Shown: piece by piece, positions 1-64,000 of the stretch | How the letters are laid out: the number at the start of each line of letters is the position of its first letter | Position numbering within the stretch: the stretch's first letter is position 1 | Virus record (IMG/VR): IMGVR_UViG_3300009093_000035 | Coordinates: 124,001-188,000 of that record | Strand: one strand, 5' to 3' | DNA: 64,000 nucleotides | The notes under the pieces: generated by a model | Seen by the model: only the letters and a program-made list of their open reading frames with translations | What the model was told of the DNA's origin: nothing | Database searches by the model: none | Position numbers and translations under genes: made by a program

Positions 1-551
1 AGCTTCGTGACGATCAACCCCTGGCCGGCCTGGAAGCCTCCCCGAGAGAGCTTCACCGGTTCCGTCACTGTGAGACGGTCATTGACCGCGAGCTTCGGCG
101 GAAGGGTGTACCCCTCTTCCTTCATCTTGAAGTAGCGCGGGTACGCCTGACGGACGGTTCGCTCGTTCGAAGCAATCATCGAGTCCGAGTAGGTCTTCCC
201 GAAGAGAAGCGGATACCACTCTGGGTGCTCGAAGAAGGGGATCGAGGCCGCCTCGTCCTCCTCGAACCAGACGTATCCGCCGGCCTTCTCTCCGATTCGG
301 TAGGCCGGAGCCGAAAGGACCTTCCGAGCCACGCCGTCCGAGATCCCCATCCCCCCGTGGCTCGCAGTCGAGACCCAACTCACCCCTCGAAGCGAAGGAT
401 GGTCGTACATCGTCTGGACCGTTCCCCACGGAGACTTCGGAGCCTTCGGATCGTTGTAGCTCCAGTTGCGAGTACGGGGAGAAGCCTTCTTGTCCATGAC
501 GCCCGGCTCCTTGTCCCAGTTCGCGAGTTCTTCGTAGGTAGCGATGCTCAT
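1..551 (-). CDS. Hypothetical protein running off the left edge (SPWG...STASHGG...WFEED; DUF7007-like)
   Basis: Not in the ORF track. Manual translation from the ATG at 551 (MSIATYEELANWDKEPGVMDKKASPRT...) is open to position 1 and follows directly after the stop at 554. Confidence 0.7.
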   Translation of the reverse strand, partial: MSIATYEELANWDKEPGVMDKKASPRTRNWSYNDPKAPKSPWGTVQTMYDHPSLRGVSWVSTASHGGMGISDGVARKVLSAPAYRIGEKAGGYVWFEEDEAASIPFFEHPEWYPLLFGKTYSDSMIASNERTVRQAYPRYFKMKEEGYTLPPKLAVNDRLTVTEPVKLSRGGFQAGQGLIVTK

Positions 552-553
552 GA

Positions 554-1807
554 TCAGAGCTTCTTCATGACGTCGGTCCACTCTTCGAGGGACTTCCGGT
601 TCCGACCCACATCGGCCTCCGTAGCGGGCTGGACCACTCCGTTGATCGTGAATCCGGAGCTGCCGTTGGCGTTCGCCTCCAGGAGCTTCTCGTAGAGTTT
701 CACCTTCATCGGGACGAACTTCTTCAAGATCGTCGTGTCCGCTCCGGGGAAGTCCGAGAGGAACTCCGACATCTGAGCCGCCTCGGAATACTCCCCGAGG
801 CCGGTCCACTGAACGTGGCCCTTCTCGTCGAGGTACATCGCTCCGGCGAACTTCAGGTAGGTCGAAGCCTTCGGCTTGTTCCAGCGGCCCGTCTTCGGGT
901 CCATCGTCTGGGAGAGGAAACGGTAGCCCTTCCCGGAGTTGAACTCCAGCCAGAACTTCGCCTGGGTTCGGAGCTTGAACCCGTAGGGGTAGTCGTCGAC
1001 CACATAGGCCGAGTTCGGATCAGTGTGGCCGTAGAGGGGCTTCTTCGTCGAGGCCTTCTTCTCGAACTTCCCGCCCTTGGACTCGATCTTCTTCCGATCC
1101 GCGTCGGTGAGCCGATCCTTCTTGGCCTTGGAGTCCATCATCTCCTGCCACTCGGCTTCGTCTTCGTTCTTCGCCGGTCGCCAGGCGATCACTTCCTTCT
1201 CGGAAGCGGCGTGGTTCGACGGCATCCAGAGATCGTTCTCCTTCGCCGCGAACTCCTCCAGCTTCTGGAGGAACTTCATGTCCGCATCATCGAGAGCCTC
1301 GTAGGCCTCGTCGAGCGTCTTGTACTTCTCGTCGAAGTAGTCCCCCACCATCGCCAAGAACTTCTTCTCCACGTCGGACTCGGCGCCCTTCATGTGGTTC
1401 TTGATCCCCTTGATCATGCTCTGAGTCATGATCCCGCCCGTCTTCGAGAGGAGGGGGAGGAGAAGGGGGCGAAGCTCGGGCTTCTCGTGAGCGAGCCGAA
1501 TCGTAGCTGAACGGAGGTTGGTCATGGCTCGCTTCTCGTTGGGATGTTCTCGGAGATACCGCTCGCGAATAGAGGGATTCTCCCACTGAGGGAAGATGAA
1601 CTCCATCCCCTCCTGCTCGTAGGGAACGCGATTCTTCTTCAGCCAAGCGACGAACAGGTTGGCGGTGCCCCTGGTCCCCCACTCGACTACCGCCCGCGAA
1701 TCGTTCGCCTGGGGATTGCGCGTCGAGTAACTTGAGTTGCCGAACGTGTTCTCATCGTCCGCATCTCTCATCGCTCTGACGAGATCTTCGAATTCGTGGA
1801 AAGCCAT
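554..1807 (-). CDS. Multi-module protein with an internal LRSATIRLAHEKPELR tag; putative head cargo
   Basis: 417 aa. Internal Met at 1525 begins the tag. Modules are separated by KRA/KTG/KKAS motifs. C-terminal domain reads YVVDDYPYGF...WNKPKASTY. Confidence 0.75.
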   Translation of the reverse strand: MAFHEFEDLVRAMRDADDENTFGNSSYSTRNPQANDSRAVVEWGTRGTANLFVAWLKKNRVPYEQEGMEFIFPQWENPSIRERYLREHPNEKRAMTNLRSATIRLAHEKPELRPLLLPLLSKTGGIMTQSMIKGIKNHMKGAESDVEKKFLAMVGDYFDEKYKTLDEAYEALDDADMKFLQKLEEFAAKENDLWMPSNHAASEKEVIAWRPAKNEDEAEWQEMMDSKAKKDRLTDADRKKIESKGGKFEKKASTKKPLYGHTDPNSAYVVDDYPYGFKLRTQAKFWLEFNSGKGYRFLSQTMDPKTGRWNKPKASTYLKFAGAMYLDEKGHVQWTGLGEYSEAAQMSEFLSDFPGADTTILKKFVPMKVKLYEKLLEANANGSSGFTINGVVQPATEADVGRNRKSLEEWTDVMKKL

Positions 1808-1808
1808 C

Positions 1809-2447
1809 TCACTCCACCACGATCACGACGGAAAGATCGCGGACGACGGGGACCGCCCCGTACACCGCGAGCTTCGGCTTCACCTTCTTCAGGAGGGCGC
1901 TGAAATACGCCTCGTGGACTCTCTGGTCGAGGTGGCTGACCTTCTTCTTGTAGGCCCAATCGGTGTACGGGAAAGTGAGGTCGAACCAGTACTGAGCCTG
2001 ACCATCCTCGACCTTGAAGGACGAGTAGGAGGACCTCTTCGGGAGGATCGAGAGAGCCTCCCGAACGATGCGCTTGTCTTCCTCGGGACCGGCCGCGACG
2101 CGACCGAGAGCCTTCTCTCGCCGCTCTTGGGCTTGCTGGGGAGTGAGACCGATCGCCTTCGCTGCCTGACGGATCGCCTCTGACCAGGTCTTCCCGTAGT
2201 AGCCTTCGACCCCGAGCCCGCCCGCCGAACTGGCGCGAGTGACTCCGCGTCGAGACTTCCAGATCGAAGCTGTCCACTCCGGTCCGAGGAGGATCTTCAC
2301 GAGCTTGTCGACGGTTCGAGCCGACTGGCGATCGAGGATCGCCTCTTCGGCCTCAGCAGCAGCCTTCGCCAACAACGGCAGAAGATGCTCCCGAAGCTCG
2401 GGCTTCTCGTGGGCGAGTCGGATCGTGGCTGAGCGGAGGGATGCCAT
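1809..2447 (-). CDS. Hypothetical protein with an N-terminal LRSATIRLAHEKPELR tag; putative head cargo
   Basis: 212 aa, SD-like AGGGAG before the ATG, preceded by CGGT-N7-CTAT. Confidence 0.8.
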   Translation of the reverse strand: MASLRSATIRLAHEKPELREHLLPLLAKAAAEAEEAILDRQSARTVDKLVKILLGPEWTASIWKSRRGVTRASSAGGLGVEGYYGKTWSEAIRQAAKAIGLTPQQAQERREKALGRVAAGPEEDKRIVREALSILPKRSSYSSFKVEDGQAQYWFDLTFPYTDWAYKKKVSHLDQRVHEAYFSALLKKVKPKLAVYGAVPVVRDLSVVIVVE

Positions 2448-2462
2448 CTCCCTGAACCGGAA

Positions 2463-2477
2463 ATAGCTATCCCACCG
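2463..2477 (-). promoter_or_regulatory. Putative late promoter motif CGGT-N7-CTAT
   Basis: 15 nt upstream of the ATG at 2447; same pattern recurs at 7 other gene starts. Confidence 0.55.
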
Positions 2478-3636
2478 ACCGGGCTCGGATCTCGGTGGAA
2501 CTGATGTCCCAAGATCCCGGAAGGCGAGTCCAAACGCTGAGCGCCTCCAAAGACACGAGACCCGACGGGGCCAGCTCTTTCGAGCGCTTCTGGGAGACCT
2601 CGTCGATCGTGAGGAGCTTCCCGTCCACGATCCGGTTGGCGACGTAGAACCGACACCCGAGCTTCGAGAACTCGGTGATCATGTCCAGAACGCCGTCTCG
2701 ACCCTCCCCGTACCACTTCGGATCGAGCATCCGATCCATCGCGTCCGTTCCGATCACGAAACCCGCGCCGGGGTACTTCCGAGCCTTGTCGAGGTAGAGC
2801 GCGTCGTCGTACCCGAAGAGGAGGTCCTTCCCCCGGAACTGAGGGATTCGAGCGAGAGCCTCCGACACCGAGATCGTCTCCTTATGAGGAGGCTTCATCG
2901 TGATGTAGTAGGTCGCCCGGAGACCCGAGACCTTCTCCGCCGCCTCGGCCATCCCGAAGTGGCCAAAGTGAACCGGGTTGAACGCCCCCGGCACCAGAAG
3001 AAGCCCCCTCCCGTCCTTCGGGGCTTCCGTCCGAGTCCCGTCGGCTCGGAAGTAGGGGAGGCTCAGGAAGGGGTGGAGGTCTTGCGTCACGTGGACGGCT
3101 CCGCCCTGATAGATCTCCGCATCCAGGGGCTTCCCGGTGTAGGAGAGCTTCGCGGCAGACATGATCATGTCCATCGCGAGATGTACCACGAACTCCTCGT
3201 CCTTCTGACGAGCTTCGTACCCCACCCCTTTCCGGATGATGACGGAAGTGTGGAAGGCCGGCTCGTCCTTCGTACGGACGGCCACGCATACGCGATGGTC
3301 CCCTCGGTGTTCCCGAGTCCCGGCCACCGAAGCCGTGATCCCGACTCCGATCGGAGCCCCAGCCCGCTTCGAAGAGAGAGCCTTCATGTACGAGACCGAG
3401 GCCATGTCCACCGCAACGGACTCGGCGACGTACTTCTCCGGGCGGTACCCAAGGAACTCCGCGGTCGCGTCCTGATCGTACGGGAAGGACCCTCCGACCA
3501 GCACGGAGGAGATTCCGGGGACCGCCCACAACAGGGCCTGGAGGCTCGCCCCGGCCCCCGTAGCGGCGACGTAGAGCCGCGTAGGAGGTCCCGCGATCAA
3601 CCGCTCGATCGCCTCACGTTCAGCGAGCGTAGGCAC
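2467..3636 (-). CDS. CinA/PncC-like domain fused to NMN/NaMN adenylyltransferase (NadD/NadM-like)
   Basis: N-terminal TGAG..PGISS..PY..GVGITAS resembles the CinA C-terminal fold. C-terminal PGAFNPVHFGH (HxGH) and DISSTEIR are nucleotidyltransferase motifs. Overlaps the end of NAMPT. Confidence 0.8.
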   Translation of the reverse strand: MPTLAEREAIERLIAGPPTRLYVAATGAGASLQALLWAVPGISSVLVGGSFPYDQDATAEFLGYRPEKYVAESVAVDMASVSYMKALSSKRAGAPIGVGITASVAGTREHRGDHRVCVAVRTKDEPAFHTSVIIRKGVGYEARQKDEEFVVHLAMDMIMSAAKLSYTGKPLDAEIYQGGAVHVTQDLHPFLSLPYFRADGTRTEAPKDGRGLLLVPGAFNPVHFGHFGMAEAAEKVSGLRATYYITMKPPHKETISVSEALARIPQFRGKDLLFGYDDALYLDKARKYPGAGFVIGTDAMDRMLDPKWYGEGRDGVLDMITEFSKLGCRFYVANRIVDGKLLTIDEVSQKRSKELAPSGLVSLEALSVWTRLPGSWDISSTEIRARSVG

Positions 3637-5029
3637 GAAGCGGCTCCAGTGCGTTCGCCCGGACGACGTCCAGCATGATGCCGGAGCCGACCTGCTTCCC
3701 GTTCTCGTAGACGACGTGGAGGAGGGATGGGGCGTCCGACGAGCCCTCGGGGACGGTCATCGGCCCCGTCGGTCCCATCACGAGATCGAGACGGCCGCGC
3801 TTCGAGCGCTTCCCCGGATCCGTGACCGGGTCCTTGTAGACGTCGACCCACTTCCCGTCGATCAGACCCGACGAGCACTTGAAGGCGAACTTCTGGGTGT
3901 CGCGATCGACCTTCTGGAGAAGAGCCCCGCCCATCCCGAATCCGACGTTCGAGGCCGAGAACTGCTTCGACTCCGCCTCGTCGAGGATCTCCCCGATCGA
4001 GTTGTAGTTGATCCCGTCGCCCTGGATGATGCCGTAGTAGGCCGGAAGGACCTTGTAGCCCTTCTTGTTCTTCACGAGCGTCAGCTTCTTGTCGAGGAGC
4101 TGGAGGCAGGTACGGACGACCTCCGGCGGAATCCCCGAGTCCGGACGGATCACCATCTTCGCTCCCGAGCGCGCGACGTCGGCATGGAGAAGATCGCCCC
4201 AGAGGTTCTCCACGACGTTGTAGAGGTCGTACGAGTCCGAGACGCAGGCGACGATCGTCCCCGGCTTCGCGAACTGCTTGATCATGTTCCGGTACGCCTC
4301 GACCTCCATCTCCCGCCCCCAGGACGTGATCGTGGAGTGTTCGGAGGCCGGAATCGAGAACGCGGCCATTCCCTCGGGAGTCCCGTAGTAATGGTTCGCG
4401 TAGCGAATCCCCTCGATCGTGTCGGAGCCCTTGAAGTTCACGAGGTGGCTCATCCCGCCGATCCCTGCGCTCTCTCGCGAAGAGACGCCGCGCGAACCGA
4501 AGTCATGTAGCTTGAAGTCGATCTCCCCGAGCGGGTCGTCCGACGACTTCAGGAGGTGACGGAAGATCTCCGCCTTGCAGTGCCAAGAGAGCGTCGAGAC
4601 CGTGATCGGGTACCAGAGACGCATCAGCATCGTCTCCAGCCATCCGACGACCCAGAAGGTCTCCGGGTCGGTGCTCTCGACCGTCACGAGAACGTTGTTC
4701 ACGGGAACGACCGTTCCTTCGCGAACAGCCTTGATCCGAACAGGGAAGTAGCCGAGGTCTCGGATCCGCTCCATCCCCTTCCTCGGGAACGGGACGCCGT
4801 GAAGACGACAGAACGTGTCCATCTCGTCGATGTCGGCCGTCGTGACGAGGGCCTGGAGGTACCGAACGATCAGGTACTGGAGACCGAAGAAGACCGTCCG
4901 ATCGAACATCCCTCCTCGCGACTCCAGATACGAGTACATCCCCGTCATCTTGGGCGGGTACTGGAGGAAGTGGGAGGTCTTGTAGCTGTCGACGTCGCCG
5001 ATCGGATTTTCGCGGAGGGGTTCGCTCAT
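3620..5029 (-). CDS. nadV: Nicotinamide phosphoribosyltransferase (NAMPT)
   Basis: DSYKTSH, LHDFGSRG, SIPASEHS, VSDSYD, IRPDSG, IQGDG, FGMGGALLQ, KDPVTDPGKRSKRG motifs. Confidence 0.96.
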   Translation of the reverse strand: MSEPLRENPIGDVDSYKTSHFLQYPPKMTGMYSYLESRGGMFDRTVFFGLQYLIVRYLQALVTTADIDEMDTFCRLHGVPFPRKGMERIRDLGYFPVRIKAVREGTVVPVNNVLVTVESTDPETFWVVGWLETMLMRLWYPITVSTLSWHCKAEIFRHLLKSSDDPLGEIDFKLHDFGSRGVSSRESAGIGGMSHLVNFKGSDTIEGIRYANHYYGTPEGMAAFSIPASEHSTITSWGREMEVEAYRNMIKQFAKPGTIVACVSDSYDLYNVVENLWGDLLHADVARSGAKMVIRPDSGIPPEVVRTCLQLLDKKLTLVKNKKGYKVLPAYYGIIQGDGINYNSIGEILDEAESKQFSASNVGFGMGGALLQKVDRDTQKFAFKCSSGLIDGKWVDVYKDPVTDPGKRSKRGRLDLVMGPTGPMTVPEGSSDAPSLLHVVYENGKQVGSGIMLDVVRANALEPLRAYAR

Positions 5030-5042
5030 GTTCTTGGTCCTG

Positions 5043-5474
5043 TTACTCTTCGGAGGTCGTGTGGAGGGCGTACCCGTCCGACACGTGGTCGAACAGTCGC
5101 TTGTTGTAGTCGTAGAAGCTGTTGGAAGGGTCGAGGAGATCCTTCCACTCGATCCACTTCACCGAGAGACCCGCTTCCTTCGAGAACGGCTCCCCCTCGA
5201 ACTCCGCGAGGTAGGTGATGGAGTCGTAGGTGACCTCGCCGGGACAGAGTCCGCGGAAGATCTTGCGGAGAGTTGTCACAACGACCCCCGTCTCCTCTTG
5301 GACCTCTCGGACGATGGCGTCCTCCGGACTTTCGCCCGTCTCCACCTTCCCGCCCGGGAGACCCATGTCCTCGGGCTTTCCTCGACGGGACACCCCGAGG
5401 ATGAAGCCGTCCTCACGAACGAGGAGGGCGCAGACTGCGAGCGGAACAGCGGGGAGGATCTGGTGGGTGGTCAT
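5043..5474 (-). CDS. Nudix hydrolase
   Basis: Nudix box GGKVETGESPEDAIVREVQEETG. Likely start is MTTHQ at 5474 rather than 5636. Confidence 0.9.
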   Translation of the reverse strand: MTTHQILPAVPLAVCALLVREDGFILGVSRRGKPEDMGLPGGKVETGESPEDAIVREVQEETGVVVTTLRKIFRGLCPGEVTYDSITYLAEFEGEPFSKEAGLSVKWIEWKDLLDPSNSFYDYNKRLFDHVSDGYALHTTSEE

Positions 5475-5772
5475 TCTGTCCGAGGTAACGACCGAGAGAA
5501 GGGTCGCTACACTCCTTACGCCCACTCGGGGCGAGCGATAACGCTCGATCGAGGCGCCGACGTCGCGGTTGCAAATTTTTCGTAACCTTTCTCGATCGAT
5601 CGACTTCGGAAGGATTTTCGGACACTTCCGAGCCAAAAATCGAATTCCAAAATTCGCTGCTGTAGTAGGCCCGGAATTAGCTAGCGGTAGGGGCTCCTGG
5701 GCTTAGATAGGCCCAGTTCCGGAGTTCCCCCCTGGACCTCTTGGTTAAGACCCTACTCACAAAGGACTATCC

Positions 5773-6057
5773 ATGACCCTCGATTCCGCTCGTGTGTCCC
5801 ACCCCTCGACCAACGACCAGAACGTCTCCACCCCCGCTCCGGTGAAGACGAGACCGCGGTCGAGGGAAGCGAAGACGCTCTCGTACCTGAAGAGGCTCCA
5901 CTCTCTCCAGGCGTCCTCCCACGACGTCGCCCGCTACCTCGATCTTCCGAGCCCCTGGGGCCCGGCTCAGGCGGTCGCTTCTCTGGAGAAGCTGATCCGC
6001 GAGAAGAAGGTGAAGAAGGTGAAGTCGGGCGGAGAGACGAGATACCTCGCTCGCTGA
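5773..6057 (+). CDS. Small basic protein, possible winged-helix DNA binder
   Basis: AAGGA SD; helix-turn-helix-like spacing followed by the wing-like KVKKVKSGGETRY. One of very few plus-strand genes. Confidence 0.55.
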   Translation: MTLDSARVSHPSTNDQNVSTPAPVKTRPRSREAKTLSYLKRLHSLQASSHDVARYLDLPSPWGPAQAVASLEKLIREKKVKKVKSGGETRYLAR

Positions 6058-6076
6058 TCCATTCGTCCGAGGGGGG

Positions 6077-6274
6077 CTACAACCTGAGTCCGGGGATCGC
6101 CCAGTCTAGCCATCTCCGGACAAAGAAGACGGGAACGCATACCTCGTCCCCGTACCCGCCGCCGGGTCCTACGACCAGACACCTCACCCCATACAGGTCT
6201 ATGTACGTCCCGGTCGGGATAGGGATCTCGTGGAGCGTCGTCGCGGCGTACCACCTTGCCGTTTCGTCATCCAT
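6077..6274 (-). CDS. Hypothetical protein
   Basis: 65 aa, overlaps the stop of the upstream minus-strand ORF. Confidence 0.45.
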   Translation of the reverse strand: MDDETARWYAATTLHEIPIPTGTYIDLYGVRCLVVGPGGGYGDEVCVPVFFVRRWLDWAIPGLRL

Positions 6275-6689
6275 CCAAGAACGCCTTCAGCCTCGCGAGG
6301 AAGCCTCGGTCCACTCCCGGCAGGTGTGAGCGGCAAGCTCGTCCGTAAGGTTGAGGCTTCTTCGGTAGAATGGGGGCGTTGTCTTCGGTCTTCGAGAGCT
6401 TCTTCGGCTTCTCTTTTTCGACCGGCGTGTGCCAGGCGATCTCGGCGTCGGCCCCACAGCAACAATGCTGGTCCGCCAAGAAGTCGGGATCCTTCGTGAT
6501 GATCAGAGAGGAAGACCCCTCGCCCGAGCGCCTCTGCTCGACCGTCCCGGTTTCCGGGTACGGTTCCGCCTGACGTCGGGCGAGGTCCTCAGCGTCTTTC
6601 TCCCAGGTCGAGGGATCTCCGAGGCGCGAAAGAGCTTCCTCTCGCGAGATCTTCCTTCCCTCCAGGTTGGGATCGAGCGGCTTCGTCAT
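6267..6689 (-). CDS. Hypothetical protein (CCCG...CRSH possible metal site)
   Basis: 140 aa; GGCGTAA motif 9 nt upstream. Confidence 0.6.
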   Translation of the reverse strand: MTKPLDPNLEGRKISREEALSRLGDPSTWEKDAEDLARRQAEPYPETGTVEQRRSGEGSSSLIITKDPDFLADQHCCCGADAEIAWHTPVEKEKPKKLSKTEDNAPILPKKPQPYGRACRSHLPGVDRGFLARLKAFLDG

Positions 6690-6706
6690 ACGACGAAGTT
6701 ACGCCC

Positions 6707-6913
6707 TCACTGACCTTCGGGCGAAGGAACCGACCGTCCCTCGACGGTCGGACCCGAGACGGCTCCCGTCACCGGATCTCGGTTCAGGAAGAAAGTCGGC
6801 CGACCTTCCATATCGATGAAAGCGATCCAGGTCCGGTCTTCGGGCTCGATCCAGCCCTGCCAACCGCCGACCGCCACAGGATCCGAGTATCTCTTCACGA
6901 TGATGTTGTTCAC
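6707..6913 (-). CDS. Hypothetical protein
   Basis: 68 aa, GGAG SD before the GTG. Confidence 0.6.
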   Translation of the reverse strand: MNNIIVKRYSDPVAVGGWQGWIEPEDRTWIAFIDMEGRPTFFLNRDPVTGAVSGPTVEGRSVPSPEGQ

Positions 6914-7208
6914 GGGGATCTCCTAGTTGTGAGGAAGATCCACGAACATCCATCGTGGGTCGCTCGAACTGTACCCGCCTAGTCGGGCCTCTTCAAGTAG
7001 TAACGCCTGTGAACCCCGACCCCGTCAGAGGCGAGAATCTCCCCGCGCTTCCGAAGCCTCTCCAAGGACTCCGCGCAGAGCTTCCACCCCCAGACGCACT
7101 CCTTCCAGGAAGGTTGCTGGTCGAAGCTCAGGTACGGGTAGCTCTGGAGACACTTCAAGACGGACCGGTCGATGATTCGATCGACGGCTTCCGTCGCCTG
7201 CTCTCGCG

Positions 7209-7421
7209 TCAAGGGACCTCCGGGAAACTTCGGTTGTACAGCTCCAAGGCCTGAGTGAGGAGACGCTGCTTCCAGGACAAGTCGTCCTCGTCGGGAGCCT
7301 CCGCGGCGGCCTCGATCGCGGTCCGATTTGCGACGACCCAATTGAGAACGGCCTGGTACTTCGCCGCCCTCTCGGTCTGAATCAATCGAGCCGCGCGTTG
7401 GGTCCAGTGACGACTGCTCAT
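7209..7421 (-). CDS. Hypothetical protein
   Basis: 70 aa, helical; GGCGTAA upstream. Confidence 0.55.
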   Translation of the reverse strand: MSSRHWTQRAARLIQTERAAKYQAVLNWVVANRTAIEAAAEAPDEDDLSWKQRLLTQALELYNRSFPEVP

Positions 7422-7448
7422 GGCCTAGAAGGCCATTACGCCTTGAGG

Positions 7449-9173
7449 TCAGTAGCCGATCGCAGCGCGACGATTCGTGAAGAACGTCGACTGACCCGAG
7501 GTCGTGAGGTGGAGCCCGTCCCCGGCGAGATCACCGGTCGAGTACATCGACGCCCCGCTGATGATGGTGACGTTGACTCTCCCCACGGAGGCCACGGCGT
7601 TCGTCTGAGCCGTCACGAACTGAGCGAAGGTCTGGCCCAACCCGTTCGTCGAGATGTCCGTACGGGGACCGAGGGTCTGTACGAAGACGTGGGTGAAGTA
7701 GGGCGCGACGAGCGTCAGAAGCTGGGTGAGGGCTGTCTGGTAGTCGGAGACGAGAGCCCACTGAGAGAGGCCGAAGTCATTCGTTCAGATCTGGATCAGA
7801 AGCTCGTTCGTCACGGTCCCATCCGCGAGCGCGATCAACGCGTTCGCCATGGCGGTAACGGACGGGTATCGGATCGTGCTCAGCGTCTTCAGCGAGTAGA
7901 TACCCGCCGTCATCTCAGTCGTACGACCCGGGTAGGCATCGCGCGTGAGCATCGAAACGCCGTCGTTCTGGAAGAAGGCGGGGCTCGGGGATGCGTTCTG
8001 GCCGAGGTTGATCGAGTCGCCGATCTCGATGAGACGACGCGTCGGGGTACCCGGAGGCGCGAAGGTCATCGTGCGAGTCGGAGGAAGCCAGATCTGGGAA
8101 AGGTAGTTGCCCGCGTTCGGCGAAGGCGCTCGGTAGCTCTGGGGGCCGACTTCCAACTCGACCGTCTTCACAGTCCCGCCGGTTCCGAGTGAGATCAGGG
8201 GGTAGGCGATCGTCCCCACGTCCACGACGTTCTTCGATCCGCCGTTGATGCGGTAGGCGATCGTGTACTGGATCGTCGTGGTGACTGCGACGGTGAGAAG
8301 CTGGAACTCCTCGGCGTCGGTCGTGAAGAGAAGACGTGCGTACGAAGACGGGGCCTCGTACAGACCGGGGACCACGGTAGTCGGCTCCGTATCCACGTAG
8401 GGGACGCCGACGAGGAGCTGCTCGGTCGTACCGCTCGCCGCAGCGAGAAGCTGGGAGAGCTGAAGCTCGTCGGCGTCGCTCAGCTCCGCCGGGAACAGGA
8501 CGATGAACCGAACGGTCATCGCCGCGAAGGTTCCGGCCGAAGCGTTCACGCCTCCGAGAGCTACCGGCGTCGAGGGAACCACCAACCCGGCGACGCTCGT
8601 AGAGCCCCCGAGAAGGGACCCGAAGAGATCCGTTCCGTTCAGACGCTGGGGACGTACTGCGTTCACCCCGTTCGCGAACGTGCAGCGAGCGCTGTAGATA
8701 CCCCAGCCATCGCTGTACTTCGCGCTCTGGTACTCGTTGATGTTCGGACCGGTCTTCACCGCGATTGCGCCGACGTGAAGGCTGTTGCGGCAGTAGAGAC
8801 CGATGTAGTCGGTCGTACTACCCGCGTTCACCATGTACGACTCGATACCGCCGCCGGTCGCCTTCCCGACCATCACCATCGTGTAGCCGGCCGCGCTCGC
8901 GAAGAACCCGGTGGACCCCAACATCTTGTTGGCCACCCCGTCGAAGACCATGTTCGACCCGACGAGAGTCGGTCGAGCCGTCGTCCCGGTTCCTGCGGTG
9001 AACGCGGATCCTCCGGTACGAGGCGTCCACGACGTACACCTCTGGCCGGTCTCGAAGACCGTGCCGAACAAGGAGTCGAGTAGGATTCCGGACCGCGCCG
9101 AAACGAAGGCCGTGAGAGGGCCAATCGTGTTCTGAGCGGCCCTACCCGCGGCGAGGCCAGGACGGAACGCCAT
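7449..9173 (-). pseudogene. Lectin-like beta-sandwich plus SGNH/GDSL esterase, interrupted by one in-frame TGA at 7785-7787 (nonsense allele or readthrough)
   Basis: Block I IGDSI, block III IQI*TND and block V DGLH are all in one frame. The frame stays open for 111 codons after the TGA, to the stop at 7449. Confidence 0.75.
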
Positions 9174-9176
9174 CGT

Positions 9177-9617
9177 TCAGCTCACTGGCGTGACGAGGAC
9201 GATCTTGTTCGGGACGTCGATTCGAACGAGCCACGACCCCGCGGCAGCGTTCGCGCTCCCGAAGAGCGTGTAGTCGGAGTTGAGACCACCTGGGGTCGTC
9301 CAACCGGCCGAACCGCCTGAAGTGACGTCGATCGTGATCCCGAAAGCGGCGGTGTTCGTCTTCATAACCGTGAAGGCCATCGAAGACGGAGCCACTCTCG
9401 CGTCGATCTTCCGAGTCGCCGTCGGGGTGAACTGGACGATCGGCTCGTTTGCGTTGAAGATCGCGAGAGCCGAGTAGTCCGCGTCATGAGCCGCAGGCGG
9501 GTTCGCAATCGAAGTCGCGTTCGCCGCGACGTCCGAAGTCCCGAGAGCGCCGATCGCGTCCCGAGCGCTCTGCTGAGTAGCTCCGATAGCCTGGAAGAGT
9601 TTTCGGGGGGATGCCAT
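9177..9617 (-). CDS. Putative virion accessory protein with N-terminal PRKLFQAIGATQQSARDAI module
   Basis: Ala/Thr/Gly-rich and beta-rich; N-terminus shared with 11586..13046; late motif upstream. Confidence 0.7.
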   Translation of the reverse strand: MASPRKLFQAIGATQQSARDAIGALGTSDVAANATSIANPPAAHDADYSALAIFNANEPIVQFTPTATRKIDARVAPSSMAFTVMKTNTAAFGITIDVTSGGSAGWTTPGGLNSDYTLFGSANAAAGSWLVRIDVPNKIVLVTPVS

Positions 9618-9634
9618 ACCCCCTACGGACCCTT

Positions 9635-9648
9635 ATAGGCTAGCCAAC
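9635..9648 (-). promoter_or_regulatory. Putative late promoter motif GTT-N7-CTAT
   Basis: 17 nt upstream of the ATG at 9617. Confidence 0.55.
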
Positions 9649-9651
9649 CTG

Positions 9652-9975
9652 TCAGAGATTGGGATCCGACTTCGTCCGCGCGCGAAGAAGACGCCGCGCC
9701 ATGTGACGAGACAAGGTGTCCCCGATCTGGGCCGTCTTGTCCCCGAACTTGTACGGGGGTGGGTGGCGCTCCATGTCCTGGACGATCTTCTCCATCGTCC
9801 CGAACGGAACCTCGTCTCTCAGGAGCTGCCAGATCAGGGAGGCGACCTGGTCCTCTACCTGCCTCATCGTGACGTTGGCGACTGCGATCGCCACATCTTT
9901 CGCTACTCGGGCCGCCACCGCAGCCCGGATACTTTTCGAACGGGCTTTCCTCGAACGAGTCTTCTTCATGGACAA
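9652..9975 (-). CDS. Hypothetical basic protein
   Basis: 107 aa in the minus-strand gene string. Confidence 0.55.
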   Translation of the reverse strand: MSMKKTRSRKARSKSIRAAVAARVAKDVAIAVANVTMRQVEDQVASLIWQLLRDEVPFGTMEKIVQDMERHPPPYKFGDKTAQIGDTLSRHMARRLLRARTKSDPNL

Positions 9976-9977
9976 CC

Positions 9978-10400
9978 CTACCTCGCGGAAAGAGCTTCCT
10001 GGTAGAGCATCTCGCCCTCCCAGACCTTCGTCTGATTCCGGTTCCAGGAGACGTCGCCCGTCTCTCCGACGCGGAAGACACAGGCCCAGCAGTTCCGGTT
10101 GTTCTTGTCGAAGATGTAACCAGGAGCCTCGACCGCCGAAGCGTGTAGCTCCTGATGGAACTTACCCTCCCAGGTCTTCTCCGCAGGAGCCTTCGAAGCC
10201 CCGAGAAGGAAGCGGTTGTTGAGACCGATGATCCGGGGAAAGTCCCGATCGGCCGTCAGGACTTCGGCTTTCCCGGTGTTCGGATCTACCCAGCGAGCGG
10301 CGCACAAACCGCACTCGCACCGGGTCCACCGTTCCAGGAGCCCGCGGATGTCTCCGCAGCGAGTGCAGTAGAGGAGCTTCAAGGATCTCCCTCTCGCCAC
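9978..10400 (-). CDS. Hypothetical Cys-motif protein
   Basis: CTRC...CECG; 140 aa. Confidence 0.65.
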   Translation of the reverse strand: MARGRSLKLLYCTRCGDIRGLLERWTRCECGLCAARWVDPNTGKAEVLTADRDFPRIIGLNNRFLLGASKAPAEKTWEGKFHQELHASAVEAPGYIFDKNNRNCWACVFRVGETGDVSWNRNQTKVWEGEMLYQEALSAR

Positions 10401-10723
10401 TCCGCCTTCACCCCGGCCTGGAACGAACTCCCCTGAATGTTGAGGTTCGTATGGAGAGGCAGGACGATAGAATCGGTGAAGAAGTAGGTCCCAGGAGCGA
10501 GTTGGACCGTGTCTCCGGAACGAGTGGCCTTCAGAGCCCCGTTCAAGGTACGGAAAGGCCTCTTCAGAGACCCTCGACGACCGGTCGAGTCATCCCCACG
10601 CGGGTCGGCCCAACACGTCTGAGGCCTACGGAGGTAGACCCATAGAGCGTAGAAGGTGTAGAAGACCCCAGCCAGACAGAGCGAGAGAGCGATGAGAAGT
10701 CCGCTCATCGCAGCTGGGACCAA
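10379..10723 (-). CDS. Membrane-anchored protein carrying a beta-helix N-cap motif (DUF1565-like)
   Basis: N-terminal TM helix, then GDDSTG..GSLKRPFRTLNGALKA..GDTVQLAPGTY. Confidence 0.6.
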   Translation of the reverse strand: MVPAAMSGLLIALSLCLAGVFYTFYALWVYLRRPQTCWADPRGDDSTGRRGSLKRPFRTLNGALKATRSGDTVQLAPGTYFFTDSIVLPLHTNLNIQGSSFQAGVKAEWREGDP

Positions 10724-10962
10724 CCGCGAAGGTTGACTCCCCTAGACCAACCCGGAGTCGGGTAGAGACGCGGACGCCCCATGACTCCCTGACGCTTCGA
10801 AGGCGGATTCATCGGGATCACCGGTCCGTGGGCGTTCACCGGCGTCGACCCGCAAGAGCGGCAGGTCGGGGTCGGGGGATAGATCCCATACCAGACCTCC
10901 GGAACGCAGACCTGACCGCCGCAGTTCCCGCACGTGCCTCTCAGATGTACGCCCATGACCAA
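10705..10962 (-). CDS. Small zinc-finger protein
   Basis: CGNC...CRSC. Confidence 0.55.
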   Translation of the reverse strand: MVMGVHLRGTCGNCGGQVCVPEVWYGIYPPTPTCRSCGSTPVNAHGPVIPMNPPSKRQGVMGRPRLYPTPGWSRGVNLRGWSQLR

Positions 10963-11010
10963 CTCGCTTTCTCGGGCCTAGCCCTACCTCGACTTTACGC
11001 CCGAGCACGA

Positions 11011-11280
11011 CTACTCGTCGATCCTCAAGGGGACCTTCGCCGAGACAATCGTCCCCAGAGGCCAGTGCTTCGGGTTCAATCTCAGAGCCTCCCCCGGCTC
11101 GAACCCGGCCTCCTCCTCCAAGTCCCCAGCGGCGCCCTCCCAGCGGCGCTCGCCGGTATCCTCGTCCTCGACGAGAGTGAACTCCCCACCGTTCTCGTAG
11201 GAGACCTTCTTGGGTCCCATCAGATACGGTGCTCCAGGAACTTCACCCTGATCTCCAGCTTCGCTGAACAGTCGGGGCAC
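11011..11280 (-). CDS. Hypothetical acidic protein (start uncertain, possibly near 11220)
   Basis: Minus-strand gene string. Confidence 0.45.
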   Translation of the reverse strand: MPRLFSEAGDQGEVPGAPYLMGPKKVSYENGGEFTLVEDEDTGERRWEGAAGDLEEEAGFEPGEALRLNPKHWPLGTIVSAKVPLRIDE

Positions 11281-11504
11281 GAGACGGTCGCATGAGTGGG
11301 GTCGATCTCGAAAGCCTTCTTCGGCTCGTCGCTCTTCAGGTCAGTCACGTCGATCAAGGACTCAACGCGAACCTTCTTCTGAAAGAAGTTGTGTTCGCCG
11401 TCGAACCAAGCGACGTGGGCGGTACGACAGTCCACTTCCTCGACCGTCATCACGGGTCCGCCGCTCTTCAACTGAACCTGATTGCCAGAAGTGATTTCGC
11501 TCAT
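11220..11504 (-). CDS. YodC/DUF2158-like protein
   Basis: GNQVQLKSGGPVMTV...AWFDG signature; start MSEIT at 11504 with GGAGG SD. Confidence 0.8.
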   Translation of the reverse strand: MSEITSGNQVQLKSGGPVMTVEEVDCRTAHVAWFDGEHNFFQKKVRVESLIDVTDLKSDEPKKAFEIDPTHATVSCPDCSAKLEIRVKFLEHRI

Positions 11505-11554
11505 GAGGAACCTCCGGCGGGACTCTACCTTCCGCCCATCGTAGAAAATCGCCT

Positions 11555-11569
11555 CGCTTGAGTGATTAT
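11555..11569 (+). promoter_or_regulatory. Putative late promoter motif CGCT-N7-TTAT
   Basis: 16 nt upstream of the ATG at 11586. Confidence 0.55.
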
Positions 11570-11585
11570 AGAGTCTCCGAAGGAT

Positions 11586-13046
11586 ATGGTGCCCCCTCGA
11601 AAACTCTTTCAAGCTATCGGCGCCACCCAGCAGAGCGCGCGAGACGCGATCGCCGCCATCGCGGCCTCCGACGTCGGTGGAAGCGCTCCTGGTCCCTGGG
11701 CCTCGGTCCTTTACGTCGACCAGGTTCGAGGAAACAACACCACCGCTCAGCGAGGGAACGAGAATTTCCCGTTCGCGACGATTCAGGCAGCACTCAACGC
11801 GATGCAAACCGACGACACGGTCATGCTCGCACCCCAGCTCTTCACGATCACCGCAACGCTCACGGTGCCGGCGACGGTCGTGCGCGGCAGTATCTGCGGA
11901 GTCGGGCCATCCGGCGATTACGGCAACCCAGCAACGAGCGGTCCACTGACTAAGCTCGTATCTACTACGACCGATCTTTGGAACTTCGGCGCGAATCTCG
12001 GCTTGACACAATGGGTCATGTCAAACTTCTCGATGCGCACAACCCTCGCGGGCTCTTCGTGCATCCTCGCCGACGGATCGTCATACGCAAAGGCGACGTT
12101 CTTCGGTGCCGGCGGCGGCCTGACCTTGCGGAGCATGGTGCTCCGCAGCGCCAACGGCGCAAACGTGATGAACGTGAAGTATGCCGTCGGCGTCCAGCTC
12201 TTCGACGTTTGGAACACGGGCGGGAACTACTTGTTCACTACCGGAGCGGCGGTGACACTCGACCAGTTCCGCGGGACAGGAACGACAGTCACCACGACCA
12301 ACGACTCGTCTGACCCGCTAGCGATAAGCAACCAATACGCACTACAGATCCAGAACGGTACTCACATCGGCACGAGCGCATTCGGCACTGGTGTCGTCAT
12401 CGGCGGACAGACGAGCCTCAATCAGGACGAGACCTCGATCATCGGTGTTCTGAGTGGCTCTTCACTCTCCGTAGTCGGCTCGGGCAAGCCCGCTTGTGTC
12501 TGCGACGGTTGGATCGGCTCGATCGACTTCGCGAGCGCGGGCAAGGAGATCCCCGACACCGCGCTAGTGCTCTCGTTCATCTTCCAGGGCGCGCGCCTTT
12601 ACCAGAACGGTTTCACCACCATTACACCTGGCGTGTTCAAGGCGAAGGTTGGTGGTTCGGCCGTGAACTTCCAGTCAATGAATATTGACTCTACGACCAC
12701 AGTGCCTGGCGCTACAATCACGGCGGACGCAGCGATTCACATCACAGGACGCGGCGCTCGCTGGCCGAACGTCACGCTCGCGACGCCCGGTACAACGGGC
12801 GACATCATCCCGCCGATCCTCGCTGGCGTGATCGACCTCTCGGCTGGCGGTGCCGTGGCGAAGACGTGGGTTCAGCTCGGTATCCCCGGGCTGATCCGTG
12901 TCGGCGCCGCTCCAAACGAAGCGTTCCTCACGCCGAACATCCGCGGGGCTGACGCCGCAATCACCGTGAAGTCAACCACTGGACTCACTTTCGATTCGGC
13001 AGCGGTCGCGAACAACGCCTGCAACTGGCAGGCCATCTGGAACTGA
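11586..13046 (+). CDS. Beta-helix (pectate-lyase-fold) spike/depolymerase-like protein
   Basis: YVDQVRGN..PFATIQAALNA..DTVMLAP beta-helix cap; G/T/S-rich body; AAGGA SD before the ATG at 11586. Confidence 0.75.
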   Translation: MVPPRKLFQAIGATQQSARDAIAAIAASDVGGSAPGPWASVLYVDQVRGNNTTAQRGNENFPFATIQAALNAMQTDDTVMLAPQLFTITATLTVPATVVRGSICGVGPSGDYGNPATSGPLTKLVSTTTDLWNFGANLGLTQWVMSNFSMRTTLAGSSCILADGSSYAKATFFGAGGGLTLRSMVLRSANGANVMNVKYAVGVQLFDVWNTGGNYLFTTGAAVTLDQFRGTGTTVTTTNDSSDPLAISNQYALQIQNGTHIGTSAFGTGVVIGGQTSLNQDETSIIGVLSGSSLSVVGSGKPACVCDGWIGSIDFASAGKEIPDTALVLSFIFQGARLYQNGFTTITPGVFKAKVGGSAVNFQSMNIDSTTTVPGATITADAAIHITGRGARWPNVTLATPGTTGDIIPPILAGVIDLSAGGAVAKTWVQLGIPGLIRVGAAPNEAFLTPNIRGADAAITVKSTTGLTFDSAAVANNACNWQAIWN

Positions 13047-13056
13047 GGAACTCTTC

Positions 13057-13449
13057 CTAGGGCCAGGTCGAGATCGCTCCAGCGTTGATCGCCAAGTGGA
13101 GCACGTTGTCCGCGAGGATCAATAACCACCCCGCTAGCCAGTCGGGCTTATCCTTCTTGTACCCGTGCCAGGCGGCCTCTCCCCACGGATACCGGTACGT
13201 GGCGGGAGCGATCTGGTTCTTCGCCCACACGAGGTACCGAGCGAGTCGGTAGCGGTCGATCAAGGCGTGGGTGATGCAGATCACTGCGAGCGCGATCGGA
13301 GACCGTGTCACGAGTAGGAAGGGGAGCGAGTAGACGACCGCATGCCAGAAGGCGACGAGAAGGCTCTTCGTCTTCTCCGAGGCCATGTGGTCCGTCTGGA
13401 GGAGATAGTCGCCCGTTCCGTGACAGATCAGAACCCAGAGTCCTAGCAT
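13057..13449 (-). CDS. DUF3307-family membrane protein
   Basis: HGTGDYLLQT..MA..K, HAVVY, THALIDR, DNVLH pattern. Confidence 0.85.
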   Translation of the reverse strand: MLGLWVLICHGTGDYLLQTDHMASEKTKSLLVAFWHAVVYSLPFLLVTRSPIALAVICITHALIDRYRLARYLVWAKNQIAPATYRYPWGEAAWHGYKKDKPDWLAGWLLILADNVLHLAINAGAISTWP

Positions 13450-13466
13450 CCACTACGGTACCGAGA

Positions 13467-13889
13467 TCACTCCCACCTCACCCGACCCGGAACAGAAGGG
13501 ACCCAGACCGGAAGGCCGTACGAGAGCCGGTTCTGGTCGACGTGGTAGTTGTTGACCCACTGGTAGATAGGCTTGTCGAGCCCGCCTCTCTCGTACACCT
13601 TCCCCATCGACTTGAACGCCCCTCGGAACAGTCTCTTGAAGACGCCTTCGGCGTCCACCTTGTTCTGCTCTTCTTCCCCAGATACGTTGAAGAGAAGACG
13701 GTTCCGGACGCCTGTCTTCGGGCAGACGAAGTGCCACTCGCCCTCCACCCAATAGTCGCCCTCGGTACATCCGGATGGGCTCACATACCAATGGGTCGCG
13801 ATCGCGTCGAGAGATCCGACCTGGTGGTGGCCGTAACAGGACATGCACCGAATCGTCTTCTGACTCGGGTCCGCCTTCGGGTCGCTCAT
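13467..13889 (-). CDS. Hypothetical protein
   Basis: 140 aa, ATGA overlap with the upstream gene. Confidence 0.65.
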   Translation of the reverse strand: MSDPKADPSQKTIRCMSCYGHHQVGSLDAIATHWYVSPSGCTEGDYWVEGEWHFVCPKTGVRNRLLFNVSGEEEQNKVDAEGVFKRLFRGAFKSMGKVYERGGLDKPIYQWVNNYHVDQNRLSYGLPVWVPSVPGRVRWE

Positions 13890-14197
13890 ACGAGGGAGAC
13901 CTCCTTCGAGGTCTCGAAGGCCTCGTCGAATCCGGCCGAGTCATTCACCACGACCCAGAAGCCGGTTCGAAGGGTCGGACCGTCGGCCTCGCAGTTGTAG
14001 CAGTCCGCCCCGGCCCCGAAGCGTCTCGTATCAGCTCCGGAACACCAGGCGATCAGGGACTCCTTGAAGTGGGAGAACACGATCTTCCCCTCGTGGACGC
14101 ACCACCAGGCGCCGATGTGGATGTCGGCATGGTAGATCGAGGAGCAGTCGTTCGGCCCCCTCCACCACACCTGGACTCCTTCGACGTTCTCGGTCAT
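13886..14197 (-). CDS. Hypothetical protein
   Basis: 103 aa, ATGA overlap. Confidence 0.6.
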   Translation of the reverse strand: MTENVEGVQVWWRGPNDCSSIYHADIHIGAWWCVHEGKIVFSHFKESLIAWCSGADTRRFGAGADCYNCEADGPTLRTGFWVVVNDSAGFDEAFETSKEVSLV

Positions 14198-14457
14198 GCG
14201 CGTCTCCTTCTCCGAGAGATCTCCCGTTCGATCCGCTTCAGGTACTTCTGGTTGCCGTAGTAGACCTCCTCCAGCTCAGAGAGACTGAGCGTCTTCCACA
14301 TCAGGAACTGGAAGACCTTCTCTCGGGTGTCGGCGGGATTCCGCCCGAGACGAAGGAGGTCTCTCGCGATAGTAGCCGGCTCGGTCAACGAGGGATCGTG
14401 AGGAGGGTCGTACCTACGCGGACGAATCGGACGCTCGGTCTTCTTGGGTCTCTCCAT
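14194..14457 (-). CDS. Hypothetical protein
   Basis: 87 aa in the coupled gene string. Confidence 0.55.
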   Translation of the reverse strand: MERPKKTERPIRPRRYDPPHDPSLTEPATIARDLLRLGRNPADTREKVFQFLMWKTLSLSELEEVYYGNQKYLKRIEREISRRRRRA

Positions 14458-14462
14458 CCGAA

Positions 14463-14738
14463 CTACCTCTCACATCCCAGGCTCTCCGGTCGGAACTCGA
14501 CTACGTGAGGACGAACCTCGCACGTATGAGTCGACCAACACACGAAGTAGCCGACCTCGAAGAAGAGCGAAGCAGTCAGAAAGAACAAGACGAGCTTCCA
14601 TCTCTCGAAGGCGATCGCCCACCTCTCCTGGAGCGTGGGAGAGACGGCCCGCGTCGGAGCCCCTTCGAGAACCGAAGTGGTTCGTAGATCTGATTCCCAA
14701 TACTCTCGGTCCATGGCTACCCGTTCCGGAAAGGACAA
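14463..14738 (-). CDS. Hypothetical membrane protein
   Basis: One hydrophobic segment. Confidence 0.5.
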   Translation of the reverse strand: MSFPERVAMDREYWESDLRTTSVLEGAPTRAVSPTLQERWAIAFERWKLVLFFLTASLFFEVGYFVCWSTHTCEVRPHVVEFRPESLGCER

Positions 14739-14989
14739 GAAGGGGGAGGAGCCTCGGACGAGTCGACGGAGAAGCCCCCACCCACGGGATGGTCGCAGCG
14801 GCTCTTAGACGTCCGGTCGGGGTACTGGACTGTATCACAGAAGTAGCACTGGTCGCAAGTCCCCGGGACTACGACGGGGAGCTTACTCGTGTCGATCCCG
14901 AAGTCCTCGGCGGTTTCCCGCGACATCAGGATGAAGTCCCCTCGGAGGCGGTTCTGGTTGAGGAGCTTCCTCAGCTTCACGAAGCTCAT
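14717..14989 (-). CDS. Hypothetical Cys-rich protein
   Basis: CDQCYFC...CDHP...CPF; GGCGTAA 8 nt upstream. Confidence 0.6.
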   Translation of the reverse strand: MSFVKLRKLLNQNRLRGDFILMSRETAEDFGIDTSKLPVVVPGTCDQCYFCDTVQYPDRTSKSRCDHPVGGGFSVDSSEAPPPSCPFRNG

Positions 14990-15004
14990 GGACGACCTTA
15001 CGCC

Positions 15005-15259
15005 TCAGCGACCCCACACGATCGAGCCGATCAATCCCCGCCGGCCGGTGACTTGGTTGTTTCCATGGACCTCGACCGAAGGAGGGACGTTCTCCGACCC
15101 GCCGCCATACGACGAGACGCCCCCGTAACCCCTCATGCTCATCTCGGCCTGGACGTCCTGCATGTAGACGCCTTCCGGGGCGGAGAGGGTGCCTCCCTCT
15201 CGTTCGAGGCGATCGACCAGGTTGGAGGCCTCTTGGACCTGTTGAACTCGGGTCTTCAT
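15005..15259 (-). CDS. Hypothetical protein
   Basis: 84 aa, ATGA-coupled. Confidence 0.5.
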   Translation of the reverse strand: MKTRVQQVQEASNLVDRLEREGGTLSAPEGVYMQDVQAEMSMRGYGGVSSYGGGSENVPPSVEVHGNNQVTGRRGLIGSIVWGR

Positions 15260-15522
15260 GGGGACCTCTCTTCGCCTCGGAGACCGGAGGCGATCAGCTT
15301 CTGATAGGCCAAAACCTCTTCTACGTTCTCGTAAGAGAGATCGAGCCCGTACTCCCCCGGAGGAGCGAAGTCCACGAACTCGGACCCTCGATACATCCGA
15401 TCGAACGAGCGCGACTGCTTCGCATTCTTCAATCGGATCTTCCCGCTTTCGAAGTCGTTGGCCAACTCCCTCAGCAAGGAAACGATCATTTCTTTGGTCT
15501 TCGGTTCGGCGGGATCGCTCAT
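15256..15522 (-). CDS. Hypothetical protein
   Basis: 88 aa. Confidence 0.6.
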   Translation of the reverse strand: MSDPAEPKTKEMIVSLLRELANDFESGKIRLKNAKQSRSFDRMYRGSEFVDFAPPGEYGLDLSYENVEEVLAYQKLIASGLRGEERSP

Positions 15523-15544
15523 AACCTACACTACCGAGGGGCCC

Positions 15545-15892
15545 CTAGTCCGTCCGACGGGCGAACATCTCGGTACACTTTTCCGAGTTGCACCCCTCCG
15601 CCTGGCACCCGAGATTGTGGGCGCTGAAATCGTGATCCTGGCAGGAGTGGCCGCACTCGCAGATCTTGTCCTCGGACTCGGGATGGAACACCGGGATCCC
15701 GCACTTGCAGATCACCTTACTCCAGTCGTAGGGCTCCAAAGGCTTGGGTTGGATCTCCACCTTGATCTCGTACGTCCCCGGTTCGACCCCGGCGCTCTCC
15801 GGAAGAACGAGTACGACTCGACTCGCCACTACCCGAGGAAACTCACCTACGTTCGCTCGTAGCGCCTCGAACAGCTTACGGGACTTCGGCAT
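15545..15892 (-). CDS. Hypothetical Cys/His-rich protein
   Basis: CKCG..CECGHSCQDH..C..C..C. Confidence 0.6.
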   Translation of the reverse strand: MPKSRKLFEALRANVGEFPRVVASRVVLVLPESAGVEPGTYEIKVEIQPKPLEPYDWSKVICKCGIPVFHPESEDKICECGHSCQDHDFSAHNLGCQAEGCNSEKCTEMFARRTD

Positions 15893-16096
15893 GAGAGGGT
15901 TACTCCTCGCGCTCCGACCAGATCACGTAGGGACCCTGTCCGCTCGACTGTAGGACCACCCACCCTAGCCTCGGGGCATGGGCGAGCCCCGTCGGGACGC
16001 CCGACTCCGACTCAGCGCGAGCGAGCGCTACGGCGTCCGGAGGTGCCCCACAGGAGTTCCACCGCTCGGGCGGGACGAGGGACTCTTCGAGGTCGG

Positions 16097-16369
16097 TCAT
16101 GGAACCAGCCTCAATCTCCGCTTCCGGACGTGTCTCGTAGATTCGTCGGGGCCTGAACGACGATTCCAATCCTCTTGAGGAGAGTTCGAGATCGGTCCTC
16201 TGGCTCCGCATCGAAGGCATTCCACCTGACGGTTGCCCACTACGTCATGAGCGAGTCCCAGCTTCATGTCGTCATCCACTTGTCCGCAGAAAGGACAAGC
16301 CGCTAGGGAAAGGGTCTTCAACCGACGAAGAGCCTTCGCTTCCTCCCGAGTAGGGTGACGGTCAGCCAC
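16097..16369 (-). CDS. Lar-like (restriction alleviation) zinc-ribbon protein
   Basis: ACPFCG...VECLRCGARGP...WNRR matches the Lar family pattern. Confidence 0.7.
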   Translation of the reverse strand: MADRHPTREEAKALRRLKTLSLAACPFCGQVDDDMKLGLAHDVVGNRQVECLRCGARGPISNSPQEDWNRRSGPDESTRHVRKRRLRLVP

Positions 16370-16389
16370 GGGAGACCTTTACGCCCGAG

Positions 16390-16704
16390 CTACTGGGCGT
16401 ACTCACCTACGCTCACCAGGGCGAGGCCTACGAGCCCCAAGGCGACCCCGAACCAGCTGAGAGGGGAAAGCCGTTCCCCGAAGAACCAGGCCCCCGCGAG
16501 CGCCCCGAGGACGTACGTCAGGACCCCGTAGACCGCGACCATCTTCGTGAGCGAAGCTCCTCGTTGGCCGAGAAGGACGGCCCAGGCCGCTCCGCAGATC
16601 CCATACACGAAGAACGCGACCCAGGGCCGGGAGGCGCGAGCCGAGACGTCCGCAATCATGTTGAAGAGAACGAGGACGACGACGTAGGCGGGCCAGTACC
16701 TCAT
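16390..16704 (-). CDS. SMR/DMT-superfamily four-TM membrane protein
   Basis: 104 aa, four hydrophobic helices, FFGERLSPLSWFGVALGLVG terminal signature. Confidence 0.8.
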   Translation of the reverse strand: MRYWPAYVVVLVLFNMIADVSARASRPWVAFFVYGICGAAWAVLLGQRGASLTKMVAVYGVLTYVLGALAGAWFFGERLSPLSWFGVALGLVGLALVSVGEYAQ

Positions 16705-16907
16705 TCAGTCCTTCAGAGCGTTCAAGACGCGGGAGATCTGCCACTTCGAGTGATCGGCGTCCGGGTACTCCTGGATCATGTGATCCAACATGAGGCGGAG
16801 CGCTTCCCGTTCTTTCGGATCCGCCCGGCACAGCGCGACCATCGTCTCGTCACTCACCTTCGTGAGAGAGTCCGGAGAGAACTCGGCACTCTTCCGCTTC
16901 ATTCGAG

Positions 16908-17435
16908 TCACCGGGCCGCCGCCCGGAGACAATGCTCTACGAAGTCGGAAGGCGGGCGAACGGCGTGCTTCTCGATGTAGTGGGCGAAGCCCTCGGGCCA
17001 GACGTAGGAGTCGTCGGTGAGGTCGGCCGAACCGTTCCGTACGCCGCACATCCTACAGTCCGACCATCCTCGGTACTGAGAAGCCGTCTTCCCGCCCCGG
17101 ACGTAGCTGAGGACGATCTCCCGTTCCGAGGCGTCCCAAGTCGGGTCTACGCTCGTCTCTACGGCCGGAAGGTCCATCTCCCCCGAGCCCTCGTAGATCC
17201 CCCACGAGGCCGGTACGGGCTTCCAGAAGCCGACCTTCGGTAGGCTCGCGAGTCTCTCGTTCCGCGCTCGGATCTTCGCGATCTCCGCGTCGGCCGGGAG
17301 CGCGTACTGATCCAACCCCCCTCGGGTCATCCTGATCACGCTCGCTTGCCTACCCACCAGAAGCGGGAGGAGAAACGGACGAAGCTCGGGCTTCGAGTGA
17401 GCCAGCCGGATCGTCTTCGATCGGAGATCGGTCAT
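16908..17435 (-). CDS. Tagged protein (LRSKTIRLAHSKPELR) with C-terminal CxxC...WPEG..HY..H domain; putative head cargo
   Basis: N-terminal tag ending in RQAS; late motif upstream. Confidence 0.8.
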   Translation of the reverse strand: MTDLRSKTIRLAHSKPELRPFLLPLLVGRQASVIRMTRGGLDQYALPADAEIAKIRARNERLASLPKVGFWKPVPASWGIYEGSGEMDLPAVETSVDPTWDASEREIVLSYVRGGKTASQYRGWSDCRMCGVRNGSADLTDDSYVWPEGFAHYIEKHAVRPPSDFVEHCLRAAAR

Positions 17436-17451
17436 CTAACCCAGAGAGCCG

Positions 17452-17466
17452 ATAGGAGCCTCAGCG
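17452..17466 (-). promoter_or_regulatory. Putative late promoter motif CGCT-N7-CTAT
   Basis: 16 nt upstream of the ATG at 17435. Confidence 0.55.
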
Positions 17467-17662
17467 GTCGGTATCAAACCGAGTCGGTTCAGCGCCGTCA
17501 AGTAGTCCCGTTCGGACAGTCCAAGCCACTCCTGCAAAGAAATGAACGCGCTGGAAGGCTCGTTGAACCAGTCGTCCACGGCGTCCTCGATCTCCCAGAA
17601 ACGATAGAGGCTGAACGCCCCGGCCTTGTGCACAAGCATTTCGCTACCTCATAGGGAGTGGG

Positions 17663-18847
17663 CTACAGGCCGAGCTTCGTCAACCGCTCTTCCGGAACGC
17701 CTGAAACGTCGAGGATGCCCCATACCGCCGCGGGACGAACACCACCGTCCGGCATGGAGGCGACCGCCCCGAGTCCCCCGAGGAAGCGCATCTGGAACTC
17801 CTGGCCCAGGTAGTCCCACTTGACCGGGACGGCGCTAACCTGCGAAGGAAAGTCGCTTGGATTCGGACCGCTCATGCCGGGACTACGTCGCTCCGGCTTG
17901 GACTCGTTCCTCATTCTCGCGAGCAACGCCGCGAGACGCTCTCCTTCGAGCATCCAGTTGCGCTTGAGGCCCACCTTGTAATCTCGCAGGAAGGGATAGA
18001 AGACCGCGACCCATCCGTTGACGAACGGGCCTCCGCTACCACCCCCCTCGGCGTAGAAGGAGCGCCAGAACTTGACGTCGATCGAGCCCGTCGCGGTCTC
18101 CACGAGCTTCTTGCAGACGCTCTGCAGCGGATCGAGCCACCAGGCGAGGTCTCCGAACTCCCGGAGGTTCTCGACGCGAGTGAGGATCGACTCCCAATCG
18201 CCCACCTCGCCTTCGAGGGTGATCTTCGGGAAGCCGCACATGGTCGTCATCCCGTAGTCGAAGTATTTCGACATCGCATCCATGAGGATGATCTCGCTGC
18301 AAGCCTTCTCCACGACCCCCGTCGTCGAGAAGTCGCACACGAGCAGGTCGCGCTTCTTACCGATGTACCCCTCGATCTGCCGAGAGAAGTCACCGAAGAG
18401 ACGCGTCCAGTCGTTGGAAGGAGACCCCTTCACGAAGTCGTGAGCCTCGACCTCGATGAACTGCTTACCCTCGAACTTCACGAACTGGTCTCGAAGCTCC
18501 TCCGCGTTCATCTTCACGTGCTGTGCGAAGCCGTGGGCGATCGCCATCCAGACGTGATCCGGCGAGAGACTCAGGGGAAGATGCAGGTTGTACGCGGCAC
18601 CGACCGCTCCGATCAGAGCGCTGGACGAAGACCAGCGATGTACGAGGAGATCCGATGCCCCCTCGACCCTCACGGTCGGTCGCTCCAGATCCGGACTCCG
18701 AAGCTCCGTAACTCTTCCGAGTCGGAGCCCGCCTTGAGGACGACCCTGGGTCTCGTACGTCTCCCGGAGCTTCGCCGCGTACGGGACGATCTCCAAGCGA
18801 CTGAGATCGTCCGGTTTCACGTCATCGAGTCGAAAGCTTTGAACCAT
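17663..18847 (-). CDS. DUF4419-family protein
   Basis: LSPDHVWMAI, DFSTT, MSKYFDY..MCGFPKITLEG..DW, GSGGPFVNGW motifs. Confidence 0.85.
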   Translation of the reverse strand: MVQSFRLDDVKPDDLSRLEIVPYAAKLRETYETQGRPQGGLRLGRVTELRSPDLERPTVRVEGASDLLVHRWSSSSALIGAVGAAYNLHLPLSLSPDHVWMAIAHGFAQHVKMNAEELRDQFVKFEGKQFIEVEAHDFVKGSPSNDWTRLFGDFSRQIEGYIGKKRDLLVCDFSTTGVVEKACSEIILMDAMSKYFDYGMTTMCGFPKITLEGEVGDWESILTRVENLREFGDLAWWLDPLQSVCKKLVETATGSIDVKFWRSFYAEGGGSGGPFVNGWVAVFYPFLRDYKVGLKRNWMLEGERLAALLARMRNESKPERRSPGMSGPNPSDFPSQVSAVPVKWDYLGQEFQMRFLGGLGAVASMPDGGVRPAAVWGILDVSGVPEERLTKLGL

Positions 18848-18856
18848 AGCTCAAGC

Positions 18857-19092
18857 CTTACGCCTCAGGGAGCGCCTCTATGTGGAGGTCGATACTCTCC
18901 GTGAGGTAGAGGCATTCCGAGACGTCCCACCCTCGCTCCGCCATGACGCGGTCGGCATGAGCCCGGTCGGATACGACCACGACCTTGATCTGCTCGCCCT
19001 TTCTCCAGACAAGAGCACCTACGCGAGGAGACGTGTTCATGGCGAAGGCTGGGCCTGAGGTCACGAAGGACTTACGCCTCAGGGAGCGCCTC
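18857..19092. repeat. Exact 22-bp direct repeat CTTACGCCTCAGGGAGCGCCTC at 18857-18878 and 19071-19092
   Basis: Read directly from the sequence; brackets ORF 18858..19064. Confidence 0.95.
18858..19064 (-). CDS. Hypothetical protein
   Basis: 68 aa, ends EALPEA*. Confidence 0.55.
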   Translation of the reverse strand: MTSGPAFAMNTSPRVGALVWRKGEQIKVVVVSDRAHADRVMAERGWDVSECLYLTESIDLHIEALPEA

Positions 19093-19329
19093 AGGTCCTA
19101 CAAGGCCCCGCCTCTGGAGGTCCCTCATCCGTTCTGTCATGATTCGGTCGGCCATCCGAGGATCGACCCCGCGCGAGGCGAGGACAAAGAACAGGGAACG
19201 GACCTTCAACATCTCGTCCGACGCCTCGTCCTTACACTTCGCGCAGAACGGGAACCGTCCGTAGACGACGTCCAGTTCCTCAGTCGGAGTCGAACAAGCA
19301 CGGCAGGGGTTCACAGCAGAGAGAACCAT
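19072..19329 (-). CDS. Small zinc-finger protein
   Basis: CRAC...CAKC; likely start 19329, after a GCGTAA motif and downstream of the MCP terminator; also ends EALPEA*. Confidence 0.6.
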   Translation of the reverse strand: MVLSAVNPCRACSTPTEELDVVYGRFPFCAKCKDEASDEMLKVRSLFFVLASRGVDPRMADRIMTERMRDLQRRGLVGPEALPEA

Positions 19330-19366
19330 CTGGGGACGGTAGCCTATTACGCTCCGAGACACGACG

Positions 19367-19403
19367 GAAAGCGAAGAGCCCCGATCCTTTCGGACCGAGG
19401 CTC
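19367..19403 (-). terminator. Probable intrinsic terminator after the major capsid gene
   Basis: GAGCCTCGGTCC-GAAA-GGATCGGGGCTC followed by TTCGCTTT. Confidence 0.7.
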
Positions 19404-19444
19404 CATTCACCATCCGCAGGACGAATCCTACGAATCGCCCACGA

Positions 19445-20323
19445 TCATCGCGTGATCTGAAGACGAGCCAGGCCGCGGGGGTTGTAGGCCCCAATGCCAA
19501 GGTTCTCGAAGACAGAGAAGCCGATCGTGCGCGCCTTCGGGTCGTCCGCCGAGAGGACCGTCAGCTCGGTACGGACCGGGATCCGACCGAACATCTCGGG
19601 CTCGCAGCACACGTACACCGTGCCCACCGGAACGAGGCGGCTCGTGATGACCTGGGCGCCCCAGAGGGTCGCCTGGAGGCCGGTCTTGAGCAGCGTCGCC
19701 TGGGACTCGATGTCCAGGATGTCCCGACCGAACTTGCGGATGTCCTCGTAGTCCCGCGCGTTCATGTACACGCGCGCGACCCGGAGGTCGTGGCGCTCGA
19801 TGAGAGCGAAGGCGTCCGCGAGAACCGCACCGGTGATCGGAGCGACGACGGGGATGTCCGGGTTCAGCCCGCCCGGGAGCGAGTCGAAGCCGTTCACCGC
19901 GATCGCGTCCAGAACCGCGAAGACGCGCTCGTCCTCGGCAGCCTGGATCATCGCACGCGCCAGATCCTGGGCGCGCTCGATCAGATCGAAGCGACGCTCC
20001 TTGATCTGGGTGAGCGGGATCTCCGGGTTCGAGGCGATCTCGAACAGCGGGAAGATCACGCGGCGCGGCTTGGTGATGGCGAGGATGTTCTCGCCTTCCT
20101 CGCCGACCACGTACGCGGTGACGTCCGGGTCCTTGTCGTAGATCGGCAGCGCGCCGTCCGGCAGCTGCTCCACGAGGAAGGTCTTTCGACCGACGCTCAT
20201 GTAGTCGCGGCGCGTACGAAGCGGCTGCGTCATGGACGCAGCGAGCTTGTTGCGACCCGAAGCGGTCTTCAGGTAGTCGCTGATGATCTTCTGCTTGACA
20301 GCGTTGTTGACGTTGATGGTCAT
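19445..20323 (-). CDS. Major capsid protein (HK97 fold, Bxz1-like)
   Basis: LAASMTQPLR..DY..RK; PLFEIASNPEI...IQAAEDERVF resembles the mycobacteriophage Bxz1-type MCP; follows protease and scaffold; strongly biased codons. Confidence 0.9.
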   Translation of the reverse strand: MTINVNNAVKQKIISDYLKTASGRNKLAASMTQPLRTRRDYMSVGRKTFLVEQLPDGALPIYDKDPDVTAYVVGEEGENILAITKPRRVIFPLFEIASNPEIPLTQIKERRFDLIERAQDLARAMIQAAEDERVFAVLDAIAVNGFDSLPGGLNPDIPVVAPITGAVLADAFALIERHDLRVARVYMNARDYEDIRKFGRDILDIESQATLLKTGLQATLWGAQVITSRLVPVGTVYVCCEPEMFGRIPVRTELTVLSADDPKARTIGFSVFENLGIGAYNPRGLARLQITR

Positions 20324-20345
20324 GACTCTGGTTCTCCTGTTTCCG

Positions 20346-21026
20346 TCAGACGCGCTGGTCGTAGACCAACTCGGTCATGACCGAGTCGGGGACCATGAGG
20401 AGAATGCCCAGAGTCCGGGACGCCGTGTGGCCGTTCGCGACTTCGATGGCCAGGCCAGCGACATCGAGCGAAAGGATCGCACCCGCGTTGTCCACCCAGC
20501 GCGGCATCAGGTAGCCGTTCAGGGAGGCGATGAGGTCCTGACCCGGCAGGTAGGCGAGGGGATCGCCAGCTGCGAAGGGCGCGACCGCTCCGAGGAACTG
20601 CGTCTCGTAGAGACGGTTGCCGTAGGAGCCCATGCCGGAGACGTACGGGCCCTTGTTCGACGCTGCCGCCGGAAGGTTCTCGTACGCGTTTCCCGACGCG
20701 TTGTTGATGAAGCAGCCGAGGGGCTGCGTGTTGTACGCGTTCACCGTCGACACGCCCGACACGGCAACGGTCACGGGACCGCCGACGAATGCCGAACCTG
20801 CGTCGGGTCGCGTGAACGCGATCGAGCCGGAGAGTACCCCGAACACTTCAGTGAGTGCTCCGGGCGAAGTGGACACCGTGGAGGGTGTCGTGACGATCGG
20901 CGGGTTGGTCTGACGGAAGGCGTCTGCCGTGAGAACCGCAAGGGAGTTACGAACTCCGATGTAGAGGATTCTCAGAGCCGAGGAGCTTTCCGTCCAACCA
21001 CCGCTCGCCTGTCCAAGCAACGACAT
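20346..21026 (-). CDS. Probable capsid decoration/cement protein
   Basis: Directly upstream of MCP; Ala/Gly/Val-rich beta protein with PLGCFINNA. Confidence 0.6.
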   Translation of the reverse strand: MSLLGQASGGWTESSSALRILYIGVRNSLAVLTADAFRQTNPPIVTTPSTVSTSPGALTEVFGVLSGSIAFTRPDAGSAFVGGPVTVAVSGVSTVNAYNTQPLGCFINNASGNAYENLPAAASNKGPYVSGMGSYGNRLYETQFLGAVAPFAAGDPLAYLPGQDLIASLNGYLMPRWVDNAGAILSLDVAGLAIEVANGHTASRTLGILLMVPDSVMTELVYDQRV

Positions 21027-21398
21027 AGGGTTTCCTAGCCTTTGCTCCCTGTCGGGAGAGTGGTGAGTGGAGGATCAAGGACCCGTTCAGACCAGCCTGT
21101 CCGGGGCGACGGAGCCTCTGGGCGCCGTCAATATAAAGCGCCGTGTATTCGGTCAAAAACGAGATCTTCTGAAGAATTCTGACGCCATTGGGGCGTACAC
21201 CTGGAGAAGACCGATGAGAGAGGCGCTCGAAGGCAGTGACGAGAGGCGACAGGCGAGGATGCTTCTGCTCATCCACGCCGAGCAGGCACGAGCCCTTCAC
21301 CTCTCTTTCGATGGGTGGCTGGAACGCGAACGTCAGGACCTGATAGACGCGGTGTCGACTCAGGACCTGATTTCGATCGGATCAATCATCTGGGGCTA

Positions 21399-21432
21399 GA
21401 AACGAAAAGGGACCGGGCCGAAGCCCAGTCCC
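21399..21432 (-). terminator. Intrinsic terminator after the scaffold gene
   Basis: GGGACTGGGC-TTCG-GCCCGGTCCC followed by TTTTCGTTT. Confidence 0.85.
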
Positions 21433-21458
21433 TCCCCTAGTTCACCGATCGGTTCGGA

Positions 21459-22985
21459 TCAGCCGCCGAAGACCTTCGAGACGTCGGGGGACGTCTCCCA
21501 GAGCTTCGAGAGGTCCGCGATCTCGGCCGAAGCCGTACGCGAGTTCGAGGGAACCGAGCCGAGGGTGCGGGGACCGGTCGACGCGACGCGGGGCTGGGGC
21601 TTGACGGCGGCCTTCTTGGCCTCCTTCTTCGCCTCGTCCTCGTCGGACTTCTTCTCCTCGGCCTCGTCGTCCGCCTTCTTCTTCCCGGCGTAGCGACCAC
21701 CGTAGACGGCGGCCATCTCGTTCTCGCTGAGGCCACCCATCTCCGACGGGTCCATGAGAGCCATGGGGTCCTCGCCGAAGACGTCGTCCATCATCGGGTC
21801 CTCGTCCATGCCCGAGAGCATGTCGTTGACGTTGGCCTTCTTCTCCTCGCCCTCGGCCTCGTCCTCGGACTTCTTCTCTTCCTCGGCGTCGTCGTCGGCC
21901 TTCTTGGCCTCCTTCTTCGCCTCGTCGTCGTCCGAAGCCGTCTCCTCGTCGTCGTCGGCCTTCTTGGCCTCCTTCTTCTCGGAGTCGTCCTTCTTCTCGA
22001 AGGGGGGCGCCTTCTTCCCGCCGAAGGGCTCGTCCTTCTTCGCGGACTTGGCGGCCGAAGCCTTCTTCGACTCCTCCTCCATCATCTCCGCGAGCAGGGC
22101 TTCGTCCTCGTCCTCGTCTTCCGAGGCCTTCTTGTTCTTCCCGAGGTCCGAGCCCTCGTAGTTGTAGTGGGCGGGATCGTTCTGGTTGCCCGACGGAGCA
22201 GCGCGGCGACCCGAGGCCTTCTTCGCCTCCTTCTCGGTCTCCTCGTCCTCGTCCGCCTTCTTGGCTTCCTTCTCGGTCTCCTCTTCCTCTTCCTCGGCGG
22301 CCTTCTTCGCCTTCTTCGCGAAGTGGGCGGCGAGACGGGCGTACTTCGCAGCCTTCTTCGCCGCGACCTCCGCATCGTCCTCGTCTCCGTCCTCGTCGTC
22401 GGCCTTCTTGGCCTCCTTCTTGGACTCCTCTTCCTCTTCCTCGGCCTTCTTCGAAGCCGGGACCACGACGTCCTCGTCATCGACGATCATGTCGTCGGCG
22501 AGGAGATCGTCGGCCGAGCGCTCGGGCGTGAGCGTGTAGTTCGCGTCCTTCCCGCCGAGACGGGCGAGAGCGGCGGCGATCTGACGATCACCGAGCGACA
22601 TGAGGTCGAGGGCCTGGTCCTCGATCGCGTCCACGGACGCGTTCTTCGGAAGCATCGACGTCGCGATGCGGATGCACTTCGCGGCCTTCTGCGTCATCGC
22701 AGCGCGGAGCTGGCGGCTGGCCGCCTTCGACCCGCTCGGGAAGTAGTGGGCCGGATCCGTCGCCGGGTGACCCTGGGGCTCCTGCATGCCGGGGTCGGCC
22801 GGAGCGGGCGTGTTCGGGTAGGGACCCGGGTGCGGATCCTCGGCCCACGACGACGGATCGCCGTTCATGTACTTGTCCGCGTCCGGGTCGGGGCCGGGCC
22901 ACGCGGGGTGGTTGGTGCCTTCGGCGTAGCCCGGGGTAGCCGGGGGTGCAGAAGCCTTGCGATCGGTCGTTCGGCGGCGCGTCAT
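21459..22985 (-). CDS. Probable capsid scaffolding protein
   Basis: Between protease and capsid genes; acidic/Lys low-complexity EAKKADDE repeats. Confidence 0.7.
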   Translation of the reverse strand: MTRRRTTDRKASAPPATPGYAEGTNHPAWPGPDPDADKYMNGDPSSWAEDPHPGPYPNTPAPADPGMQEPQGHPATDPAHYFPSGSKAASRQLRAAMTQKAAKCIRIATSMLPKNASVDAIEDQALDLMSLGDRQIAAALARLGGKDANYTLTPERSADDLLADDMIVDDEDVVVPASKKAEEEEEESKKEAKKADDEDGDEDDAEVAAKKAAKYARLAAHFAKKAKKAAEEEEEETEKEAKKADEDEETEKEAKKASGRRAAPSGNQNDPAHYNYEGSDLGKNKKASEDEDEDEALLAEMMEEESKKASAAKSAKKDEPFGGKKAPPFEKKDDSEKKEAKKADDDEETASDDDEAKKEAKKADDDAEEEKKSEDEAEGEEKKANVNDMLSGMDEDPMMDDVFGEDPMALMDPSEMGGLSENEMAAVYGGRYAGKKKADDEAEEKKSDEDEAKKEAKKAAVKPQPRVASTGPRTLGSVPSNSRTASAEIADLSKLWETSPDVSKVFGG

Positions 22986-24427
22986 GTCAGTCTCTCCTTG
23001 TGGGCACGAGTTTCGGCGGTTCGCCGAGCGGTAGGAAGATCCGCCAACAGGGTTGCCAACCGAACCATCGTGTTGACTTCCTCGTTGGAGGGAGCGTGGC
23101 CGAGAGCTTTCTTCACGGCCTTCAAGAAATGAGCCGGTTCCCGATACAAATCTCGGGCTCCAACCTTTAGCGCAGCCCTATAGATTGAAACGGGAAGCAA
23201 AACGCCGATTTCCCGATTCAGGGTTGCAACACGGTTGATCAGTTCGACGTCCGAGGTAGACGTCGCCACCAGGGTACGGAGCGACGCCACGTAGGCGGCC
23301 CTCTTCCCGGCGAGGCGAGCCTGCTTCACGACGGTGTCATTCGGAGCGTCCGAAGGCGGCAGGACCTGGTCCTCGACCTTCTTCTTCGTCAACTCTTCCT
23401 TCAGCTGGTCCTTCACGCCGTCGAGGACGACCGACTTCAGCTCGTTCTCGATCCCACCCAGCGGGGACTCCGAGGGGCCCTTCTTCGGCGGAGCCATCTC
23501 CTCTTCTGGAGCGGCTTCCTCTTCCTCAGGAGCGTCCTCGAACCCGCCGGTGCGGGCGGCCTTCTTCCGGGCGTTCGGATCCGCGACCGGAGCCGGGGAG
23601 GCGAAGACCTTCTCGGCCGCCTTCTTCTTCCCGCTGTCGATCTCCACGACGTTTCGAGCGACGGCGCCCGTGAACGCGGGGGTCTCTACCCAGGAAGCCT
23701 CGACGAAGGTAACGCCGCCGGTCGGGTCGAGAGACTCGTCCCCACACAGCTCAGCGACCCGGTGCTTCCCACCGTTCTCGTCGTAGAAGACGTTGCCCTT
23801 CTCGTAGCGAATGTGATCGCAGAACTCGGTCTCGTCCGCCGCCCAGTGACCGCACTTTGTGCAGGTCGAGCCGTCGATCGAGCACCCCATCGAGAGAGTC
23901 GAAAGCTCCCCTGAGGCGATCTTCGCGCAGAGGTCTTCGTGCTTCCGGTCGTTCGCGACGAGGATGTCCACGTAGATCGAGTCGCCGACGTCGCGGGCTA
24001 CCGCATCGATGATGCGACCCTTCGAGAGCTTCTCGATCTGGACGTGCTCCACGAAGGAGTGTCCCCCGACGAAGGTCTTGTACGACTTCAGAAGGACCGG
24101 ACGGGCCCAGGAGTCGAGGTTGTTGTTGATGTACTTGTCGCAGGCGCTCTTGATCCGGAAGTTCGTCGTCTTCCGGACGATCTTCTTCCCGTCCTCCGTA
24201 GAGGAACCCAGCTTCGCCTTCGGGACCTTCTCGGTATCCACCGAGGCCACGATCGTAGCATGGGTGAGGAGGAACTTCTTCGGGTCGAAGTCCGACTGAA
24301 GGATCTTCGAGGCCTGGTCGATGATATCTCGCCCGGCCTTGAGCGAACCCGACGCCACCCTCACCCGGTCCCAGTCTCGGACGTGGGGAGTAACGTTGAT
24401 GCTACGGGCGTAGCGAAGGAAAGCCAT
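22982..24427 (-). CDS. Prohead (capsid maturation) protease
   Basis: NNNLDSW..YKTF..FVEH, SMGC (catalytic Ser), CTKCG..CDH zinc insert, FVEASWVETPAF. Confidence 0.85.
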   Translation of the reverse strand: MAFLRYARSINVTPHVRDWDRVRVASGSLKAGRDIIDQASKILQSDFDPKKFLLTHATIVASVDTEKVPKAKLGSSTEDGKKIVRKTTNFRIKSACDKYINNNLDSWARPVLLKSYKTFVGGHSFVEHVQIEKLSKGRIIDAVARDVGDSIYVDILVANDRKHEDLCAKIASGELSTLSMGCSIDGSTCTKCGHWAADETEFCDHIRYEKGNVFYDENGGKHRVAELCGDESLDPTGGVTFVEASWVETPAFTGAVARNVVEIDSGKKKAAEKVFASPAPVADPNARKKAARTGGFEDAPEEEEAAPEEEMAPPKKGPSESPLGGIENELKSVVLDGVKDQLKEELTKKKVEDQVLPPSDAPNDTVVKQARLAGKRAAYVASLRTLVATSTSDVELINRVATLNREIGVLLPVSIYRAALKVGARDLYREPAHFLKAVKKALGHAPSNEEVNTMVRLATLLADLPTARRTAETRAHKERLT

Positions 24428-25036
24428 TCAGGCCCCCTCAGCGCCGATGATGTCGCCTCGGCGGATCATGAAGAGACAGTCCCCACAGCAGTAGAGCTTC
24501 TCGTTCTTCCCGTCCTCGCGCTTGTAGATCACCTTTCGGAGTTCCACACCGTCGCAACGAGGACACGTCGGGACCCCCGAGTCCATCTCTCCCCGGTTCA
24601 TCCGGTACTTGCGGTCCGGAGAATCCCAGTAGAGGGCCTTCTTCACGAAGGCCTCGATCACTCGGTCGGTGCTCGCGTCGCGATACAGCTCGTCGTTCGT
24701 GAGGTCCTCTCGGACGTCCTTCGCGAGCGTATCCGGACCGCCGGAGACCGACACCGTCGGAGTCCCGCCTGGGATCGAGTCAGCCTGGAAGTCGGCGAAG
24801 TTCTCGAACGTGTCGGACTGGTCGATCACCAAGTCTTCCACCGGGTACCGAGTCGAACCGTACCCGAACTGGACATCCACCATGCCGATCGCAGGCCACA
24901 CGGCAATCACCGTCCCCCCTGCAGCGGGATTACCGCCAAGCATGGGGAACACCCTATCGCCCGGTGAGAACACCGAGGCGCGGGCTTGGTAGTCGACGTA
25001 GGTCGCCCTGCGATCGGACAAGGTGGTCTCCTTCAC
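24428..25036 (-). CDS. Head-cluster protein (SH3-like N-terminus, C-terminal zinc ribbon)
   Basis: PGDRV..GTVIAVWPAIGMVDVQF; CPRC...CGDC. Confidence 0.7.
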   Translation of the reverse strand: MKETTLSDRRATYVDYQARASVFSPGDRVFPMLGGNPAAGGTVIAVWPAIGMVDVQFGYGSTRYPVEDLVIDQSDTFENFADFQADSIPGGTPTVSVSGGPDTLAKDVREDLTNDELYRDASTDRVIEAFVKKALYWDSPDRKYRMNRGEMDSGVPTCPRCDGVELRKVIYKREDGKNEKLYCCGDCLFMIRRGDIIGAEGA

Positions 25037-25641
25037 TTCGAGTCGGCGAACAGACCGAAGAGCGAAGCCGTCTTCTTGGCCTCCTCCTCGTCGGAGGCGA
25101 CCTCCTCTTCGTCACCGTCGTCGTCGGCCTTCTTGGCCTCCTTCTTCGGCTCCTCTTCGGACTTCTTCTCGTCCTCTTCCTCGGCAGCCTTCTTCGCGGC
25201 AGCCTTGCGGTTCGCGAGGTCCCACTCCTTCAGCTGCTCGAAGGCGATGACGGCAGCCGTCTTCGCGATCAGCGAGGCGAGCTTCGGGTCGGCGCGATGA
25301 GCCGCCGCGTTCCCCGCGAGGCTTCCGCTCAGCTGCTTCTCGGCGAGCTGGGTGAACTTCGCCTGGGTGAAGTGGCCGTTCATGAACGGGTTGTTCGCGT
25401 CCATGATCATCGGACCGGGGACGCCCTCGCCGATCTGGGCGGGGTTGTAGTAGCCGGCCGTCTTCAGCCCGAAGTTCCGATCGATCGCCGCCGAGAGGAG
25501 ATCGCAGCGGTGCGCGAAATCCGCCGCGACCTTCGCGGGGATCCCGAGCGACACTGCGTGACTCTCGAAGAGAGACGCGATGTTGTCCAGGGAAGCGGTG
25601 ACACGACGAGCACCCATCATCGAAGCCTTACGCACGGTCAT
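25033..25641 (-). CDS. Head-cluster protein with scaffold-like acidic tail
   Basis: GGAGG SD; KKEAKKADDD stretch like the scaffold; several KxA motifs. Confidence 0.75.
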   Translation of the reverse strand: MTVRKASMMGARRVTASLDNIASLFESHAVSLGIPAKVAADFAHRCDLLSAAIDRNFGLKTAGYYNPAQIGEGVPGPMIMDANNPFMNGHFTQAKFTQLAEKQLSGSLAGNAAAHRADPKLASLIAKTAAVIAFEQLKEWDLANRKAAAKKAAEEEDEKKSEEEPKKEAKKADDDGDEEEVASDEEEAKKTASLFGLFADSK

Positions 25642-25737
25642 GAATTCCTCCAGGTGTAGGCTCGTTGAAGGGGTCGGAGCCTTGGTTGGGTGCTACAGTA
25701 CACCCTACCTTCTCGCCCCCGCAATAAGCAAACTATC

Positions 25738-28700
25738 CTACCAATTCCACTCCAGGGACGAAGTCTTGTTGGAAGACCCCGTATCGATGTCCAAATCCAC
25801 CAAGTCCCCGATCGCATCCTGTACCTGGGACTCGTAAGGAGCCTTCTCTTCCGACTCGGACGAATCGCCCGGACCGGAGAAATCGGTGGGCTTCGACCTC
25901 GAAGGAGCCTTCTCCCGACGCATCTCGGTAAGAGGCTCTCTCTCGGAAGCCGCGTCTTCTACAGCTACGTTCGTGAGAAGCTCGGTGAAGACGTCGTGAG
26001 CGTTGCGGACGCGCTCCCGCTGAGACGCCTTCAATCCAGAGAAGGGCCAGACGTAGTCGGCCTCATCCTCAGAGTCTTCCCCGTCGTAGATCTTCCGCCA
26101 AGACGCCGCGAGCTTCCCGCTCGGGTCTACCGCCTCCAGCGCCTTCTCCATCTGCTCCGGTTGAAGCTTCCGGACCATGTCAGAGACGACTTCGGCAGAA
26201 GGCTCGGAACCGGGAACTCCCAACCCGGCCTCAATCATGTCGGAGACGTCTACACCGCTCTCCTTCAAAGACCGAAGCATCGTCCTCGTCCCCGTAGGAA
26301 TCGAAGACTCTGAGTCGTCGTCGCCCTCTAGGGCCGACGAAAGCTCCAAGGCTCGATGGTCGGCGGCGAGGTACCCCATCCGGTTCCGGAGCTGTTCCAG
26401 TTCCTTCTGGTCCGCCTCGCGCTCTTCGGGAGACTGGGGCGCTCCGCTGTTGGAGGAGAGCTTCTCTTCGAGGTCCGAGATCTTGTCCTGAGTATCCGTT
26501 CGAACCCGGGCGAAGGTCTTCTTCGTCTCAGCCCGATCGTCCGGAGACATCCCATCGAACCGCTCGACCGTCTTCGAGGTTCGCTCCTTCACCCCGGCCT
26601 TATCGATCGGAGACGAGGTGTCTCCGATGTAGGTCATCGGGTTACGGGCTGCCTCAGCCGTAGCCGCATGAACGAAGAACTTCGAGAAGCTCGACTGGAG
26701 TTCCTTCTCCACCTGGTCGCGCTTCTCGGTGAGCTGGAGGATCCGATCACCTTGGGTCTTCGCGAAGCTCCGCTTCAACCCCTCGATCTCGTCGTTGAGG
26801 TCTTCGTACTTCGACTTCAGCTTCTCGATCTTCTCTGGGGACGGGGGCTTCTTCGTCGAAGGGGAGTTCCCCGCGGCCATCCTACCGATCGCTTCGTCGC
26901 GATCTGCCGTCAGCTTCTCTACGAACTTCTCGGCGTCCTCGGTCGTCATCTGCTCGGTCAGAGAATCGAGCGTCGACTTCACGAAACGTGAGTCCTCCTT
27001 CGAGAAAGCCGGGGAGTCCTTCACGGACTGGGCCTTCTGATGGATCTCCGAGCGGCGGCGCTTATCCAGCTCCTCCGCCTCGTCCCTCTTGTACTGAGCC
27101 TCTTCCTCAGCGTCCGCGTCCTCTTGCTGCTTCTTCGGGTCGGGAGGCGCCTCCCCGGACTCAGGCTTCGGTTCTGGCTTTGGGGGCTTCGGAGGAAGGC
27201 CCTTCAGATCTCTCTTCCGGGCCTCTTCCTGCTCGCGCTTCTTCTTCCGAAGCTTGTCTTCCTTCGAGCCCTCTTCTTCGAACTCCTTCGCCTTCTCGGC
27301 CCACTCGGCGCGGATCCGCTTCTGTTCCTCGTCCGGGAGACTCTGGAACTTCACGTCTTTGTTGGTCTCTTTGTTGTGGAAGGTCTTCCCCTCCACGGAC
27401 TCCAGGAATTCGTCATCCTCTTCTGAGTCCAAGGCCAACAAGTACCGAGAGGCCACGCGACTCGGGGCCGTCATGAAGTAGGCCATCGCTACTCGAAGGG
27501 CGACCTTCTTGTAGTTCAGGGAGAGATCGTCGTCGGTGGCGTCGAGGTCCTTGTCCCCCGAGTCCACCCGGTGGTTCTGGAGATCTTTCCGAGGGGGCTT
27601 CTTCTTCGGCTCCGGCTTCAGAAGAGCTTCCGTCGCCTCGTCTTCCTTCTCTGCTTCGGTCTTCGTGGCGGACTTCGACTCCTTGAAGGAAGAGAGGATC
27701 GTCCCATCCTTCATGAAGGCGTCTTCGAGACCGGGGACCAGGTAGTCCGAACGAAGGGTCGCCTTCTCGTGGCCGACGATGTCCGCGACCTCTTCGAGGG
27801 CGTCCGCGAACTCCTTCTTCAGGATCTTGTCCCGCTCCTTCCGAGCGCGTGGGAGATCCGGGCCCTCTTTCCGCTGTTCGCGGAGGGCCTTGCACATCTC
27901 CTGATTCGCTCGGAGCCCGCGGATGTCCTTCGCGGTGATGTCGAACTCGCTGAGGTAGTCGTTCACCGCCTCCGGCTTCACCGTGTAGTCGTCCCGGCTG
28001 AGCAGGCAATCGTCGCCCTTCTTCCCCTCAGCCAGCTCCTTCAGGAGCTTCACGACCGGAGCCGACTCGACCACCTTCTCGTGCTTCACGCCGGACTTTC
28101 CGACGTACTTCAGGGTCGCTTTCGACCCAGAGAACGAGATGTGCTTCTTACGCCACCCCGTCACCCCGTAGTGGCCTTCTTCGGCCGACCCCTCATTCCC
28201 TACCCGCTCGCACGTCTCGTCCATCAGAGCGGCGGCGAGGGCGGGGAGAGCTACCTTCGGGTCCTTCGAAGAGATGTCCTTCTTGATCATCTTCCGAAGG
28301 TCGCTGAGGTCCTTCCGAAGACGTTCGATCCGTTCGGCCTTCTCCGAGTGCCGGTTCGCTACCTGGCGATCGCTGTACTCGTAGTGGACATTCCCCTCGT
28401 CGTCCTTCGTCTTGGACTTGTACCGAGCCGCTACGACAACGGCCGAGGCCAGTCTCGCGGAAAGGGGCGGGGGACAATCGACGTCATGACGAGCGACCGT
28501 AACCAGGTGGGGGACGCAAGACCTACCGTTCGACTCGATCCAGTCGGCGAACGTGCGTAGGTGGCCCAGGCGGTCTTCCCAGATCGCCACGCCTCGGATC
28601 GAAGGCTGCTTCGAGAGGATCTTCTTGATCGTCTCCAGCTTGAATCTCTCGGTATCCGTGTCTCCGGGGGACAGGTAGATCTCCTGGAAGTCGAGACCGG

Positions 28701-28974
28701 CCTGGCGAAGGAGCTGACGGATCCGAAGCGAGAACTTCTGGACTCGACCCGTGAGAAGGATCGTCCGAACCTCTACGTTCTCCAACGACTGCTTCGCGCG
28801 CTCGACGACCGATTCGTTCCACCAATCGATCGTGGGCTCCTCCGGCACGCAAGGCGTCGAGAGGGAGTTGAGGTCGCCCCACCACTCCGCCCCTTCTTTC
28901 CACCAGATGGGAGGCTCCGGACTCTTGAAGAGAGTCCCATCGAAGTCGTAGACGTGAAGCTTGATAGGCCTCAT
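25738..28974 (-). CDS. Fusion of HAD phosphatase (Swiss-army-knife RNA-repair type), DNA topoisomerase IB core and a long acidic helical region
   Basis: HAD: YDFDGTLF, LLTGR, K, WEDR. TopIB pentad: ERVGNE, VGKSG, KDIRG, VGHE, RSDYL. Confidence 0.85.
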   Translation of the reverse strand: MRPIKLHVYDFDGTLFKSPEPPIWWKEGAEWWGDLNSLSTPCVPEEPTIDWWNESVVERAKQSLENVEVRTILLTGRVQKFSLRIRQLLRQAGLDFQEIYLSPGDTDTERFKLETIKKILSKQPSIRGVAIWEDRLGHLRTFADWIESNGRSCVPHLVTVARHDVDCPPPLSARLASAVVVAARYKSKTKDDEGNVHYEYSDRQVANRHSEKAERIERLRKDLSDLRKMIKKDISSKDPKVALPALAAALMDETCERVGNEGSAEEGHYGVTGWRKKHISFSGSKATLKYVGKSGVKHEKVVESAPVVKLLKELAEGKKGDDCLLSRDDYTVKPEAVNDYLSEFDITAKDIRGLRANQEMCKALREQRKEGPDLPRARKERDKILKKEFADALEEVADIVGHEKATLRSDYLVPGLEDAFMKDGTILSSFKESKSATKTEAEKEDEATEALLKPEPKKKPPRKDLQNHRVDSGDKDLDATDDDLSLNYKKVALRVAMAYFMTAPSRVASRYLLALDSEEDDEFLESVEGKTFHNKETNKDVKFQSLPDEEQKRIRAEWAEKAKEFEEEGSKEDKLRKKKREQEEARKRDLKGLPPKPPKPEPKPESGEAPPDPKKQQEDADAEEEAQYKRDEAEELDKRRRSEIHQKAQSVKDSPAFSKEDSRFVKSTLDSLTEQMTTEDAEKFVEKLTADRDEAIGRMAAGNSPSTKKPPSPEKIEKLKSKYEDLNDEIEGLKRSFAKTQGDRILQLTEKRDQVEKELQSSFSKFFVHAATAEAARNPMTYIGDTSSPIDKAGVKERTSKTVERFDGMSPDDRAETKKTFARVRTDTQDKISDLEEKLSSNSGAPQSPEEREADQKELEQLRNRMGYLAADHRALELSSALEGDDDSESSIPTGTRTMLRSLKESGVDVSDMIEAGLGVPGSEPSAEVVSDMVRKLQPEQMEKALEAVDPSGKLAASWRKIYDGEDSEDEADYVWPFSGLKASQRERVRNAHDVFTELLTNVAVEDAASEREPLTEMRREKAPSRSKPTDFSGPGDSSESEEKAPYESQVQDAIGDLVDLDIDTGSSNKTSSLEWNW

Positions 28975-28977
28975 TCG

Positions 28978-29442
28978 TCAGCCTTCGTGAGAAGCCGTGT
29001 GGGCCCTCTTCCGAACCAGGGCGAGGTCTGCAACGTGAGAAGCAAGGGAGATCCGACCCTCGGGCGAGGCCAACCGACTCGCCTCGGTCATCTCCCGAAG
29101 GTCGAAACACTCCGGGGCGAAGTCCTTCCGGATGTCCCGAAGCGCCTGGGCGATCTCCCGAGGGTCTTCCTCGTCGATCCACCTCTCCTGAAGGTCGCGA
29201 ACGAAGTCCGCCTTCCCTTCGAGTAGGGACTCCCACTTCTGCTTCGTATCGAGGGAGAGGGCCTCCTCGAAGAGGGCTTCGATCGTGAGGAAGTGCTTCC
29301 GGATACAGTCATGACAGCGCTTCCGCTCGTTGTTGAGGTGATCCTCCAAGAGCGCGCACTGCTTGCAGATCTCCCTCAGGTTGAAGAGGGGGTGCATGAT
29401 CGGAAGAAGGTCTTCCGTGGCGATGATGCGTCGGCGGTTCAA
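28978..29442 (-). CDS. Hypothetical protein (C..CIRKH); start probably the TTG at 29442
   Basis: Late motif CGGT-N7-CTAT at 29472-29486 overlaps the track's start codon. Confidence 0.65.
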   Translation of the reverse strand: MNRRRIIATEDLLPIMHPLFNLREICKQCALLEDHLNNERKRCHDCIRKHFLTIEALFEEALSLDTKQKWESLLEGKADFVRDLQERWIDEEDPREIAQALRDIRKDFAPECFDLREMTEASRLASPEGRISLASHVADLALVRKRAHTASHEG

Positions 29443-29491
29443 GTCCAGATCCGTCCTAAGCCCCGGCGGCCATAGGCTCAGCACCGGGGTG

Positions 29492-31273
29492 TTAGAACCG
29501 ACTCTCTTCCTTATCCGTGGGCTTCGTGTACTTCAGGTTGAGCCTCTTCGCGAGGATCTCGTTGAAGTCGCTGTTCTCGACGAGCTGACGCCCCGCTTCC
29601 CCGTACATCGTTCCGATCAGGTCGTTGAACTTCGAGTCGTTCACCGTGAACATGTCTCGGGTCAACTTCTCCTTCGTCGAGTGGGGGTCGATGTTGAGAA
29701 GTTCGAGGATGATGTCGATGTCGAGGGAGCCCTTCTGGTAGAGGTTGAAGAGCGCGTCGAAGGTGTCGGCGTTGTCTCGAAGCGCGAGACGCGTGAACGA
29801 GAGACCGGGAACGATGATGTTCTCGTTCCCGTCGTCGTCCTCCTCGACGAAGCCCATGCGCTTACACATCGGCTTCAGGAGATTGTTCTCGATCATGTCC
29901 TGAAGGATCTCTCGGAGGAGCATGTACCGAGTGTTGATCACTTCGAGGTTGATTCGGTCGCCGGAGTAGCTCGACTCACCGGAGAGGAGTGACTCGGTCA
30001 CGCCGAGACCCGCGTACATCTGACGATCCGTCATCTCGTACTCGCCCGAGAGTTCGAGGAGGCGCTGCTGGCTCCCCATCTCTTCCCAGTGGAGTTCGAA
30101 GTTCGTGATGATCGAGTAGTCCGGGTCCATGAGGGCCAGGTCGACCTGCTCGCGGATCGCGTCCACGTCGGCGATGCTGGCGTCTTCGGCCCAGATCACC
30201 CGGATCGGGGTCATGTGACGAGAGGCGATAGACGTCTGAGCCTGGCGGAGCTTGTCGCGGTAGACGAGGATCCGAAGGCACCGCTCCAGGAGCGAGTGGC
30301 CGCGGGGCTCGTACTGAGACTTCTTCCGGGCCATGTAGTAGACGAAGGACCCGGCGTCCGGATTCGTGTTCAGGGGGATGTTCTGGCCGCTGCGGATCGA
30401 CTCCACGACCGACGGGGGCATCGACTCCACAACCCGTTGCGCGTGCTCGTCTCCGGAGTCGGCCCTCTGAATCACGTCCTTCGTCTTCGAGTCCGCGATC
30501 AGCTCGATCAGCTTCTCGTCCGTGAAGGGGAAGCCCTCCATGTGGACCTGTTCCGGAGGAAGGACGCGAAGGGCGGTCCAGCCCTTGTAGTTCTTCCGGA
30601 GCCAGCGACTCGTCCTCTCGGCCCAGTCGGATCGACGCCGCTTCTCCTCGACTGGATGGCCGGAAACGTCGATCTCCCGGATCATCTCGAACTCGATGTC
30701 TTCGGGCATGTCCGGGGAGTTGTCCTCCGCGAACACGTAGACCTCGCCCAGAAGGTTGTACTCGTGGACGATCTCGATCAGACGATGGAGGAGCCCGATC
30801 TCCTTCGCCCACTTCGTACAGAAGTTCAGCGAGGCCTCGGCGATGTCCCTGTTCTTCGCCTCGGGCTTCCGGAGACGGATCTTCGAGAGAGGAAGCTCCG
30901 TGTGGAGATCGACAGCCTGGCCTACGAACGGATCCGCCCCATAGAAGAAGCGGTAGTAGTTCCGCTTCTCGTCCGCCGATTGGGGTAGTTCGAGGAAGTC
31001 GGTCGAAAGCTCGGGGCTGTAGAAGTTACCCCCGCTCGCCGACGCGACACCGCCCGTAGCCGGGAAAGCAACCTTGGAGCGGAGGGCGCTCGTGATCACT
31101 CGCTTCGGAGGACCCGTTTCTACGTTCGCCTTCTTCGCGATCCGTCGGACCTCGACCGCCTCCTGAGACTCCCGAGTCGTGCGGCGATTGTCGGCCGCCA
31201 CGACCTTCCCCTTTTTGGGGATCCGTCGGACTTCCAATCCGTCCTGATTCTGGGTCTGCTTACGAGTAGGCAT
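29492..31273 (-). CDS. Portal protein
   Basis: 593 aa downstream of TerL; RFFY..DPFVGQAVDLHTELPLS, RGHSLLERC, GLGV...LSGESSYS. Confidence 0.85.
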   Translation of the reverse strand: MPTRKQTQNQDGLEVRRIPKKGKVVAADNRRTTRESQEAVEVRRIAKKANVETGPPKRVITSALRSKVAFPATGGVASASGGNFYSPELSTDFLELPQSADEKRNYYRFFYGADPFVGQAVDLHTELPLSKIRLRKPEAKNRDIAEASLNFCTKWAKEIGLLHRLIEIVHEYNLLGEVYVFAEDNSPDMPEDIEFEMIREIDVSGHPVEEKRRRSDWAERTSRWLRKNYKGWTALRVLPPEQVHMEGFPFTDEKLIELIADSKTKDVIQRADSGDEHAQRVVESMPPSVVESIRSGQNIPLNTNPDAGSFVYYMARKKSQYEPRGHSLLERCLRILVYRDKLRQAQTSIASRHMTPIRVIWAEDASIADVDAIREQVDLALMDPDYSIITNFELHWEEMGSQQRLLELSGEYEMTDRQMYAGLGVTESLLSGESSYSGDRINLEVINTRYMLLREILQDMIENNLLKPMCKRMGFVEEDDDGNENIIVPGLSFTRLALRDNADTFDALFNLYQKGSLDIDIILELLNIDPHSTKEKLTRDMFTVNDSKFNDLIGTMYGEAGRQLVENSDFNEILAKRLNLKYTKPTDKEESRF

Positions 31274-31281
31274 CTCTGGTC

Positions 31282-31677
31282 TCAGATCTCAGATTCCTCG
31301 TCCTCAGCCATGGGCGAGGGCGGAGGAGGTGGGGGAGGCGGGGGCGGAGGCTGGATCTTCTCCTTGGGAATCTTCTTCTGGGGTGGGATCTTCTTCTCCG
31401 GGGGGATCTTCCTGATCGGGTCAATAGGACCCTTCTCCGAAGAAGACAGGTCCAGACCCCCTCCGACTCTTCCGACGTCGGAGAGAACAGCCAGGACTCT
31501 CCTCAAGTCTTTCCCGACTCGGCGAGCCCGCAGCCTTTCGGTCCGGTCCTCCACCGTTCGATCGAACTCTTCGCAGTCTTGAATAGCCCTCAGGACGAAC
31601 TTCTCGGAGACTACCAGGTGTTCGGCGATCCGACGATCGATGTCGGTTCTAGCCGAACTGATACGGTAGCGACCCAT
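31282..31677 (-). CDS. Hypothetical protein with an 11-proline tract
   Basis: KKIPP repeats followed by P11. Confidence 0.6.
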   Translation of the reverse strand: MGRYRISSARTDIDRRIAEHLVVSEKFVLRAIQDCEEFDRTVEDRTERLRARRVGKDLRRVLAVLSDVGRVGGGLDLSSSEKGPIDPIRKIPPEKKIPPQKKIPKEKIQPPPPPPPPPPPSPMAEDEESEI

Positions 31678-31694
31678 AGACCCCTACTGTACCT

Positions 31695-31949
31695 TCAATC
31701 CCAAGAGGGAGTCTTCGTCAGGTACCCGTTCTTGTAGGCTATCTTGATGATCTTCTTCAGGAGCCGGACCTGGTCGATGTCTCCGTCGAAGACCCCCTCC
31801 CAGCTTCCTTCAGCGCGATCGAAGACCCGAACAATCAGGTCGTACTCCTCCGGAAGATGGACGACCTTGTACATCGCCTCCAGGATCTTCTTGATGATCC
31901 TGTAGTCGGCTCTCACCGGTACCAACGGGTCGTTCTTCGCAGTCTTCAC
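31695..31949 (-). CDS. Hypothetical protein
   Basis: GTGA overlap with the TerL stop. Confidence 0.6.
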   Translation of the reverse strand: MKTAKNDPLVPVRADYRIIKKILEAMYKVVHLPEEYDLIVRVFDRAEGSWEGVFDGDIDQVRLLKKIIKIAYKNGYLTKTPSWD

Positions 31950-33793
31950 CGAATCGGCCTTCCCCTACCCAAAGACACTCCGCGAGGAACCATCCGAGAT
32001 TCGACGCTTCCGCTTCTCAGGAGTCTCCGACGAGAGAGCCCTACGTTAGAGCCGAACCCTGACGAACTACCGAGAGGGAGCCCGGTTCGGGTGAGATGGG
32101 GTTGTTTCAGGAGGCGATTCGAGGCGAGCCACACCATTCGGACGAGAGCGTCCGACATGTCGTCGTGCTTCCCTTCGATGTTTGGGGCTTCGACTGTAGT
32201 GATGTACTTCGAGTGATACCGGGCCTGGAGTTCGAGAAGCTCCTTGATGTAGGCGCAGTGCTCTTCGTGGGCTTCCTTCGGCCAGTCGTAGAGACCTAGC
32301 CGGTTGTCCCACAACATCGACTTGAAGTTCTGGAAGATCTGGGACGTCAACGGCTTCGTCATGACGACCGACTTCAGCTGGGTGAGACCCCGCTTCTTCA
32401 GCGCCTGTTCGAAGGGGATACCAGTCCACTGGTCGAAGATCCCGTCGATCACATAGAACTTGTTACACCACTCCTTCACCCAATCGGCTACGTCGTCGAA
32501 GTCGAGGCGATCCACATCCTCGTACTTCCCTTCACCAGCCTTGATCTGATCGACCATATCGACCAAGATCTTCCCCTTCTCATCGATGTGGCCGAGCGAG
32601 ATCGCCGTCGCGTCTCCCTTGAGCGCCAAGTCGATTCCCATGAAGTAGGGACGACGGGGCATCCCTCGAACCTGGGGTCGGAGAACAGGGTTGATACACT
32701 TCGTGAGGTCGGTCTTGTCTTCGATCCAACCGCGAGTACGGTCCGTGAACTCGCCGCCGTACTCCGTGAAGAAGACCGTGGAGTCCTTCAAGTAGTGCTT
32801 CTCGAACTCCGTCGCCGGAATCGTCGGGTTCACTTCCCAGGTCGGAGCCTGGATACAGAGCATGGTGTCGGAGACCGAGCCTCCGCCCATACCCATCTGG
32901 AAGAGCTTGTAGAACAAGCCCTGACGACCCAAAGGGGACGAGATCAGGATCACGCGGGCTTCGACCGACCCGATAGAGACTCGCGAGTTCGTCGGATCCT
33001 TCGGCGAGAAAGCCGAGGTCGAGGGGACGACGGCGTTGTAGACGGCGTCGGCCGAGGATTGGCCAGCGTCGGTGAAGTGGGCCACCTCGTCGAGGATGAC
33101 AACGATGTTACCGGAACCACGAAGACCCTTCGCGATACAGGACCGGAAGGTGACTCGGATCGAGGCCTTCGCGTTCTTGTTCTCTGAGTAGGGGCCGTAC
33201 TTCTCAACGTCCTTCGGCGACTGGAATCGCGCGTAAGACATCGTGTTGTTCGCCATGTACGGCATGAAGAAGTCGCAGTTACGGAAGTGGCCGGAGACCT
33301 CCTGGTAGAGGATGCCCGCCTGGTCCTTGTCCGTAGCGACCGAGATCAGCTGGATAGCGTTCGAGGGAGGGAGACCGTAGTAGGCCTGGGGGTCACCCTT
33401 CGAAATCAGCTTGTAGGTCTCGTAGGCAGCGATACAGGCCGAGATCGTGGTCTTACCGGAGCGGCGGCCGATCGAAAGGATCATCTCCCGCCGGTCGTGG
33501 CCAGCGGTCACCTCTTTGATCGAGGAGCGACCCTCTTTGAAGAGGTACTCCAGGTACTCCTTCTCCGTGAACTCCAGGAACTTCTGACGGCGCCAGTCGG
33601 AGATCTTGAACTTGACCTTGTCGTCTAGCTCGATCCCGTAATGGGCCTTCAGGATGACCTTTTGGACCGGGAAGAGCTTCATGTTGAGCCCCCAGGGCTC
33701 TTCGATGAACTCGATCGGTCCTACGACCTGTTTCTTCTTGGTAATCGAGGAAACGGCACGAGCGCCCGCGAGGGCTATGTTTCCCAGACTCAA
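31946..33793 (-). CDS. terL: Terminase large subunit
   Basis: Q motif PVQ, Walker A GRRSGKT, Walker B VVILDE, ISSP coupling motif, nuclease GIDLA and HDDMSDA. Confidence 0.95.
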   Translation of the reverse strand: MSLGNIALAGARAVSSITKKKQVVGPIEFIEEPWGLNMKLFPVQKVILKAHYGIELDDKVKFKISDWRRQKFLEFTEKEYLEYLFKEGRSSIKEVTAGHDRREMILSIGRRSGKTTISACIAAYETYKLISKGDPQAYYGLPPSNAIQLISVATDKDQAGILYQEVSGHFRNCDFFMPYMANNTMSYARFQSPKDVEKYGPYSENKNAKASIRVTFRSCIAKGLRGSGNIVVILDEVAHFTDAGQSSADAVYNAVVPSTSAFSPKDPTNSRVSIGSVEARVILISSPLGRQGLFYKLFQMGMGGGSVSDTMLCIQAPTWEVNPTIPATEFEKHYLKDSTVFFTEYGGEFTDRTRGWIEDKTDLTKCINPVLRPQVRGMPRRPYFMGIDLALKGDATAISLGHIDEKGKILVDMVDQIKAGEGKYEDVDRLDFDDVADWVKEWCNKFYVIDGIFDQWTGIPFEQALKKRGLTQLKSVVMTKPLTSQIFQNFKSMLWDNRLGLYDWPKEAHEEHCAYIKELLELQARYHSKYITTVEAPNIEGKHDDMSDALVRMVWLASNRLLKQPHLTRTGLPLGSSSGFGSNVGLSRRRLLRSGSVESRMVPRGVSLGRGRPIR

Positions 33794-33797
33794 GAGA

Positions 33798-34541
33798 TCA
33801 CTCCTTCGTCATCCGCGACTTCGCTTCGGTCTTCCACTCTTCGTCGAGACTGTTCGCGAACTTCGCGAAGGTGCTCTCCTTCAGCTCCTCTCGGACCCCA
33901 GCCAGGTCCATCGCTTTCGCGAAGGTCTCGCCGATGAACTGGAAGAGAGACTTGAAGGCGGGGCTCTCCAGGTCAACGGCCTGGTTCTGGATCTGTTCCT
34001 TCCGCTTGATCCAGGTATCTCCGATCGCCTTCAGCGCGGCCACCCGGCGCATCGAGAGAGTCGACGTCTCTTCCCCCTGACGCTCGGCCTCCATCCGCTC
34101 GAAACGCAGCGAGGCGGCCTCCTCGGCAATCCCTAGCACAACCTGGTTGAGGACGTCCGGGGACTCCGGGGTCGTCTCGGCGGTGAGGACGATCGGATCG
34201 CTACGGAGCGAGGCTTCCTTGATACGAATCAGGTCCCCGGCGCGCTCCGTAGTCGGGGCGAGCGTCTCGTGGAGAGAGCCGATCGCCTTCGGGCGACCGA
34301 TCGGATGTTCCATCCACTGGGGCTGACCGTTCGACTTGAGGTCGAGGGTATCCGTAGGCTTCACCCCATTCGGGACTTCGCGCCAGCGGACCTTCCCCTT
34401 CTCGTCGATCACCTTCACCCGGAGCATCCCGGGCGGGATCGCGAACCCCTTCACGAGGCGAGACACCTCCGGAACCTTCTCGACAACTACGTTGAGAACT
34501 TCGTCGATGATGTCGGGGGTGTTGTTGTCTTGGGCGCCCAT
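33798..34541 (-). CDS. Candidate terminase small subunit
   Basis: Directly upstream of terL; helical; GRPK motif. Mostly a positional call. Confidence 0.5.
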   Translation of the reverse strand: MGAQDNNTPDIIDEVLNVVVEKVPEVSRLVKGFAIPPGMLRVKVIDEKGKVRWREVPNGVKPTDTLDLKSNGQPQWMEHPIGRPKAIGSLHETLAPTTERAGDLIRIKEASLRSDPIVLTAETTPESPDVLNQVVLGIAEEAASLRFERMEAERQGEETSTLSMRRVAALKAIGDTWIKRKEQIQNQAVDLESPAFKSLFQFIGETFAKAMDLAGVREELKESTFAKFANSLDEEWKTEAKSRMTKE

Positions 34542-34588
34542 AGAGGTTCTTGTACTCTACCTCACTTGGAGGCAGACCCCACAGACTC

Positions 34589-35227
34589 TCAGGGAGAAGT
34601 GGGGGGAAGCTCAACCGGCGCAGACTGAGTCTTCACCGTCTTCACGACGAAGAAGGTCTTCCGATAGTTGGGGGACACCGAGAGGAGCGTCGGTCCCGTC
34701 ATGTAGATCTGGAACGGAACCCCGCCCAAGATCGTGGACATGTCGTCCGTGGCCTTGATCGGGAGAGTGCCGTTCGAACTCATGGAGGTGATGTAGACGT
34801 CGCTCGCGACGGCGACTGCCTTGATGTCCTGGTACTGGTTGAGAGCCTTCGCCAGAGACGTAGCAACTGCGGTCGTCGGACCGGCGCCGCTACCATTCCC
34901 GGCTCCGAACTCTTCGGACGCAGTGATGTACTGATCGAAGAGGGCCACCTCTTCGCGAAGGTAGAGAGGGGCTGGAGGAGCGACGGCCGGATCCCAGAAG
35001 TCCGAGTTCACGATCTTGATGGAGGCCGTGAACGAGGCCGCGCTCGGGGCCGGTGGGGTCTGAACGGGTCCGCCCACCCTTCCGTTTCCCTGGGGCGTCG
35101 TGATCATGGAGAGCTTGAACCCTCCGCGCGCGACCTTCGGGTTACCCGACTCCCCGCGACTGGGATCCGAACTCTGAGTCAGAGCCGCTACGAGGATCGT
35201 GAAAGGCTTCGGGTAGCTGGGGTTCAT
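34589..35227 (-). CDS. Putative structural protein
   Basis: Likely start MNPSY at 35227 with GAGGAG SD. Confidence 0.65.
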   Translation of the reverse strand: MNPSYPKPFTILVAALTQSSDPSRGESGNPKVARGGFKLSMITTPQGNGRVGGPVQTPPAPSAASFTASIKIVNSDFWDPAVAPPAPLYLREEVALFDQYITASEEFGAGNGSGAGPTTAVATSLAKALNQYQDIKAVAVASDVYITSMSSNGTLPIKATDDMSTILGGVPFQIYMTGPTLLSVSPNYRKTFFVVKTVKTQSAPVELPPTSP

Positions 35228-35229
35228 GA

Positions 35230-37227
35230 TCACTCCTCGTCGTCGAGGACGAAGCCCTCGAACAAGACCTCTCCGAGATCCTCCGGCGGAGGAACGTTGT
35301 CGTAGGTGATGTCGTCGAGGTTGTCGTTCTGGAGTCGATACTCCTGCTCGTCGAACGAAGCGGCGTAGAGGGACGCCGTGCGGTCGTCCGTGTTCGCCAG
35401 ACGAATCATCTCTTCCTGGTACCGGGCCGCCTGCTTCTCGGGGACCGAGGCGATGATCGTCTTGTTGTACTTCTGGCACGTGTCGTCCACGTTCGAAGCA
35501 CACGACCCGCACCGACTCATGCCGAGAACGGCCTTGATGGCGTTCGCGCGGTGGACGAGAGCCCCCTTATCGCATCCACTCGTCCCCTCGGGGGACGCGT
35601 AGGCGCTCGCTTCGACGTAGAGGTGTCCCGAGAGACCCTCATGCTTCTTCCGAAGCTGGACGAGGGGTTCGCTCGCCTTCTTCAGGAGGTCCGCGGCGAA
35701 GCGAGCCTTCAGGCGCGCGTCGAGGTCCCGGCCCGCCTCCCCTTCCGTCATAGCGACGGAGGCCCAGCGAAGAAGTCGACGGACCTCCATGGGCTGGGAG
35801 AGTTCCGCCTGTTCGGCGGCCGAGATCTTGGAAGCCTGCTTCATCGACTGAGCCGGCTCGTAGACGGGGCCGGTGTAGCCCTTCGTCTGGGAGATGTTCG
35901 CGGTCACGGCCTCGGCCGCCGTTCGATAGAGTTCGAACGGATCCGAGATCCGGGCCTTCATCTCCAGAGCCTTCTTCGTCGTGAGGAGACCGGCGCGGAC
36001 CCAACGGTCGATCCGAGCGTCCGCCTTCTTCCGAAGACCTTCCGCCGCCGTCTTCGTCTTCACGATGACCCGAGCGTTCTGAGCCGCCGCGAGACCTTCC
36101 CGAGCTTCCTTCTCGGAGGCGACGGGGGCGACGTACGTCGGGAACAGAGTCGCCGCGCGAGTCTGTTCCTCCTGGTTCAGGAAGGCCACCTTCAGAGCCT
36201 TCCGAGGATCTCCCGAGGCGAGCTTCCGCCCTGCCGCCGAGAGAACCGATCGGTAGTGACTCGCGGCCTCGTCCCACGGGATCGAGGTGACGACCTTCTT
36301 CCCGAGGTAGTTCTCGTAGGAAGAGAGCTTCGAGCCCGGGGTCGTGAGGAAGTAGCGCGCCGAGGCGCAGCGCTTCCGGATCGCCGAGTCCCACTTCCCC
36401 GAAGTGATCGAGGGGAAAGCCGAGTCTCGAACGAAGACGTTCCCCGAGAGCCCGTGCTCCGCTCGGATCATCCGAACCGCCGAAGCCGTCCGCTGAAGGA
36501 CCGGGTGATCGAGGGTGTGCCCCTTCGCCAGGTACGGGTCGATTGCCGCCTTCACATCCCCAAGGATGGAAGAGAGGTCCGCCCCGAAAGCCGAGCGCCG
36601 CATCGCGTGAGCCACGATGTCCCGGAACTGATCTCCGGGAAGCTCCGAGACGGGAGGGAGAACCGGGCGGGGGTACTCGACGTTCGGGACGAGGTTCTGA
36701 CCGTCCGTACGACGATTCACGCCCCACGCCTGTGCCAACTCCTGGCGCGTCCCAGATTCGGGATCGTCCTCGACCACCGTCTGGTTCAGCTCGTTCCGGT
36801 ACTTCTCGAAGAGGTTGACGCTCTCGGGAAGGCGGGCCGGATCTTGGGTCGCGGACTCCAGCCAGTTCAGGTTGGGGAGCTGACTTCGAGCCGCCCACCC
36901 GGCCTCCTTCGAGACCCCTTCCTCTTCCATGAGATCTCCGAGATCCATGGACTCTTCGTCGGCAGTCGTAGAGAGCATCCCCACATCGAAGTTCGCGGAA
37001 GGCGGGTTCTCGACGCCCGCGAACCCGTCCGGAAGTCCGGACAGACCGCGCGTCGAACGAGGCATGTCGACCCCTAGCTCGCGCTGGGAACGGGGCTGGC
37101 TGGTGGTCTTCTCGGCTGCGTCCACGCCATCTCCGTATTCCGAGTCGAAATCGAAACCATCCATCATGTAGTTGGACCCGAGAGTCGGGACCCACCCGCC
37201 GTCAGGCAACTGTGAAGACTTCGTCAT
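35230..37227 (-). CDS. Large putative head/core protein, rich in (K/R)xA motifs
   Basis: Start MTKSS at 37227 (ATGA overlap); Cys cluster near the C-terminus. Confidence 0.7.
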   Translation of the reverse strand: MTKSSQLPDGGWVPTLGSNYMMDGFDFDSEYGDGVDAAEKTTSQPRSQRELGVDMPRSTRGLSGLPDGFAGVENPPSANFDVGMLSTTADEESMDLGDLMEEEGVSKEAGWAARSQLPNLNWLESATQDPARLPESVNLFEKYRNELNQTVVEDDPESGTRQELAQAWGVNRRTDGQNLVPNVEYPRPVLPPVSELPGDQFRDIVAHAMRRSAFGADLSSILGDVKAAIDPYLAKGHTLDHPVLQRTASAVRMIRAEHGLSGNVFVRDSAFPSITSGKWDSAIRKRCASARYFLTTPGSKLSSYENYLGKKVVTSIPWDEAASHYRSVLSAAGRKLASGDPRKALKVAFLNQEEQTRAATLFPTYVAPVASEKEAREGLAAAQNARVIVKTKTAAEGLRKKADARIDRWVRAGLLTTKKALEMKARISDPFELYRTAAEAVTANISQTKGYTGPVYEPAQSMKQASKISAAEQAELSQPMEVRRLLRWASVAMTEGEAGRDLDARLKARFAADLLKKASEPLVQLRKKHEGLSGHLYVEASAYASPEGTSGCDKGALVHRANAIKAVLGMSRCGSCASNVDDTCQKYNKTIIASVPEKQAARYQEEMIRLANTDDRTASLYAASFDEQEYRLQNDNLDDITYDNVPPPEDLGEVLFEGFVLDDEE

Positions 37228-37823
37228 TCGCGACCTCGCCTCATGGCAGCTCGTACGAACGCCCGCTTCGTGAGTTGGTCGTTCTCCTCGTCCATCTCTT
37301 CTTCTTGTTCTTCGGCCCAACCCTCAGGGTCAGCCTTGATGTCGAGGGCGTCCTCGACGATCTGCTCCACTTCCTCGCGGTCTTCCGGATCTTCCTGACG
37401 CGAGATAGCCGCCCAGTGGGGAGCGCGGATCTCGTCGTAGAGGGTATCCGACAGAGCGGAGAGGGACTCCACGATGTTCATGTAGGCTCGCCGCATCTCG
37501 GCGATCTTCTGGATGTAGCCCTTCCCTCCCAACGACCCGTCGGGGGAGATGTCCGCGGACTTCAACTTCGCGAAGACCGTGTAAGCAGCCATGGCGTACC
37601 CCATGGCCGAGTTCGTTGAGCGAAGAACCTTCGCGAGAGGCTTCGTGTTCTTCGGGTCGAAGGCGAAGTCCTGGGTGATCTTCCGTTCCTGGGGACCAGC
37701 GTCGTTCCACGCCCACTGAGAGGCGTCGTTCGACTTATCCTTGATGAAACGGACCTCGCCCGCCGTGCGCATCATCGCACGCTTCGCTACGCGGGAAGGA
37801 TCGGGCCTACGACTCATGGTCAT
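37224..37823 (-). CDS. Hypothetical late-operon protein
   Basis: 199 aa, ATGA-coupled. Confidence 0.7.
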   Translation of the reverse strand: MTMSRRPDPSRVAKRAMMRTAGEVRFIKDKSNDASQWAWNDAGPQERKITQDFAFDPKNTKPLAKVLRSTNSAMGYAMAAYTVFAKLKSADISPDGSLGGKGYIQKIAEMRRAYMNIVESLSALSDTLYDEIRAPHWAAISRQEDPEDREEVEQIVEDALDIKADPEGWAEEQEEEMDEENDQLTKRAFVRAAMRRGRE

Positions 37824-38353
37824 ACCTTCAGGGGAGAGCCGCTGTCATTGAACAAGCGTTCGATGACGTACCCGTCCCCCTCCTTCCTCATCGACCAGAG
37901 ATCTTTCGTGGCCTTGTGGATGAGGTCGTCTCCGGCCGACTTCATGAAGTCGGAGAGGTCCCCGATACAGGCCACGCGCTTCGAGAACGCCGACTGGACG
38001 GGCTTCGCCGAGCGAAGATGCTCGCGGTGGACCGGGAGGAAGCTCCCTGAGTCCCACTTCACGAACACCAGCCCGTCCATCGCCGTGATGTCCCCGGACG
38101 CGGACCGGACCGTCACCACTTCGCCCTCCGCCCCGGCCTCCGGAGGCTCCGCGTAGGCGAGAAGGGCCCCGAGGTTCCCTCGGAACGAGACCCGCGTACC
38201 GGCCCCTACGGGCAGCGGAAGACCGCTCGCCTCCCGACCCGCGTCGGAAAGGCTTCGGATCGACTCCCCGGGCGTGCGAAGATGGCCCAGATGCTCGTCG
38301 ATAGACGAGGCTTCCGAGTGCATTCCGTTGGTCAGTTCGTCCCAGAAAGACAT
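37820..38353 (-). CDS. Hypothetical late-operon protein
   Basis: SH3-like VFVKWD segment and DLIHKATKDLWSM..YVIERLF domain. Confidence 0.7.
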   Translation of the reverse strand: MSFWDELTNGMHSEASSIDEHLGHLRTPGESIRSLSDAGREASGLPLPVGAGTRVSFRGNLGALLAYAEPPEAGAEGEVVTVRSASGDITAMDGLVFVKWDSGSFLPVHREHLRSAKPVQSAFSKRVACIGDLSDFMKSAGDDLIHKATKDLWSMRKEGDGYVIERLFNDSGSPLKV

Positions 38354-38360
38354 TCAGTCC

Positions 38361-39548
38361 TCACAGCGCCACGACGGTCCAAAGAACCGTCGTGGTTACT
38401 ACACTGCCGAAAGTGATAGTGAATCCAGTGGCCGACTTCCCAGAGATGGTGTAGGAGGTAGAAACCCCCGTATCCAAGAGAACCGAGTAGTTGGCGTCCG
38501 GGCGGGCGACCGTGAAGGTGACCGAGTGGGTAGTAGCGGCCACGAAGGAGACCGAGCCTGACGCGAAGGTCACGTCGATCGTCCCGGTCCCGGCGAGCGT
38601 TCCGGTCTGAGAGTCGGTGACTACGAGCGCCGAGGTACCTCCGGCGGTGAGGTTCCCGACGATCGAGTTCTGGACCGACCCGCCCCGGTTTCCGTTCACG
38701 GTGACGGTCCCGACGTTCGTACATCCGAAGATCTTCAGATTCCCGGCGTTCTGAAGGGTGGACAGCATCGGACCGATGTTCCGACACTTCTCGAAGACGT
38801 ACGCCGAACTCGTGACCACGGGGATCGGTCCGCCCGTGTCGTAGTCGGCCTGAGTAGCAGGGTGCGTACCGCCCGAGACGATGAACGAGGCGCACTGGGA
38901 GATCCCAAGGACCGCCGAGGCGTCGCTCTCATCCGAGGTGCAGTTGTCCATCTGGACGAAGTTCGCGACGGAAGCGCGGCAGGTGTAGCTACCGACGCCC
39001 TTCGCAGCGAGGTTACAGTTCTTCAGGAAGATCCCGCCGAACCCGACCGAGAGCCCGGGACCCCCCGAGATCAACACGCACTCCTTTCCGGCGAAGGCAG
39101 TCGTGATACGCATCCCCTGGATCAGGGTCGTAAGCGGAGTCGTGAGGACCCCGGACGTGATCGTGACCGTCGGGAGGTTGGTGACTCCGGTGATGGTAGC
39201 CTGGCCCATCCCGACGATCGCCACGCCGTCCTTGTTGATGATGATGTTCTCCAGGTAGATACCCGGGAAACACAGGATCACGAAGGGATTCGTCGCGCTC
39301 GCATTCGAGGGGATCGAGTCCAGAGCGGATTGGATCGTCAGGTACTTCGCCCCCGAGCCCGCTCGACCAACAATTCGAACCCCATCGATCGCCGAAAGGC
39401 TGGCGAGGTCCGAAAGGTTGATCCCGGTGGTGATGACCGCGTCTTGGAAACGCAGCGACCCCGTGGGGACATCGCGCGTGATCTTCAGAGTCTGACCGGA
39501 GGACGGTTCGATCTGGAGGGCATCGGACTGGAACGGAGGCTGGGCCAT
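38361..39548 (-). CDS. Beta-helix fibre/spike protein
   Basis: KYLTIQSALD..PGIYLE beta-helix cap; C-terminal VTF..PDANYSV..SATGFTI fibre-tip-like domain. Confidence 0.75.
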   Translation of the reverse strand: MAQPPFQSDALQIEPSSGQTLKITRDVPTGSLRFQDAVITTGINLSDLASLSAIDGVRIVGRAGSGAKYLTIQSALDSIPSNASATNPFVILCFPGIYLENIIINKDGVAIVGMGQATITGVTNLPTVTITSGVLTTPLTTLIQGMRITTAFAGKECVLISGGPGLSVGFGGIFLKNCNLAAKGVGSYTCRASVANFVQMDNCTSDESDASAVLGISQCASFIVSGGTHPATQADYDTGGPIPVVTSSAYVFEKCRNIGPMLSTLQNAGNLKIFGCTNVGTVTVNGNRGGSVQNSIVGNLTAGGTSALVVTDSQTGTLAGTGTIDVTFASGSVSFVAATTHSVTFTVARPDANYSVLLDTGVSTSYTISGKSATGFTITFGSVVTTTVLWTVVAL

Positions 39549-39558
39549 CCTACTCTCC

Positions 39559-39987
39559 TCAGACGAACACGTCGTAACCGACGGTTCCGGTGTAACTCAC
39601 CCCCAGCTCGATCGTGAACCCGGTGGTGGTCTTGTTGGTGATACGCCAGGAGATGAAGTCCGGGAGAGTGACATAGACCCGGTACGTCGTTCCGACGAAC
39701 GGTGTAGAGAACGACACCGCCTGACTCGTCTGAGTCACGAAAGAGAGGTTCCCGTTGACTGCGCTGGTCTGGGCCACTAGGTTCTCCACCTGACTGATCG
39801 CCAACTCGATGTCATTGACGACCGATAGAGGAACTCCGGTCTGGGAGTCGATGATCCGACCCGTCGGCGTCTGGATGTTCTTCAGGGAGATTCTACCAGC
39901 CTGATCTTGGGTGATCGTGAAGTAGTAGAAGACCCCGGCCGAACCCGACCGGTACGTGAAATCGAAGACGGCTCGGTCGAGTGCCAT
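39559..39987 (-). CDS. Virion protein with the same C-terminal fibre-tip-like domain
   Basis: VSFSTPF..TYRV..NKTTTGFTI; start MALDR at 39987. Confidence 0.65.
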   Translation of the reverse strand: MALDRAVFDFTYRSGSAGVFYYFTITQDQAGRISLKNIQTPTGRIIDSQTGVPLSVVNDIELAISQVENLVAQTSAVNGNLSFVTQTSQAVSFSTPFVGTTYRVYVTLPDFISWRITNKTTTGFTIELGVSYTGTVGYDVFV

Positions 39988-39995
39988 TCCCGTTC

Positions 39996-40322
39996 CTACC
40001 AGATGAAGTTCGTCTCGAACCCGCGAGACTCCATCCACGCCGCGAGCTTCCGGAGCCCGTCGCAGTCGGAGGCCCAAACCTCGATCGTGTTCGTCCCGAC
40101 GATCTCTCGAACCCCCAGGTTCTGGATCGAAGCCAGGGAGCCGATCCGGCTCTTCCCGTCCCTCCAGGACCGCAAGGATCCGACGAGAAGCCTCATGTCC
40201 AGCTCGGACTTCCCCGAGCCCGCCATGACGGTGAATCGGAATTCCTCGGTGGAATTCGCTGAAATCCAACGGTCCGCCACCTGACGGGCCATCGCGATCT
40301 TTACTTCAGGCCGTAGTTCCAA
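39996..40322 (-). CDS. Hypothetical protein, first gene of the putative late operon
   Basis: TTG at 40322 with GAGGA SD; CGTT-N7-CTAT at 40352-40366. Confidence 0.6.
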   Translation of the reverse strand: MELRPEVKIAMARQVADRWISANSTEEFRFTVMAGSGKSELDMRLLVGSLRSWRDGKSRIGSLASIQNLGVREIVGTNTIEVWASDCDGLRKLAAWMESRGFETNFIW

Positions 40323-40372
40323 CTCGGGTTCCTCTTCCCAGGAGGGAATGGATAGGTTGGAAAACGCCCAAC

Positions 40373-40984
40373 TCAGTCGATCACGCAGTCGATCCGAGAA
40401 GTCGGAGTCCGACGGCGACGAACTTCCCTCATGATGTTGAGGTTGTCCGCGATCATCTTGAAGATGTCCGAGTAGAAAGCCATCGACTCGTCGGCCGACA
40501 TCTTCTTGATCGAACGAATGAACCGGTGTCGGACGAGCCCCTGCGAAACCTTCAGTCGCTTCGCGCTCTCGCTCTGACACGTCGTCTCGTACATGAACAT
40601 CATGATGTCGATGTCCATGGGGTCTGTCATGAACCGGGAGAGATCCGCTCTCATCTGAACCACATCCACCTTCGGGAGGATCAGAAGGAACTTGATTCGA
40701 TCGATCGCTCGATAGAGACGATAGCAGACTGTGGGTTGACTCACCCCGAAGATCGACGCGATGTCGGTCTGCTTGACATGCTTGAAGAAGTACATGTCCA
40801 TGAAGTCGGCTTCGACGGGAGGGAGGAGGTCGAGCATCCCCTTCACCTTGTCCATCATCTTGACGTCGTCCTCGTCAGGCTCGGTGAACACCGAACCGAA
40901 GTACGAGAGGGAGTCCTCCGTAGAGAACACCGCGTCCGGATCAAACGAGGCGGCTGAGCCCCGAAAATTTTGACTCGTCTTCAT
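40373..40984 (-). CDS. Protein with two tandem sigma70 region-4-like HTH domains
   Basis: LPPVE..KQTDIASIFGVSQPTVCYRLYRA and CQSESAKRLKVSQGLVRHRFIRS. Confidence 0.75.
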   Translation of the reverse strand: MKTSQNFRGSAASFDPDAVFSTEDSLSYFGSVFTEPDEDDVKMMDKVKGMLDLLPPVEADFMDMYFFKHVKQTDIASIFGVSQPTVCYRLYRAIDRIKFLLILPKVDVVQMRADLSRFMTDPMDIDIMMFMYETTCQSESAKRLKVSQGLVRHRFIRSIKKMSADESMAFYSDIFKMIADNLNIMREVRRRRTPTSRIDCVID

Positions 40985-41014
40985 TCGGGGACCTCAAGAG
41001 AGACCCTGTTGGTC

Positions 41015-41623
41015 TCAATCCTCAGGGATATACTCGGGACCTACGGCGACGTCAAGAGGGTCGACTTCGCTGAGAGTATCCTCTCCTGAGTTCTCCGAGA
41101 CGTCTACCAGAAAGACCTTGGGCAACCAAGTCACGACGTCGATAGACCTGAGTGTGATACGAACGGCAGCACGATCTCCGTTCAAATCTACCACTTCGCC
41201 CTCCAGGTGGGTGTAGTTCCCACCTGTGATTTTCACCTTCGCCTCGATCTCGATGTCTGAAGAGACCTGACTCCTCAGCTGGTCCATCATGCCTCGAATC
41301 TTCGAGTCGGGGACCGTCTGGAGCGTTCGAAGATTGTAGGGTCCCGAGGAGGACATGACTCGGCTCACCAGCGCTCCGCGCTCTAGAGCAAAGTACCGGG
41401 TCTCCGTTAGACCGGAGCCTACGAACGCGTAACCCTCGATCAGGCGGACCGAGACTTTTCTCCCGCCCTTCGAGTAACTGGTGTAGGGAACGAAGATCGG
41501 ATGGGACTCGGGGATAGACAGACCGCTACGCAACGCTTCTACGAGCGTTCCGTCGATCGCCTTCTGTTCACCCGCCTTGGTCAGCTCCAGCGCTACCCAA
41601 GTTATCTTGTCCCGAACGTCCAT
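41015..41623 (-). CDS. NusG/RfaH-family transcription elongation factor
   Basis: NGN: W..L, IFVP..RLIEGYAFV. KOW: KVKITGGNYTHLEGEVV. Confidence 0.85.
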   Translation of the reverse strand: MDVRDKITWVALELTKAGEQKAIDGTLVEALRSGLSIPESHPIFVPYTSYSKGGRKVSVRLIEGYAFVGSGLTETRYFALERGALVSRVMSSSGPYNLRTLQTVPDSKIRGMMDQLRSQVSSDIEIEAKVKITGGNYTHLEGEVVDLNGDRAAVRITLRSIDVVTWLPKVFLVDVSENSGEDTLSEVDPLDVAVGPEYIPED

Positions 41624-42932
41624 TCTTCTTTTCGGTCTCCAACTCGTCGAACCTCCCCCTCACAAGCCTGAAGAACTCCAGGGGCTTGATAGAGGAAGAA
41701 GAAGCCACTGGGGTGGGAACAACCTCTCCAGGACTCCTGACCGCTCGGGGGTGGACGTACACATCGTCAACCAACTTCGGTTCCCCGCCGTCAGTCTTTA
41801 CCGTACCTGACTCTGCTTGGATAGGCGAGGGTGTCGGAGCGGGGGCTGAAGAATAGAACCGGGGAGGAGCCACCGCGTCCTCATGTAGCTGGGCGATATC
41901 GCACAACAACATAGAGGCACTGGGACGCAACGGACGCGACGAGAACCGACTCGCGTAGGCGAGTAGACGGCTCCCCTCCTTCCTCCCGATCTCCTGGACC
42001 TTCCCCCGGTCCATGTATGAAGGAATCAAGGCCAGGCCCAACCCGGCTCGATACGCCAGCATCGACGCGTCCGAGAGTCTCTCGTAGAGAGTGGTAGGGT
42101 TCGTGCTACCCAAAAGCTCCGAGACCTTCTGAAGAGCGGAGGGAAGATCCGAGTAGATCGAAGAGAGAATGTCCATCACCATGAGATGGACATCCAGGTG
42201 AAGGTACTGGGCCGCGTTCTCCCGAGTGATCGCGCCGAGCTTCGAGACACCCTCCACCGCCTTCAGGGCGTCTCGGATGTGACACTCAGTCAGCTCACCA
42301 ATCAGCTCCAAGGCCTCCTTCTCGTAGGAGAGTCCTTCCTCCTTACACACCGCCTCCAACCGCAAGGCGATCTGAATCGGCTTCACCGGCTTGATCAAGA
42401 ACGCCGGGGCGCAGCGAGACAGGATCGTCGCCTTCATCCGCTCCGGCTCGGTGGTACAGAAGATACAGACCAAGCTCTTGTTCTGAGAGCCCGGAATTCC
42501 TTCCTCCATCGGCTTCAGGAGTGCGTCGAGCGCGTCCTGGCTGAGTCGGTGGGATTCGTCGAAGAGGTGTATCCGCTGCTTCCCTGAGAAGGAAGCGTAG
42601 GTGATCTCCTCGGTGATTTTCCGAATCGAATCCTTACCGCTGTTGGTGGCCGCGTCTACCTCAACGAAGTTCTCGGAGGTACCACCGATCAGAATCGACT
42701 TGCACGAGATACAGGCGTCGCAGGCCTGGCCATCGACCGGGGCCTCGCACAAAAGAGACCGGGCCAGGATCCGACCCACCGTCGTCTTCCCGGATCCCCA
42801 AGGACCCGCGAAGAGATAGCTCTGGTGGAACCCGGCTCCGGTGCTCACGTACTGCCTCAAGATTGAGACGGTACTCTCTTGTCCGAGAAGATCTTCGTAC
42901 CTCTGGGGACGGTATTTCGTGTCGAGGGCCAA
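41568..42932 (-). CDS. dnaX: DNA polymerase III gamma/tau clamp-loader subunit
   Basis: KYRPQ, GPWGSGKTT, CDACISC, EVDAA, DESH, TILSRC. Confidence 0.93.
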   Translation of the reverse strand: MALDTKYRPQRYEDLLGQESTVSILRQYVSTGAGFHQSYLFAGPWGSGKTTVGRILARSLLCEAPVDGQACDACISCKSILIGGTSENFVEVDAATNSGKDSIRKITEEITYASFSGKQRIHLFDESHRLSQDALDALLKPMEEGIPGSQNKSLVCIFCTTEPERMKATILSRCAPAFLIKPVKPIQIALRLEAVCKEEGLSYEKEALELIGELTECHIRDALKAVEGVSKLGAITRENAAQYLHLDVHLMVMDILSSIYSDLPSALQKVSELLGSTNPTTLYERLSDASMLAYRAGLGLALIPSYMDRGKVQEIGRKEGSRLLAYASRFSSRPLRPSASMLLCDIAQLHEDAVAPPRFYSSAPAPTPSPIQAESGTVKTDGGEPKLVDDVYVHPRAVRSPGEVVPTPVASSSSIKPLEFFRLVRGRFDELETEKKNGRSGQDNLGSAGADQGG

Positions 42933-42935
42933 GTG

Positions 42936-43199
42936 CTATCGCCTTCCGCTCCGAGAGAGCGCAGTGAGAATCACCTCCGGAAAGTCCTCGGGCTCTTCGA
43001 TCCGAACTCGTAGGAGGTCGCCGAGGTACTCTACGGTCACCCCCTCCTCCGTAGCCTGGCCCGAGCCGTAGCTACGGAGGAGGAATTTCGCCGCGTCCGG
43101 ATTCCCCGTCTTCAGGGTCCCGAAGCTCTTCCCGTCCTTACGAAGAACGAAGACGTAATCGGAGTACGGGTCGACGACGATGGGGTCTTCGAACCTCAC
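42936..43199 (-). CDS. Hypothetical protein
   Basis: GTGA-coupled. Confidence 0.55.
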   Translation of the reverse strand: MRFEDPIVVDPYSDYVFVLRKDGKSFGTLKTGNPDAAKFLLRSYGSGQATEEGVTVEYLGDLLRVRIEEPEDFPEVILTALSRSGRR

Positions 43200-43723
43200 C
43201 CTTCCTCGTCCTCCGCCTCGACCTTCTTCTTCCCCTTCGGAGCCTTCTCCCCGGAGCCCGAGACGAGACCGAGCAGCTCCTCGACGTCAGCCGAAGAACC
43301 CTCTTCCTGCTGGGGGCGAGTCCGCCAGTCCCCGTGACGCTTCAGCTCGTCCCAGAAGAAGGCGACGTCCGGAGACGCGATCGAGCACTTCAGCTCCGCC
43401 GTCTCTTCGTCGATCTCGACGCGACAGGCGCAAAGGAGATGGTCGATCAGAGCGCCCTGCTGAGCGTTCGTGAGCGTCGCCCACTCGTCGGCCGCGATCT
43501 CGATGATGAACTTGAAGTTCGTGTCCTTCCGACCAAGGATGTCGAGGATGTGGGGGGCCTTCTTGCTCGTCCCGAGGACGACCTGGCCCCCCCGCTTCGT
43601 CGCCTTCTCCTTGAAGAGAACGGCGATGTCCTTGTCGACCGAGGCGAGGGTCGGGTGGTGGTTGGCGATGTAGTGCTGGACGACCGCCATCACGTCTTTG
43701 CCTGCTTCCCAAACGTCACTCAT
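43196..43723 (-). CDS. Phage metallopeptidase-like protein with a degenerate HExxH
   Basis: FIIEI..DEW..L..ALIDHLLCAC..PDV..F..RHG. Confidence 0.65.
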   Translation of the reverse strand: MSDVWEAGKDVMAVVQHYIANHHPTLASVDKDIAVLFKEKATKRGGQVVLGTSKKAPHILDILGRKDTNFKFIIEIAADEWATLTNAQQGALIDHLLCACRVEIDEETAELKCSIASPDVAFFWDELKRHGDWRTRPQQEEGSSADVEELLGLVSGSGEKAPKGKKKVEAEDEEG

Positions 43724-44448
43724 GCTGCTTCTCCTAGAAAGACACGTCTCATGTTTCGAATCCCGCCAGCGGACCAGACCTCTCCGGGATCTTTGCCTCG
43801 GTACCGGTAGTCGGTAGCTCTCAGACCGGACTTCCGTAGGAGGGTGAGAGCGCCAGGATGTTTCTTTCCTGTCTTCTCATCTTCCCAACCGAGCGTTGCT
43901 TTACGCCCCGTCGCATCGTTGTCGTACACCATATACACTTGGTTCTGAAGAAACCTTGTAAGGAAGTCCAGGTGAGACCGAGAAAGACGCGCGGTCAGCG
44001 TCGCTATCACGACGTCGGTATCCGGGACTATCATCCTCATCGGAAGAAGGTCGAAGATCCCTTCAGTGACCCAGACCGAACCCCCCTCCCACATCTTCCT
44101 CGCTGCCTCAGGGGCGTTCACCATGACCGGATTCCATCTCGCTTCCGGAGTCCGGAACTCTGAGATGGCTTTCTCGGCCATCGACCGGGCCTCAACCCCG
44201 ATCAGGCCTCCGCTCGGCGACAGGAGCGGGTAGACCAATCGACCAGTCCACCGCTCTCCACGATTTCCGTACCGCTCTCGAAAGAGGGGGTCTGGAGCCG
44301 TGGTATTCGCCGGGACCCACTCTACGAATCGGAAGTGCTCGATGGCCTCTGGAGTAGCCCCTCTCCCGAGGAGGTACCCCTCGGCTTCTTCAGACAGAGA
44401 GAGATTCCGGAGATGGTCTGATAGCCAGAGCGCGATCTCCGAGGTCAC
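43720..44448 (-). CDS. DnaG-type primase, catalytic/TOPRIM core only
   Basis: YLLGRG, RLVYP, VTEGIFD, YDND..G, KDPGE; no N-terminal CHC2 zinc finger. Confidence 0.85.
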   Translation of the reverse strand: MTSEIALWLSDHLRNLSLSEEAEGYLLGRGATPEAIEHFRFVEWVPANTTAPDPLFRERYGNRGERWTGRLVYPLLSPSGGLIGVEARSMAEKAISEFRTPEARWNPVMVNAPEAARKMWEGGSVWVTEGIFDLLPMRMIVPDTDVVIATLTARLSRSHLDFLTRFLQNQVYMVYDNDATGRKATLGWEDEKTGKKHPGALTLLRKSGLRATDYRYRGKDPGEVWSAGGIRNMRRVFLGEAA

Positions 44449-45017
44449 CAGCGCCCCAGTACCGCCATTCCCCGACTGGGATTGTGAACCGCCGCCGTCC
44501 AATGACTCTCTCCCATGCTCCCGATCAAACCCAGATAGCTTCGATCTTTCGGGACGACCACCGCTCGTCCCTCGGGGATCCAGGATACCTTGGTTGTAGT
44601 TACTCCCTCAGGTACGTCCAGAGAACCCTTCTCCGAGAGGAGAACCTCGACGTCCGGGATACCGTAGGAACGGACGTAGACCACGGCTTTCTTGATACCC
44701 GTCCGGGTAGCCAGGAACCCGTTCCCCCACTTGCGCTTCCGGCCCTCCGAGGCCACCTCGGAGACGACCTCCTCAAAGAAGGAGACCGAGGGCTTCCCTA
44801 GGCGAACCGCCGCTCGTAGAGCCCCCGAACGGGCCTCCCCTGAGACCCTAGCTCGAAGGGGTTGAGAGCCGGCTCGGACCGACTCGATCCAGATCAGCGT
44901 CTTCGTTCCGCTCACCAGGTAGGGACCAACCTCCATGGAGACGGGAATCTCGACCATGAACGGGGCTCTCTTGTTGGTGAGGGCCGCCATCGGAACCGGT
45001 TGAAGAAGCTCATCCAC
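44445..45017 (-). CDS. Hypothetical protein
   Basis: 190 aa, coupled on both sides. Confidence 0.65.
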   Translation of the reverse strand: MDELLQPVPMAALTNKRAPFMVEIPVSMEVGPYLVSGTKTLIWIESVRAGSQPLRARVSGEARSGALRAAVRLGKPSVSFFEEVVSEVASEGRKRKWGNGFLATRTGIKKAVVYVRSYGIPDVEVLLSEKGSLDVPEGVTTTKVSWIPEGRAVVVPKDRSYLGLIGSMGESHWTAAVHNPSRGMAVLGRW

Positions 45018-45567
45018 GGCGGAAGAACCCCATCAACCAAGCCCACACGATCTGGAAGTAGGTAGGTCGAAATCGGGCGATCTCGAAAGAGGGACCCAGA
45101 GTCGAAAAGTCTTCGAGACCCTCTTTCGACTCCTGTATGACCGGCTCTTCCTTCGGCTCTTCGAGAGTCTCAGTAGGCTCTGAGATCTCCCGGGCCGTCT
45201 CCTCCATGTCGTCCAGAACCCACACGAGAGCCGCCATGTCTGGGTAACGCTCCGCGATCGCCCCGAACTCAGACGTCTTCAAGAACTCGTCGAAGTCCGA
45301 CTTCAACCGTTCCTTCGTATTGAGGCACTGGTACAGGGAGCAGCCCTCGGCTCGATTGTCGAGATTCCCGTCGCAGACCCCGCCGTTCCAGTCGGGCGTA
45401 CCGGCGCCGTGGAGACAGACCCCTACTTGACCAAGGACAGGAAGTTCGATCTTCCCGTTGAACGAGCAGTTCTCCGACTTCCGAGATAGGCCGTTGCGCA
45501 CTTCTCGTTTCAGGTGCCGAAAACGGACCTGGGAGAGCTTGTGCTTGATTCGTCCTTCTGTTTTCAC
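45010..45567 (-). CDS. Hypothetical protein with five spaced Cys
   Basis: 185 aa. Confidence 0.65.
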   Translation of the reverse strand: MKTEGRIKHKLSQVRFRHLKREVRNGLSRKSENCSFNGKIELPVLGQVGVCLHGAGTPDWNGGVCDGNLDNRAEGCSLYQCLNTKERLKSDFDEFLKTSEFGAIAERYPDMAALVWVLDDMEETAREISEPTETLEEPKEEPVIQESKEGLEDFSTLGPSFEIARFRPTYFQIVWAWLMGFFRRG

Positions 45568-45604
45568 GGAGAACCAGTCGGAAAGGGATTGTTGACGCGG
45601 AGGC

Positions 45605-46234
45605 TCATCGGATCTTCACGAAGGACGCCCCGTCCTTCTCTCGACGGATTCGATACGCCGAATCAGCCGCCTCCACCAACAAGGGATTGTGCGTCACGAG
45701 GAGGATGTCCACCCCCGTTCGGGCACAAAGAGTCTTGAGGAAGTTGGCCATGTTCAGAACGTACTTCTCGTCGAACGTTGGAAGGGACTCGTCCAGGAAC
45801 AGAACCGGACGCAACCCTCTCCGGAAGATCAGGGCTAGGCGAAGAAGTACAGACTGTACGGTCGAAACCGCCCCTCCGAATCCTTCTAGGCTATCGCCCT
45901 CGATCGAAGCCCCGTTCTTGATCTGGGAAGTGAGGAGAGAGACGTTGACCTTCCCCCTCAGGAACTCGACCTCGGCTCTCACCTTCAAGTCGAGGTCGTC
46001 GAAGACGGTCCGTACACCCTCGCTCTGGAGCGTCTCGATCGCCTTCACGCCTTCGGTGATCTCCGAGTCGATCAGAGATCGAATCAAGGCGGAGACGAGG
46101 TCAAGTAGCTCGACCCGTTCCCCCAAAGAACGAACCGCGGCTTGGGAGGCCTTCAGAGCTTCCCGAGCCGCGTCCCTACGTCCGAGGATCCGTGAGGTCT
46201 CCTCGACGAGGCTCTTCAGGCGATCTTCTTCCAC
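45605..46234 (-). CDS. SbcC/Rad50 C-terminal half (signature, Walker B, H-loop)
   Basis: FGGA signature variant, LFLDES, LLVTH; real start probably the GTG at 46234. Confidence 0.85.
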   Translation of the reverse strand: MEEDRLKSLVEETSRILGRRDAAREALKASQAAVRSLGERVELLDLVSALIRSLIDSEITEGVKAIETLQSEGVRTVFDDLDLKVRAEVEFLRGKVNVSLLTSQIKNGASIEGDSLEGFGGAVSTVQSVLLRLALIFRRGLRPVLFLDESLPTFDEKYVLNMANFLKTLCARTGVDILLVTHNPLLVEAADSAYRIRREKDGASFVKIR

Positions 46235-47433
46235 GTCACAGTCGTCACGTAGCGATCCGGCCCGCGCTCGTCCTGGACACGGATCCAGCCCCACTTGTCC
46301 CGCTTCGCGATGCCGAAGCGGACCTTGTCTCCGACGCACGCGCCGAGGAGGCGAAGGATGTAGTCGCTGCTGACCGCGAACCCGCTCTCGGGAAGCTCGT
46401 TCTCGATCTCGTCCCTCTGACCCTGGGTCTCGACCGGGAGATCGTAGCTCATGGGCTTCCCGTTCGTCGCCGACTTCATCGTGAAGACGACCTTGCCCGG
46501 ACGGATCTGGAACCGGAGGGTCGTGTCTTCCTGGGCCGCTCCGGAGGAGAGGAACTTCGTCGCGGACTTCACTTCGTCCTTCGCGATCTCCACCCAGTAG
46601 TCGTCCTTCGCCTCCCAATCCACCTTGAAGTCGGGGAAGCGCTTGTCGAACTTCGACTCCCCGAACACGGCGCCGTCGCCGCGCTTGAGGAACATGGCCT
46701 TCTCGCTCTCCCAGATCTCGACCTCGGGCTCGACGGCCGCTTCGGTCTTCCCGTCCGCCGGCTTCCCCTCTTCCGTCTTCTCGGTCGTCTTCTCGGGCTT
46801 CACCTTGAAGGTTCCGAGGAACGAGAGGATCGGAGCCGAGTCCTTCCCGAAGATCCGAAGGGCCGAGTTCTCCAGGCCCCCCATCTTCACGATCGAGACG
46901 GCGACGAGATCGGTCGAGAGAAGGCACCCGTCACGGACCTCCGCGACGCAGAACTGAGGCGTCTTCGCGTCGTCCTCGAAGATGAAGGTCTTCGAGTGGG
47001 CGATCGCAGCCGAGAGACGCTCCGCCGCGATCGAAGCCGTCTTCGTCGCCTTCGTCCCGAGGATGTCGTCCCAGAACGGGAAGCGCTGGGGGTCGAGGCC
47101 CGAGAGGGTGACCTCGCCGCGTCCGGCCCCGACCGTGATCTCTCCGGCGCCGTTGTCCGAGAAGTCGAGGACCGAATCGTCCCTCAGAGCTTCGAGGAGC
47201 ATGTTGACGCGCTTCGCCTCGACGGTGAAGGGCTTCCCCGTCTCTCCCTCGAAGGCGGCCGGCATCGGACACGAGGAGAAGACGCGCCCGTTGTAGGCGA
47301 GGACCTCCACCCGGTTCTCGCTCTTCGCGCGGAAGAGGTAGTGGCAGGAGATGTCTCCGGAACCAGCTGCGACCGTATGGGACACGACTCGGAGCGCGGT
47401 GTCTAGGTCGCGCTTGGCTACTTTGAACTTCAT
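46216..47433 (-). CDS. dnaN: DNA polymerase III beta sliding clamp
   Basis: MKFKV.K.DL..AL, DPQRFP, STD, RFPDF; about 400 aa three-domain layout. Confidence 0.8.
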   Translation of the reverse strand: MKFKVAKRDLDTALRVVSHTVAAGSGDISCHYLFRAKSENRVEVLAYNGRVFSSCPMPAAFEGETGKPFTVEAKRVNMLLEALRDDSVLDFSDNGAGEITVGAGRGEVTLSGLDPQRFPFWDDILGTKATKTASIAAERLSAAIAHSKTFIFEDDAKTPQFCVAEVRDGCLLSTDLVAVSIVKMGGLENSALRIFGKDSAPILSFLGTFKVKPEKTTEKTEEGKPADGKTEAAVEPEVEIWESEKAMFLKRGDGAVFGESKFDKRFPDFKVDWEAKDDYWVEIAKDEVKSATKFLSSGAAQEDTTLRFQIRPGKVVFTMKSATNGKPMSYDLPVETQGQRDEIENELPESGFAVSSDYILRLLGACVGDKVRFGIAKRDKWGWIRVQDERGPDRYVTTVTWKKIA

Positions 47434-47450
47434 CCTCGGATCCTCCTGAT

Positions 47451-47717
47451 TCACATGAAGGGCTTGATCGCCCGTTCCGCCTCGACCAACTGTGACTCCA
47501 ACTCTGACACCGACGTAGCCAGAGCCGATTCCAACTTCTGAATCGTCTCGTCCACCTTGTCCGGATCGATCTTCTTCGCCAGAAGCTCGTTCCGGATCGA
47601 CTCCACGTTCTTCTCGGCCTCTTCCAGGCGACCCAACACCCGGTCCTTCGCCGAGGACAGTTCATCACGGCGCTTGAGAGCCGTTTCGATTCGAGTCTTG
47701 AGATCAGTCGACGACAC
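47451..47717 (-). CDS. Small coiled-coil protein
   Basis: Heptad pattern over the whole length. Confidence 0.7.
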   Translation of the reverse strand: MSSTDLKTRIETALKRRDELSSAKDRVLGRLEEAEKNVESIRNELLAKKIDPDKVDETIQKLESALATSVSELESQLVEAERAIKPFM

Positions 47718-47728
47718 GAGACTCCCCT

Positions 47729-48751
47729 TTACGTCTTTCGAGGGTCTGTATCACCCCCAAATGTGACGAAACCGTTCGATGAGAGAAGGGTGGACTCCAA
47801 AGCATCCTTCGGAGCGCGCGGCTTCCGCGCGTTCTCTTCCTTCCACTTCTGATGGGCCGGACACACCGGCTTGAAGTCGCAGAAGTTACAAGCCTTCGTA
47901 GAAGGGCTGGGGTCGAAGTATTCCTTCAACATGACCTTCCGCGTCTCGACCGAGCGGTGGGCGAGGGTCTTCAGATCGCTCCGGTCGCAGGACACCTCGA
48001 CCAAGCCGCTCCACTCTTCCGGCTTCCCCTCGTAGGGCTTGTTCGGACCGACTTCCTTCGGAGGAACGCCCTCGGGGAACCGGAAGTAGGCAAAGGCCAG
48101 CCGATTGGGAATCACGTTGTAGGCGACGAAGTAGCACAGGGCGTACCACCGAAGCTGATCAGCGTTCGTGTGGCGTCCGGGGCTCATCGAGTTCTTCCCG
48201 TCAACGATCGTCGTACCGTTGTCGTCGCGTCGGATGATGAGGTCGGGGCGACCCGCGATCTTCGTGAACTTGTCCACGTAGCCAGAAAGCTCGACTTCGG
48301 ACTTCGCGTACTGACCGAGAAGGCGATTCCGCCTCATCGTGCGGAGGTAGTTGAGAATCCCTTCGAGACAGATCCGAAGCAGGACCTCCTTCGGGGGAGA
48401 CTTGTCGTGCTTCACCCGAGAGTTCTCGGTCCAGTCCTCGTCCCACTCGATGTAGGTCTTCGAGAGACGTAGGGCGAAATCCTTCTCGACAATCTCCGTC
48501 AAGCGCTGTACCAGCGTCGCGGGCTCGCGCCACAGCTCATCGTTGTAGAGGCGCTCGATCGCCCAGGACAGGACGTTTCCCATCATGGCGTTGTGACCCG
48601 ACATCCGGACCTCAGGGAGAGGCTTCCCCTTCCCGGGCCCTCGGCCGAGATCGATCACACCGAATCCGTGCTTCCACAGGTACTTCTGCGGGCACTCTTC
48701 GTAGGCCTCGATGTGGGACCACCACAAATAACGTTCGGATGACATAGCCAT
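47729..48751 (-). CDS. PD-(D/E)XK exonuclease (RecB/AddB/Cas4-like)
   Basis: WSHIEAYEECP, GRPDLI, IVDGK, QLRWYA, CNFCDFKPVC Fe-S ligands. Confidence 0.88.
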   Translation of the reverse strand: MAMSSERYLWWSHIEAYEECPQKYLWKHGFGVIDLGRGPGKGKPLPEVRMSGHNAMMGNVLSWAIERLYNDELWREPATLVQRLTEIVEKDFALRLSKTYIEWDEDWTENSRVKHDKSPPKEVLLRICLEGILNYLRTMRRNRLLGQYAKSEVELSGYVDKFTKIAGRPDLIIRRDDNGTTIVDGKNSMSPGRHTNADQLRWYALCYFVAYNVIPNRLAFAYFRFPEGVPPKEVGPNKPYEGKPEEWSGLVEVSCDRSDLKTLAHRSVETRKVMLKEYFDPSPSTKACNFCDFKPVCPAHQKWKEENARKPRAPKDALESTLLSSNGFVTFGGDTDPRKT

Positions 48752-48756
48752 GGACG

Positions 48757-49731
48757 CTACCCTCCTGCCTTCTCGACGTAGAGGATGGCTTGCTCTTTCA
48801 CCATCGAGGGGACGTCCAGGTCTCGGATCGCGTCTCGGATTGAGCGGTCATTCCCGTCCGAGAGGATCTTCTGGATGCTATCGACGAAGTCCTCCATCAT
48901 GTTCTCTCGGATCTTCCGAACGTCGCGAGCTTCAAGATCGAACACTTCGGAGTTGGGCGCGTACTCCAGGGGGATCTTCTCGCACGAAACCCCCCTCGCG
49001 TCGAACGAAAGGTGTACCACGGAGGGAATCCGATCCAGGTCATCTTGGGCTAGGGAACCCCGAGTCAGCGAGCCCACGTTCACGATCGTCTTCCCGGCCG
49101 CCGTGTGAGTGATGCCTTGGTCCCGGTGCCAGTGGCCGAACAGAAACACGTCCGGGTCCAGATCATCCAAGTCGGCGTACTTGATCACGTCTTCCGACTC
49201 GAAAAGCGTCCCTCCTGACGGAGAGGCCAGAACGTGAGCCATCGCCACCAAGTAGTCCTCCGAACCCTTCTTGATCCGGGTGAAGCGCTCGAAGTCGTAC
49301 TTCGTTCCGTGGTAAGGAACCCCCACGACCCGAACTCGAATCCCACCCTCTTCGAACAGCCCCTCGTATTCATCGTAGCAACGGCGGAAGGCCTCGGCAC
49401 CGAACAGAACTCCCAGAGGCTGCTGTGGCAGGAACGAGTAGTCCCCGTAGACACAGTCGTGGTTACCCACGTTCCCGTAGACCGGGCAGGGGTACTTCTG
49501 GTGAAGCTCGATTACTCTCCGGACGAGCGAGTGGGAGTTCCGAGTCGGGCTCTTGATGTCGAAGAAGTCCCCTCCATCCAGAACGGCCTTCGCCTTCAGA
49601 CGTCGAGCGATCTCCCCAACCTGGGTGAGCTTACCGATCACCGTCTCCGTCCAGTCATCCTTCCGCGAGCGCGGGGTGTGGTCGGAAAGGTGAACGTCCG
49701 TTCGCCAGATCAAGGAGATCGAAGGGCTCAC
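48757..49731 (-). CDS. sbcD: SbcD/Mre11 metallophosphoesterase nuclease
   Basis: TDVH, GGDFFD, GNHD, H, GHWH, NVGSL. Confidence 0.88.
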   Translation of the reverse strand: MSPSISLIWRTDVHLSDHTPRSRKDDWTETVIGKLTQVGEIARRLKAKAVLDGGDFFDIKSPTRNSHSLVRRVIELHQKYPCPVYGNVGNHDCVYGDYSFLPQQPLGVLFGAEAFRRCYDEYEGLFEEGGIRVRVVGVPYHGTKYDFERFTRIKKGSEDYLVAMAHVLASPSGGTLFESEDVIKYADLDDLDPDVFLFGHWHRDQGITHTAAGKTIVNVGSLTRGSLAQDDLDRIPSVVHLSFDARGVSCEKIPLEYAPNSEVFDLEARDVRKIRENMMEDFVDSIQKILSDGNDRSIRDAIRDLDVPSMVKEQAILYVEKAGG

Positions 49732-49732
49732 C

Positions 49733-50344
49733 TCAGAGGGTTCCCTTCAACGACGGGTAGTTCCGATCGAACCAGGAAACGGCCTCGCGTCCCGACTGGC
49801 TCATGATGATCCCGTTCCGAAGCGAAGAGAACAGGGACTTCAGGGCGACCTTGGCCAAGGCCGAGTCCGCCTCCTGAAGGTGGTAGTCGGCGACGAGGAG
49901 ACTCACGATCTGATCCTCGTTGCCAGAGAGTTCGAAGCTTCCCGTAAGCCAGAAGCTCATCGAGGCCCCTGCCGCGTAGGCGTCGGTCTCGTACTTCACA
50001 CGAGACTCAGTCTCCGTCGCATAGAGCCAGAGGAACTCCGTGCTCGAAGCGTGGAACTGGATCACGTGTTGGATCTCATGGGTGAGGATCTGGATGAACT
50101 CCCGAGGATCTCCGTTGAGGGTCGCGTCGGGCATGTAGACCGTGTCCCCGAGCGTCGTCGTGATCCGAGTCAGGAAGTCCGAGCCGGACGCGAGCCCCCC
50201 GGTTCCGAGCGTACGGGCGAGGTCGAACCCCGTCGCGACGGCCTTCATGACGTCAGAGGTCTCCTTCTGGACGACCTTCGCCCCGAACTTCCCGCACATG
50301 TACGAAGAGAACTCGGCCGCTACCTTCTTCATGTCGACGGTCAT
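49733..50344 (-). CDS. HEXXH zinc metallopeptidase-like protein
   Basis: TTLGDTVY, LTHEIQHVIQF, YETDAY; start MTVDM at 50344. Confidence 0.75.
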   Translation of the reverse strand: MTVDMKKVAAEFSSYMCGKFGAKVVQKETSDVMKAVATGFDLARTLGTGGLASGSDFLTRITTTLGDTVYMPDATLNGDPREFIQILTHEIQHVIQFHASSTEFLWLYATETESRVKYETDAYAAGASMSFWLTGSFELSGNEDQIVSLLVADYHLQEADSALAKVALKSLFSSLRNGIIMSQSGREAVSWFDRNYPSLKGTL

Positions 50345-50592
50345 GGCTGACCTCCCGCGCAGGCCGACTGAGGGACACAAGCGTGGACCCCGTCGGACGT
50401 CATACAACAGACCGCCCCGAGCGAGGCACAGGTCACGTCCCCTACCGGAGACCAACGCTGAGTCCCTGAACAGACCTGGGGGCGATCGTCGATACACGTC
50501 GAGGTACTCGGAGCGCATCCGCTAGGAGCCGGTAGGTGTGGGCAACCGCTGACGACGAGCGTCAGGACGAGACTAGTGAGAATGGGCTTCAT
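50341..50592 (-). CDS. Small cysteine-rich lipoprotein
   Basis: Signal peptide with lipobox VSGC, then eight further Cys. Confidence 0.75.
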   Translation of the reverse strand: MKPILTSLVLTLVVSGCPHLPAPSGCAPSTSTCIDDRPQVCSGTQRWSPVGDVTCASLGAVCCMTSDGVHACVPQSACAGGQP

Positions 50593-51787
50593 GATCCGCT
50601 CCGCAGAAGGGGCATTTTCCGGATTCCCGGAAGAGAGTCTCCACCTCGGAAACCGAGGTACCGTGTTCCTGGCGGAGCGTTTCGAGCTTAGCTGTAAGAG
50701 TCCCTACCGTCGCCTTAGCGGCCTTCCACTTCTCAGCCAGGGTACGGAGCGCCTCGATACGGTCGCGGGCTTCTAGAGCCCCTTTCGGGTCCGGGAGGAC
50801 CATCGCCCTAAACCCCTCTGAGGCTTTCCGGGATAGGTCTCGTTCCGACTTCGCCTTCGCGAGCCGAGACCCGGTTCCGGAGACCCACTCTAGAGCCGCA
50901 CTGGTCTTCTTCGCCCGGGCGACTAGGTCAGGATCTCCGATCGTGATCCCCTTCGCGGGAAGCAGCTTCGACAGCACCTCCTTCGAGGTTACCAGTCGAT
51001 CTCGAAGGCCTGAGACTTCGGAGTACGCCTTCTGTCCGGCCTTGATTCGGTCCGACCCAGAGATCTCGACCTTCCTCACTGGAAGAAGCTTCGAGACTGC
51101 ATCCCTGGACGAGACCCACCGCTCCCTGAGGGCCAGTATCTCCCGATGAGAGCGGCGTCCGCCCTCGATCTTCTCGTTCAAAGGGCCCAACGCCCGAACC
51201 TTCGAGGCGAGGTCGTCCAGCCCGTCGAACTTCTGTAGTTCCAACTCGAACCGAGTCGTGTCCGCCGTCCGAACCTTCAGATCCGAGGCGGCGCTACGAC
51301 GGTCAGACTGAGAGAGACGAAGAGCTTCGTTGAGAACGCCGACCTTATCGATGTTCGCGATCGCTTCCGCGAGAACGCTCCCCGGCTTGTCGAGGAGGAA
51401 GATCTGTCCCACGAACTGGTGGGCGAACTGGGGCCACAAGTCGGCCCCTGTAGCCTCGATCGGATAGACCCCAAGCTTCTTCACGTCCTCGGGAGCCCCG
51501 GATCCGACCCGTTCGAGCGTCGTCCCGTCCAGCTCGTACCGATTCACCTTCGGGCCCTTCTCCCAGGAGAGCTTGTGGCCGTCCGAGAAAGAGAGGTCCA
51601 CTTTCGAGGAGTCCTTCCCGGAACGGACGAAGCTCGTCCCACGAGTGTTCGTGAACGCCCCGAAGATCGCTCGGATCAGCGCCGTCTTCCCTGAGTTGTT
51701 CGGACCGGTGATGATCGTGAGACCATTCACCTCAATCGTCACATCCCCGATAGACTGGAAGTCGCGGACTCGAACCGAAAAAGGCAT
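50573..51787 (-). CDS. SbcC/Rad50 N-terminal half (Walker A, Q-loop, coiled coil, ends at the CPFC hook)
   Basis: RDFQSI, GPNNSGKT, HQ, coiled coil, GKCPFCG then stop. Confidence 0.88.
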   Translation of the reverse strand: MPFSVRVRDFQSIGDVTIEVNGLTIITGPNNSGKTALIRAIFGAFTNTRGTSFVRSGKDSSKVDLSFSDGHKLSWEKGPKVNRYELDGTTLERVGSGAPEDVKKLGVYPIEATGADLWPQFAHQFVGQIFLLDKPGSVLAEAIANIDKVGVLNEALRLSQSDRRSAASDLKVRTADTTRFELELQKFDGLDDLASKVRALGPLNEKIEGGRRSHREILALRERWVSSRDAVSKLLPVRKVEISGSDRIKAGQKAYSEVSGLRDRLVTSKEVLSKLLPAKGITIGDPDLVARAKKTSAALEWVSGTGSRLAKAKSERDLSRKASEGFRAMVLPDPKGALEARDRIEALRTLAEKWKAAKATVGTLTAKLETLRQEHGTSVSEVETLFRESGKCPFCGADHEAHSH

Positions 51788-51846
51788 TGACCACCTCCGC
51801 AAGGGGCCGAGAGGCCCCCGCGTTCGTAGACGCTACGCGAAAGGAA

Positions 51847-53187
51847 TCAGGCCTCTTCGCTCTCTTCCGCAGCCTTCTTCTTCGCTGCCAACTCTTCCTC
51901 GGTCGGGGGAAGAATGTCGTCGAACAGGTTGTCGGTGACGGCGTCGTCCTCGAAGATCTCCGATCCGTCCGGGCCTTCGTCCGCCGATTCCGACGCCTTC
52001 ACGGCGCTCAGCTTCGGGACGAGGAGGCTGAAGAGCGTCTGGAGGGCGCCCTTCCTCTCGGCGATCTGCTTGATCAGCGGATCCATACCCTGGGCACGGA
52101 TCGAGCCGCCCGGAGCGCCCTCCCACTCGTACCACGAACCGCTCTTCCCGATCACCTTGTAGACGATCGCGAGATCGACGACGGATCGGTTGTTGTCGAT
52201 GCCGACGCCGGACTTGAGATAGAACTTCTGCTCGTGGTGGACGGAGTCGCTCACCTTGCACTTGTCGAGCTTCGCGAGAACGACCGTGCCGGTCACCATC
52301 TCCTCGGTCTTCCCGGTGATGGCGTTGAAGGTCTTCGTCTTCTCCTTGTTGAAGACGCGGAGCATCATCCGCACCGCCGAGTAATACTTCCAGGCCTCTC
52401 CGCCCTGGGGCTCGGCGTCCGGTCCGTGGCCCTGGGAGTTGATCTTCTTTCGAAGCTGGGAGATGCCGATCACGCAAGAGTCGCTCTTGCGAATCAGGGT
52501 CTTGAACTTCGGGAGGAACTGGCTCCACTTCTGAGCCACGAGGCCAATCCGTCCCTGGTCGCCTTCGTCCTCGATGTTCCGATGGAACAGGTCGTGGGGA
52601 ACGCCTGCGCCCACCGAGTCGAGGACGATCAGGTCCACTCCGGCGCTCGCCATCTGGACCATGATCTTCAGACCCTCTTCGAGGGTGTTCGGCTGCATCA
52701 GGAGGAACCGCGACTCGTCCTTCACCGGAACTCCGAGAGTCTCGGCCCAACGAGGATCGACCTCGTTCTCCCAGTCGATGTAGACGCACGTCCCGCCCAT
52801 CGCGCAGACGGAGGCCGCCGTAGAGAGCGCGAGGGTGGTCTTACCCGCGCCCGCGTTCCCGTAGATGTTGATGATGCGACCCTTCGGAAGACCCGGGCAG
52901 GGAGCGACTCCCCGAGAGTTGGGACGACCTCCCACGAGGAAGTCCACCACCATCGCCCCCGTCGGGATGTGGGGCATCGAAGCCTTCAGCTGTCCCTCGG
53001 TGAGAGGGACGACGTGATCTTCCTTCAGGATCTTCTTCAGGGCTTCCCGCGCTCCGATCAGCGGGCTGTTCCCCTTCTTGTTCATGATCGGCTTCGCAGC
53101 CGCCTTCTGCTGAACGGTCTTCAGGATCGCCGACGTGTTCGGCGCCTTCTTCTCGACCTTCTCGGACTTCTCGGGGGTGGGACTCAT
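51847..53187 (-). CDS. recA: RecA recombinase
   Basis: IPTG..D, GLPKGRI, GNAGAGKTT, IVLDSVGA, ISQLR, GGEAWKYYSAVR. Confidence 0.95.
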   Translation of the reverse strand: MSPTPEKSEKVEKKAPNTSAILKTVQQKAAAKPIMNKKGNSPLIGAREALKKILKEDHVVPLTEGQLKASMPHIPTGAMVVDFLVGGRPNSRGVAPCPGLPKGRIINIYGNAGAGKTTLALSTAASVCAMGGTCVYIDWENEVDPRWAETLGVPVKDESRFLLMQPNTLEEGLKIMVQMASAGVDLIVLDSVGAGVPHDLFHRNIEDEGDQGRIGLVAQKWSQFLPKFKTLIRKSDSCVIGISQLRKKINSQGHGPDAEPQGGEAWKYYSAVRMMLRVFNKEKTKTFNAITGKTEEMVTGTVVLAKLDKCKVSDSVHHEQKFYLKSGVGIDNNRSVVDLAIVYKVIGKSGSWYEWEGAPGGSIRAQGMDPLIKQIAERKGALQTLFSLLVPKLSAVKASESADEGPDGSEIFEDDAVTDNLFDDILPPTEEELAAKKKAAEESEEA

Positions 53188-53227
53188 AGGCTCTTGTCTC
53201 TTTTCGTTCCGGGGAGTCCGCGAGCCG

Positions 53228-53869
53228 TTAGGAGGCCTTCGACCAGAGGAAGAACCTGTCTTCCTCTCGATACATCAGGCCCTTCTCAACGACTTGTCCG
53301 GCTCTCTTCCCCCGCTTGAAGGTGTGGATCAATAGGAACTGCTTTTGCTCTACAGGTGTGAGGGTCTCCGCGGAGATCTCCCCTTCATAGAGCTTCCAGA
53401 AACGACCAGCGAGGCGCCCGATCAAATAGGCGTCCGCTTCGTTGTGATTCCAGGTCCCCCCTCCCGCATCCGCACGCGCGGCCTGAACCATGTCGCCCTT
53501 CATCATCTTCCAAGACTTCGGTCTCGCTAGCGATTCTCTCGCGTGAGACTTGCCCTGGCCGGGTGAGAAGTAGACGACGTCCTTCTGCTCGATTCGAAGG
53601 GCTTCGTTCGAGTAGAGGAACAGGCCGTACATGCCCTCGGAGAAGAGGTCGTTGAAGATCGGAGACTCGATCCCAACGCGGTCCGGCCGAACTTCCTGAA
53701 TGAGTTTCCGAAGAGACTCCCTCATGAAGATATACCGGTCCACGAAGGTCATGCTCGCCTTCGTAGAGAATCGACCCCTCGCCGGACAGCGCTCCGCTCC
53801 GAGCGCCTCTGTCTCATGGACGGCCCATCCGAAGGCCGTCAGCGAGGGGTCGAGCCCTAGGATCCTCAT
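53228..53869 (-). CDS. RuvC-like Holliday junction resolvase
   Basis: MRILGLDPSL..FGWA, VGIE, NEADA; start 53869. Confidence 0.88.
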   Translation of the reverse strand: MRILGLDPSLTAFGWAVHETEALGAERCPARGRFSTKASMTFVDRYIFMRESLRKLIQEVRPDRVGIESPIFNDLFSEGMYGLFLYSNEALRIEQKDVVYFSPGQGKSHARESLARPKSWKMMKGDMVQAARADAGGGTWNHNEADAYLIGRLAGRFWKLYEGEISAETLTPVEQKQFLLIHTFKRGKRAGQVVEKGLMYREEDRFFLWSKAS

Positions 53870-53870
53870 C

Positions 53871-54608
53871 TCAGGTGAGGATGTCGTCGAGCATGGAGTC
53901 GAACTCCTTGTCCGACTTCGCAGCTCCGCCCGCTCCTCCGCCGCCACCGCCCGGTCCGCCACCCGGACGGCCGCCGCCGTTGCCCGAGCTCATCTTCTCG
54001 CGGATCTGGTCGAGCGTGAGATCCTGGGCCAGCTCACCGGCGAGCTGCGGGATCGCCGCCTTCGTCGCTTCGATGATGAGGTTGGCGCGCGCCGGATCCT
54101 TCTCGTAGAGCTTCCGGAAGAGGTTCTCCCGGCACGGGGAGATCGTGATCTTCTGGTACTGGGCGTCCGTGCAGTGGAGCGTGAGGTCGTGCTGGCCGAG
54201 CGGGAACTCGCCGTGGTTCTGCTCGATGTTCCGGTACTTGTCCGTGGAGAAGATCCACGGCATGACCTGGAACTTGTTCTCCGCGAAGCCGGACTTGTCG
54301 AGCATGCCCTTCGAGTCCGTGGGCCACAGGGCGATCAGCGTCGCGACCTGCATCTTCGACTGCTGACCCGCGAGCTTCACCCACTCCGGACCGTGGTCGA
54401 TGAAGTACCCGACGCCCTGGAGGTAGAGGCGCTTCACGCCGAGGAACTTCGGGGTCTTCGCGTCGAGGTCGGGCTTCCCCTCCTCCATCCCCGGCCAGTA
54501 CACGAACGAGATGCGGTACTTCTCGTCCTGCTTCGCCTTGAAGCGACGGTTCTTCGAACCGAGATTGTCGTCTCCGACTCCGAAACCAAACTCTTCGAAA
54601 CCACTCAT
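53871..54608 (-). CDS. Probable single-stranded DNA-binding protein (gp32-like)
   Basis: Aromatic-rich core, Gly-rich linker, acidic FDSMLDDILT tail; GGAGAG SD; strong codon bias. Confidence 0.6.
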   Translation of the reverse strand: MSGFEEFGFGVGDDNLGSKNRRFKAKQDEKYRISFVYWPGMEEGKPDLDAKTPKFLGVKRLYLQGVGYFIDHGPEWVKLAGQQSKMQVATLIALWPTDSKGMLDKSGFAENKFQVMPWIFSTDKYRNIEQNHGEFPLGQHDLTLHCTDAQYQKITISPCRENLFRKLYEKDPARANLIIEATKAAIPQLAGELAQDLTLDQIREKMSSGNGGGRPGGGPGGGGGGAGGAAKSDKEFDSMLDDILT

Positions 54609-54693
54609 GGCTACTCTCTCCTGTTTGAACGAGGGCTAGTGTCATTCACTGATATGAAGGGACACCCTCTGGACATTCCTCTTTACGCTCTAA

Positions 54694-55557
54694 CTAGGTA
54701 TCAAACCCTGACAAAATGTCATCCAGTGTCTTATCCACCATCGGTTCGACGACAATGGGCTTCGGAAGGTGGTCGCCCAACCCCTCAAGAGCCTTGTCTA
54801 CGTCCGAGTCCGCGTCCACTCCTGAGGGAAGTTCCTGACGAGGCCCCACCTCTTCGAACAGCTCATCTACGCTGTTCGGACCCGGACTCGCTACGACGGT
54901 CTCTGTCTCCACCTCCTCTGCTACAGATGTACCCACAACGGGCTCCGGAGCCGCCTCGATTTCACTCAAAGCGTTATCCAGGAGCGAGTCCACTTCATCC
55001 GGGGTACCGGCGACGTGGCCCGAGGAAGGTCCGGGAACGCGACGGGTATTCCCCCATCGTCCCCCCAACCCGATCTCTTCCTGACAGATCTTGAGCTGAT
55101 CCCGGAGACGGGAAGCGATGTCCTTCAGGTCGTTCCGCTTCGTTCGGATGACGGTGATTACCGCCTCCAGATCTTCCACGGCGAACAGAAGGGCGCTGAT
55201 CCGCTCGCGTTCGACACGAAGTTTGGTGTGAGCGATCGCGAGACGATCCGAGTAGCTCGGGCCAGATCGAACCTCCGGATTGTTCGTCATGAGGTCCTGG
55301 ACCGAAAGCTCGAACATCGCCTCCGAGCGACGGTGCTCGCGCTTGTACCAGTGGAGATCTTGCGAGACCTCCAGGAACATCCTCTCGGTCCTCGACAAGT
55401 ACCCCCTACACTCCGAGGTCTTCGCGTTCAGACGCTTCGGACCCAACTCCAAAGGATCCGAGTCCAGATCCATCTGCATGGATGCCAGATCCTGATAGAA
55501 CTTCGTGATTCGGTCGGGGGAAACGGAAGGGGCGTCGTTCGTCGTTGAGTTGGTCAT
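54694..55557 (-). CDS. Coiled-coil protein, possible UvsY-like recombination mediator
   Basis: Long helical N-terminus, acidic tail, position next to the SSB-like gene. Confidence 0.45.
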   Translation of the reverse strand: MTNSTTNDAPSVSPDRITKFYQDLASMQMDLDSDPLELGPKRLNAKTSECRGYLSRTERMFLEVSQDLHWYKREHRRSEAMFELSVQDLMTNNPEVRSGPSYSDRLAIAHTKLRVERERISALLFAVEDLEAVITVIRTKRNDLKDIASRLRDQLKICQEEIGLGGRWGNTRRVPGPSSGHVAGTPDEVDSLLDNALSEIEAAPEPVVGTSVAEEVETETVVASPGPNSVDELFEEVGPRQELPSGVDADSDVDKALEGLGDHLPKPIVVEPMVDKTLDDILSGFDT

Positions 55558-55907
55558 TTGTCCTGACCCTCCACTTCGTTGATGGCCTCGACGAGGAGTT
55601 TCGCATATCCGGCCTTCGCCGCCGAGATAGCGTCAGCGCCTTGTTCGGGGGAGATGTTACCCCCTGCCACCGCATTTCTAAATGCGGCCAGATCAGCCTC
55701 TCTCGCCAACAAACAGTTGGCCACGACAGCCTCTTTCAAGGTCATCGGTTTTCCACCATCGTCGTCTGTGAGGGAGAACTCAGCCGTGAAGCCCGCCTGA
55801 GAATCCCCCAAGCGACCTTTCACCGAACGAGTAGCGATCACCTTCGTGACTCGGAGACCCGCCTTCACCCTCAGGACTAGTTCCCGGATCTCATCCTTCG
55901 TCGCCAT
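55554..55907 (-). CDS. Hypothetical protein
   Basis: AGGAG SD, coupled. Confidence 0.7.
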   Translation of the reverse strand: MATKDEIRELVLRVKAGLRVTKVIATRSVKGRLGDSQAGFTAEFSLTDDDGGKPMTLKEAVVANCLLAREADLAAFRNAVAGGNISPEQGADAISAAKAGYAKLLVEAINEVEGQDK

Positions 55908-58287
55908 GTGCTCCTGCCAGTAGTCGATCGCAGAGAAGCGTGTTGCGGGCGCTCTCCCTCTCGTTGTTGACCGCTCGAATCAGAGCCGTCCTCGTCCCAG
56001 CGAGAACGACCTTCTTCTTGGCCCGAGTGACGGCCGTGTAGAGAAGGTTCCGCTGGAGCTGATGGGCGAAGGAATCCACCACGGGCATGATGATCACGTC
56101 GTACTCTTGTCCCTGGGACTTGTGTACGGTGATGGCGTACGCCAGTCGCAAGATCAACGGTACCTTCGCGAAAGGAACCTTGATGTGGAGGACCGGCGGA
56201 CCGTGGATCTTGATCTCGACCTCTTTCGCCTTTCGGTCGATCGTGACGACCTTCCCGACGTCTCCGTTGAAGACGCTGAGCTTGTAGTCGTTCCGGACGA
56301 CCATGATCCGGTCGTCCTCGCGGATGATCTCGGATCCGATCTTCATCTCGCGAAGAGACGGCTGCTTCGGGTTGAGTAGCTCCCGAAGGCGAGAGTTCAA
56401 CGTCGTAACTCCCACCGGACCGGAATGCCGAGGGGAAAGGACCTGGAAGGTGGTCGGGGCGAGGCCCGAACGAGAGGCGACCTGTGAGGCGGCGAAGAGC
56501 TTCTCGGCCGCCTTCACGATCAGCTCGGCGACCTGGTCTTCATCCCTCATCTCCATCAGAGCGAAGTCGGTCCCTCTCGGAGCTTCGGGGACCTCGCCGC
56601 GATGGATCGAATGGGCGGCGTGGATGATGGGGGAAGTATCGCTCTGACGGAAGATCTCGGTCAAAGCGACGGTCGGAAAGAGCTTCGAGGCGATCAGGTC
56701 TCGAAGAACGTTCCCGGGCCCCACGGAGGGAAGCTGGGCGGCGTCTCCTACGAAGACCAATCGGGCGTCCTGTCTCGTACAGGTCAAGATCCGATAGAGC
56801 AGGTGCTGATCCACCATCGAGGACTCATCCACGATGACGACCTCGGCGGGGTGGGGGTTGTCGATCGAGTAGCCCCACTCCTCCGCAGCCCCGTCGGTTC
56901 CGGATAGACCGCCCTCGCTGTCCCCCACGATTCCCGCGTAGGTAGAATCGCGGGAAGAGGAGGAGATACCGGCCGACTTGAAGGCTCGGTGGATAGTGGC
57001 AGCCGGAGCCCCCGTAACACTCGCTACGCGCTTCGCGGCGATACCCGTGGGGGCTACGACCAGGAAGGGGATCCCAGCCTCCTGCAGCAAGGTAACCGCC
57101 ATACGGAGGCTGGTGGTTTTACCGGTTCCCGGAAGACCCGAGATTATGGATACCGGCTGACAGACCGCGTTCCTAACGCCGTTGGCCTGCTCCGCCGAAA
57201 GGGAAATGGAGCCCGAAGCCCCGAAGCGCTCCAGAGCGAGATTGACGGCCTCCAGAAGGGTCGAGGCGACCTCGCTCTCCCCCAGGAGGGCCCGGATGTA
57301 GATCGCTTCGATCTCCGGCTTCATCTTCGCGTTCGCCGCGCGTTCCAGGAGGATCTCCGCGGCGTCGTGCTCGATCTTGTACGACCAGGGGTCGTAGATC
57401 GCAGTGAGGCCCTCTCGAACGAAGCGGTCGACGATCAACAAGTCCGCGTCGGCGAGAGTCTTGATAGCTCGGGCGATATCTCGATCTTGGAACTGGGAGT
57501 CGATCGACTTCACCCCGCTCAGCATCTCTCCCGTAGCCGAGTAGAGATGACCGAAACCTCTCCCCGATCGGCAAGAGTAGAGAACAGCCCCCTCGATTCG
57601 AGAGTGGTTCGTCGGGGACGTATCGAGACCAAGACGGATAGCGACCCCGTCAGCATCGTTGAACGTCACCCCATCGATCTGAACCAAGGCCCACGGATTG
57701 ACCGAGAGGACCTCTTGAGCCTTGTCTCCGAAGCGACCCCAGATCTGGCGAATCCTCCCCTGAGGAAGATTGAGGTCGTTCAGGAAGTCCAGAGCGCGGA
57801 AGTGGGCGCGGGCCGCCTGCCATCGACTATGGATGTGGAGAGCGGTGAACTTCGTGAGTCCGGGGATCGCCTCGATCTTCTCCGCGTCCGTGAGAGCCGT
57901 GGCTAGGTCTTCCCCGTAGGCCGCTCGGAGCTTGGCGGCGATCGCCGGGCCCACCCCTTGAGAGACGAGGATCTTCTCGCACGTATCCGCGTCCCAGTCC
58001 TTCTTCATGACCGGAGCGCGGAGAATCCGGAGCTGGCGTCCGTACTGAGGGTGGTTGTCCCACTTCCCCTCGAAGCCGAACCAAGAGCCCACCCCCACCG
58101 ACATCCCGGGGATATCCCCTCGGACCGTTACCACCCCTTCCGAGGCCATGTCCCCGAAGTCTGGTTCCTTCTTTTCCTCGGTTTTGTCGGAGGCAGCCGA
58201 AGCATCCAAGACCATCTTCAGGATGTAGAACGCCTTCGCCTCGTTCTCGAAGATGACGCTGTGTACGCGACCCGAGTAGTAGTTCAT
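55891..58287 (-). CDS. recD2: RecD2-like SF1B helicase
   Basis: HPQYGRQ, NPW, GLPGTGKTT, APTGIAAKR, VDESSM, GDAAQLPSVGPG, AITVHKSQGQEY, LYTAVTRAK. Confidence 0.95.
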   Translation of the reverse strand: MNYYSGRVHSVIFENEAKAFYILKMVLDASAASDKTEEKKEPDFGDMASEGVVTVRGDIPGMSVGVGSWFGFEGKWDNHPQYGRQLRILRAPVMKKDWDADTCEKILVSQGVGPAIAAKLRAAYGEDLATALTDAEKIEAIPGLTKFTALHIHSRWQAARAHFRALDFLNDLNLPQGRIRQIWGRFGDKAQEVLSVNPWALVQIDGVTFNDADGVAIRLGLDTSPTNHSRIEGAVLYSCRSGRGFGHLYSATGEMLSGVKSIDSQFQDRDIARAIKTLADADLLIVDRFVREGLTAIYDPWSYKIEHDAAEILLERAANAKMKPEIEAIYIRALLGESEVASTLLEAVNLALERFGASGSISLSAEQANGVRNAVCQPVSIISGLPGTGKTTSLRMAVTLLQEAGIPFLVVAPTGIAAKRVASVTGAPAATIHRAFKSAGISSSSRDSTYAGIVGDSEGGLSGTDGAAEEWGYSIDNPHPAEVVIVDESSMVDQHLLYRILTCTRQDARLVFVGDAAQLPSVGPGNVLRDLIASKLFPTVALTEIFRQSDTSPIIHAAHSIHRGEVPEAPRGTDFALMEMRDEDQVAELIVKAAEKLFAASQVASRSGLAPTTFQVLSPRHSGPVGVTTLNSRLRELLNPKQPSLREMKIGSEIIREDDRIMVVRNDYKLSVFNGDVGKVVTIDRKAKEVEIKIHGPPVLHIKVPFAKVPLILRLAYAITVHKSQGQEYDVIIMPVVDSFAHQLQRNLLYTAVTRAKKKVVLAGTRTALIRAVNNERESARNTLLCDRLLAGAHGDEG

Positions 58288-58769
58288 CGGCGAGGGTTCT
58301 TGAGCTTGTTCAAGGTTTCGATGAGTCCGATCAGGTCCTTCGAGAGGTCGTCCGGAGAGAGGGGACCCTTCAGATCGAGCTTCGAAGGCATCACGAAGAA
58401 CTTGCATCGGTGACCCACGAGGTATTCGAGAGGAGGGAAGTTCAGTCCGGGGATCTCCCACCAAGAACCCTTCTTCCGAAGGACGCCTGTACCATACATA
58501 CAGAGCAAGCTCTTCCAGGGATCGATGTGGTGTCCGTACCCGCAAACCCCCGAAGATTGAAGGGCGCAAGATCCAAACCCCCAAACATCTCTCTTCCAGG
58601 TAGGTCCCGTAGGCCCCATATCTGGAAGATGAGCGATCAGGGCATACACCTCTTGACCCTCAAACACGGAGAAATCGAGGGTCTCGGCCTGACCGTCTTT
58701 CTCACAAAGCAAGAGGGCCCCGTCCGTGAAGACGAGACCCTCTGACACGATGTTAGGAATCGAACTCAC
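58284..58769 (-). CDS. Hypothetical protein
   Basis: 161 aa, ATGA-coupled to recD2. Confidence 0.6.
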   Translation of the reverse strand: MSSIPNIVSEGLVFTDGALLLCEKDGQAETLDFSVFEGQEVYALIAHLPDMGPTGPTWKRDVWGFGSCALQSSGVCGYGHHIDPWKSLLCMYGTGVLRKKGSWWEIPGLNFPPLEYLVGHRCKFFVMPSKLDLKGPLSPDDLSKDLIGLIETLNKLKNPRR

Positions 58770-58803
58770 GATTCCTTGTTACGCTTCTGAAAGGAAAAGG
58801 GAA

Positions 58804-60732
58804 TCAGATCTCGCAGGCACCGCCTACACAAGCGGCTTCCTGGGCTCCATTCCCCTCGTCCATCGTCTCGTAGAACGAGAGTTCGTTGAAGTGAACCGCG
58901 GGCATCGAGGCCACGGCCTCATTGTACTGATCCTCGGTCAGCTCCACGTACGGAGCGAGCTTGTAGAGGCCGCCGTCGTGGGGAAGGAAAGAGAGACCGG
59001 TGACGGAGTCGAAGTGGTTCCAGAGCCACTCCCCGACCGGACCCCACTCCTCGTCGCGGACGTAGATCGTAGCCGACTGGTTGTGGCCCTTGTCGCCACA
59101 CCAGGTCTCCATGATCTTCAGATAGCGTTCGAGCTGGTCGAGCGCCTTCTCGTCGTGGCGGGTCATCGCCCCTTCCGGAGCGCGGACGGGGAACCGAGCG
59201 ACCCAGACGTCCACGTCCTTGTCTTCGAGGTGCTCCTGGCCGTTCTCCTTGAAGACCGGGACGCCGAAGTCGCGGATCAGGCGGAAGAGCGGATCCTTCG
59301 CCGAGATCCGGACGTGACGGAAGTAGAACTTCGCGTAGCGGGGGTGGAAGCCCGAAGCGCAGTCCACGAACTGAGAGGAGTTCCCCGAGGGCTTCCCGCA
59401 GGTCACCGCTGCCGGACGATTGATCCCGATCTGATCGGCCGCGAGGATCGCCGTCGAACGCGCGATCGCGTTGAGGTAGGTCATCGAGTCCTTGTCCCCG
59501 GAGAGAGCCGGGTTGTCGCACTGACCCGTGATGTCCACTCCGAGAAGACGGTCCTCGTCGCAGAGTTCGGCCCAAGCCGGACGCAGGTACGGGAAGTGGG
59601 TGTAGCTGGACTGGACCGACCCGATCCAGGTCGCGATCCGGATCTTCTCCGCCATCGTCTCGACCGTGTCGTGGGAGCGCATCACCGCCGCCGTGAGGTT
59701 GCAGAACTGACCGCCGCCGCCCTCGCCTGTCCACGGGTCGAGCGCGCGCTTGAAGCGGAGGAGGATCTCCCCACACGGATTCGAGCGGAACTCGCCGCCA
59801 CGCTTCAGGCGCTTCTCGGGACCCGTGATGTAGAACCCGCGCTCCCCCGAGCCCGACTTCGCGAGCGCGTTCCACTCGCGATCGAAGACCTCGCGCGTCG
59901 GCTTCTCTTCGAAGACTGCCGAGTTGTTCGCCATGTAGCGAATCGTCGGGAACTGGCCGAGGCTCCAGTCCTTCGCCTGACGCATCTCCGTGTCGTCCGG
60001 ATCCGAGAACGAGATCAGAGAGGCGCGGCGGAACCCGCCGACCATGACGATCTCCGCGATCATGCACATGATGTCGTGGGCCTCGACGGACTTCAGCCCG
60101 CGGCCGACCGCCCCGCGAATCGTCTCGCGTGAGAAGTCCAGAACGCGCTTCAACGGCTCCGGACCCGAAGCCCGCCCGCCCTTCGTCTTCAGCCGAGCGC
60201 CCTTCGGACGGATCCGATCGTAGTGGAACGTCACGTCGTCACCGCGATGGAAGGCGGTGATGCCGAAGAAGACCGCGTCCGCCCAGCCCTCGGTCGAGTC
60301 CTGGATGACGTAGTCGACGCTGTTCCCTGTCGACTCGGAGATCTTCGGGAGGTTGTCCACGAACGTTCGCTCGACCGAGAATCCGACGCCCGTGCCCTGC
60401 ATCAGGATGTAGAGGGCCTCGGAGAACGCCTTCAGGTTGTCCACCGGAAGGAAGGAGCAGTTGTAGCCGCACGTGTTGTCGCGAGTCATCGCGTCGCCCG
60501 CACACCAGAGCGAACGCATCGACGGCATCACGTCGAGATTCAGGATCGCGTCGTAGGCCTTCTGCTGAAGGTCGTTCGGGACGTTCTTCCCGCGGAAGAT
60601 GAAGTTGACGTAGCGTGACACCGTCTCCGGCCACGACTCCCTACGTCTCTCTTCCTCCAGCCACCTACTGTAGGTGCGCGTGTAGACGAACTCACTCAGT
60701 AGATTCGGGAAAGAGAAACCCGCTTCGAGCAT
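58804..60732 (-). CDS. nrdJ: Class II (adenosylcobalamin) ribonucleotide reductase
   Basis: RTYSR, PSMRSLW, YNCSF, VGGFRRAS, NPCGEI, CNL, KPSG, C-terminal CVGGACEI. Confidence 0.93.
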   Translation of the reverse strand: MLEAGFSFPNLLSEFVYTRTYSRWLEEERRRESWPETVSRYVNFIFRGKNVPNDLQQKAYDAILNLDVMPSMRSLWCAGDAMTRDNTCGYNCSFLPVDNLKAFSEALYILMQGTGVGFSVERTFVDNLPKISESTGNSVDYVIQDSTEGWADAVFFGITAFHRGDDVTFHYDRIRPKGARLKTKGGRASGPEPLKRVLDFSRETIRGAVGRGLKSVEAHDIMCMIAEIVMVGGFRRASLISFSDPDDTEMRQAKDWSLGQFPTIRYMANNSAVFEEKPTREVFDREWNALAKSGSGERGFYITGPEKRLKRGGEFRSNPCGEILLRFKRALDPWTGEGGGGQFCNLTAAVMRSHDTVETMAEKIRIATWIGSVQSSYTHFPYLRPAWAELCDEDRLLGVDITGQCDNPALSGDKDSMTYLNAIARSTAILAADQIGINRPAAVTCGKPSGNSSQFVDCASGFHPRYAKFYFRHVRISAKDPLFRLIRDFGVPVFKENGQEHLEDKDVDVWVARFPVRAPEGAMTRHDEKALDQLERYLKIMETWCGDKGHNQSATIYVRDEEWGPVGEWLWNHFDSVTGLSFLPHDGGLYKLAPYVELTEDQYNEAVASMPAVHFNELSFYETMDEGNGAQEAACVGGACEI

Positions 60733-60758
60733 GTGTCAACCCCGTGGTTTGAAGAACG

Positions 60759-60792
60759 AAAAAAAGGGACGAGTCTGGGGATCCCGTCCTTC
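60759..60792 (-). terminator. Terminator-like hairpin in the nrdJ leader
   Basis: AGGACG-N13-CGTCCC followed by T7, about 26 nt before the nrdJ ATG. Confidence 0.65.
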
Positions 60793-60893
60793 TTGAGAAT
60801 CAAGAGGCAGGTCCTCAGTCTACCAACTCCACACTCATCGAATGGAGGCGAAGTAGGTAAAGACCGAGGCACATTTACCAAGAAACCGAGACA

Positions 60894-61847
60894 TCACCCC
60901 GCCAGCAGATTCAGCAACGCGGACTCTAGGTACGAGAAGGGGGAGATGGAACCCTGGAACACGAGTGTCTGAGATTCCGCTACGACACGAATCAACTTCG
61001 CACACCCGGATACCTTCCACTGAAGAGCGCACGGGAGAATCTTGTTCTCCCAGTACCAGGGATTCGCCCCCACACTTCTCGCCGCCGACTCGGGAGACAT
61101 CTTCAGTTCGGAGAGGTGTGCTGCCTGTAGCCATCGAGTCAGCGCCGGGGTTAGAACCCTACCGCACAACTCGATCGTTGAGTCACCACCGCGAGAATTT
61201 TTGTACTTGGTCATCTCCAACACGAAACGGCGACGATCTCTTGATCCGAGCGCGTCCGCGATCGCGTTCCCGTCCGTCTCGGCGATTGGTGCCATCGTCT
61301 CTCGAAGATGAGCCGCTGTGATCGTCGCGGCGGAGCCCGCGAGTAGACTCGCCTTCTGGACTTCGAAGGAGATCATGCCCAGGTCGATCCCGACTCTCTT
61401 CACCAGGGAGAGCGCGAGGTCGAAGTCCAGAGGGTTCCCTCGGGTCCGAGCTTCACTCACGGCGAAGTTCGCCGCGTACTCGTCCATCTTGTAGAAGGCA
61501 GGGAGGGTGAAGATCTTCGTCTTCGCCTTCGGCACGAGATCGAAGACCGGGCCGGAAGGCTTGTCTTCCTCCGAGACGAGAAGGAAAGTGATCGAGGGGT
61601 CTTCGGACGCGATGTGCTGGGTGAGCGTAGGTAGCGGGAGCTTCTCCGGACTCCTCACCACCACTAGGTTCTGAGAGGTGAACATCACCGACATGGAGAA
61701 CACGGTCTCCAAGGCATCCTTGTCGCCCCCCTCTATCTCGGTGACCGCCCATCCCTCCGAGGCGCGAGTTGAGCTGATCTTCGAGATCAGTCTTCGCCTC
61801 TGGTACTCGTCGGACCCAGCCACCAGCAATACAGGTTCGGCTTTCAC
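60894..61847 (-). CDS. holA: DNA polymerase III delta subunit
   Basis: PVLLVAGSDEY, SVMFTSQNLVVV, LVKRVGIDLGMISFEVQK, IT..HL, YLESALL terminus. Confidence 0.8.
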   Translation of the reverse strand: MKAEPVLLVAGSDEYQRRRLISKISSTRASEGWAVTEIEGGDKDALETVFSMSVMFTSQNLVVVRSPEKLPLPTLTQHIASEDPSITFLLVSEEDKPSGPVFDLVPKAKTKIFTLPAFYKMDEYAANFAVSEARTRGNPLDFDLALSLVKRVGIDLGMISFEVQKASLLAGSAATITAAHLRETMAPIAETDGNAIADALGSRDRRRFVLEMTKYKNSRGGDSTIELCGRVLTPALTRWLQAAHLSELKMSPESAARSVGANPWYWENKILPCALQWKVSGCAKLIRVVAESQTLVFQGSISPFSYLESALLNLLAG

Positions 61848-62476
61848 TAGACCCCCACCAAGAAAGCCGCGAGGACTCGGGCCGGGGTAAGGGCCGTCCG
61901 CCGCGTGTGTAGATCACGTACGGAGCCCCAGAGAGCTAGGAGGTCGTTCCGTAGGTTCGGATCCGAAAGACCCTCCTGGATGGCTTCTACGAGCGCGAGG
62001 AGCACAAACTCCTCGTCCCCCTTCGACTCCTTCAGCTCGGAGACGATCTCGGACCAGTTCTTCCCCAGGTAGGCCTTCAGGAGCCGGTCGGCCTGGGTAC
62101 GGCTAAGCGAGACCCGCTCGTCCACCCCCGGAACGAACGTGTGGAGGGTCCGAGACCGAAGAGTGGGGATCACCCCACCGAAGTCCCACGCCCAGAGGAA
62201 GGGTCGAATCTTCCCCGGTACGAACTCCTCGATCGTCTTGAGAAGGACGTCCCCCACCTCGGGAGTGATCTCGTCCAGAGGACCGACCACTACACCCCAA
62301 GGCTTCTCTCCGATCGGAGTCTGACTCAGAAGAGACACCAACTCTCGGGCGTCCCCCTTCTTCATAGCCTCCCCAGAAGTACCGAAAGGAAGAACTAGCC
62401 CATATTCCTTGGCCTCATTCTTCGCTGCGGCTTCTGACCCCGGGCCGTGATAGAGTGATACGGATCCGATCTCCAT
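61847..62476 (-). CDS. Truncated DNA polymerase III delta-prime-like subunit
   Basis: LYHGPG, DVLLKTIEE, VIPTLRSR. Confidence 0.7.
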   Translation of the reverse strand: MEIGSVSLYHGPGSEAAAKNEAKEYGLVLPFGTSGEAMKKGDARELVSLLSQTPIGEKPWGVVVGPLDEITPEVGDVLLKTIEEFVPGKIRPFLWAWDFGGVIPTLRSRTLHTFVPGVDERVSLSRTQADRLLKAYLGKNWSEIVSELKESKGDEEFVLLALVEAIQEGLSDPNLRNDLLALWGSVRDLHTRRTALTPARVLAAFLVGV

Positions 62477-62495
62477 GAGAACGGAACCTTACGCC

Positions 62496-64000
62496 CTAGA
62501 GCTTACCTTTCGACTCCAACGCCTGGTACACAGTCGGGTAGTTGGTCTTCATCTCCCCTCGACCAATACCACCAAGGTACGAAGCGACCTGCTGAAAGCT
62601 TCTACCGTCCTCGACCATTTCCATGGCCTTGTCTTCCTGGTCTCGACGGAAGGAATCGAGCTTCCCCTTAGCACCGGCTTGCCTCGACGACTCCCAGACC
62701 CTCGTCCCCAGGCCGCTGCTGTTCAGGGTGGCGACCTCGATCTTCACCCCGTTCTTCGAAAGCTTGTAGTTGGCGCGAAACCCGCCGTGTTCCACGTTGG
62801 CGTGGTCCATCTTCCAACCGGCCTTCTCCAAGGCGTCGGTCACGTCGGTGTCGTTCTTCTTCTTCGAGGTCCAGGCCAAGGCCCCCGCGACCGGAGGAGT
62901 GAGACGGATCCCCGCCTTCTTCAGATCCGCTACGAAGGCCGGAACATCGGCCGCCTCCTTCAAGACCGGAAGAAGCGTCGACCGGAGTTCAGGCTTCGAG
63001 TGAGCGAGACGAATCAGTTGGGAGCGGAGGGCCATACGAGGTTGAGTTGATAGGCTTCCTACTTTCGTAGGTTCCCACTTCACCGTCCCGCGAGTCTTCT
63101 CCAAGGCATCCTGATACTCCTGATCGGAGGGTTCCTTCTTGGTCATCCGGGCGGGCTTGAAGGTTTCGAACACGCGGAGGTTCGAGGCTGGGATACGACC
63201 TTCGTAGGCGACCGTCCCCTTCGCTCGAAGGGTCGAGAGCATCTTCTGTTCGAACTTCCGGGCGATCTCGTCCGCGTTCGGCTTACCCCTCCAGTTCCCC
63301 TTGAAGTGAACATCCTGTTGATCGGAGGGCATCTCTGGCATGACGCTACTCAGCCATCCGCCGTTGTCTTCGTCGAGACGAAACTTCGTGAAGTCGTTCA
63401 CCTCGACTTCGAGGACTACGGCGATCGACCTATCGATCGAAGCCGCCCGCGCCGCGTACTTCTCGGCTTCGGAGACCTTCGTGGTCAGATAGACCATGCG
63501 ATCCGAATAGCCCTTGATCACGTCGTTGGAGTAGGCGTCCTCATCAATCCCTGTAGGACTCCCGGGACGCAGACCCTTGATCTTGATCACCTTCCAACGG
63601 ACCGCCGACGTTCCGTGATACATCTTCACGGAACCGAAGCTCTTCGAGGAGACCTCGTCGACCGTGTCGACTTCGCTCGACCCGAGGATCTCTCCGACTG
63701 TCTTGTTCCTCCAGACAGGAGACTTGAAGATCCGGTAATCGCTCTGGACGAACCCGCCCTGTAGGAGCGCCTTCAGAATCTTCCGAACCTTCCGAGGATC
63801 GTCCTCCAGCTCTGTGTCGGCGTGAGGGTACGCGTACGAGCCGTTCCCCTTGATCGCGGGATACCGAGACTGGGTCTTCGACTCAAACGGGCTGAGGTCG
63901 AGCGTTCCCGTGCTCGGGTCTACTCCGATGATCGGAGAGTAGTAGAACTTGTCGTCCTCTCGATACGAGAGACGGGCGCTGACGCCAGTTAGAAAGAGAA
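62496..64000 (-). CDS. Multi-module protein starting beyond the window: ADP-ribosyltransferase-like domain, internal LRSQLIRLAHSKPELR tag, C-terminal module
   Basis: Frame is open from 63998 with no stop. MYHGTS..GLRP..VYLT..AEKYA..VLEV..IP resembles H-type ART/Tpt1-like folds. Internal ATG at 63035 begins the tag. Confidence 0.75.
   Translation of the reverse strand, partial: LFLTGVSARLSYREDDKFYYSPIIGVDPSTGTLDLSPFESKTQSRYPAIKGNGSYAYPHADTELEDDPRKVRKILKALLQGGFVQSDYRIFKSPVWRNKTVGEILGSSEVDTVDEVSSKSFGSVKMYHGTSAVRWKVIKIKGLRPGSPTGIDEDAYSNDVIKGYSDRMVYLTTKVSEAEKYAARAASIDRSIAVVLEVEVNDFTKFRLDEDNGGWLSSVMPEMPSDQQDVHFKGNWRGKPNADEIARKFEQKMLSTLRAKGTVAYEGRIPASNLRVFETFKPARMTKKEPSDQEYQDALEKTRGTVKWEPTKVGSLSTQPRMALRSQLIRLAHSKPELRSTLLPVLKEAADVPAFVADLKKAGIRLTPPVAGALAWTSKKKNDTDVTDALEKAGWKMDHANVEHGGFRANYKLSKNGVKIEVATLNSSGLGTRVWESSRQAGAKGKLDSFRRDQEDKAMEMVEDGRSFQQVASYLGGIGRGEMKTNYPTVYQALESKGKL
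63050..63063 (-). promoter_or_regulatory. Intragenic putative late promoter AGT-N7-CTAT
   Basis: 14 nt upstream of the internal tag ATG at 63035. Confidence 0.45.

What the first reader, a model, noticed from the sequence alone, without database searches (positions are those of the whole stretch)
5516..62495. Second motif GGCGTAA just before many small non-structural genes, often with no Shine-Dalgarno
Seen on the minus strand at 5516-5522, 6699-6705, 7436-7442, 10995-11001, 14998-15004, 16379-16385, 18858-18864, 19072-19078 and 62489-62495, with GCGTAA/ACGTAA/GAGTAA variants near 15900, 19347, 47729, 54684 and 58779. Most are 7-14 nt from the next start codon. CTTTACGCCCGAGC is identical at 10993 and 16377. 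Known: CGT(A) is a typical ECF-sigma -10 element. Inference: a -10-only early/middle promoter giving leaderless or near-leaderless mRNAs, so each small ORF acts as its own cassette. In a few cases the TAA is also the upstream stop codon.
Basis: partly seen in the sequence, partly recalled or inferred. Interest (0 to 1): 0.6.

Follow-up and report, generated by a model that had tools for sequence, protein, structure and literature searches.

The report
Single-box promoter before leaderless phage genes
The seven-letter word GGCGTAA sits 7-12 letters in front of many non-structural genes of an uncultivated giant phage and is most likely a one-piece promoter that starts transcripts at or next to the start codon; this is a new example of a known phage strategy, not a new kind of element.

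Summary
All nine listed GGCGTAA copies are there, all on the gene strand. In the whole 248.6-kb phage record it is the most over-represented intergenic 7-mer: 23 copies against 1.5 expected. Only RGCGTAA is enriched; every other one-letter variant sits at background. No -35 box accompanies it. TAA is an upstream stop codon in only 3 of 31 copies.

About half of the copies lie 7-14 nt before a start codon with no Shine-Dalgarno. The rest lie 26-54 nt upstream, and most of those have a GGAG-type Shine-Dalgarno in between.

Relatives repeat the pattern more sharply. In G002, 32 of 57 copies have ATG 7-12 nt downstream, with the peak at 8 nt. In G009 it is 18 of 28. In G002 a copy also ends 10 nt before a tRNA gene, which argues for transcription rather than translation. 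Four of six motif-bearing G000 genes have motif-bearing G002 orthologues.

A sigma-70-family gene occurs in only two of 27 relatives, and these are the two strongest users. It is not found in this record.

Best reading: a single-element promoter of a non-structural (early or middle) gene class that gives leaderless or short-leader RNAs. No transcription start data exist. The ECF assignment fails because there is no -35 box.

The parts
62489..62495 (-). GGCGTAA copy directly after the TAG stop of gene 62496-64115. ATG follows 12 nt downstream at 62476 with no Shine-Dalgarno. The gene behind it is 61847-62476, 209 aa, clamp-loader delta'-like.
   Evidence: The orthologous G002 gene has the motif 11 nt before its ATG.
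58779..58785 (-). AGCGTAA copy. GTG follows 9 nt downstream at 58769, opening a 161-aa ORF (58284-58769).
54683..54689 (-). AGCGTAA copy 74 nt upstream of the ATG at 54608 (245-aa gene 53871-54608), with an AGGAGAG Shine-Dalgarno in between. This would be a leadered transcript.
   Evidence: The G002 orthologue has GGCGTAA 59 nt upstream.
19347..19353 (-). AGCGTAA copy 92 nt after the stop of the major head gene (19445-20323). What it drives is unclear.
19072..19078 (-). GGCGTAA copy inside a perfect 22-nt repeat. GTG lies 7 nt and ATG 31 nt downstream, opening a 60-68-aa ORF with weak coding signal.
18858..18864 (-). GGCGTAA copy, the second copy of the 22-nt repeat. Its TAA is also the stop of the small ORF upstream. 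ATG follows 10 nt downstream at 18847 (DUF4419 protein, 394 aa, 17663-18847).
16379..16385 (-). GGCGTAA copy. GTG follows 9 nt downstream at 16369, opening a 90-aa zinc-ribbon ORF (16097-16369) with a weak Lar-like match and a poor coding score.
14998..15004 (-). GGCGTAA copy directly after the TGA stop of gene 15005-15259. ATG follows 8 nt downstream at 14989 (90 aa).
10995..11001 (-). GGCGTAA copy 32 nt before TTG and 38 nt before ATG of an 83-85-aa ORF (10705-10962).
7436..7442 (-). GGCGTAA copy. ATG follows 14 nt downstream at 7421 (70 aa, 7209-7421), and a small hairpin lies in between.
6699..6705 (-). GGCGTAA copy. ATG follows 9 nt downstream at 6689 (140 aa, 6267-6689).
5516..5522 (-). 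GGCGTAA copy at the head of a minus-strand block. It is followed 3 nt later by the separate two-box element and, 41 nt downstream, by the ATG of the NUDIX gene (5043-5474).
5485..5512 (-). A different promoter-like element with two boxes, GTGTAG-N16-TCGTTAC, ending 10 nt before the ATG at 5474. It is not part of the GGCGTAA family and is listed because it abuts copy 5516.
   Evidence: 15 copies in the record.
28148..28154 (-). GGCGTAA inside the 1078-aa gene. It is not conserved in relatives and is a chance copy, not part of the system.
43901..43907 (-). GGCGTAA inside a conserved reading frame, where it reads GGG CGT AAA. It is a chance copy, not part of the system.

Best explanation
RGCGTAA (GGCGTAA, less often AGCGTAA; cGGGCGTAAcgt in relative G002) is most likely a single-element promoter. 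It is a -10-region box with a G-rich upstream extension and no -35 box, read on double-stranded phage DNA by the host's multisubunit RNA polymerase carrying a sigma factor that has not been identified. That factor could be a phage-encoded sigma-70-family protein, as found in relatives G002 and G009, or a host holoenzyme modified by the phage.

Transcription would start about 7-9 nt after the box. Where the start codon sits there, the mRNA is leaderless or has a leader of a few nucleotides and needs no Shine-Dalgarno. Where the box lies further upstream, the leader usually carries an ordinary Shine-Dalgarno. The box heads short transcription units of a non-structural (early or middle) class: replication, nucleotide metabolism and small accessory genes.

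Shown: enrichment, strand and position rules, lack of a -35 box, lack of Shine-Dalgarno in the close class, conservation at orthologous genes, and adjacency to a tRNA gene. Inferred: that transcripts start there, which polymerase or sigma reads the box, and the timing class.
For: (1) Specificity. There are 23 intergenic sense-strand copies against 1.5 expected, the top 7-mer. Only R at position 1 is tolerated.
(2) No other conserved position from -45 to +30 in G000 or G002, apart from cG just upstream and cgt just downstream in G002.
(3) Association with gene starts. Five of 15 gaps between divergent genes carry a copy, always pointing at a gene. None of 16 gaps between convergent genes does, and none of 89 tightly coupled gene junctions does.
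(4) Fixed spacing, measured without annotation. ATG lies 7-12 nt downstream in G000 9/31 (P=4e-5), G002 32/57 (P=2e-22, mode 8 nt), G009 18/28 (P=1e-13) and G011 6/10. GCGTAA is the top 6-mer followed by ATG in G000, G002 and G009.
(5) Close copies have no strong Shine-Dalgarno: 0 of 29 genes in G002 (any-SD Fisher P=3e-5) and 0 of 10 in G000 (P=0.05). Most distant copies (16-74 nt) have a GGAG-type Shine-Dalgarno in between. No TTG start occurs in the close class.
(6) G002's only tRNA gene has the box ending 10 nt before its 5' end. G011 has the box 12 nt before a tRNA-like 5' half. A tRNA is not translated, so the signal acts on transcription.
(7) Orthologue test between G000 and G002: 94 pairs, with the motif upstream of 6 and of 16 genes, shared in 4 against 1 expected, P=0.007, while the flanking DNA cannot be aligned.
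(8) Gene class. The box precedes the DNA polymerase, helicases, thymidylate kinase and sigma genes in G002, and clamp-loader-like, NUDIX, DUF4419 and small ORFs in the window. The head module (19.4-34.5 kb) holds only the intragenic chance copy at 28148, and no minus-strand copy lies in the 44 kb of very large genes at G000 53-97 kb.
(9) No multisubunit or T7-like polymerase gene was found in the record, and no polymerase beta gene in five relatives, two of them 92% complete. The host polymerase must therefore be used.
(10) A sigma-70-family gene with regions 2 and 4 occurs in only 2 of 27 relatives' records, G002 and G009. These are the two strongest motif users. It is absent from four near-complete non-users. 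In G002 its own gene has the box 10 nt before its ATG.
(11) Precedents. phiEco32 has single-element promoters with starts 6-8 bp downstream (PMC8948821). A -10-like signal about 12 nt before the start codon is the signature of leaderless genes (PMC3160421).
Against: There is no transcript 5'-end evidence. The one RNA run found is held only as contigs and covers only head-gene pieces of relatives.

The record itself has no detectable sigma region 2 and no homologue of the G002 sigma. Neither do its closest large relatives G001 and G007, so the sigma link may not hold for this lineage.

That sigma has a region 4, which normally reads a -35 box, and no -35 box exists here.

The T expected at the last position of a classical TANNNT box is present in only about 30-40% of copies.

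A spacing of 7-12 nt is also what a ribosome-binding element would show, and some G000 copies read TAAGG, which is weakly Shine-Dalgarno-like.

Spacing in G000 is looser than in G002. Several small ORFs behind window copies have weak coding scores.
Confidence: 0.65

Rival explanations
1. It is a translation-initiation element on the mRNA that stands in for the Shine-Dalgarno. It would be recognised by the ribosome or by a phage-encoded factor and would place the start codon 7-12 nt downstream.
For: The spacing of 7-12 nt (mode 8) equals the usual Shine-Dalgarno-to-start distance. Genes of the close class have no Shine-Dalgarno. Some G000 copies read TAAGG, which could pair with the very 3' end of 16S rRNA (my own knowledge of the anti-SD tail; contexts).
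Against: GGCGUAA is not complementary to the CCUCC core, which the other genes of the same phage clearly use through their GGAG-type Shine-Dalgarno sequences. About half of the copies lie 16-74 nt from the start, most with their own Shine-Dalgarno, where such an element would be idle. In G002 the usual continuation is cgt, not GG. The box precedes a tRNA gene by 10 nt.
Confidence: 0.1
2. It is an RNA processing or RNA-protein binding site. A sequence-specific endoribonuclease or regulator would recognise RGCGUAA in polycistronic RNA and cut or bind just upstream of the next gene.
For: The motif is strand-specific, intergenic and usually just after an upstream stop codon. Two copies lie inside the tmRNA gene.
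Against: Copies occur at the heads of transcription units in divergent gaps, where no upstream same-strand gene exists. The fixed 8-nt distance to ATG is not expected for a cleavage site. One tmRNA copy is conserved in G001, a relative without overall enrichment of the motif, so it reflects tmRNA sequence and not motif function.
Confidence: 0.08
3. It is an operator-type DNA site for a phage regulator, by analogy with the one-orientation 'stoperators' of Cluster A mycobacteriophages, and not itself a promoter.
For: It is a many-copy asymmetric site in short intergenic gaps, in one orientation relative to transcription, and sometimes overlaps stop codons. A clade-wide protein with a sigma region-4-like helix-turn-helix is encoded in the window.
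Against: Seven specified bases are few for a repressor site. The 8-nt register to ATG and to a tRNA 5' end is not explained. The helix-turn-helix protein is present in all 12 relatives tested, users and non-users alike, so it does not track the motif.
Confidence: 0.07
4. It is a by-product of base composition or of stop-codon context (TAA stops next to G+C-rich gene ends) and has no function.
For: The motif contains TAA, and a few copies do supply the upstream stop.
Against: The enrichment is 15-fold over a second-order model of the intergenic DNA itself. All one-letter variants are at background. TAA is the stop in only 3/31, 8/57 and 5/28 copies. The ATG register is reproduced in four genomes.
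Confidence: 0.02

Closest known systems
[quoted passage not shown]
   Same: Both have one conserved box of 8-9 bp and no -35 box. phiEco32 transcripts start 6-8 bp downstream, and here start codons and a tRNA 5' end lie 7-12 nt downstream. In both, promoter positions are kept between related phages while the consensus or its use changes: phage 7-11 uses a two-box promoter at the same places, and G000 has an extra two-box class that G002 lacks.
   Different: The sequence is different. gp36 lacks region 4, whereas the only candidate sigma here (G002, G009) has one. No biochemical evidence exists here. Here the box is placed so that many RNAs would be leaderless.
T4 late promoters (TATAAATA at -10, read by gp55 with gp33 and the sliding clamp); from my own knowledge
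   Same: Both are -10-region-only promoters used by the host polymerase after phage reprogramming. The phage encodes its own clamp and clamp loader.
   Different: The T4 box is A+T-rich and serves late structural genes. Here the box is G+C-rich and avoids the structural modules. No gp55 or gp33 homologue was sought or found.
Extended -10 class middle and late promoters of Thermus phage P23-45, favoured when phage gp39 blocks the sigma region 4 contact with the -35 box (PMC7403470)
   Same: Both are promoters without a -35 box read by the host holoenzyme, with an upstream extension of the -10 box. This offers a route that needs no phage sigma.
   Different: The extension here is GGCG rather than TG, and the downstream T of the -10 hexamer is not conserved. 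No gp39-like factor has been identified.
Bacterial leaderless-gene promoters: TANNNT about 12 nt before the start codon, common in Actinobacteria and Deinococcus-Thermus (PMC3160421)
   Same: The T of TAA lies 11 nt before the ATG at the modal spacing. There is no Shine-Dalgarno, and starts are ATG or GTG only. Host-type TAGGGT followed by ATG 5-6 nt later also occurs in G002.
   Different: The conserved part here is GGCG+TAA, not T-A-N-N-N-T. The element is specific to certain phage lineages.
ECF sigma promoters (two boxes, -35 with AAC and -10 with CGT; often self-regulated; PMC7776599, for 'bipartite' and 'autoregulated', the consensus from my own knowledge)
   Same: CGTAAn ending 7 nt before the presumed start resembles an ECF -10 box. 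In G002 the sigma gene carries the box in front of itself.
   Different: There is no -35 element at all. The sigma found in relatives looks like a group-3 sigma-70 protein rather than a compact ECF sigma.
Start-associated sequences of Cluster K mycobacteriophages and stoperators of Cluster A mycobacteriophages (from my own knowledge)
   Same: These are many-copy, one-orientation short motifs in intergenic gaps, close to start codons (start-associated sequences) or stop codons (stoperators).
   Different: Start-associated sequences contain a GGAG Shine-Dalgarno core, and stoperators are 13-bp repressor sites. Neither precedes tRNA genes or shows the split between Shine-Dalgarno-free close copies and distant copies that mostly carry a Shine-Dalgarno.

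Membership tests
Single-element (-10-region-only) phage promoter | One conserved short box and no conserved -35 box | tested here: met
   Information content is flat from -45 to -7 in 31 G000 sites and 57 G002 sites.
Single-element (-10-region-only) phage promoter | Transcripts start 6-9 nt downstream of the box | not testable with these tools
   The only RNA run is held as contigs and covers head-gene pieces only. Indirect support: ATG lies 7-12 nt and a tRNA 5' end 10 nt downstream.
Single-element (-10-region-only) phage promoter | Oriented with, and placed upstream of, transcription units, including unit heads | tested here: met
   Five of 15 divergent gaps carry a copy and all point at a gene. 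None of 16 convergent gaps does. 23 sense against 3 antisense intergenic copies.
Single-element (-10-region-only) phage promoter | Dependence on a phage-encoded or phage-modified sigma | tested here: inconclusive
   The sigma-70-family gene occurs only in G002 and G009, the strongest users, out of 27 relatives. It was not found in G000, G001 or G007, which are 45-57% complete.
Leaderless-mRNA gene architecture | A -10-like signal about 10-12 nt before the start codon and no Shine-Dalgarno | tested here: met
   Modal spacing is 8 nt after TAA. No strong Shine-Dalgarno in 29 G002 genes or 10 G000 genes.
Leaderless-mRNA gene architecture | The RNA 5' end coincides with the start codon | not testable with these tools
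   No read-level RNA data are available.
ECF sigma promoter | Two boxes: a conserved -35 (AAC-type) 16-18 nt upstream of a CGT-type -10 | tested here: not met
   No conserved position in the -35 region.
ECF sigma promoter | A cognate ECF sigma gene in the genome | tested here: not met
   No Sigma70_r2 hit over the cut-off in the 248.6-kb record, which is only 56% complete. The relatives' sigma matches generic sigma-70-family models, RpoH/RpoS-like.
Shine-Dalgarno ribosome-binding site | Complementarity to the CCUCC anti-SD core | tested here: not met
   GGCGUAA has no GGAG or GAGG core. Other genes of the phage use GGAG-type sites. Most distant copies carry a separate Shine-Dalgarno.
Sigma-70 -35/-10 promoter (TTGACA-N17-TATAAT) | Match to both hexamers | tested here: not met
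   One match in 5000-20500 against 1.9 expected, and none at the motif.

The most novel reading that the evidence does not exclude
A subgroup of a very widespread clade of uncultivated giant phages may run its whole non-structural gene programme from a private single-box promoter. The box, (G)GGCGTAA, would be read by a phage-encoded sigma-70-family factor that has a region 4 but uses no -35 box, and it is placed so that dozens of mRNAs are made leaderless. Box usage would be gained and lost between close lineages together with that sigma.
Probability: 0.3. Interest if true: 0.6.

Novelty: new member of a known kind. Interest (0 to 1): 0.5.

Why it matters
Giant phages known only from metagenomes have almost no experimentally grounded regulatory annotation. 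A sharply defined promoter word with a fixed register to start codons has several uses.

- It gives a way to call transcription units and true start codons in these genomes, many of which lack a Shine-Dalgarno and are easily mis-called.
- It separates non-structural from structural gene classes without expression data.
- It points to hosts that translate leaderless mRNA well.
- Together with a candidate sigma present only in the strongest users, it offers a testable sigma-promoter pair for in vitro transcription.

It also shows promoter turnover between relatives whose head protein is about 90% identical.

Tried and rejected
- RNA evidence. One soil metatranscriptome run held 5% of the words. 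It is held only as contigs and lay only on head-gene pieces of relatives, so it gives no start-site information.
- Polymerase genes. No RNA polymerase beta or T7-type polymerase family was found in the record, and no beta in five relatives.
- Sigma in the record. Sigma70_r2 gives only a sub-threshold hit with an internal stop. The G002 and G001 sigma proteins find nothing by the genome search, tblastn or phmmer.
- Region-4 search. It found only a helix-turn-helix protein at 40373-40930. This is a core gene of all 12 relatives tested, so it does not explain a lineage-specific motif.
- Relatives of the 394-aa protein and of the G002 sigma in IMG/VR by single-sequence search: none beyond the source contig.
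- DNA alignment of motif sites to six relatives. Only three sites can be aligned, and all three are coding or tmRNA sequence, so no nucleotide-level footprint could be made. I used the orthologue test instead.
- Sigma-70 consensus and intrinsic-terminator scans of 5-20.5 kb: at chance level.
- Larger repeat or mobile cassette around the motif: none beyond a 22-nt duplicate.
- GNRA-tetraloop hairpin idea (GC-GUAA-GC): true for terminator-like hairpins in relatives L050 and L053, but the flanks in G000 and G002 are not complementary.
- Full-text search for the 7-mer: only primers and unrelated hits.
- Rfam on the G011 tRNA-like stretch: no hit.
- Genetic code: no alternative code was needed. TGA, TAG and TAA all serve as stops.

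Full report
CONTEXT. The window is bases 124,001-188,000 of a 248,579-bp linear IMG/VR virus record that CheckV rates 56% complete. It has 61% G+C. About 88% of genes lie on the minus strand. Forty-five tRNA genes and a tmRNA gene lie just right of the window. The window holds three parts. From 5 to 19.5 kb there is a stretch of small, mostly unknown genes. From 19.4 to 34.5 kb there is a head module with major head protein, protease, portal and large terminase. From 41 to 62 kb there is a replication block with clamp loader, sliding clamp, exonucleases and SbcCD-like genes. The head protein has 558 relatives in IMG/VR, the best 80 at 89% identity or more, on contigs of up to 619 kb. This is therefore a member of a widespread clade of giant phages. 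The standard genetic code fits: TGA, TAG and TAA all serve as stops.

THE OBSERVATION. All nine listed copies of GGCGTAA are present on the minus strand. There are two more at 28148 and 43901, and none on the plus strand: 11 found against 3.3 expected. The whole record has 28 minus-strand and 3 plus-strand copies. Within intergenic DNA read in the sense of the genes there are 23 copies against 1.5 expected from a second-order model, the most over-represented 7-mer. The other top words are tRNA arm sequences and a second motif described below. The recognition is sharp: GGCGTAA has 23 and AGCGTAA 8 intergenic sense copies, and every other single-letter variant has 0-5. TAA is the in-frame stop of a coding-like frame in only 3 of 31 copies, and TAA is the rarest stop codon. 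43901 reads G-R-K in a frame conserved in G001, G002 and G009, and 28148 is not conserved. Of the five 'variants', three are AGCGTAA and belong to the family. The two near 15900 and 47729 are plain stop codons next to GGAG-type ribosome sites.

ANATOMY. No position between -45 and -7 carries information, so there is no -35 partner. The motif is tied to gene starts rather than gene ends. It occurs in 5 of 15 gaps between divergent genes, always pointing at a gene, and in none of 16 gaps between convergent genes or 89 overlapping or abutting gene junctions. Downstream there are two classes. About half of the copies lie 7-14 nt before an ATG or GTG with no Shine-Dalgarno. The others lie 26-54 nt upstream, and most of these have a GGAG-type site in between. 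Counted without any gene calls, ATG lies 7-12 nt after 9 of 31 copies, against 1.6 expected, P=4e-5.

RELATIVES. The motif is not clade-wide. It is enriched in G002 (266 kb, 64% G+C; 57 copies against 26 for the backwards control), G009 (28 against 13) and G011 (10 against 3), and more weakly in G005. It shows no overall enrichment in G001, or in the near-complete G003, G004, G015 and G024. G001 does give a weak signal in the ATG-spacing count (GCGTAA followed by ATG in 9 of 30 copies).

In G002 the consensus is cGGGCGTAAcgt, again without a -35 box, and the register is striking. ATG starts exactly 8 nt downstream in 15 copies and 9 nt downstream in 7; 32 of 57 fall within 7-12 nt (P=2e-22). 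G009 gives 18 of 28 (P=1e-13) and G011 6 of 10. A blind search for any 6-mer followed by ATG returns GCGTAA first in G000, G002 and G009. None of the 29 close-class genes of G002 has a strong Shine-Dalgarno (any-SD Fisher P=3e-5), and copies at 16-74 nt mostly do have one.

G000 and G002 are syntenic at 40-75% protein identity. Among 94 reciprocal-best pairs the motif precedes 6 G000 genes and 16 G002 genes, shared in 4 (1 expected, P=0.007). The shared cases are a helicase, an 822-aa protein, the 245-aa gene at window 53871-54608 and the clamp-loader-like gene at 61847-62476. The surrounding DNA cannot be aligned.

TRANSCRIPTION OR TRANSLATION? The spacing alone would also fit a ribosome-binding element. 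Three things speak for transcription. First, G002's only tRNA gene (Leu-tag) has the box ending 10 nt before its 5' end (chance roughly 0.002). A remnant of the same arrangement survives in G009, and G011 has the box 12 nt before a tRNA-like 5' half. Second, most distant copies carry their own Shine-Dalgarno, which is what a promoter with leaders of variable length predicts. Third, the letters do not pair with the CCUCC core that the phage's other genes use. At the modal spacing the T of TAA lies 11 nt before the ATG. That is close to the position where TANNNT boxes of leaderless genes sit (PMC3160421). GGCG then falls where an extended -10 would lie. The second, two-box motif of this record also often ends 6-10 nt before ATG. 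G002 also has TAGGGT followed by ATG 5-6 nt later. Leaderless design therefore looks like a habit of these phages.

WHO READS IT? No multisubunit or T7-type polymerase gene is present in the record, and no polymerase beta gene in five relatives, so the host polymerase must be used. G002 encodes a 260-aa sigma-70-family protein with regions 2 and 4. A 70%-identical homologue is in G009 and in no other of 27 relatives' records, including four that are near-complete and do not use the motif. In G002 the sigma gene has the box 10 nt before its ATG. In both G002 and G009 the box also overlaps its stop codon and heads the next gene.

This co-occurrence is suggestive but thin: 2 of 2, roughly P=0.03. 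G000 itself, and its closest large relatives G001 and G007, show no such gene in their 45-57% fragments. A host holoenzyme freed from its -35 dependence by a phage factor, as in Thermus phage P23-45 (PMC7403470), is an equally open route.

WHICH GENES? In G002 the box precedes thymidylate kinase, the sigma, a Dda-like helicase/exonuclease V, another helicase, the DNA polymerase and a photolyase-like gene. In the window it precedes a clamp-loader-like gene, a DUF4419 protein, a NUDIX hydrolase, a Lar-like zinc ribbon and unknown small ORFs. The head module holds only the intragenic chance copy at 28148, and there is no minus-strand copy in the 44-kb run of very large genes at G000 53-97 kb. 'Non-structural, hence early or middle' is a fair inference. 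'Each small ORF its own cassette' is not: about nine copies serve some 35 genes between 5 and 19.5 kb.

COMPARISON WITH KNOWN SYSTEMS. The closest documented case is phiEco32. It has a single-element promoter, tAATGTAtA, read by a phage sigma, with starts 6-8 bp downstream. Its relative 7-11 uses a two-box promoter at the same genome positions (PMC8948821). T4 late promoters (from my own knowledge) and the extended -10 promoters of P23-45 are further -35-less precedents. The ECF assignment fails its defining test, because ECF promoters are bipartite (PMC7776599) and no -35 box exists here. CGTAAn ending 7 nt before the presumed start does work like an ECF-type -10 box, so 'works like' stays open while 'is a member' does not.

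VERDICT. This is a real, sharply defined, lineage-specific signal. It is most probably a single-element promoter that yields leaderless or short-leader RNAs for non-structural genes (confidence about 0.65). It is a new consensus within a known kind of phage promoter. The step from sequence statistics to actual transcript starts, and the identity of the sigma, remain to be shown.

Noticed in passing
window 5485-5512 (-); G000 108.3, 108.8, 201-207 and 222-247 kb: A second, clearly two-box promoter-like motif, GAGTGTAR-N15/16-YCGTTAC. It has 15 copies in the record and none in G002. It often ends 6-10 nt before ATG, otherwise with a Shine-Dalgarno in between.
   Followed up: partly
G000 188,442-199,553 (just right of the window) and 224,337-224,412: 45 tRNA genes and a tmRNA gene. 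Two GGCGTAA copies lie inside the tmRNA gene; one is conserved in G001, which shows no overall enrichment of the motif.
   Followed up: partly
window 40373-40930 (-): A 185-aa protein with a sigma-70 region-4-like helix-turn-helix but no region 2, next to the clamp-loader genes. It is a core gene found in all 12 relatives tested and is a candidate clade-wide transcription factor.
   Followed up: partly
window 3620-5474 (-): A nicotinamide phosphoribosyltransferase gene (469 aa) directly follows a NUDIX hydrolase gene (143 aa). Together they look like an NAD salvage pair, headed by both promoter-like motifs in tandem.
   Followed up: no
window 19445-20323 (-): The major head protein is at least 89% identical in the best 80 of 558 matching IMG/VR contigs. 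The G+C content of those loci runs from 33% to 65%, an unusual degree of conservation across such compositional spread.
   Followed up: no
window 43720-44502 (-): An ORF with a near-zero coding score is nevertheless conserved at the DNA and protein level in G001, G002 and G009, so it is a real gene that simple gene finders would miss.
   Followed up: partly
window 18857-18878 and 19071-19092: A perfect 22-nt direct repeat that includes the motif, 214 nt apart, just downstream of the head gene. It is a local duplication of a motif plus a small ORF.
   Followed up: no
L133 (G011) 19700-19940 (-): A tRNA-like 5' half (acceptor, D arm and anticodon arm) begins 12 nt after the motif, breaks off, and is followed by a Cys-rich ORF. 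It may be an interrupted or intron-bearing tRNA gene. Neither ARAGORN nor Rfam calls it.
   Followed up: partly
G002 (L090-L103), many sites: G002 has TAGGGT followed by ATG 5-6 nt later (a host-type TANNNT leaderless arrangement) and a further TTCTAT motif, many of whose copies lie 14-25 nt before starts. It also has a paralogue family whose 3' ends share GGGTTTCGGTGCGCGCTGCGGGG.
   Followed up: no
L050 6735, L053 4796, L108 (G005) 9950: In some relatives GGCGTAAG sits in the loop of a terminator-like hairpin just after the head gene (L050, L053) or after the tRNA array (G005), possibly as a GUAA tetraloop. This is a different use of the same letters.
   Followed up: no
window 11562-13046 (+): A lone 494-aa plus-strand gene with no PHROG match lies inside the minus-strand block of small genes.
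   Followed up: no

What the first reader, a model, noticed from the sequence alone, without database searches (positions are those of the whole stretch)
9536..11675. Second shared N-terminal module (PRKLFQAIGATQQSARDAI..SDV) on two divergent late genes
Seen: 9617 (-) MASPRKLFQAIGATQQSARDAIGALGTSDV and 11586 (+) MVPPRKLFQAIGATQQSARDAIAAIAASDV share 19 consecutive identical residues despite many synonymous differences, then diverge completely (small beta protein versus long beta-helix). Both have the late motif upstream. Inference: an external virion-attachment anchor that lets different receptor-binding or depolymerase heads plug into the same site, an outside counterpart to the head tag.
Basis: partly seen in the sequence, partly recalled or inferred. 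Interest (0 to 1): 0.62.

Follow-up and report, generated by a model that had tools for sequence, protein, structure and literature searches.

The report
Shared docking peptide on phage tailspikes
A rhizosphere jumbo phage puts the same ~30-residue N-terminal peptide on at least six otherwise unrelated tail-fibre or tailspike-like proteins, most likely as a common plug that fixes interchangeable host-recognition heads to the virion; this design is known from other phages, but this peptide family is new.

Summary
P0004 (window 9177-9617, minus strand, 146 aa) and P0005 (11586-13046, plus strand, 486 aa) share 19 identical residues (positions 4-22). These 19 codons carry 8 synonymous and 0 non-synonymous differences. 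No similarity follows the module.

The module is on six genes of this 248.6-kb phage contig, not two. A 32-residue profile finds only 16 proteins among 1.84 billion representatives. Fourteen carry it at residue 1, on at least eight different bodies.

P0005 from residue ~37 is a right-handed beta-helix with a C-terminal domain like the Sf6 tailspike (Z 24-26; pLDDT 86). It is predicted to form a homotrimer (0.89 against 0.00 for controls). The trimer interface starts at residue ~30, so the module is left free.

Twenty-two homologues keep the P0005 body from the same GPW junction, but have other N-termini or almost none. A P0004-body homologue in a 320-kb relative also has a different N-terminus. 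The exchange therefore runs both ways, as expected for an attachment or docking module on receptor-binding proteins.

Docking itself, the partner, virion association and the "late motif" are not shown. This is a new sequence family of a known kind.

The parts
9528..9617 (-). N-terminal module of P0004 (codons 1-30): M-A-S, then the 19-residue core, then G-A-L-G-T-S-D-V
   Evidence: dS/dN
9177..9527 (-). Body of P0004 (residues 31-146), a small beta-rich domain. It is homologous to residues ~35-140 of the 562-aa module protein P0014, and to the C-terminal part of a 154-aa protein in L029 that has a different N-terminus.
11586..11675 (+). N-terminal module of P0005 (codons 1-30)
11676..13046 (+). 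Linker and GPW junction, right-handed beta-helix and C-terminal beta domain of P0005 (tailspike-like body). The predicted homotrimer interface starts at residue ~30.
7449..9173 (-). Gene directly downstream of P0004; its ATG overlaps the P0004 stop. It is a 574-codon SGNH/GDSL-type esterase-like protein without the module, interrupted here by an in-frame TGA at 7785-7787. It may be cargo for P0004 acting as an adaptor (inferred).
11566..11574 (+). TTATAGAGT element 12-20 nt upstream of the P0005 start codon. It contains TAGAGT, a hexamer enriched upstream of genes. Promoter function and timing are not shown.
9631..9639 (-). CCTATAAGG element 14-22 nt upstream of the P0004 start codon. Function not shown.

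Best explanation
The ~30-residue N-terminus has the consensus M-x-x-P-R-[KRP]-[LI]-[FY]-x-A-[IV]-G-A-T-x-x-S-A-R-x-x-I-x-A-[ILV]-G. It is a lineage-specific, exchangeable attachment (docking) module on the receptor-binding proteins of a group of rhizosphere jumbo or megaphages.

Each protein is a trimer. The catalytic or binding body begins right after the module; in P0005 that point is the GPW junction at about residue 35. Three copies of the short helical peptide project from the N-terminal end of the trimer. I infer that they plug into a common site on the virion or on another fibre protein.

Because the plug is kept constant, heads can be swapped, duplicated and scattered over the genome and still be mounted. 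The heads seen are beta-helix depolymerase-like bodies, K1-lyase_C-type bodies, fibre tips and small beta domains.

The two small module proteins (P0004, P0001) may be adaptors that bring in the module-less SGNH esterases encoded just downstream. This is a weaker inference, about 0.35.

Shown: the shared module under purifying selection, exchange in both directions, the tailspike fold, and the predicted trimer with the module outside its interface. Inferred: docking, the partner, virion location and the adaptor role.
For: 1. Purifying selection. The window pair has 0 non-synonymous and 8 synonymous differences over 19 codons. The pattern is similar among four of the six copies.

2. One module, many bodies.
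- There are six genes on the contig: 146, 156, 479, 486, 557 and 431 aa.
- The profile search of 1.84e9 representatives gives 16 hits. Fourteen have the module at residue 1, on proteins of 77-1067 aa.
- The module genes sit in tandem in relatives: five in L027, three in L028.

3. One body, many modules.
- Of the 25 other proteins found with full-length P0005, 22 share its body from the GPW-SVLYVD junction on. They carry at least four other recurrent N-terminal sequences, or almost none.
- In L026 three adjacent genes share yet another N-module on different bodies.
- In L029 a homologue of the P0004 body has a different N-terminus.

4. The bodies are RBP-like.
- The P0005 model has pLDDT 86.3.
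- The Foldseek top hits are phage tailspikes and fibres: Pam1, 7-7-1, Sf6 and LKA1.
- VIA gives Z 24-26.5 to RbmB lyase, AlgE epimerases and the Sf6 tailspike, the last with 383 aligned residues over model 28-486.
- Module proteins or their close kin match PHROG tail and tail-fibre families, K1-lyase_C and DUF1565.
- Atlas leads point the same way.

5. Trimer. Residues 1-330 in three copies score 0.89 against 0.00 for the best control. In the calibration the mark was reached by 20 of 30 solved pairs and by 1 of 23 single chains. Runs agree in at least 90% of contacts, and partner pLDDT is at least 83. Confident contacts run from residue 30 onward. Of the module only residues 18, 22 and 27 appear. 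The module has low pLDDT in the monomer model.

6. Precedent. Short conserved N-terminal peptides dock secondary RBPs onto branching domains (PMC6872550), and this has been validated experimentally (PMC13352976).

7. Adaptor idea.
- A P0004-type small gene lies directly upstream of SGNH genes in this phage and in L029.
- P0014 joins a P0004-like unit to a domain homologous to the start of the SGNH protein downstream of P0001 (28% identity, E 2e-7).
Against: - No binding partner is known. No Baseplate_J or T4 gp9/10-like domain was found in the contig, but it is about 56% complete.
- The four dispersed copies, including both window genes, lie among non-structural genes, not in a tail module.
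- There are no proteomic or expression data.
- The core GATQxxARxAIGA also occurs as internal tandem repeats in tail-fibre proteins of unrelated phages (P0021, P0022). It could therefore be a general fibre building block rather than a specific plug.
- If six or more proteins use one site they must compete, unless that site is present in many copies. No such site was found in this partial contig.
- The small protein P0011 of a relative has no large gene downstream. This weakens the adaptor idea.
- The trimer model used my own shallow alignment. Only 4 of its 28 rows carry the module, so the low confidence there is weak evidence.
Confidence: 0.6

Rival explanations
1. The module is an intrinsic structural element of the fibre, with no specific docking role: an N-capped helix that nucleates or caps the trimer. 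It would be a lineage variant of a motif common in tail fibres. Attachment would be mediated elsewhere or by other proteins.
For: - The core GATQxxARxAIGA is repeated three or four times inside the PHROG tail-fibre proteins P0021 and P0022.
- Residues F8, I11, A18, I22 and L25 form a heptad-like stripe (read from the sequence).
- Module residues 18, 22 and 27 touch between copies in the trimer model.
Against: - Homologous beta-helix bodies are found without this module, some with almost no N-terminal extension (P0023, P0044).
- The confident trimer interface starts after the module.
- The PRKLFQAI half is always at the extreme N-terminus and is specific to this lineage.
- Strict conservation across unrelated bodies fits a shared external partner better.
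Confidence: 0.2
2. The module is a leader or recognition peptide that is removed or read during maturation. The reader could be the papain-like C39-type peptidase encoded at the end of the conserved RBP cassette, or the GroEL-like chaperonin encoded at its start.
For: - In this phage, L027 and L028 the order is conserved: Cpn60-like, a ~320-aa gene, the module-bearing genes, a C39-like peptidase, then a 696-780-aa gene.
- The peptidase keeps a Q...C motif typical of C39 (read from the sequence).
- Several modules end in GG or GA about 10 residues after the core.
Against: - GG is not conserved across the family.
- The hydrophobic positions do not fit the double-glycine leader register (alignment).
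- The four dispersed copies are 75-200 kb from the peptidase.
- The peptidase has a faint endolysin match, and papain-like peptidases next to fibre genes are often lysins (general knowledge).
- No transporter is present.
Confidence: 0.06
3. The module is an internal sorting tag, such as a capsid-targeting or propeptide sequence like those of T4 or phiKZ head proteins. The proteins would then be packaged inside the virion, not displayed on it.
For: The genome does carry another N-terminal tag-like family on at least ten genes. This shows that N-terminal tagging is used in this phage.
Against: The bodies are trimeric tailspike-like beta-helices and tail-fibre-like domains. These are external adsorption devices in every studied case (general knowledge).
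Confidence: 0.03
4. The module is a leftover of recent duplication or gene conversion, or a nucleotide-level element such as a shared leader or regulatory sequence, with no protein-level role.
For: P0002 and P0005 also share about 30 nt upstream of the start codon.
Against: - Synonymous sites are close to saturated (dS 0.45-1.3) while amino acids are identical.
- The upstream regions of P0004, P0001 and P0003 are unrelated.
- The module is conserved in several other phages.
Confidence: 0.02

Closest known systems
Conserved N-terminal docking peptides of secondary receptor-binding proteins in branched RBP systems (KP32, KP34, K1-5, K1E, SP6, Menlow and PhiK64-1 groups; Latka et al. 2019, PMC6872550; validated in PMC13352976)
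   Same: - A short conserved N-terminal sequence sits in front of a trimeric beta-helix depolymerase-type body.
- Bodies are exchanged while the peptide is kept.
- One phage carries several RBPs.
   Different: - There is no sequence relation.
- The peptide is about 30 residues and helical by prediction.
- The same peptide is on at least six proteins of one genome, not one peptide per docking position.
- The genes are scattered over more than 200 kb.
- It is also on 146-156-aa mini-proteins.
- No T4gp10-like partner was found, though the contig is incomplete.
P22 and Sf6 tailspikes with an N-terminal particle-binding domain
   Same: The body fold and domain order of P0005 match Sf6 (beta-helix plus C-terminal domain; Z 24, 383 aligned residues). 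P0005 is predicted to form a homotrimer.
   Different: P22 and Sf6 use a folded head-binding domain of about 110 residues (general knowledge). Here there is only a ~30-residue peptide. Sequence identity is about 10%.
Phage G7C gp66 / gp63.1 (an SGNH esterase tailspike carried by another RBP), as described in PMC6872550
   Same: An SGNH-type esterase lacks its own virion anchor and is encoded next to a protein that has one.
   Different: Here the candidate carrier is a 146-aa protein, not a large RBP with a T4gp10-like domain. The interaction is not tested. The esterase gene carries a premature stop in this contig.
Internal repeat motif of tail-fibre proteins (P0021 and P0022; PHROG 31460, 13892, 1954, 5711)
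   Same: They share the core G-A-T-Q-x-x-A-R-x-A-I-G-A.
   Different: There the motif is internal and tandem. Here it is single, at residue 1, and preceded by the lineage-specific P-R-K-L-F-Q-A-I.

Membership tests
Phage tailspike (trimeric right-handed beta-helix RBP): P0005 | Right-handed parallel beta-helix body | tested here: met
   AF2 model has pLDDT 86.3. VIA gives Z 20-26.5 to beta-helix lyases, epimerases and the Sf6, CBA120 and Det7 tailspikes. Foldseek top hits are tailspikes.
Phage tailspike (trimeric right-handed beta-helix RBP): P0005 | Homotrimer | tested here: met
   Prediction only. The score is 0.89 against 0.00 for the best control. The mark was reached by 20 of 30 solved pairs and by 1 of 23 single chains. 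Runs agree in at least 90% of contacts, and pLDDT is at least 83. A pass may reflect likeness to solved tailspikes.
Phage tailspike (trimeric right-handed beta-helix RBP): P0005 | Presence in the virion and enzymatic or receptor-binding activity | not testable with these tools
   The phage is uncultivated and known only from metagenomes. Only DNA runs were found.
Phage tailspike (trimeric right-handed beta-helix RBP): P0005 | Encoded within or next to tail or baseplate genes | tested here: inconclusive
   The window copies lie among small non-structural genes. P0003 and the sixth copy lie in a conserved multi-RBP cassette. In a relative, P0014 lies 2 kb from a Baseplate_J gene.
Conserved N-terminal docking peptide of branched RBP systems (PMC6872550) | Short N-terminal sequence conserved across RBPs whose bodies differ | tested here: met
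Conserved N-terminal docking peptide of branched RBP systems (PMC6872550) | A partner RBP or adaptor with a T4gp10-like branching domain in the same genome | tested here: inconclusive
   PF07880 and PF04865 were not found in the contig. The contig is about 56% complete and the proteins are very divergent.
Conserved N-terminal docking peptide of branched RBP systems (PMC6872550) | Removing the peptide abolishes incorporation into the virion | not testable with these tools
   This needs genetics or biochemistry.
Double-glycine leader peptides cleaved by C39 peptidases | GG, GA or GS at positions -2/-1, with hydrophobic residues at -4, -7 and -12 | tested here: not met
   GG or GA after the module is present in some members only, and the hydrophobic register is shifted (alignment; sequences).
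Double-glycine leader peptides cleaved by C39 peptidases | Cognate C39 peptidase encoded nearby | tested here: inconclusive
   A C39-like gene follows the home cassette in three phages. It is 75-200 kb from the four dispersed copies, and it has a faint endolysin match.
Any curated protein family (Pfam-A, PHROGs) covering the module | A significant profile match over residues 1-30 | tested here: not met
   None of the five proteins has a Pfam or PHROG match over the module. No PDB chain matches the profile.

The most novel reading that the evidence does not exclude
One docking peptide serves as a universal plug for six or more different heads. These include mini-adaptors (P0004, P0001) that recruit module-less SGNH esterases. 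All would compete for one multivalent site, so a single megaphage genome would produce particles with mixed, combinatorial sets of depolymerases and fibres, a built-in way to hedge host range. The plug itself would have been recruited from an internal tail-fibre repeat.
Probability: 0.2. Interest if true: 0.6.

Novelty: new member of a known kind. Interest (0 to 1): 0.4.

Why it matters
- It gives a sequence handle, a 30-residue profile, for finding the host-recognition proteins of a group of uncultivated soil and rhizosphere jumbo phages. Their proteins otherwise match almost nothing.
- It marks the exact junction (the GPW at about residue 35 of P0005) where heads are exchanged.
- It shows that such phages can scatter receptor-binding genes far from the structural module.
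- If the peptide-partner pair were identified, it would be a compact natural docking system and a way to work out which polysaccharides these phages attack.
- The principle itself, a conserved N-terminal anchor with swappable heads, is already well established.

Tried and rejected
- **Pfam, PHROGs and PDB on the module.** Pfam and PHROGs gave nothing on the module in the five proteins first found. The PDB profile search gave nothing relevant.
- **tblastn and blastn against 50,697 phage records.** No match.
- **Single-sequence AF2 of P0004.** Unusable, pLDDT 35. Its fold remains a lead only.
- **IMG/VR and metagenome scans with the module.** Apart from this phage and its twin contig, they found one relative phage (on two records) and two short contigs with near-copies of P0005.
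- **BLASTP of the 462-aa ORF against the 623-aa neighbour of P0001, and against P0014.** Not significant.
- **PDB sequence searches for the 462-aa ORF and for P0003.** Nothing.
- **Search for a 'late' promoter.**
  - A clear GTGTA(A/G)A ... CGTTCGTTAC motif exists but is not upstream of the module genes.
  - TAGAGT is enriched upstream of genes and precedes P0005.
  - I could not assign timing to either motif.
- **RNA runs.** None hold the region.
- **Stop-codon recoding for the in-frame TGA in the esterase gene.** Rejected. The twin contig has GGA at that codon, and this is the only difference in 6,096 nt. It is therefore a nonsense SNP or a sequencing error, and I name no alternative code.
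- **Searching the 320-kb relative's record for the module.** Not possible; the record is not held.
- **Complex job.** The single complex job went to the P0005 trimer. The P0004-esterase pair and any peptide-partner pair remain untested.


Full report
**Setting.** The window is bases 124001-188000 of a single 248,579-bp contig.
- It is an IMG/VR virus record that CheckV rates about 56% complete.
- It is identical to the rhizosphere metagenome contig Ga0105240_10000045. A near-identical twin, Ga0207695_10000111, is offset by 35 kb.
- It is 61% G+C, and about 87% of genes lie on the minus strand.
- It encodes a portal and a large terminase inside the window, and a GroEL-like protein outside it (its counterparts in relatives carry Cpn60_TCP1). 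It is therefore a piece of a jumbo or megaphage.
- Real genes show GC3 above GC1. Many long antisense 'shadow' ORFs show the reverse. All module-bearing genes have the real-gene pattern.

**The observation.**
- P0004 (window 9177-9617, minus strand, 146 aa) and P0005 (11586-13046, plus strand, 486 aa) begin with M-x-x followed by 19 identical residues. They match again at S-D-V (residues 28-30). After that they share nothing detectable.
- The 19 codons differ at 8 synonymous and 0 non-synonymous positions (pS 0.56, dS about 1).
- The copies are therefore old, and the peptide is held by selection on the protein. It is not a recent copy or a nucleotide-level element. The upstream regions of most copies are unrelated.

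- A six-frame search found five genes with the module. An HMM built from 23 module sequences found a sixth.

| Copy | Contig position | Strand | Length |
|---|---|---|---|
| P0001 | 8068-8538 | minus | 156 aa |
| P0002 | 33102-34541 | plus | 479 aa |
| P0004 | in the window | minus | 146 aa |
| P0005 | in the window | plus | 486 aa |
| P0003 | 210569-212242 | minus | 557 aa |
| sixth copy | 212936-214231 | minus | 431 aa |

- P0003 carries a variant module. The sixth copy carries a degenerate one.
- P0002 is a full-length paralogue of P0005 (44% identity). The other bodies are unrelated to one another.

**Distribution.**
- A 32-residue profile searched against 1.84 billion representative proteins gave 16 hits at E <= 1e-3. 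Fourteen have the module at residue 1, on proteins of 77-1067 aa.
- Their bodies include a DUF1565 beta-helix (P0017), a K1-lyase_C domain (P0018), PHROG 'tail protein' domains (P0014) and several unknown ones.
- Three hits lie on one relative phage, known from a 223-kb JGI contig and a 473-kb ENA contig. They are again dispersed, and one lies 2 kb from a Baseplate_J gene. A fourth, small copy turned up on the same phage.
- In two further contigs the module genes sit in tandem, five in L027 and three in L028. They lie in a conserved slot: Cpn60-like gene, a ~320-aa gene, the module genes, a C39-like peptidase, then a 696-780-aa gene. P0003 and the sixth copy occupy this same slot here.
- The last two profile hits (P0021, P0022) are PHROG tail-fibre proteins of unrelated phages. 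They carry the core G-A-T-Q-x-x-A-R-x-A-I-G-A as internal tandem repeats.
- No Pfam, PHROG or PDB entry covers the module.

**What the bodies are.**
- With a 28-sequence alignment, AlphaFold2 gives P0005 a mean pLDDT of 86.3. Residues 40-486 are confident and residues 1-36 are not.
- Foldseek ranks phage tailspikes and fibres first: Pam1, Agrobacterium phage 7-7-1, Sf6 and LKA1.
- VIA-align gives Z 24-26.5 to the RbmB polysaccharide lyase, the AlgE epimerases and the Sf6 tailspike. The Sf6 alignment covers 383 residues, from model residue 28 to 486.
- A three-copy fold of residues 1-330 scored 0.89, against 0.00 for the best of three controls.
  - In the tool's calibration the mark was reached by 20 of 30 solved pairs and by 1 of 23 single chains.
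  - Runs agree in at least 90% of contacts, and partner pLDDT is at least 83.
  - My own alignment and three copies differ from the calibration set-up, and a pass may reflect likeness to solved tailspikes.
  - Confident contacts begin at residue 30 and run along the helix. Of the module only residues 18, 22 and 27 appear.
- The sixth copy matches a tail-fibre PHROG.
- Atlas feature look-alikes of P0004 include phage tail-fibre C-terminal domains and Mtd_N. These are leads only.

**Exchange in both directions.**
- The full-length search with P0005 found 25 other proteins (40-84% identity). Three carry the module. The other 22 match about 77-99% of P0005.
- All 22 line up from the junction G-P-W-(A/S)-S-V-L-Y-V-D onward.
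- Upstream of it they carry at least four other recurrent N-terminal sequences: an ~85-residue type, an ~65-residue type, helical types and a short proline-rich type. Some have almost nothing there.
- In L026, three adjacent genes share the ~65-residue type on three different bodies, one of them small. The same design therefore recurs in another phage with another plug.
- In L029, on a 320-kb relative, a 154-aa protein has the P0004 body behind a different N-terminus.
- So the module goes with many bodies, and each window body goes with other modules. The break falls exactly where the trimeric body starts.

**Mechanism.**
- The best reading is an N-terminal docking module. Three short, probably helical peptides per trimer project from the N-terminal cap of the body.
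  - The monomer model gives helices at residues 5-10 and 16-29, with an invariant Gly12 between them.
  - F8, I11, A18, I22 and L25 form a heptad-like stripe (read from the sequence).
- I infer that the peptides bind a common site on the tail or on another fibre. This matches the conserved N-terminal peptides that dock secondary RBPs in Klebsiella, E. coli and Salmonella phages (PMC6872550), now shown experimentally to be required for incorporation (PMC13352976).
- The binding, the partner and the virion location are inferred.
- The main rival is that the peptide is a generic fibre helix with no specific partner. The internal-repeat relatives keep this alive. It is disfavoured because homologous bodies exist without the module.
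- A leader-peptide reading is suggested by the neighbouring C39-like peptidase. It fails the double-glycine consensus and does not explain the dispersed copies.

**Small proteins and esterases.**
- P0004 is followed, with an ATGA start-stop overlap, by a gene that the ORF listing shows as a 462-aa ORF.
- Its close homologues are 565-578 aa.
- In-frame reading shows that one TGA (window 7785-7787) interrupts a 574-codon gene with GDS, G-T-N-D and D-x-x-H blocks typical of SGNH hydrolases.
- The twin contig has GGA at that codon, and this is the only difference in 6,096 nt. This is therefore a nonsense SNP or an error, not recoding.
- P0001 is followed after 134 nt by a 623-aa protein with a GDSL_2 domain.
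- In L029 the P0004-body gene precedes two SGNH genes.
- In P0014 a P0004-like unit is fused to a domain homologous to the start of the 623-aa protein.
- This suggests that the mini-proteins act as adaptors for esterases that lack the plug, reminiscent of G7C gp66 and gp63.1. However, P0011 in a relative stands alone, and the pair was not tested.

**The 'late motif'.**
- I found TATA(A/G)(A/G)-like elements 13-24 nt upstream of three copies.
- TATAG is rare in the genome: 24 occurrences, against about 220 expected from base composition (my arithmetic). Two of the four start-proximal ones precede P0002 and P0005, but those two genes share their whole upstream region.
- TAGAGT is enriched upstream of genes (12 of 31 occurrences).
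- Nothing links these elements to late expression, and no RNA data exist.

**Verdict.**
It is unproven for attachment.
- This is a previously undescribed sequence family doing what conserved N-terminal RBP anchors are known to do. The unusual features are one peptide on six or more proteins, wide dispersal over the genome, and mini-proteins that carry the peptide.

Noticed in passing
window 7449-9173 (-), stop at 7785-7787: The gene downstream of P0004 is a 574-codon SGNH esterase-like gene. An in-frame TGA cuts it at the Gly of its G-T-N-D block. The twin contig from another sample has GGA there, the only difference in 6,096 nt.
   Followed up: yes
window 16908-17435 (-), window 1809-2447 (-); contig 83620, 100683, 101157, 101794, 110841, 188120, 205876: A second N-terminal tag-like family (L-R-x-x-x-I-R-L-A-H-S-K-P-E-L-R-x-x-L-L-P-L-L) sits on at least ten genes with unrelated bodies. 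The same motif occurs internally in an ORF of L013.
   Followed up: partly
contig 25766-26854, 26925-29624, 35168-36142 (all minus strand; outside the window): A third shared N-terminal sequence sits on three fibre-like genes near P0002. One of them matches tail-fibre PHROGs (E 1.6e-13). This suggests a second set of RBPs with its own attachment module.
   Followed up: partly
window 10379-10723 (-): A 114-aa ORF has a transmembrane-like start followed by the first ~60 residues of a DUF1565-type beta-helix cap (E 4.6e-6). It then stops. It may be the remnant of another beta-helix gene lying between the two module genes.
   Followed up: partly
whole contig, e.g. upstream of window 5043-5474 (-): A strong two-box motif, GTGTA(A/G)A, then ~15 nt, then CGTTCGTTAC, precedes many small genes. 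It is often found in divergent pairs and looks like an early or middle promoter. It is not found upstream of the module genes.
   Followed up: partly
contig 209629-210528 (-) and 215435-217003 (-); L027, L028: The multi-RBP cassette is flanked in three phages by a GroEL-like gene plus a ~320-aa gene on one side, and by a C39-like cysteine peptidase plus a 696-780-aa protein on the other. The roles of these neighbours are unknown.
   Followed up: partly
contig 212291-212926 (-); L025 11590-12201; L026 6665-7219: A conserved ~185-211-aa gene (shared W-W-A-x-A-L-x-x-R and R-A-H-Q motifs) directly follows beta-helix RBP genes in two unrelated contigs. Here it sits between the sixth copy and P0003. 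It could be an assembly factor.
   Followed up: no
whole contig: Many very long ORFs (up to about 1,800 codons) have GC1 of 0.8 or more and run antisense to the real genes. ORF length alone is misleading in this genome.
   Followed up: yes
L019 (Ga0105238_10266646) 990-1556: A 181-aa variant of the P0005/P0006 protein keeps the module, the first ~150 residues and the last ~25 residues, but lacks most of the beta-helix. It looks like an internal deletion allele in another sample.
   Followed up: no

What the first reader, a model, noticed from the sequence alone, without database searches (positions are those of the whole stretch)
21459..37823. Pervasive (K/R)-x-A motifs in head-cluster and tagged proteins suggest the protease site and polyprotein-style cargo
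Seen: many KKA copies plus RKAS, SKAAS and RTAS in the scaffold; KKAARTG and KQARLA after the protease domain; RKAS, KTAG, KTAA, KTAS in 25033..25641; KEAG, RTAS, KLAS, KTAA, KQAS, KKAS in 35230..37227; RTAG in 37224..37823; RLAS and KSAT at the domain boundaries of the HAD-TopIB fusion; KRA and KKAS between modules of 554..1807; KKAS near the N-terminus of 1..551. Inference: cleavage after (K/R)xA, analogous to the Glu-specific sites of T4 gp21 and phiKZ gp175, would destroy the scaffold and release multi-domain cargo as separate effectors.
Basis: partly seen in the sequence, partly recalled or inferred. Interest (0 to 1): 0.75.

Follow-up and report, generated by a model that had tools for sequence, protein, structure and literature searches.

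The report
Candidate head-protease cleavage motif K/R-x-A
In this huge-phage fragment a short motif, Lys/Arg-any-Ala usually followed by Ser, Ala or Gly, is over-represented in four head-assembly proteins and follows the address tags of about a dozen tagged proteins; it is most likely the untested cutting site of the phage's head-maturation protease.

Summary
After composition correction [KR].A / [KR].A[SAG] / [KR].AS are 1.6 / 2.7 / 4.5 times expectation in the head cluster and 1.0 in the other 265 predicted proteins.

The excess sits in four proteins: the putative scaffold, the C-terminal half of the protease, gp25033-25641 and gp35230-37227. Portal, TerL, MCP and the HAD-TopIB fusion are not enriched. 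The 15 KKA copies in the scaffold share DNA-level repeats, so they are not independent.

The stronger evidence is comparative:
- In 19 relatives, [KR]-x-A-S sites keep K/R, A and S while x varies.
- In 149 diverse homologues of the protease, the same island follows the protease domain.
- 34 of 42 copies of a 27-aa 'IRLAH' tag are followed within 0-2 residues by K-x-A.
- Two cargo domains carry K-x-A-[S/A/G] at their N-terminal boundary in different architectures.
- Distant phages with this protease family (Tunturi_5, phage G) show the same bias.

The protease has the herpesvirus-assemblin / T4 gp21 fold. Cleavage was not shown and no N-terminomics exists for this family. P1 Ala resembles herpesvirus sites rather than the Glu sites of T4 and phiKZ.

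The parts
22982..24427 (-). Head maturation protease, 481 aa. Protease domain about aa 40-268, variable acidic/Pro linker, helical C-terminal domain about aa 320-480.
   Evidence: phrog_18299 'head maturation protease' E 5e-16 over aa 106-263. AF2 model of aa 40-275 has pLDDT 92.5. VIA-align Z 10.6-6.7 to herpesvirus assemblins and Z 9.8 to T4 gp21 5jbl. The gene lies between portal and scaffold. The C-terminal helices come from the whole-protein model, where only aa 380-480 reach pLDDT about 80 or more.
23552..23566 (-). K288-K289-A290-A291-R292: conserved [KR]-x-A island in the otherwise variable linker after the protease domain. Candidate self-release site.
   Evidence: In 149 family representatives the aligned columns read K100/R35, A94, A140, S66/A20/R18/K12, flanked by variable columns. 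K289, A290 and A291 are invariant or nearly so in the close relatives.
21459..22985 (-). Putative scaffold, 508 aa, with a K/E/D/A-rich repeat core. Named from its position between protease and MCP and from its composition; it has no family match.
   Evidence: [KR].A 40 vs 12.7 expected, [KR].AS 8 vs 0.85. No Pfam or PHROG hit. 19 orthologues adjacent to the protease gene in relatives.
22950..22961 (-). Scaffold N-terminal site RKAS (aa 9-12), followed by the conserved block APPATPGY.
   Evidence: 15 of 17 orthologues keep [KR].A. The middle residue varies (K, T, Q, M, G, N). The following residue is S in 16 of 17.
22716..22730 (-). Scaffold site SKAAS (aa 86-90), K-x-A-S before the conserved helix 'RQLRAAM'.
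   Evidence: All 17 orthologues keep [KR].A. The middle residue is Q, A, E, S or R. The next residue is S in 16 of 17.
22635..22646 (-). Scaffold site KNAS (aa 114-117), before 'VDAIEDQALD'.
   Evidence: 16 of 17 orthologues keep it. The middle residue is K, N, S, D or G. The next residue is S in 16 of 17.
21528..21590 (-). Scaffold C-terminal sites RVAS (aa 466-469) and RTAS (aa 483-486). RTAS lies 23 residues from the C-terminus, upstream of the conserved tail 'DLSKLWE..PDVSK.FG'.
   Evidence: Orthologues read R-[KRLV]-A-S-[TN]-G and K-[VT]-A-[SGA] at these two places. The position resembles a herpesvirus M site (PMC4498786).
21897..22451 (-). Acidic repeat core of the scaffold, holding most of the 15 KKA copies ('KEAKKAD'-type units).
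   Evidence: The DNA repeats are 80-95% alike, with one more copy in the gp25033 gene. In relatives the unit is K-[ES]-A-[KSA]-K-K-S-E, so K-x-A persists while the rest changes.
25033..25641 (-). gp25033-25641, 202 aa head-module protein of unknown role, with sites RKAS (aa 4), KTAG (60), KLAS (120) and KTAS (190, before the C-terminal 'LFGLF').
   Evidence: [KR].A[SAG] 9 vs 1.6. In 12 orthologues the N-terminal K-[KMR]-A-[ST] is kept in 12 of 12, KLAS 12 of 12, and the C-terminal K-[TS]-A-S in 11 of 12.
35230..37227 (-). gp35230-37227, 665 aa protein of unknown function with eight [KR].A[ST] sites.
   Evidence: [KR].A[ST] 8 vs 1.3. In 4 orthologues RCAS, K/R-[LI]-AS and R-[WY]-AS are kept in all, and RTAS in 3-4. 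Several sites lie in well-conserved blocks, so accessibility is unknown.
20258..20269 (-). KTAS at aa 19-22 of the major capsid protein (19445-20323, 292 aa).
   Evidence: K-[TS]-A-[AS] is present in 16 of 17 relatives including Tunturi_5. The whole protein is 91-96% identical among close relatives, so this conservation says little.
25738..28974 (-). HAD-TopIB fusion, 1078 aa, with RLAS (aa 174; 28444-28455), KSAT (aa 434; 27664-27675) and RVAS (aa 506; 27448-27459).
   Evidence: Pfam HAD_SAK_1 aa 29-153 and Topoisom_I aa 208-406. No overall enrichment: 11 vs 15.2. Relatives carry R-V-A-A before 'RYKSKK', K-x-A-T after the TopIB core and a KKVAS / RVAS-R-Y block. Three orthologues end shortly after that block.
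2355..2438 (-). N-terminal 'IRLAH' tag of gp1809-2447 (aa 4-26) followed by K-A-A-A.
17340..17426 (-). N-terminal 'IRLAH' tag of gp16908-17435, followed by RQAS (aa 29-32).
1049..1534 (-). Multi-module protein 554-1807: KRA (aa 92-94), internal tag (aa 98-125), middle module, KKAS (aa 250-253), then the C-terminal 'PLYGHT' domain.
   Evidence: The C-terminal domain (aa 250-417) is 60% identical to a relative's protein (L036) in which it directly follows tag plus KQAA. The alignment starts at the K of the motif in both proteins.
62934..63029 (-). Internal 'IRLAH' tag of gp62496-64115 (aa 363-394), flanked by R-M-A before and K-E-A-A after.

Best explanation
[KR]-x-A followed by Ser, Ala or Gly is the recognition motif of the head-maturation protease encoded at 22982-24427, an assemblin-fold protease. 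Cleavage is most likely after the Ala.

Proposed course inside the procapsid:
1. The protease frees its own catalytic domain at the conserved K-A-A island about 45 residues after the domain.
2. It detaches the scaffold from the shell by cutting R-T-A|S 23 residues from the scaffold C-terminus. It also trims the scaffold at RKA|S, KAA|S, KNA|S and RVA|S, and breaks the acidic repeat core at its many K-x-A units.
3. It trims gp25033 at both ends and cuts gp35230.
4. It removes a 27-aa 'IRLAH' address tag from about a dozen proteins, and separates the modules of multi-module proteins.

Shown here: the enrichment, its confinement to these proteins, the conservation pattern, the position at tags and module boundaries, the protease fold, and the same bias in distant phages with this protease family.

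Inferred: that the motif is cleaved at all, the scissile bond, that this protease does it, and that the tagged proteins are capsid cargo.
For: 1. Enrichment that is specific to certain proteins. Head cluster O/E is 1.63 / 2.70 / 4.53 against 1.03 / 1.04 / 1.00 in 265 other proteins. In the four enriched proteins [KR].A has z 11, whereas [LIV].E, [SAG].E, A.A, [DE].A and [KR].[GS] have O/E 0.56-0.86. The excess survives a dipeptide-aware expectation.

2. A short-linear-motif signature. K/R, A and S are kept with a free middle residue at scaffold aa 9, 87, 114 and 466, and at gp25033 aa 4 and 190.

3. In 149 diverse protease homologues, K/R (135), A (140) and S/A (86) form an island in a variable linker.

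4. Of 42 distinct tags, 34 are followed by [KR].A at offset 0, 1 or 2, so the motif is not in fixed register with the tag. P2 is E, T, A, S, Q, K, I or D. Internal tags also have the motif upstream.

5. Two cargo domains keep K-x-A-[SAG] at their N-terminal edge, whether they follow a tag or another module.

6. Distant relatives show the same bias. Tunturi_5 gp332 has 20 vs 7.7 and 'DNA ejection protein' gp328 has 14 vs 3.3 for [KR].A[SAG], while 13 neighbouring proteins have O/E 0.91 / 0.77. Phage G protease gp19 has 10 vs 3.4, with KVAS and KIAS after the domain. Gordonia phage Pupper protease-scaffold fusion has 29 vs 18.9.

7. The protease fold matches assemblins and T4 gp21. Herpesvirus assemblins cut after Ala at an R site behind the protease domain and at an M site near the scaffold C-terminus (PMC4498786). 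Prohead proteases of giant phages use tripeptide motifs, remove propeptides, and cleave their own C-terminus (PMC10052503).
Against: - There are no cleavage data for this phage or for any member of this protease family.
- Bare [KR].A is not retained better than control patterns across orthologues, and [KR].A[ST] sites as a class are only modestly better.
- Several gp35230 sites, and RLAT near the protease C-terminus, lie in conserved and probably folded or helical segments. Such sites may be inaccessible.
- The N-terminal sites would remove only 6-11 residues.
- Many scaffold copies arise from repeat duplication. In several relatives' scaffold cores K.A is not the top-ranked pattern; KK, A.K and K.S score similarly.
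- P1' is heterogeneous: S in head proteins, A or G after tags, R/K/F after some protease domains.
- The substrate pocket was not analysed.
Confidence: 0.55

Rival explanations
1. The motif is a non-cleaved docking element. [KR]-x-A-S caps an amphipathic helix, as in K-x-A-S-x(0-3)-R-V-A-x-R-F/Y, and that helix binds the scaffold, the inner capsid surface or the protease. It would then serve as an address or assembly contact rather than a cut site.
For: - The composite pattern [KR].AS.{0,3}R[VIM] occurs 13 times against 1.8 expected genome-wide.
- It lies at C-termini or between domains of several proteins.
- It marks the TopIB boundaries in relatives.
- Several gp35230 sites sit in conserved blocks.
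- The scaffold's own most conserved helix starts with K-x-A-S.
Against: - It does not explain K-x-A-[AG] directly after the tags with variable register.
- It does not explain the isolated island in the disordered linker after the protease domain in 149 homologues.
- It does not explain the sites in acidic or Pro-rich linkers of Tunturi_5 gp328.
- Docking and cleavage are not exclusive: herpesvirus and T4 substrates combine both.
Confidence: 0.2
2. There is no dedicated function. The excess is a by-product of K/E/A-rich low-complexity helices, recent repeat duplication, and ordinary conservation of helical segments.
For: - DNA-level repeats underlie the scaffold KKA copies.
- KK, A.K and K.S score about as high as K.A in the scaffold cores of relatives.
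- Overall retention of [KR].A equals that of control patterns.
Against: - O/E is 1.0 in 265 other proteins.
- The enrichment remains without the scaffold: [KR].AS 18 vs 4.9.
- It remains under a Markov model.
- The middle residue is free while the flanking positions are fixed.
- The motif sits at module boundaries.
- It recurs in AT-rich phage G and in Tunturi_5, but only in particular proteins.
Confidence: 0.12
3. The sites are Ser phosphorylation sites for a basophilic (R/K-x-x-S) protein kinase of the phage or the host.
For: R/K at position -3 relative to Ser is the classic basophilic kinase pattern. RRAS and RKAS occur in scaffold orthologues.
Against: - Ala at -1 is invariant, which kinases do not require.
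- After tags the following residue is A (15) or G (9) far more often than S (3).
- After protease domains it is often A, R or K.
- No Pkinase domain is found on the contig, though the record is only about 56% complete.
Confidence: 0.04

Closest known systems
Herpesvirus assemblin (MEROPS S21) with its release (R) and maturational (M) sites
   Same: - Same fold (Z up to 10.6).
- Cleavage after Ala with Ser or Thr at P1', e.g. YLQA-T and VQA-S in pseudorabies virus (PMC4498786).
- One site just behind the protease domain. Another lies a few tens of residues from the scaffold C-terminus and frees the scaffold from the major capsid protein. The candidate sites here sit in both places: protease aa 289-292, and scaffold RTAS 23 aa from the end.
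   Different: - P3 here is Lys/Arg rather than a hydrophobic residue.
- Protease and scaffold are separate adjacent genes, not nested in-frame products.
- The motif occurs many times per scaffold and on tagged proteins.
- A Cys-rich insert lies in the protease domain.
- Cleavage is not shown.
T4 gp21 (L/I-x-E) and phiKZ gp175 / SPN3US gp245 (S/A/G-x-E, A-x-E) prohead proteases
   Same: - Related fold (T4 gp21 Z 9.8).
- A tripeptide motif with fixed P3 and P1 and a free P2.
- Many copies in core, scaffold and ejection proteins.
- Removal of N-terminal propeptides and self-cleavage of the protease C-terminus (PMC10052503).
   Different: - P1 would be Ala, not Glu. Glu-type motifs are not enriched here.
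- The protein matches neither Pfam Peptidase_S77 nor S78.
T4 capsid targeting sequence of the internal proteins (own knowledge)
   Same: A short N-terminal peptide shared by otherwise unrelated proteins and followed directly by the protease motif.
   Different: - The tag here is 27 aa long and highly conserved, with 8-12 copies per genome.
- It can be internal or C-terminal.
- Its role in capsid targeting is untested.
Head maturation proteases of Tunturiibacter phage Tunturi_5 (gp331), Bacillus phage G (gp19) and cluster C mycobacteriophages / Gordonia phage Pupper (gp94)
   Same: Sequence relatives at 25-40% identity, with the same gene neighbourhood. The [KR].A bias is seen in their scaffold-position, ejection or protease proteins.
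   Different: - They lack the IRLAH tag: tblastn finds it only in LR745208.1.
- No cleavage specificity has been published for them.

Membership tests
Assemblin-fold capsid maturation serine proteases (herpesvirus S21, T4 gp21 S77, HK97 gp4 S78) | Assemblin / prohead-protease fold | tested here: met
   AF2 pLDDT 92.5. The top 37 VIA-align entries are all herpesvirus proteases or T4 gp21, Z 10.6-6.7. Unrelated folds start at about Z 6.3. Foldseek probability is 0.93 to 5jbl, though the E-value is weak at 0.014.
Assemblin-fold capsid maturation serine proteases | Conserved Ser and His catalytic residues | tested here: inconclusive
   H56, H128 and S179 are invariant in 81 sequences, and H163 nearly so. 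Many homologues are interrupted next to aa 126-128 and 181-182, which may be intein insertions at the active site. Residues were not mapped onto a solved active site.
Assemblin-fold capsid maturation serine proteases | Match to curated family models | tested here: not met
   No Pfam hit. Peptidase_S78 and Peptidase_S77 are not found on the contig. No PDB sequence match. Only PHROG 18299 'head maturation protease' matches, E 5e-16.
Assemblin-fold capsid maturation serine proteases | Gene placed between portal and scaffold / major capsid protein | tested here: met
   The gene order is portal 29492-31273, protease, scaffold, MCP 19445-20323. The order is the same in Tunturi_5 and phage G.
Glu-specific tripeptide cleavage systems (T4 L/I-x-E; phiKZ/SPN3US S/A/G-x-E) | Motif with fixed P3 and P1 and free P2, over-represented in scaffold, core or ejection proteins only | tested here: met
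Glu-specific tripeptide cleavage systems | Glu at P1 | tested here: not met
   [LIV].E has O/E 0.77 and [SAG].E 0.86 in the four enriched proteins. The conserved residue is Ala.
Glu-specific tripeptide cleavage systems | Cleavage shown by mass spectrometry or N-terminal sequencing | not testable with these tools
   No proteomic N-termini exist for this phage or for its protease family.
Herpesvirus R/M-site logic | Ala at P1 and Ser/Thr at P1' | tested here: inconclusive
   The motif has an invariant Ala followed mostly by Ser in head proteins. The scissile bond is unknown, and P1' is A or G after tags.
Herpesvirus R/M-site logic | One site behind the protease domain and one near the scaffold C-terminus | tested here: met
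   Met as motif positions only: the island about 45 aa after the domain, and scaffold K/R-[VT]-A-S about 23-25 aa from the C-terminus in all relatives.
Herpesvirus R/M-site logic | Hydrophobic P3/P4, and protease and scaffold made as nested in-frame products | tested here: not met
   P3 is K/R. The protease and scaffold genes are separate and overlap by 4 nt.
T4-type capsid targeting sequence | Shared short peptide on unrelated proteins, directly followed by the protease motif | tested here: met
   12 tags in this contig and 8-11 in each of 5 relatives. 34 of 42 are followed by [KR].A within 0-2 aa.
T4-type capsid targeting sequence | Directs the protein into the procapsid and is removed there | not testable with these tools
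   No virion proteome is available.

The most novel reading that the evidence does not exclude
A widespread lineage of huge soil and freshwater phages (relatives of phage G, Tunturi_5 and LR745208.1) may mature its capsid with a herpesvirus-like 'cut after Ala' logic. This would include counterparts of the release and maturational sites. The same K/R-x-A cut would strip a conserved 27-aa address tag, and a second R-V-A-S-R-F/Y helix, from a dozen or more enzymes (topoisomerase IB, HAD and 2H phosphoesterases, pyrophosphatase-like and unknown domains). These enzymes would be loaded into the head as fused modules and released as separate proteins for ejection into the host.
Probability: 0.3. Interest if true: 0.75.

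Novelty: new variant of a known kind. Interest (0 to 1): 0.6.

Why it matters
Cleavage motifs of head proteases are known for only a few model phages, all cited here with Glu at P1, and for herpesviruses, with Ala at P1.

A K/R-x-A motif in a large, mostly uncultivated phage lineage would have three uses:
- It would give a sequence rule for predicting mature virion proteins, propeptides and packaged cargo directly from metagenomic genomes. More than 1,800 representative homologues of this protease exist.
- It would link phage and herpesvirus maturation at the level of substrate logic as well as fold.
- It would make the 'IRLAH' tag testable as a capsid address. Such a tag could be used to load foreign proteins into phage heads.

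If the motif proves to be only a docking element, it still marks a set of proteins that are co-assembled with the head.

Tried and rejected
- Whole-protein AF2 model of the protease from 11 sequences: pLDDT 47 in the protease domain, unusable. It was replaced by a domain model from 81 sequences.
- Profile search of PDB sequences: only chance hits.
- Column-by-column retention of [KR].A and [KR].A[ST] across orthologue alignments: no clear excess over control patterns. This is partly because the variable linkers misalign. For example, scaffold RTAS scored 0 although every relative has K-[VT]-A-S there. I therefore relied on site-by-site reading, on the anchored tail alignment of 149 proteases and on tag-anchored counts.
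- MCP N-terminal KTAS: uninformative, because the whole protein is 91-96% identical.
- Literature: the Tunturi virus paper has no proteomics or protease data. The phage G multi-omics paper used fully tryptic searches and reports no cleavage sites.
- Kinase hypothesis: no Pkinase domain on the contig.
- T4-like, phiKZ-like and signal-peptidase-like motifs: not enriched.
- Pfam on ten tagged or motif-rich proteins: no family covers the tag.
- The group 'KxAS..RV proteins outside the head cluster' was selected by the motif itself, so I did not use it as evidence.

Full report
**Context**

The window is bases 124001-188000 of a single 248,579-bp virus contig, which CheckV rates about 56% complete. 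It has 61% G+C and nearly all genes lie on the minus strand.

The region in question is a head-morphogenesis module:
- TerL, 31946-33793
- portal, 29492-31273
- a HAD-topoisomerase IB fusion, 25738-28974
- two small proteins, 25033-25641 and 24428-25036
- a head maturation protease, 22982-24427
- a K/E/D/A-rich putative scaffold, 21459-22985
- a 226-aa protein
- the major capsid protein, 19445-20323

The nearest records are an unannotated 485-kb 'uncultured phage' LR745208.1 (protease 51% identical, portal 70%) and the Acidobacteriota jumbo phage Tunturi_5 (about 40%). Phage G and the cluster C mycobacteriophage / Gordonia phage proteases are more distant at 25-29%.

**Checking the observation**

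I called genes on the whole contig and compared observed counts with shuffles of each protein:

| Protein set | [KR].A obs vs exp (O/E) | [KR].A[SAG] obs vs exp (O/E) | [KR].AS obs vs exp (O/E) |
|---|---|---|---|
| Head cluster | 132 vs 81 (1.63) | 53 vs 19.7 (2.70) | 26 vs 5.7 (4.53) |
| Remaining 265 proteins | (1.03) | (1.04) | (1.00) |

The excess is not general to the head cluster, however. It lies in the scaffold (40 vs 12.7), gp35230-37227 (22 vs 9.9), the protease (18 vs 8.1) and gp25033-25641 (12 vs 5.1). Portal, TerL, MCP, HAD-TopIB and the rest together are at expectation.

The excess survives a first-order Markov expectation that keeps dipeptide frequencies. It is also specific. 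In the same four proteins the T4-type [LIV].E, the phiKZ-type [SAG].E, A.A, [DE].A and [KR].[GS] are all at or below expectation. An unbiased scan of all three-residue gapped patterns in the proteome ranks KKA first among patterns that are not Cys or Pro motifs.

One caveat applies to the scaffold. Its 15 KKA copies sit in 'KEAKKAD'-like units whose DNA is repeated at 80-95% identity, with one more copy in the gp25033 gene. They are therefore not independent.

**Comparative evidence**

A scan of IMG/VR gave 19 related loci with protease, scaffold and neighbours. The scaffolds are only 40-70% identical, yet five places keep K/R, Ala and Ser while the residue between them changes freely:
- the N-terminal RKAS, before 'APPATPGY'
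- K-x-A-S before the helix 'RQLRAAM'
- K/R-x-A-S before 'V..EDQALDLM'
- R-x-A-S-T/N-G
- K-[VT]-A-S about 23-25 residues from the C-terminus, upstream of the invariant tail

gp25033 keeps K-x-A-S/T at residues 4-7, KLAS, and K-[TS]-A-S just before its C-terminal 'LFGLF'. gp35230 keeps RCAS, K/R-[LI]-A-S, R-[WY]-A-S and mostly RTAS in four orthologues.

The acidic repeat units differ between relatives (K-E-A-K-K-S-E, K-S-A-S-K-K-S-E and so on) but keep K-x-A. In those cores KK, A.K and K.S score similarly, so the repeats are weak evidence on their own.

Averaged over all occurrences, bare [KR].A is retained no better than control patterns. The informative unit is [KR]-x-A-[S>A>G] at particular places.

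**The protease and its own tail**

An exhaustive HMMER search found 1,842 representative homologues of the protease domain, 300 of them below 1e-30. I aligned the 75 residues that follow the domain in 149 of them. The alignment shows one island in an otherwise variable linker: K100/R35, A94, A140, then S66/A20/R18/K12. This corresponds to K289-A290-A291-R292 of the window protein. It is the position at which T4-like, phiKZ-like and herpesvirus proteases free themselves from their C-terminal part.

A domain model built from 81 sequences reached pLDDT 92.5. Its best structural matches are exclusively herpesvirus assemblins (Z up to 10.6) and T4 gp21 (Z 9.8) before unrelated folds appear near Z 6. 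The Foldseek E-values alone are weak. The protein matches no Pfam protease family. It is therefore a separate sequence family with the assemblin fold. His56, His128 and Ser179 are invariant, but I did not map them onto a solved active site.

**The tags**

The pattern scan also exposed a 27-residue peptide, approximately 'LRS..IRLAH.KPELR..LLPLL'. It is present in 12 proteins of the contig, mostly at the N-terminus and three times internally. Each of five related genomes holds 8-11 copies. No Pfam family covers it, and among deposited phages only LR745208.1 has it.

Among 42 distinct copies, 34 are followed by K/R-x-A at offset 0, 1 or 2 from the end of the tag:
- P3 is K in 31 and R in 3.
- P2 is E, T, A, S, Q, K, I or D.
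- P1' is A in 15, G in 9 and S in 3.

The shifting register argues that the motif is a separate element rather than the end of the tag helix. Internal tags also carry the motif on their upstream side: K-R-A, R-M-A, K-E-A-S, and K-F-A-A-Q-K-V-A-A.

**Module boundaries**

Two cases of domain shuffling bear on the 'polyprotein' idea.
- The C-terminal domain of window protein 554-1807 (aa 250-417) is 60% identical to a relative's protein in which it directly follows tag plus KQAA. In the window protein it follows a different module plus KKAS. The alignment begins at the K of the motif in both.
- A second domain follows tag plus KEAA in this contig, but follows K-F-A-S-D-K-E-A-G after an extra module in a relative.

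The family does carry R-V-A-A just before the TopIB part, K-x-A-T after it, and a KKVAS / RVAS-R-Y block. Three orthologues end shortly after that block. In some relatives a 2H-phosphoesterase-like domain replaces the HAD domain.

A composite pattern, K/R-x-A-S followed within three residues by R-[VIM], occurs 13 times against 1.8 expected. It often lies at C-termini or between domains. It may be a second address or docking helix.

**Distant relatives**

- In Tunturi_5 the protein in the scaffold position (gp332) has 20 [KR].A against 7.7 expected.
- The annotated 'DNA ejection protein' gp328 of Tunturi_5 has 14 [KR].A[SAG] against 3.3, mostly in acidic or Pro-rich linkers. Thirteen other proteins of the same locus have O/E 0.91 and 0.77.
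- In AT-rich phage G the protease gp19 has 10 against 3.4, including KVAS and KIAS behind the domain.
- The protease-scaffold fusion of Gordonia phage Pupper has 29 against 18.9.

**Interpretation**

The most economical reading is that K/R-x-A, usually followed by Ser, Ala or Gly, is the substrate motif of this protease family. It would be used to release the protease, to detach and fragment the scaffold, to trim accessory head proteins, and to remove tags and separate cargo modules.

It is the herpesvirus assemblin, which cuts after Ala at a release site behind the protease and at a maturational site near the scaffold C-terminus (PMC4498786). The candidate sites here occupy both positions.

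Three things remain inference: that any of these sites is cut, where exactly, and whether the tagged proteins are in the capsid. No proteomic N-termini exist for the family.

Rivals:
- A non-cleaved docking motif. This is compatible with part of the data and is not exclusive of cleavage.
- A compositional or repeat artefact. This fits poorly, given O/E of 1.0 elsewhere and a free P2 between fixed flanks.
- Phosphorylation. This fits poorly, given the invariant Ala and the frequent A or G in place of Ser.

**Verdict**

This is a new specificity variant of a known kind of system. It is of moderate to high interest because it gives a testable rule for a large uncultivated phage lineage and exposes a candidate capsid address tag.

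Noticed in passing
window 2355-2438, 17340-17426, 1433-1516, 62934-63029 (all minus strand); further copies elsewhere on the contig (L022, L024, L026): A conserved 27-aa peptide, approximately 'LRS..IRLAH.KPELR..LLPLL', heads 12 otherwise unrelated proteins. Each of five related genomes holds 8-11 copies. No Pfam family covers it, and among deposited phages only LR745208.1 has it. It is a candidate address tag.
   Followed up: partly
window 27448-27459 (RVAS in HAD-TopIB); contig genes at 16184-17731, 118664-120763, 207548-209638 and 205278-205841 (L023, L025, L026): A second recurring element, K/R-x-A-S followed within 0-3 residues by R-[VIM]-A-x-R-F/Y, occurs 13 times against 1.8 expected. 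It is often at C-termini or between domains. Some TopIB orthologues end right after it.
   Followed up: partly
L019, L020, L021 (protease ORFs of 918-920 aa); many representatives: Many homologues of the protease are 600-1850 aa long and match the domain in 2-4 separate stretches. The breaks recur next to window residues about 102, 126-128 and 181-182, beside the invariant His128 and Ser179-Met-Gly-Cys182. This looks like one to three inteins inserted at the active site.
   Followed up: no
L009, L010, L019, L021 compared with window 28500-28974: In several relatives the domain fused upstream of topoisomerase IB is not the HAD phosphatase. It is a domain with two H-x-T-L motifs, resembling a 2H phosphoesterase. 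L009 carries both domains.
   Followed up: no
L049, L053, L054: In three loci from relatives the tag lies at the very C-terminus of a long ORF, ending 'LLPLLKR' or 'KK' immediately before a stop codon. The search tool flagged two of these as TGA stops inside the match.
   Followed up: no
window 23800-23890 (protease aa 182-205): An invariant Cys cluster (C182, C189, C192, C203, with H194/H205) is inserted in the protease domain. It resembles a small zinc ribbon and is absent from T4 gp21 and the assemblins as far as I recall.
   Followed up: no
window 19445-20323 compared with 21459-22985: Across the same 17-19 relatives the major capsid protein is 91-96% identical, whereas the adjacent scaffold is only 40-70% identical over partial alignments.
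   Followed up: no
window 2467-5029, minus strand: By eye, two adjacent genes look like NAD salvage enzymes: a nicotinamide phosphoribosyltransferase-like protein at 3620-5029 and a nucleotidyltransferase-like protein at 2467-3636. This was not checked with any tool.
   Followed up: no
window 37224-37823: The start codon is ambiguous. With the later start, RTAG would lie at residues 3-6.
   Followed up: no
window 24428-25036: A small head-module protein has a C-terminal four-Cys motif (CPRC ... CCGDC) and is conserved in 16 relatives. Its function is unknown.
   Followed up: no
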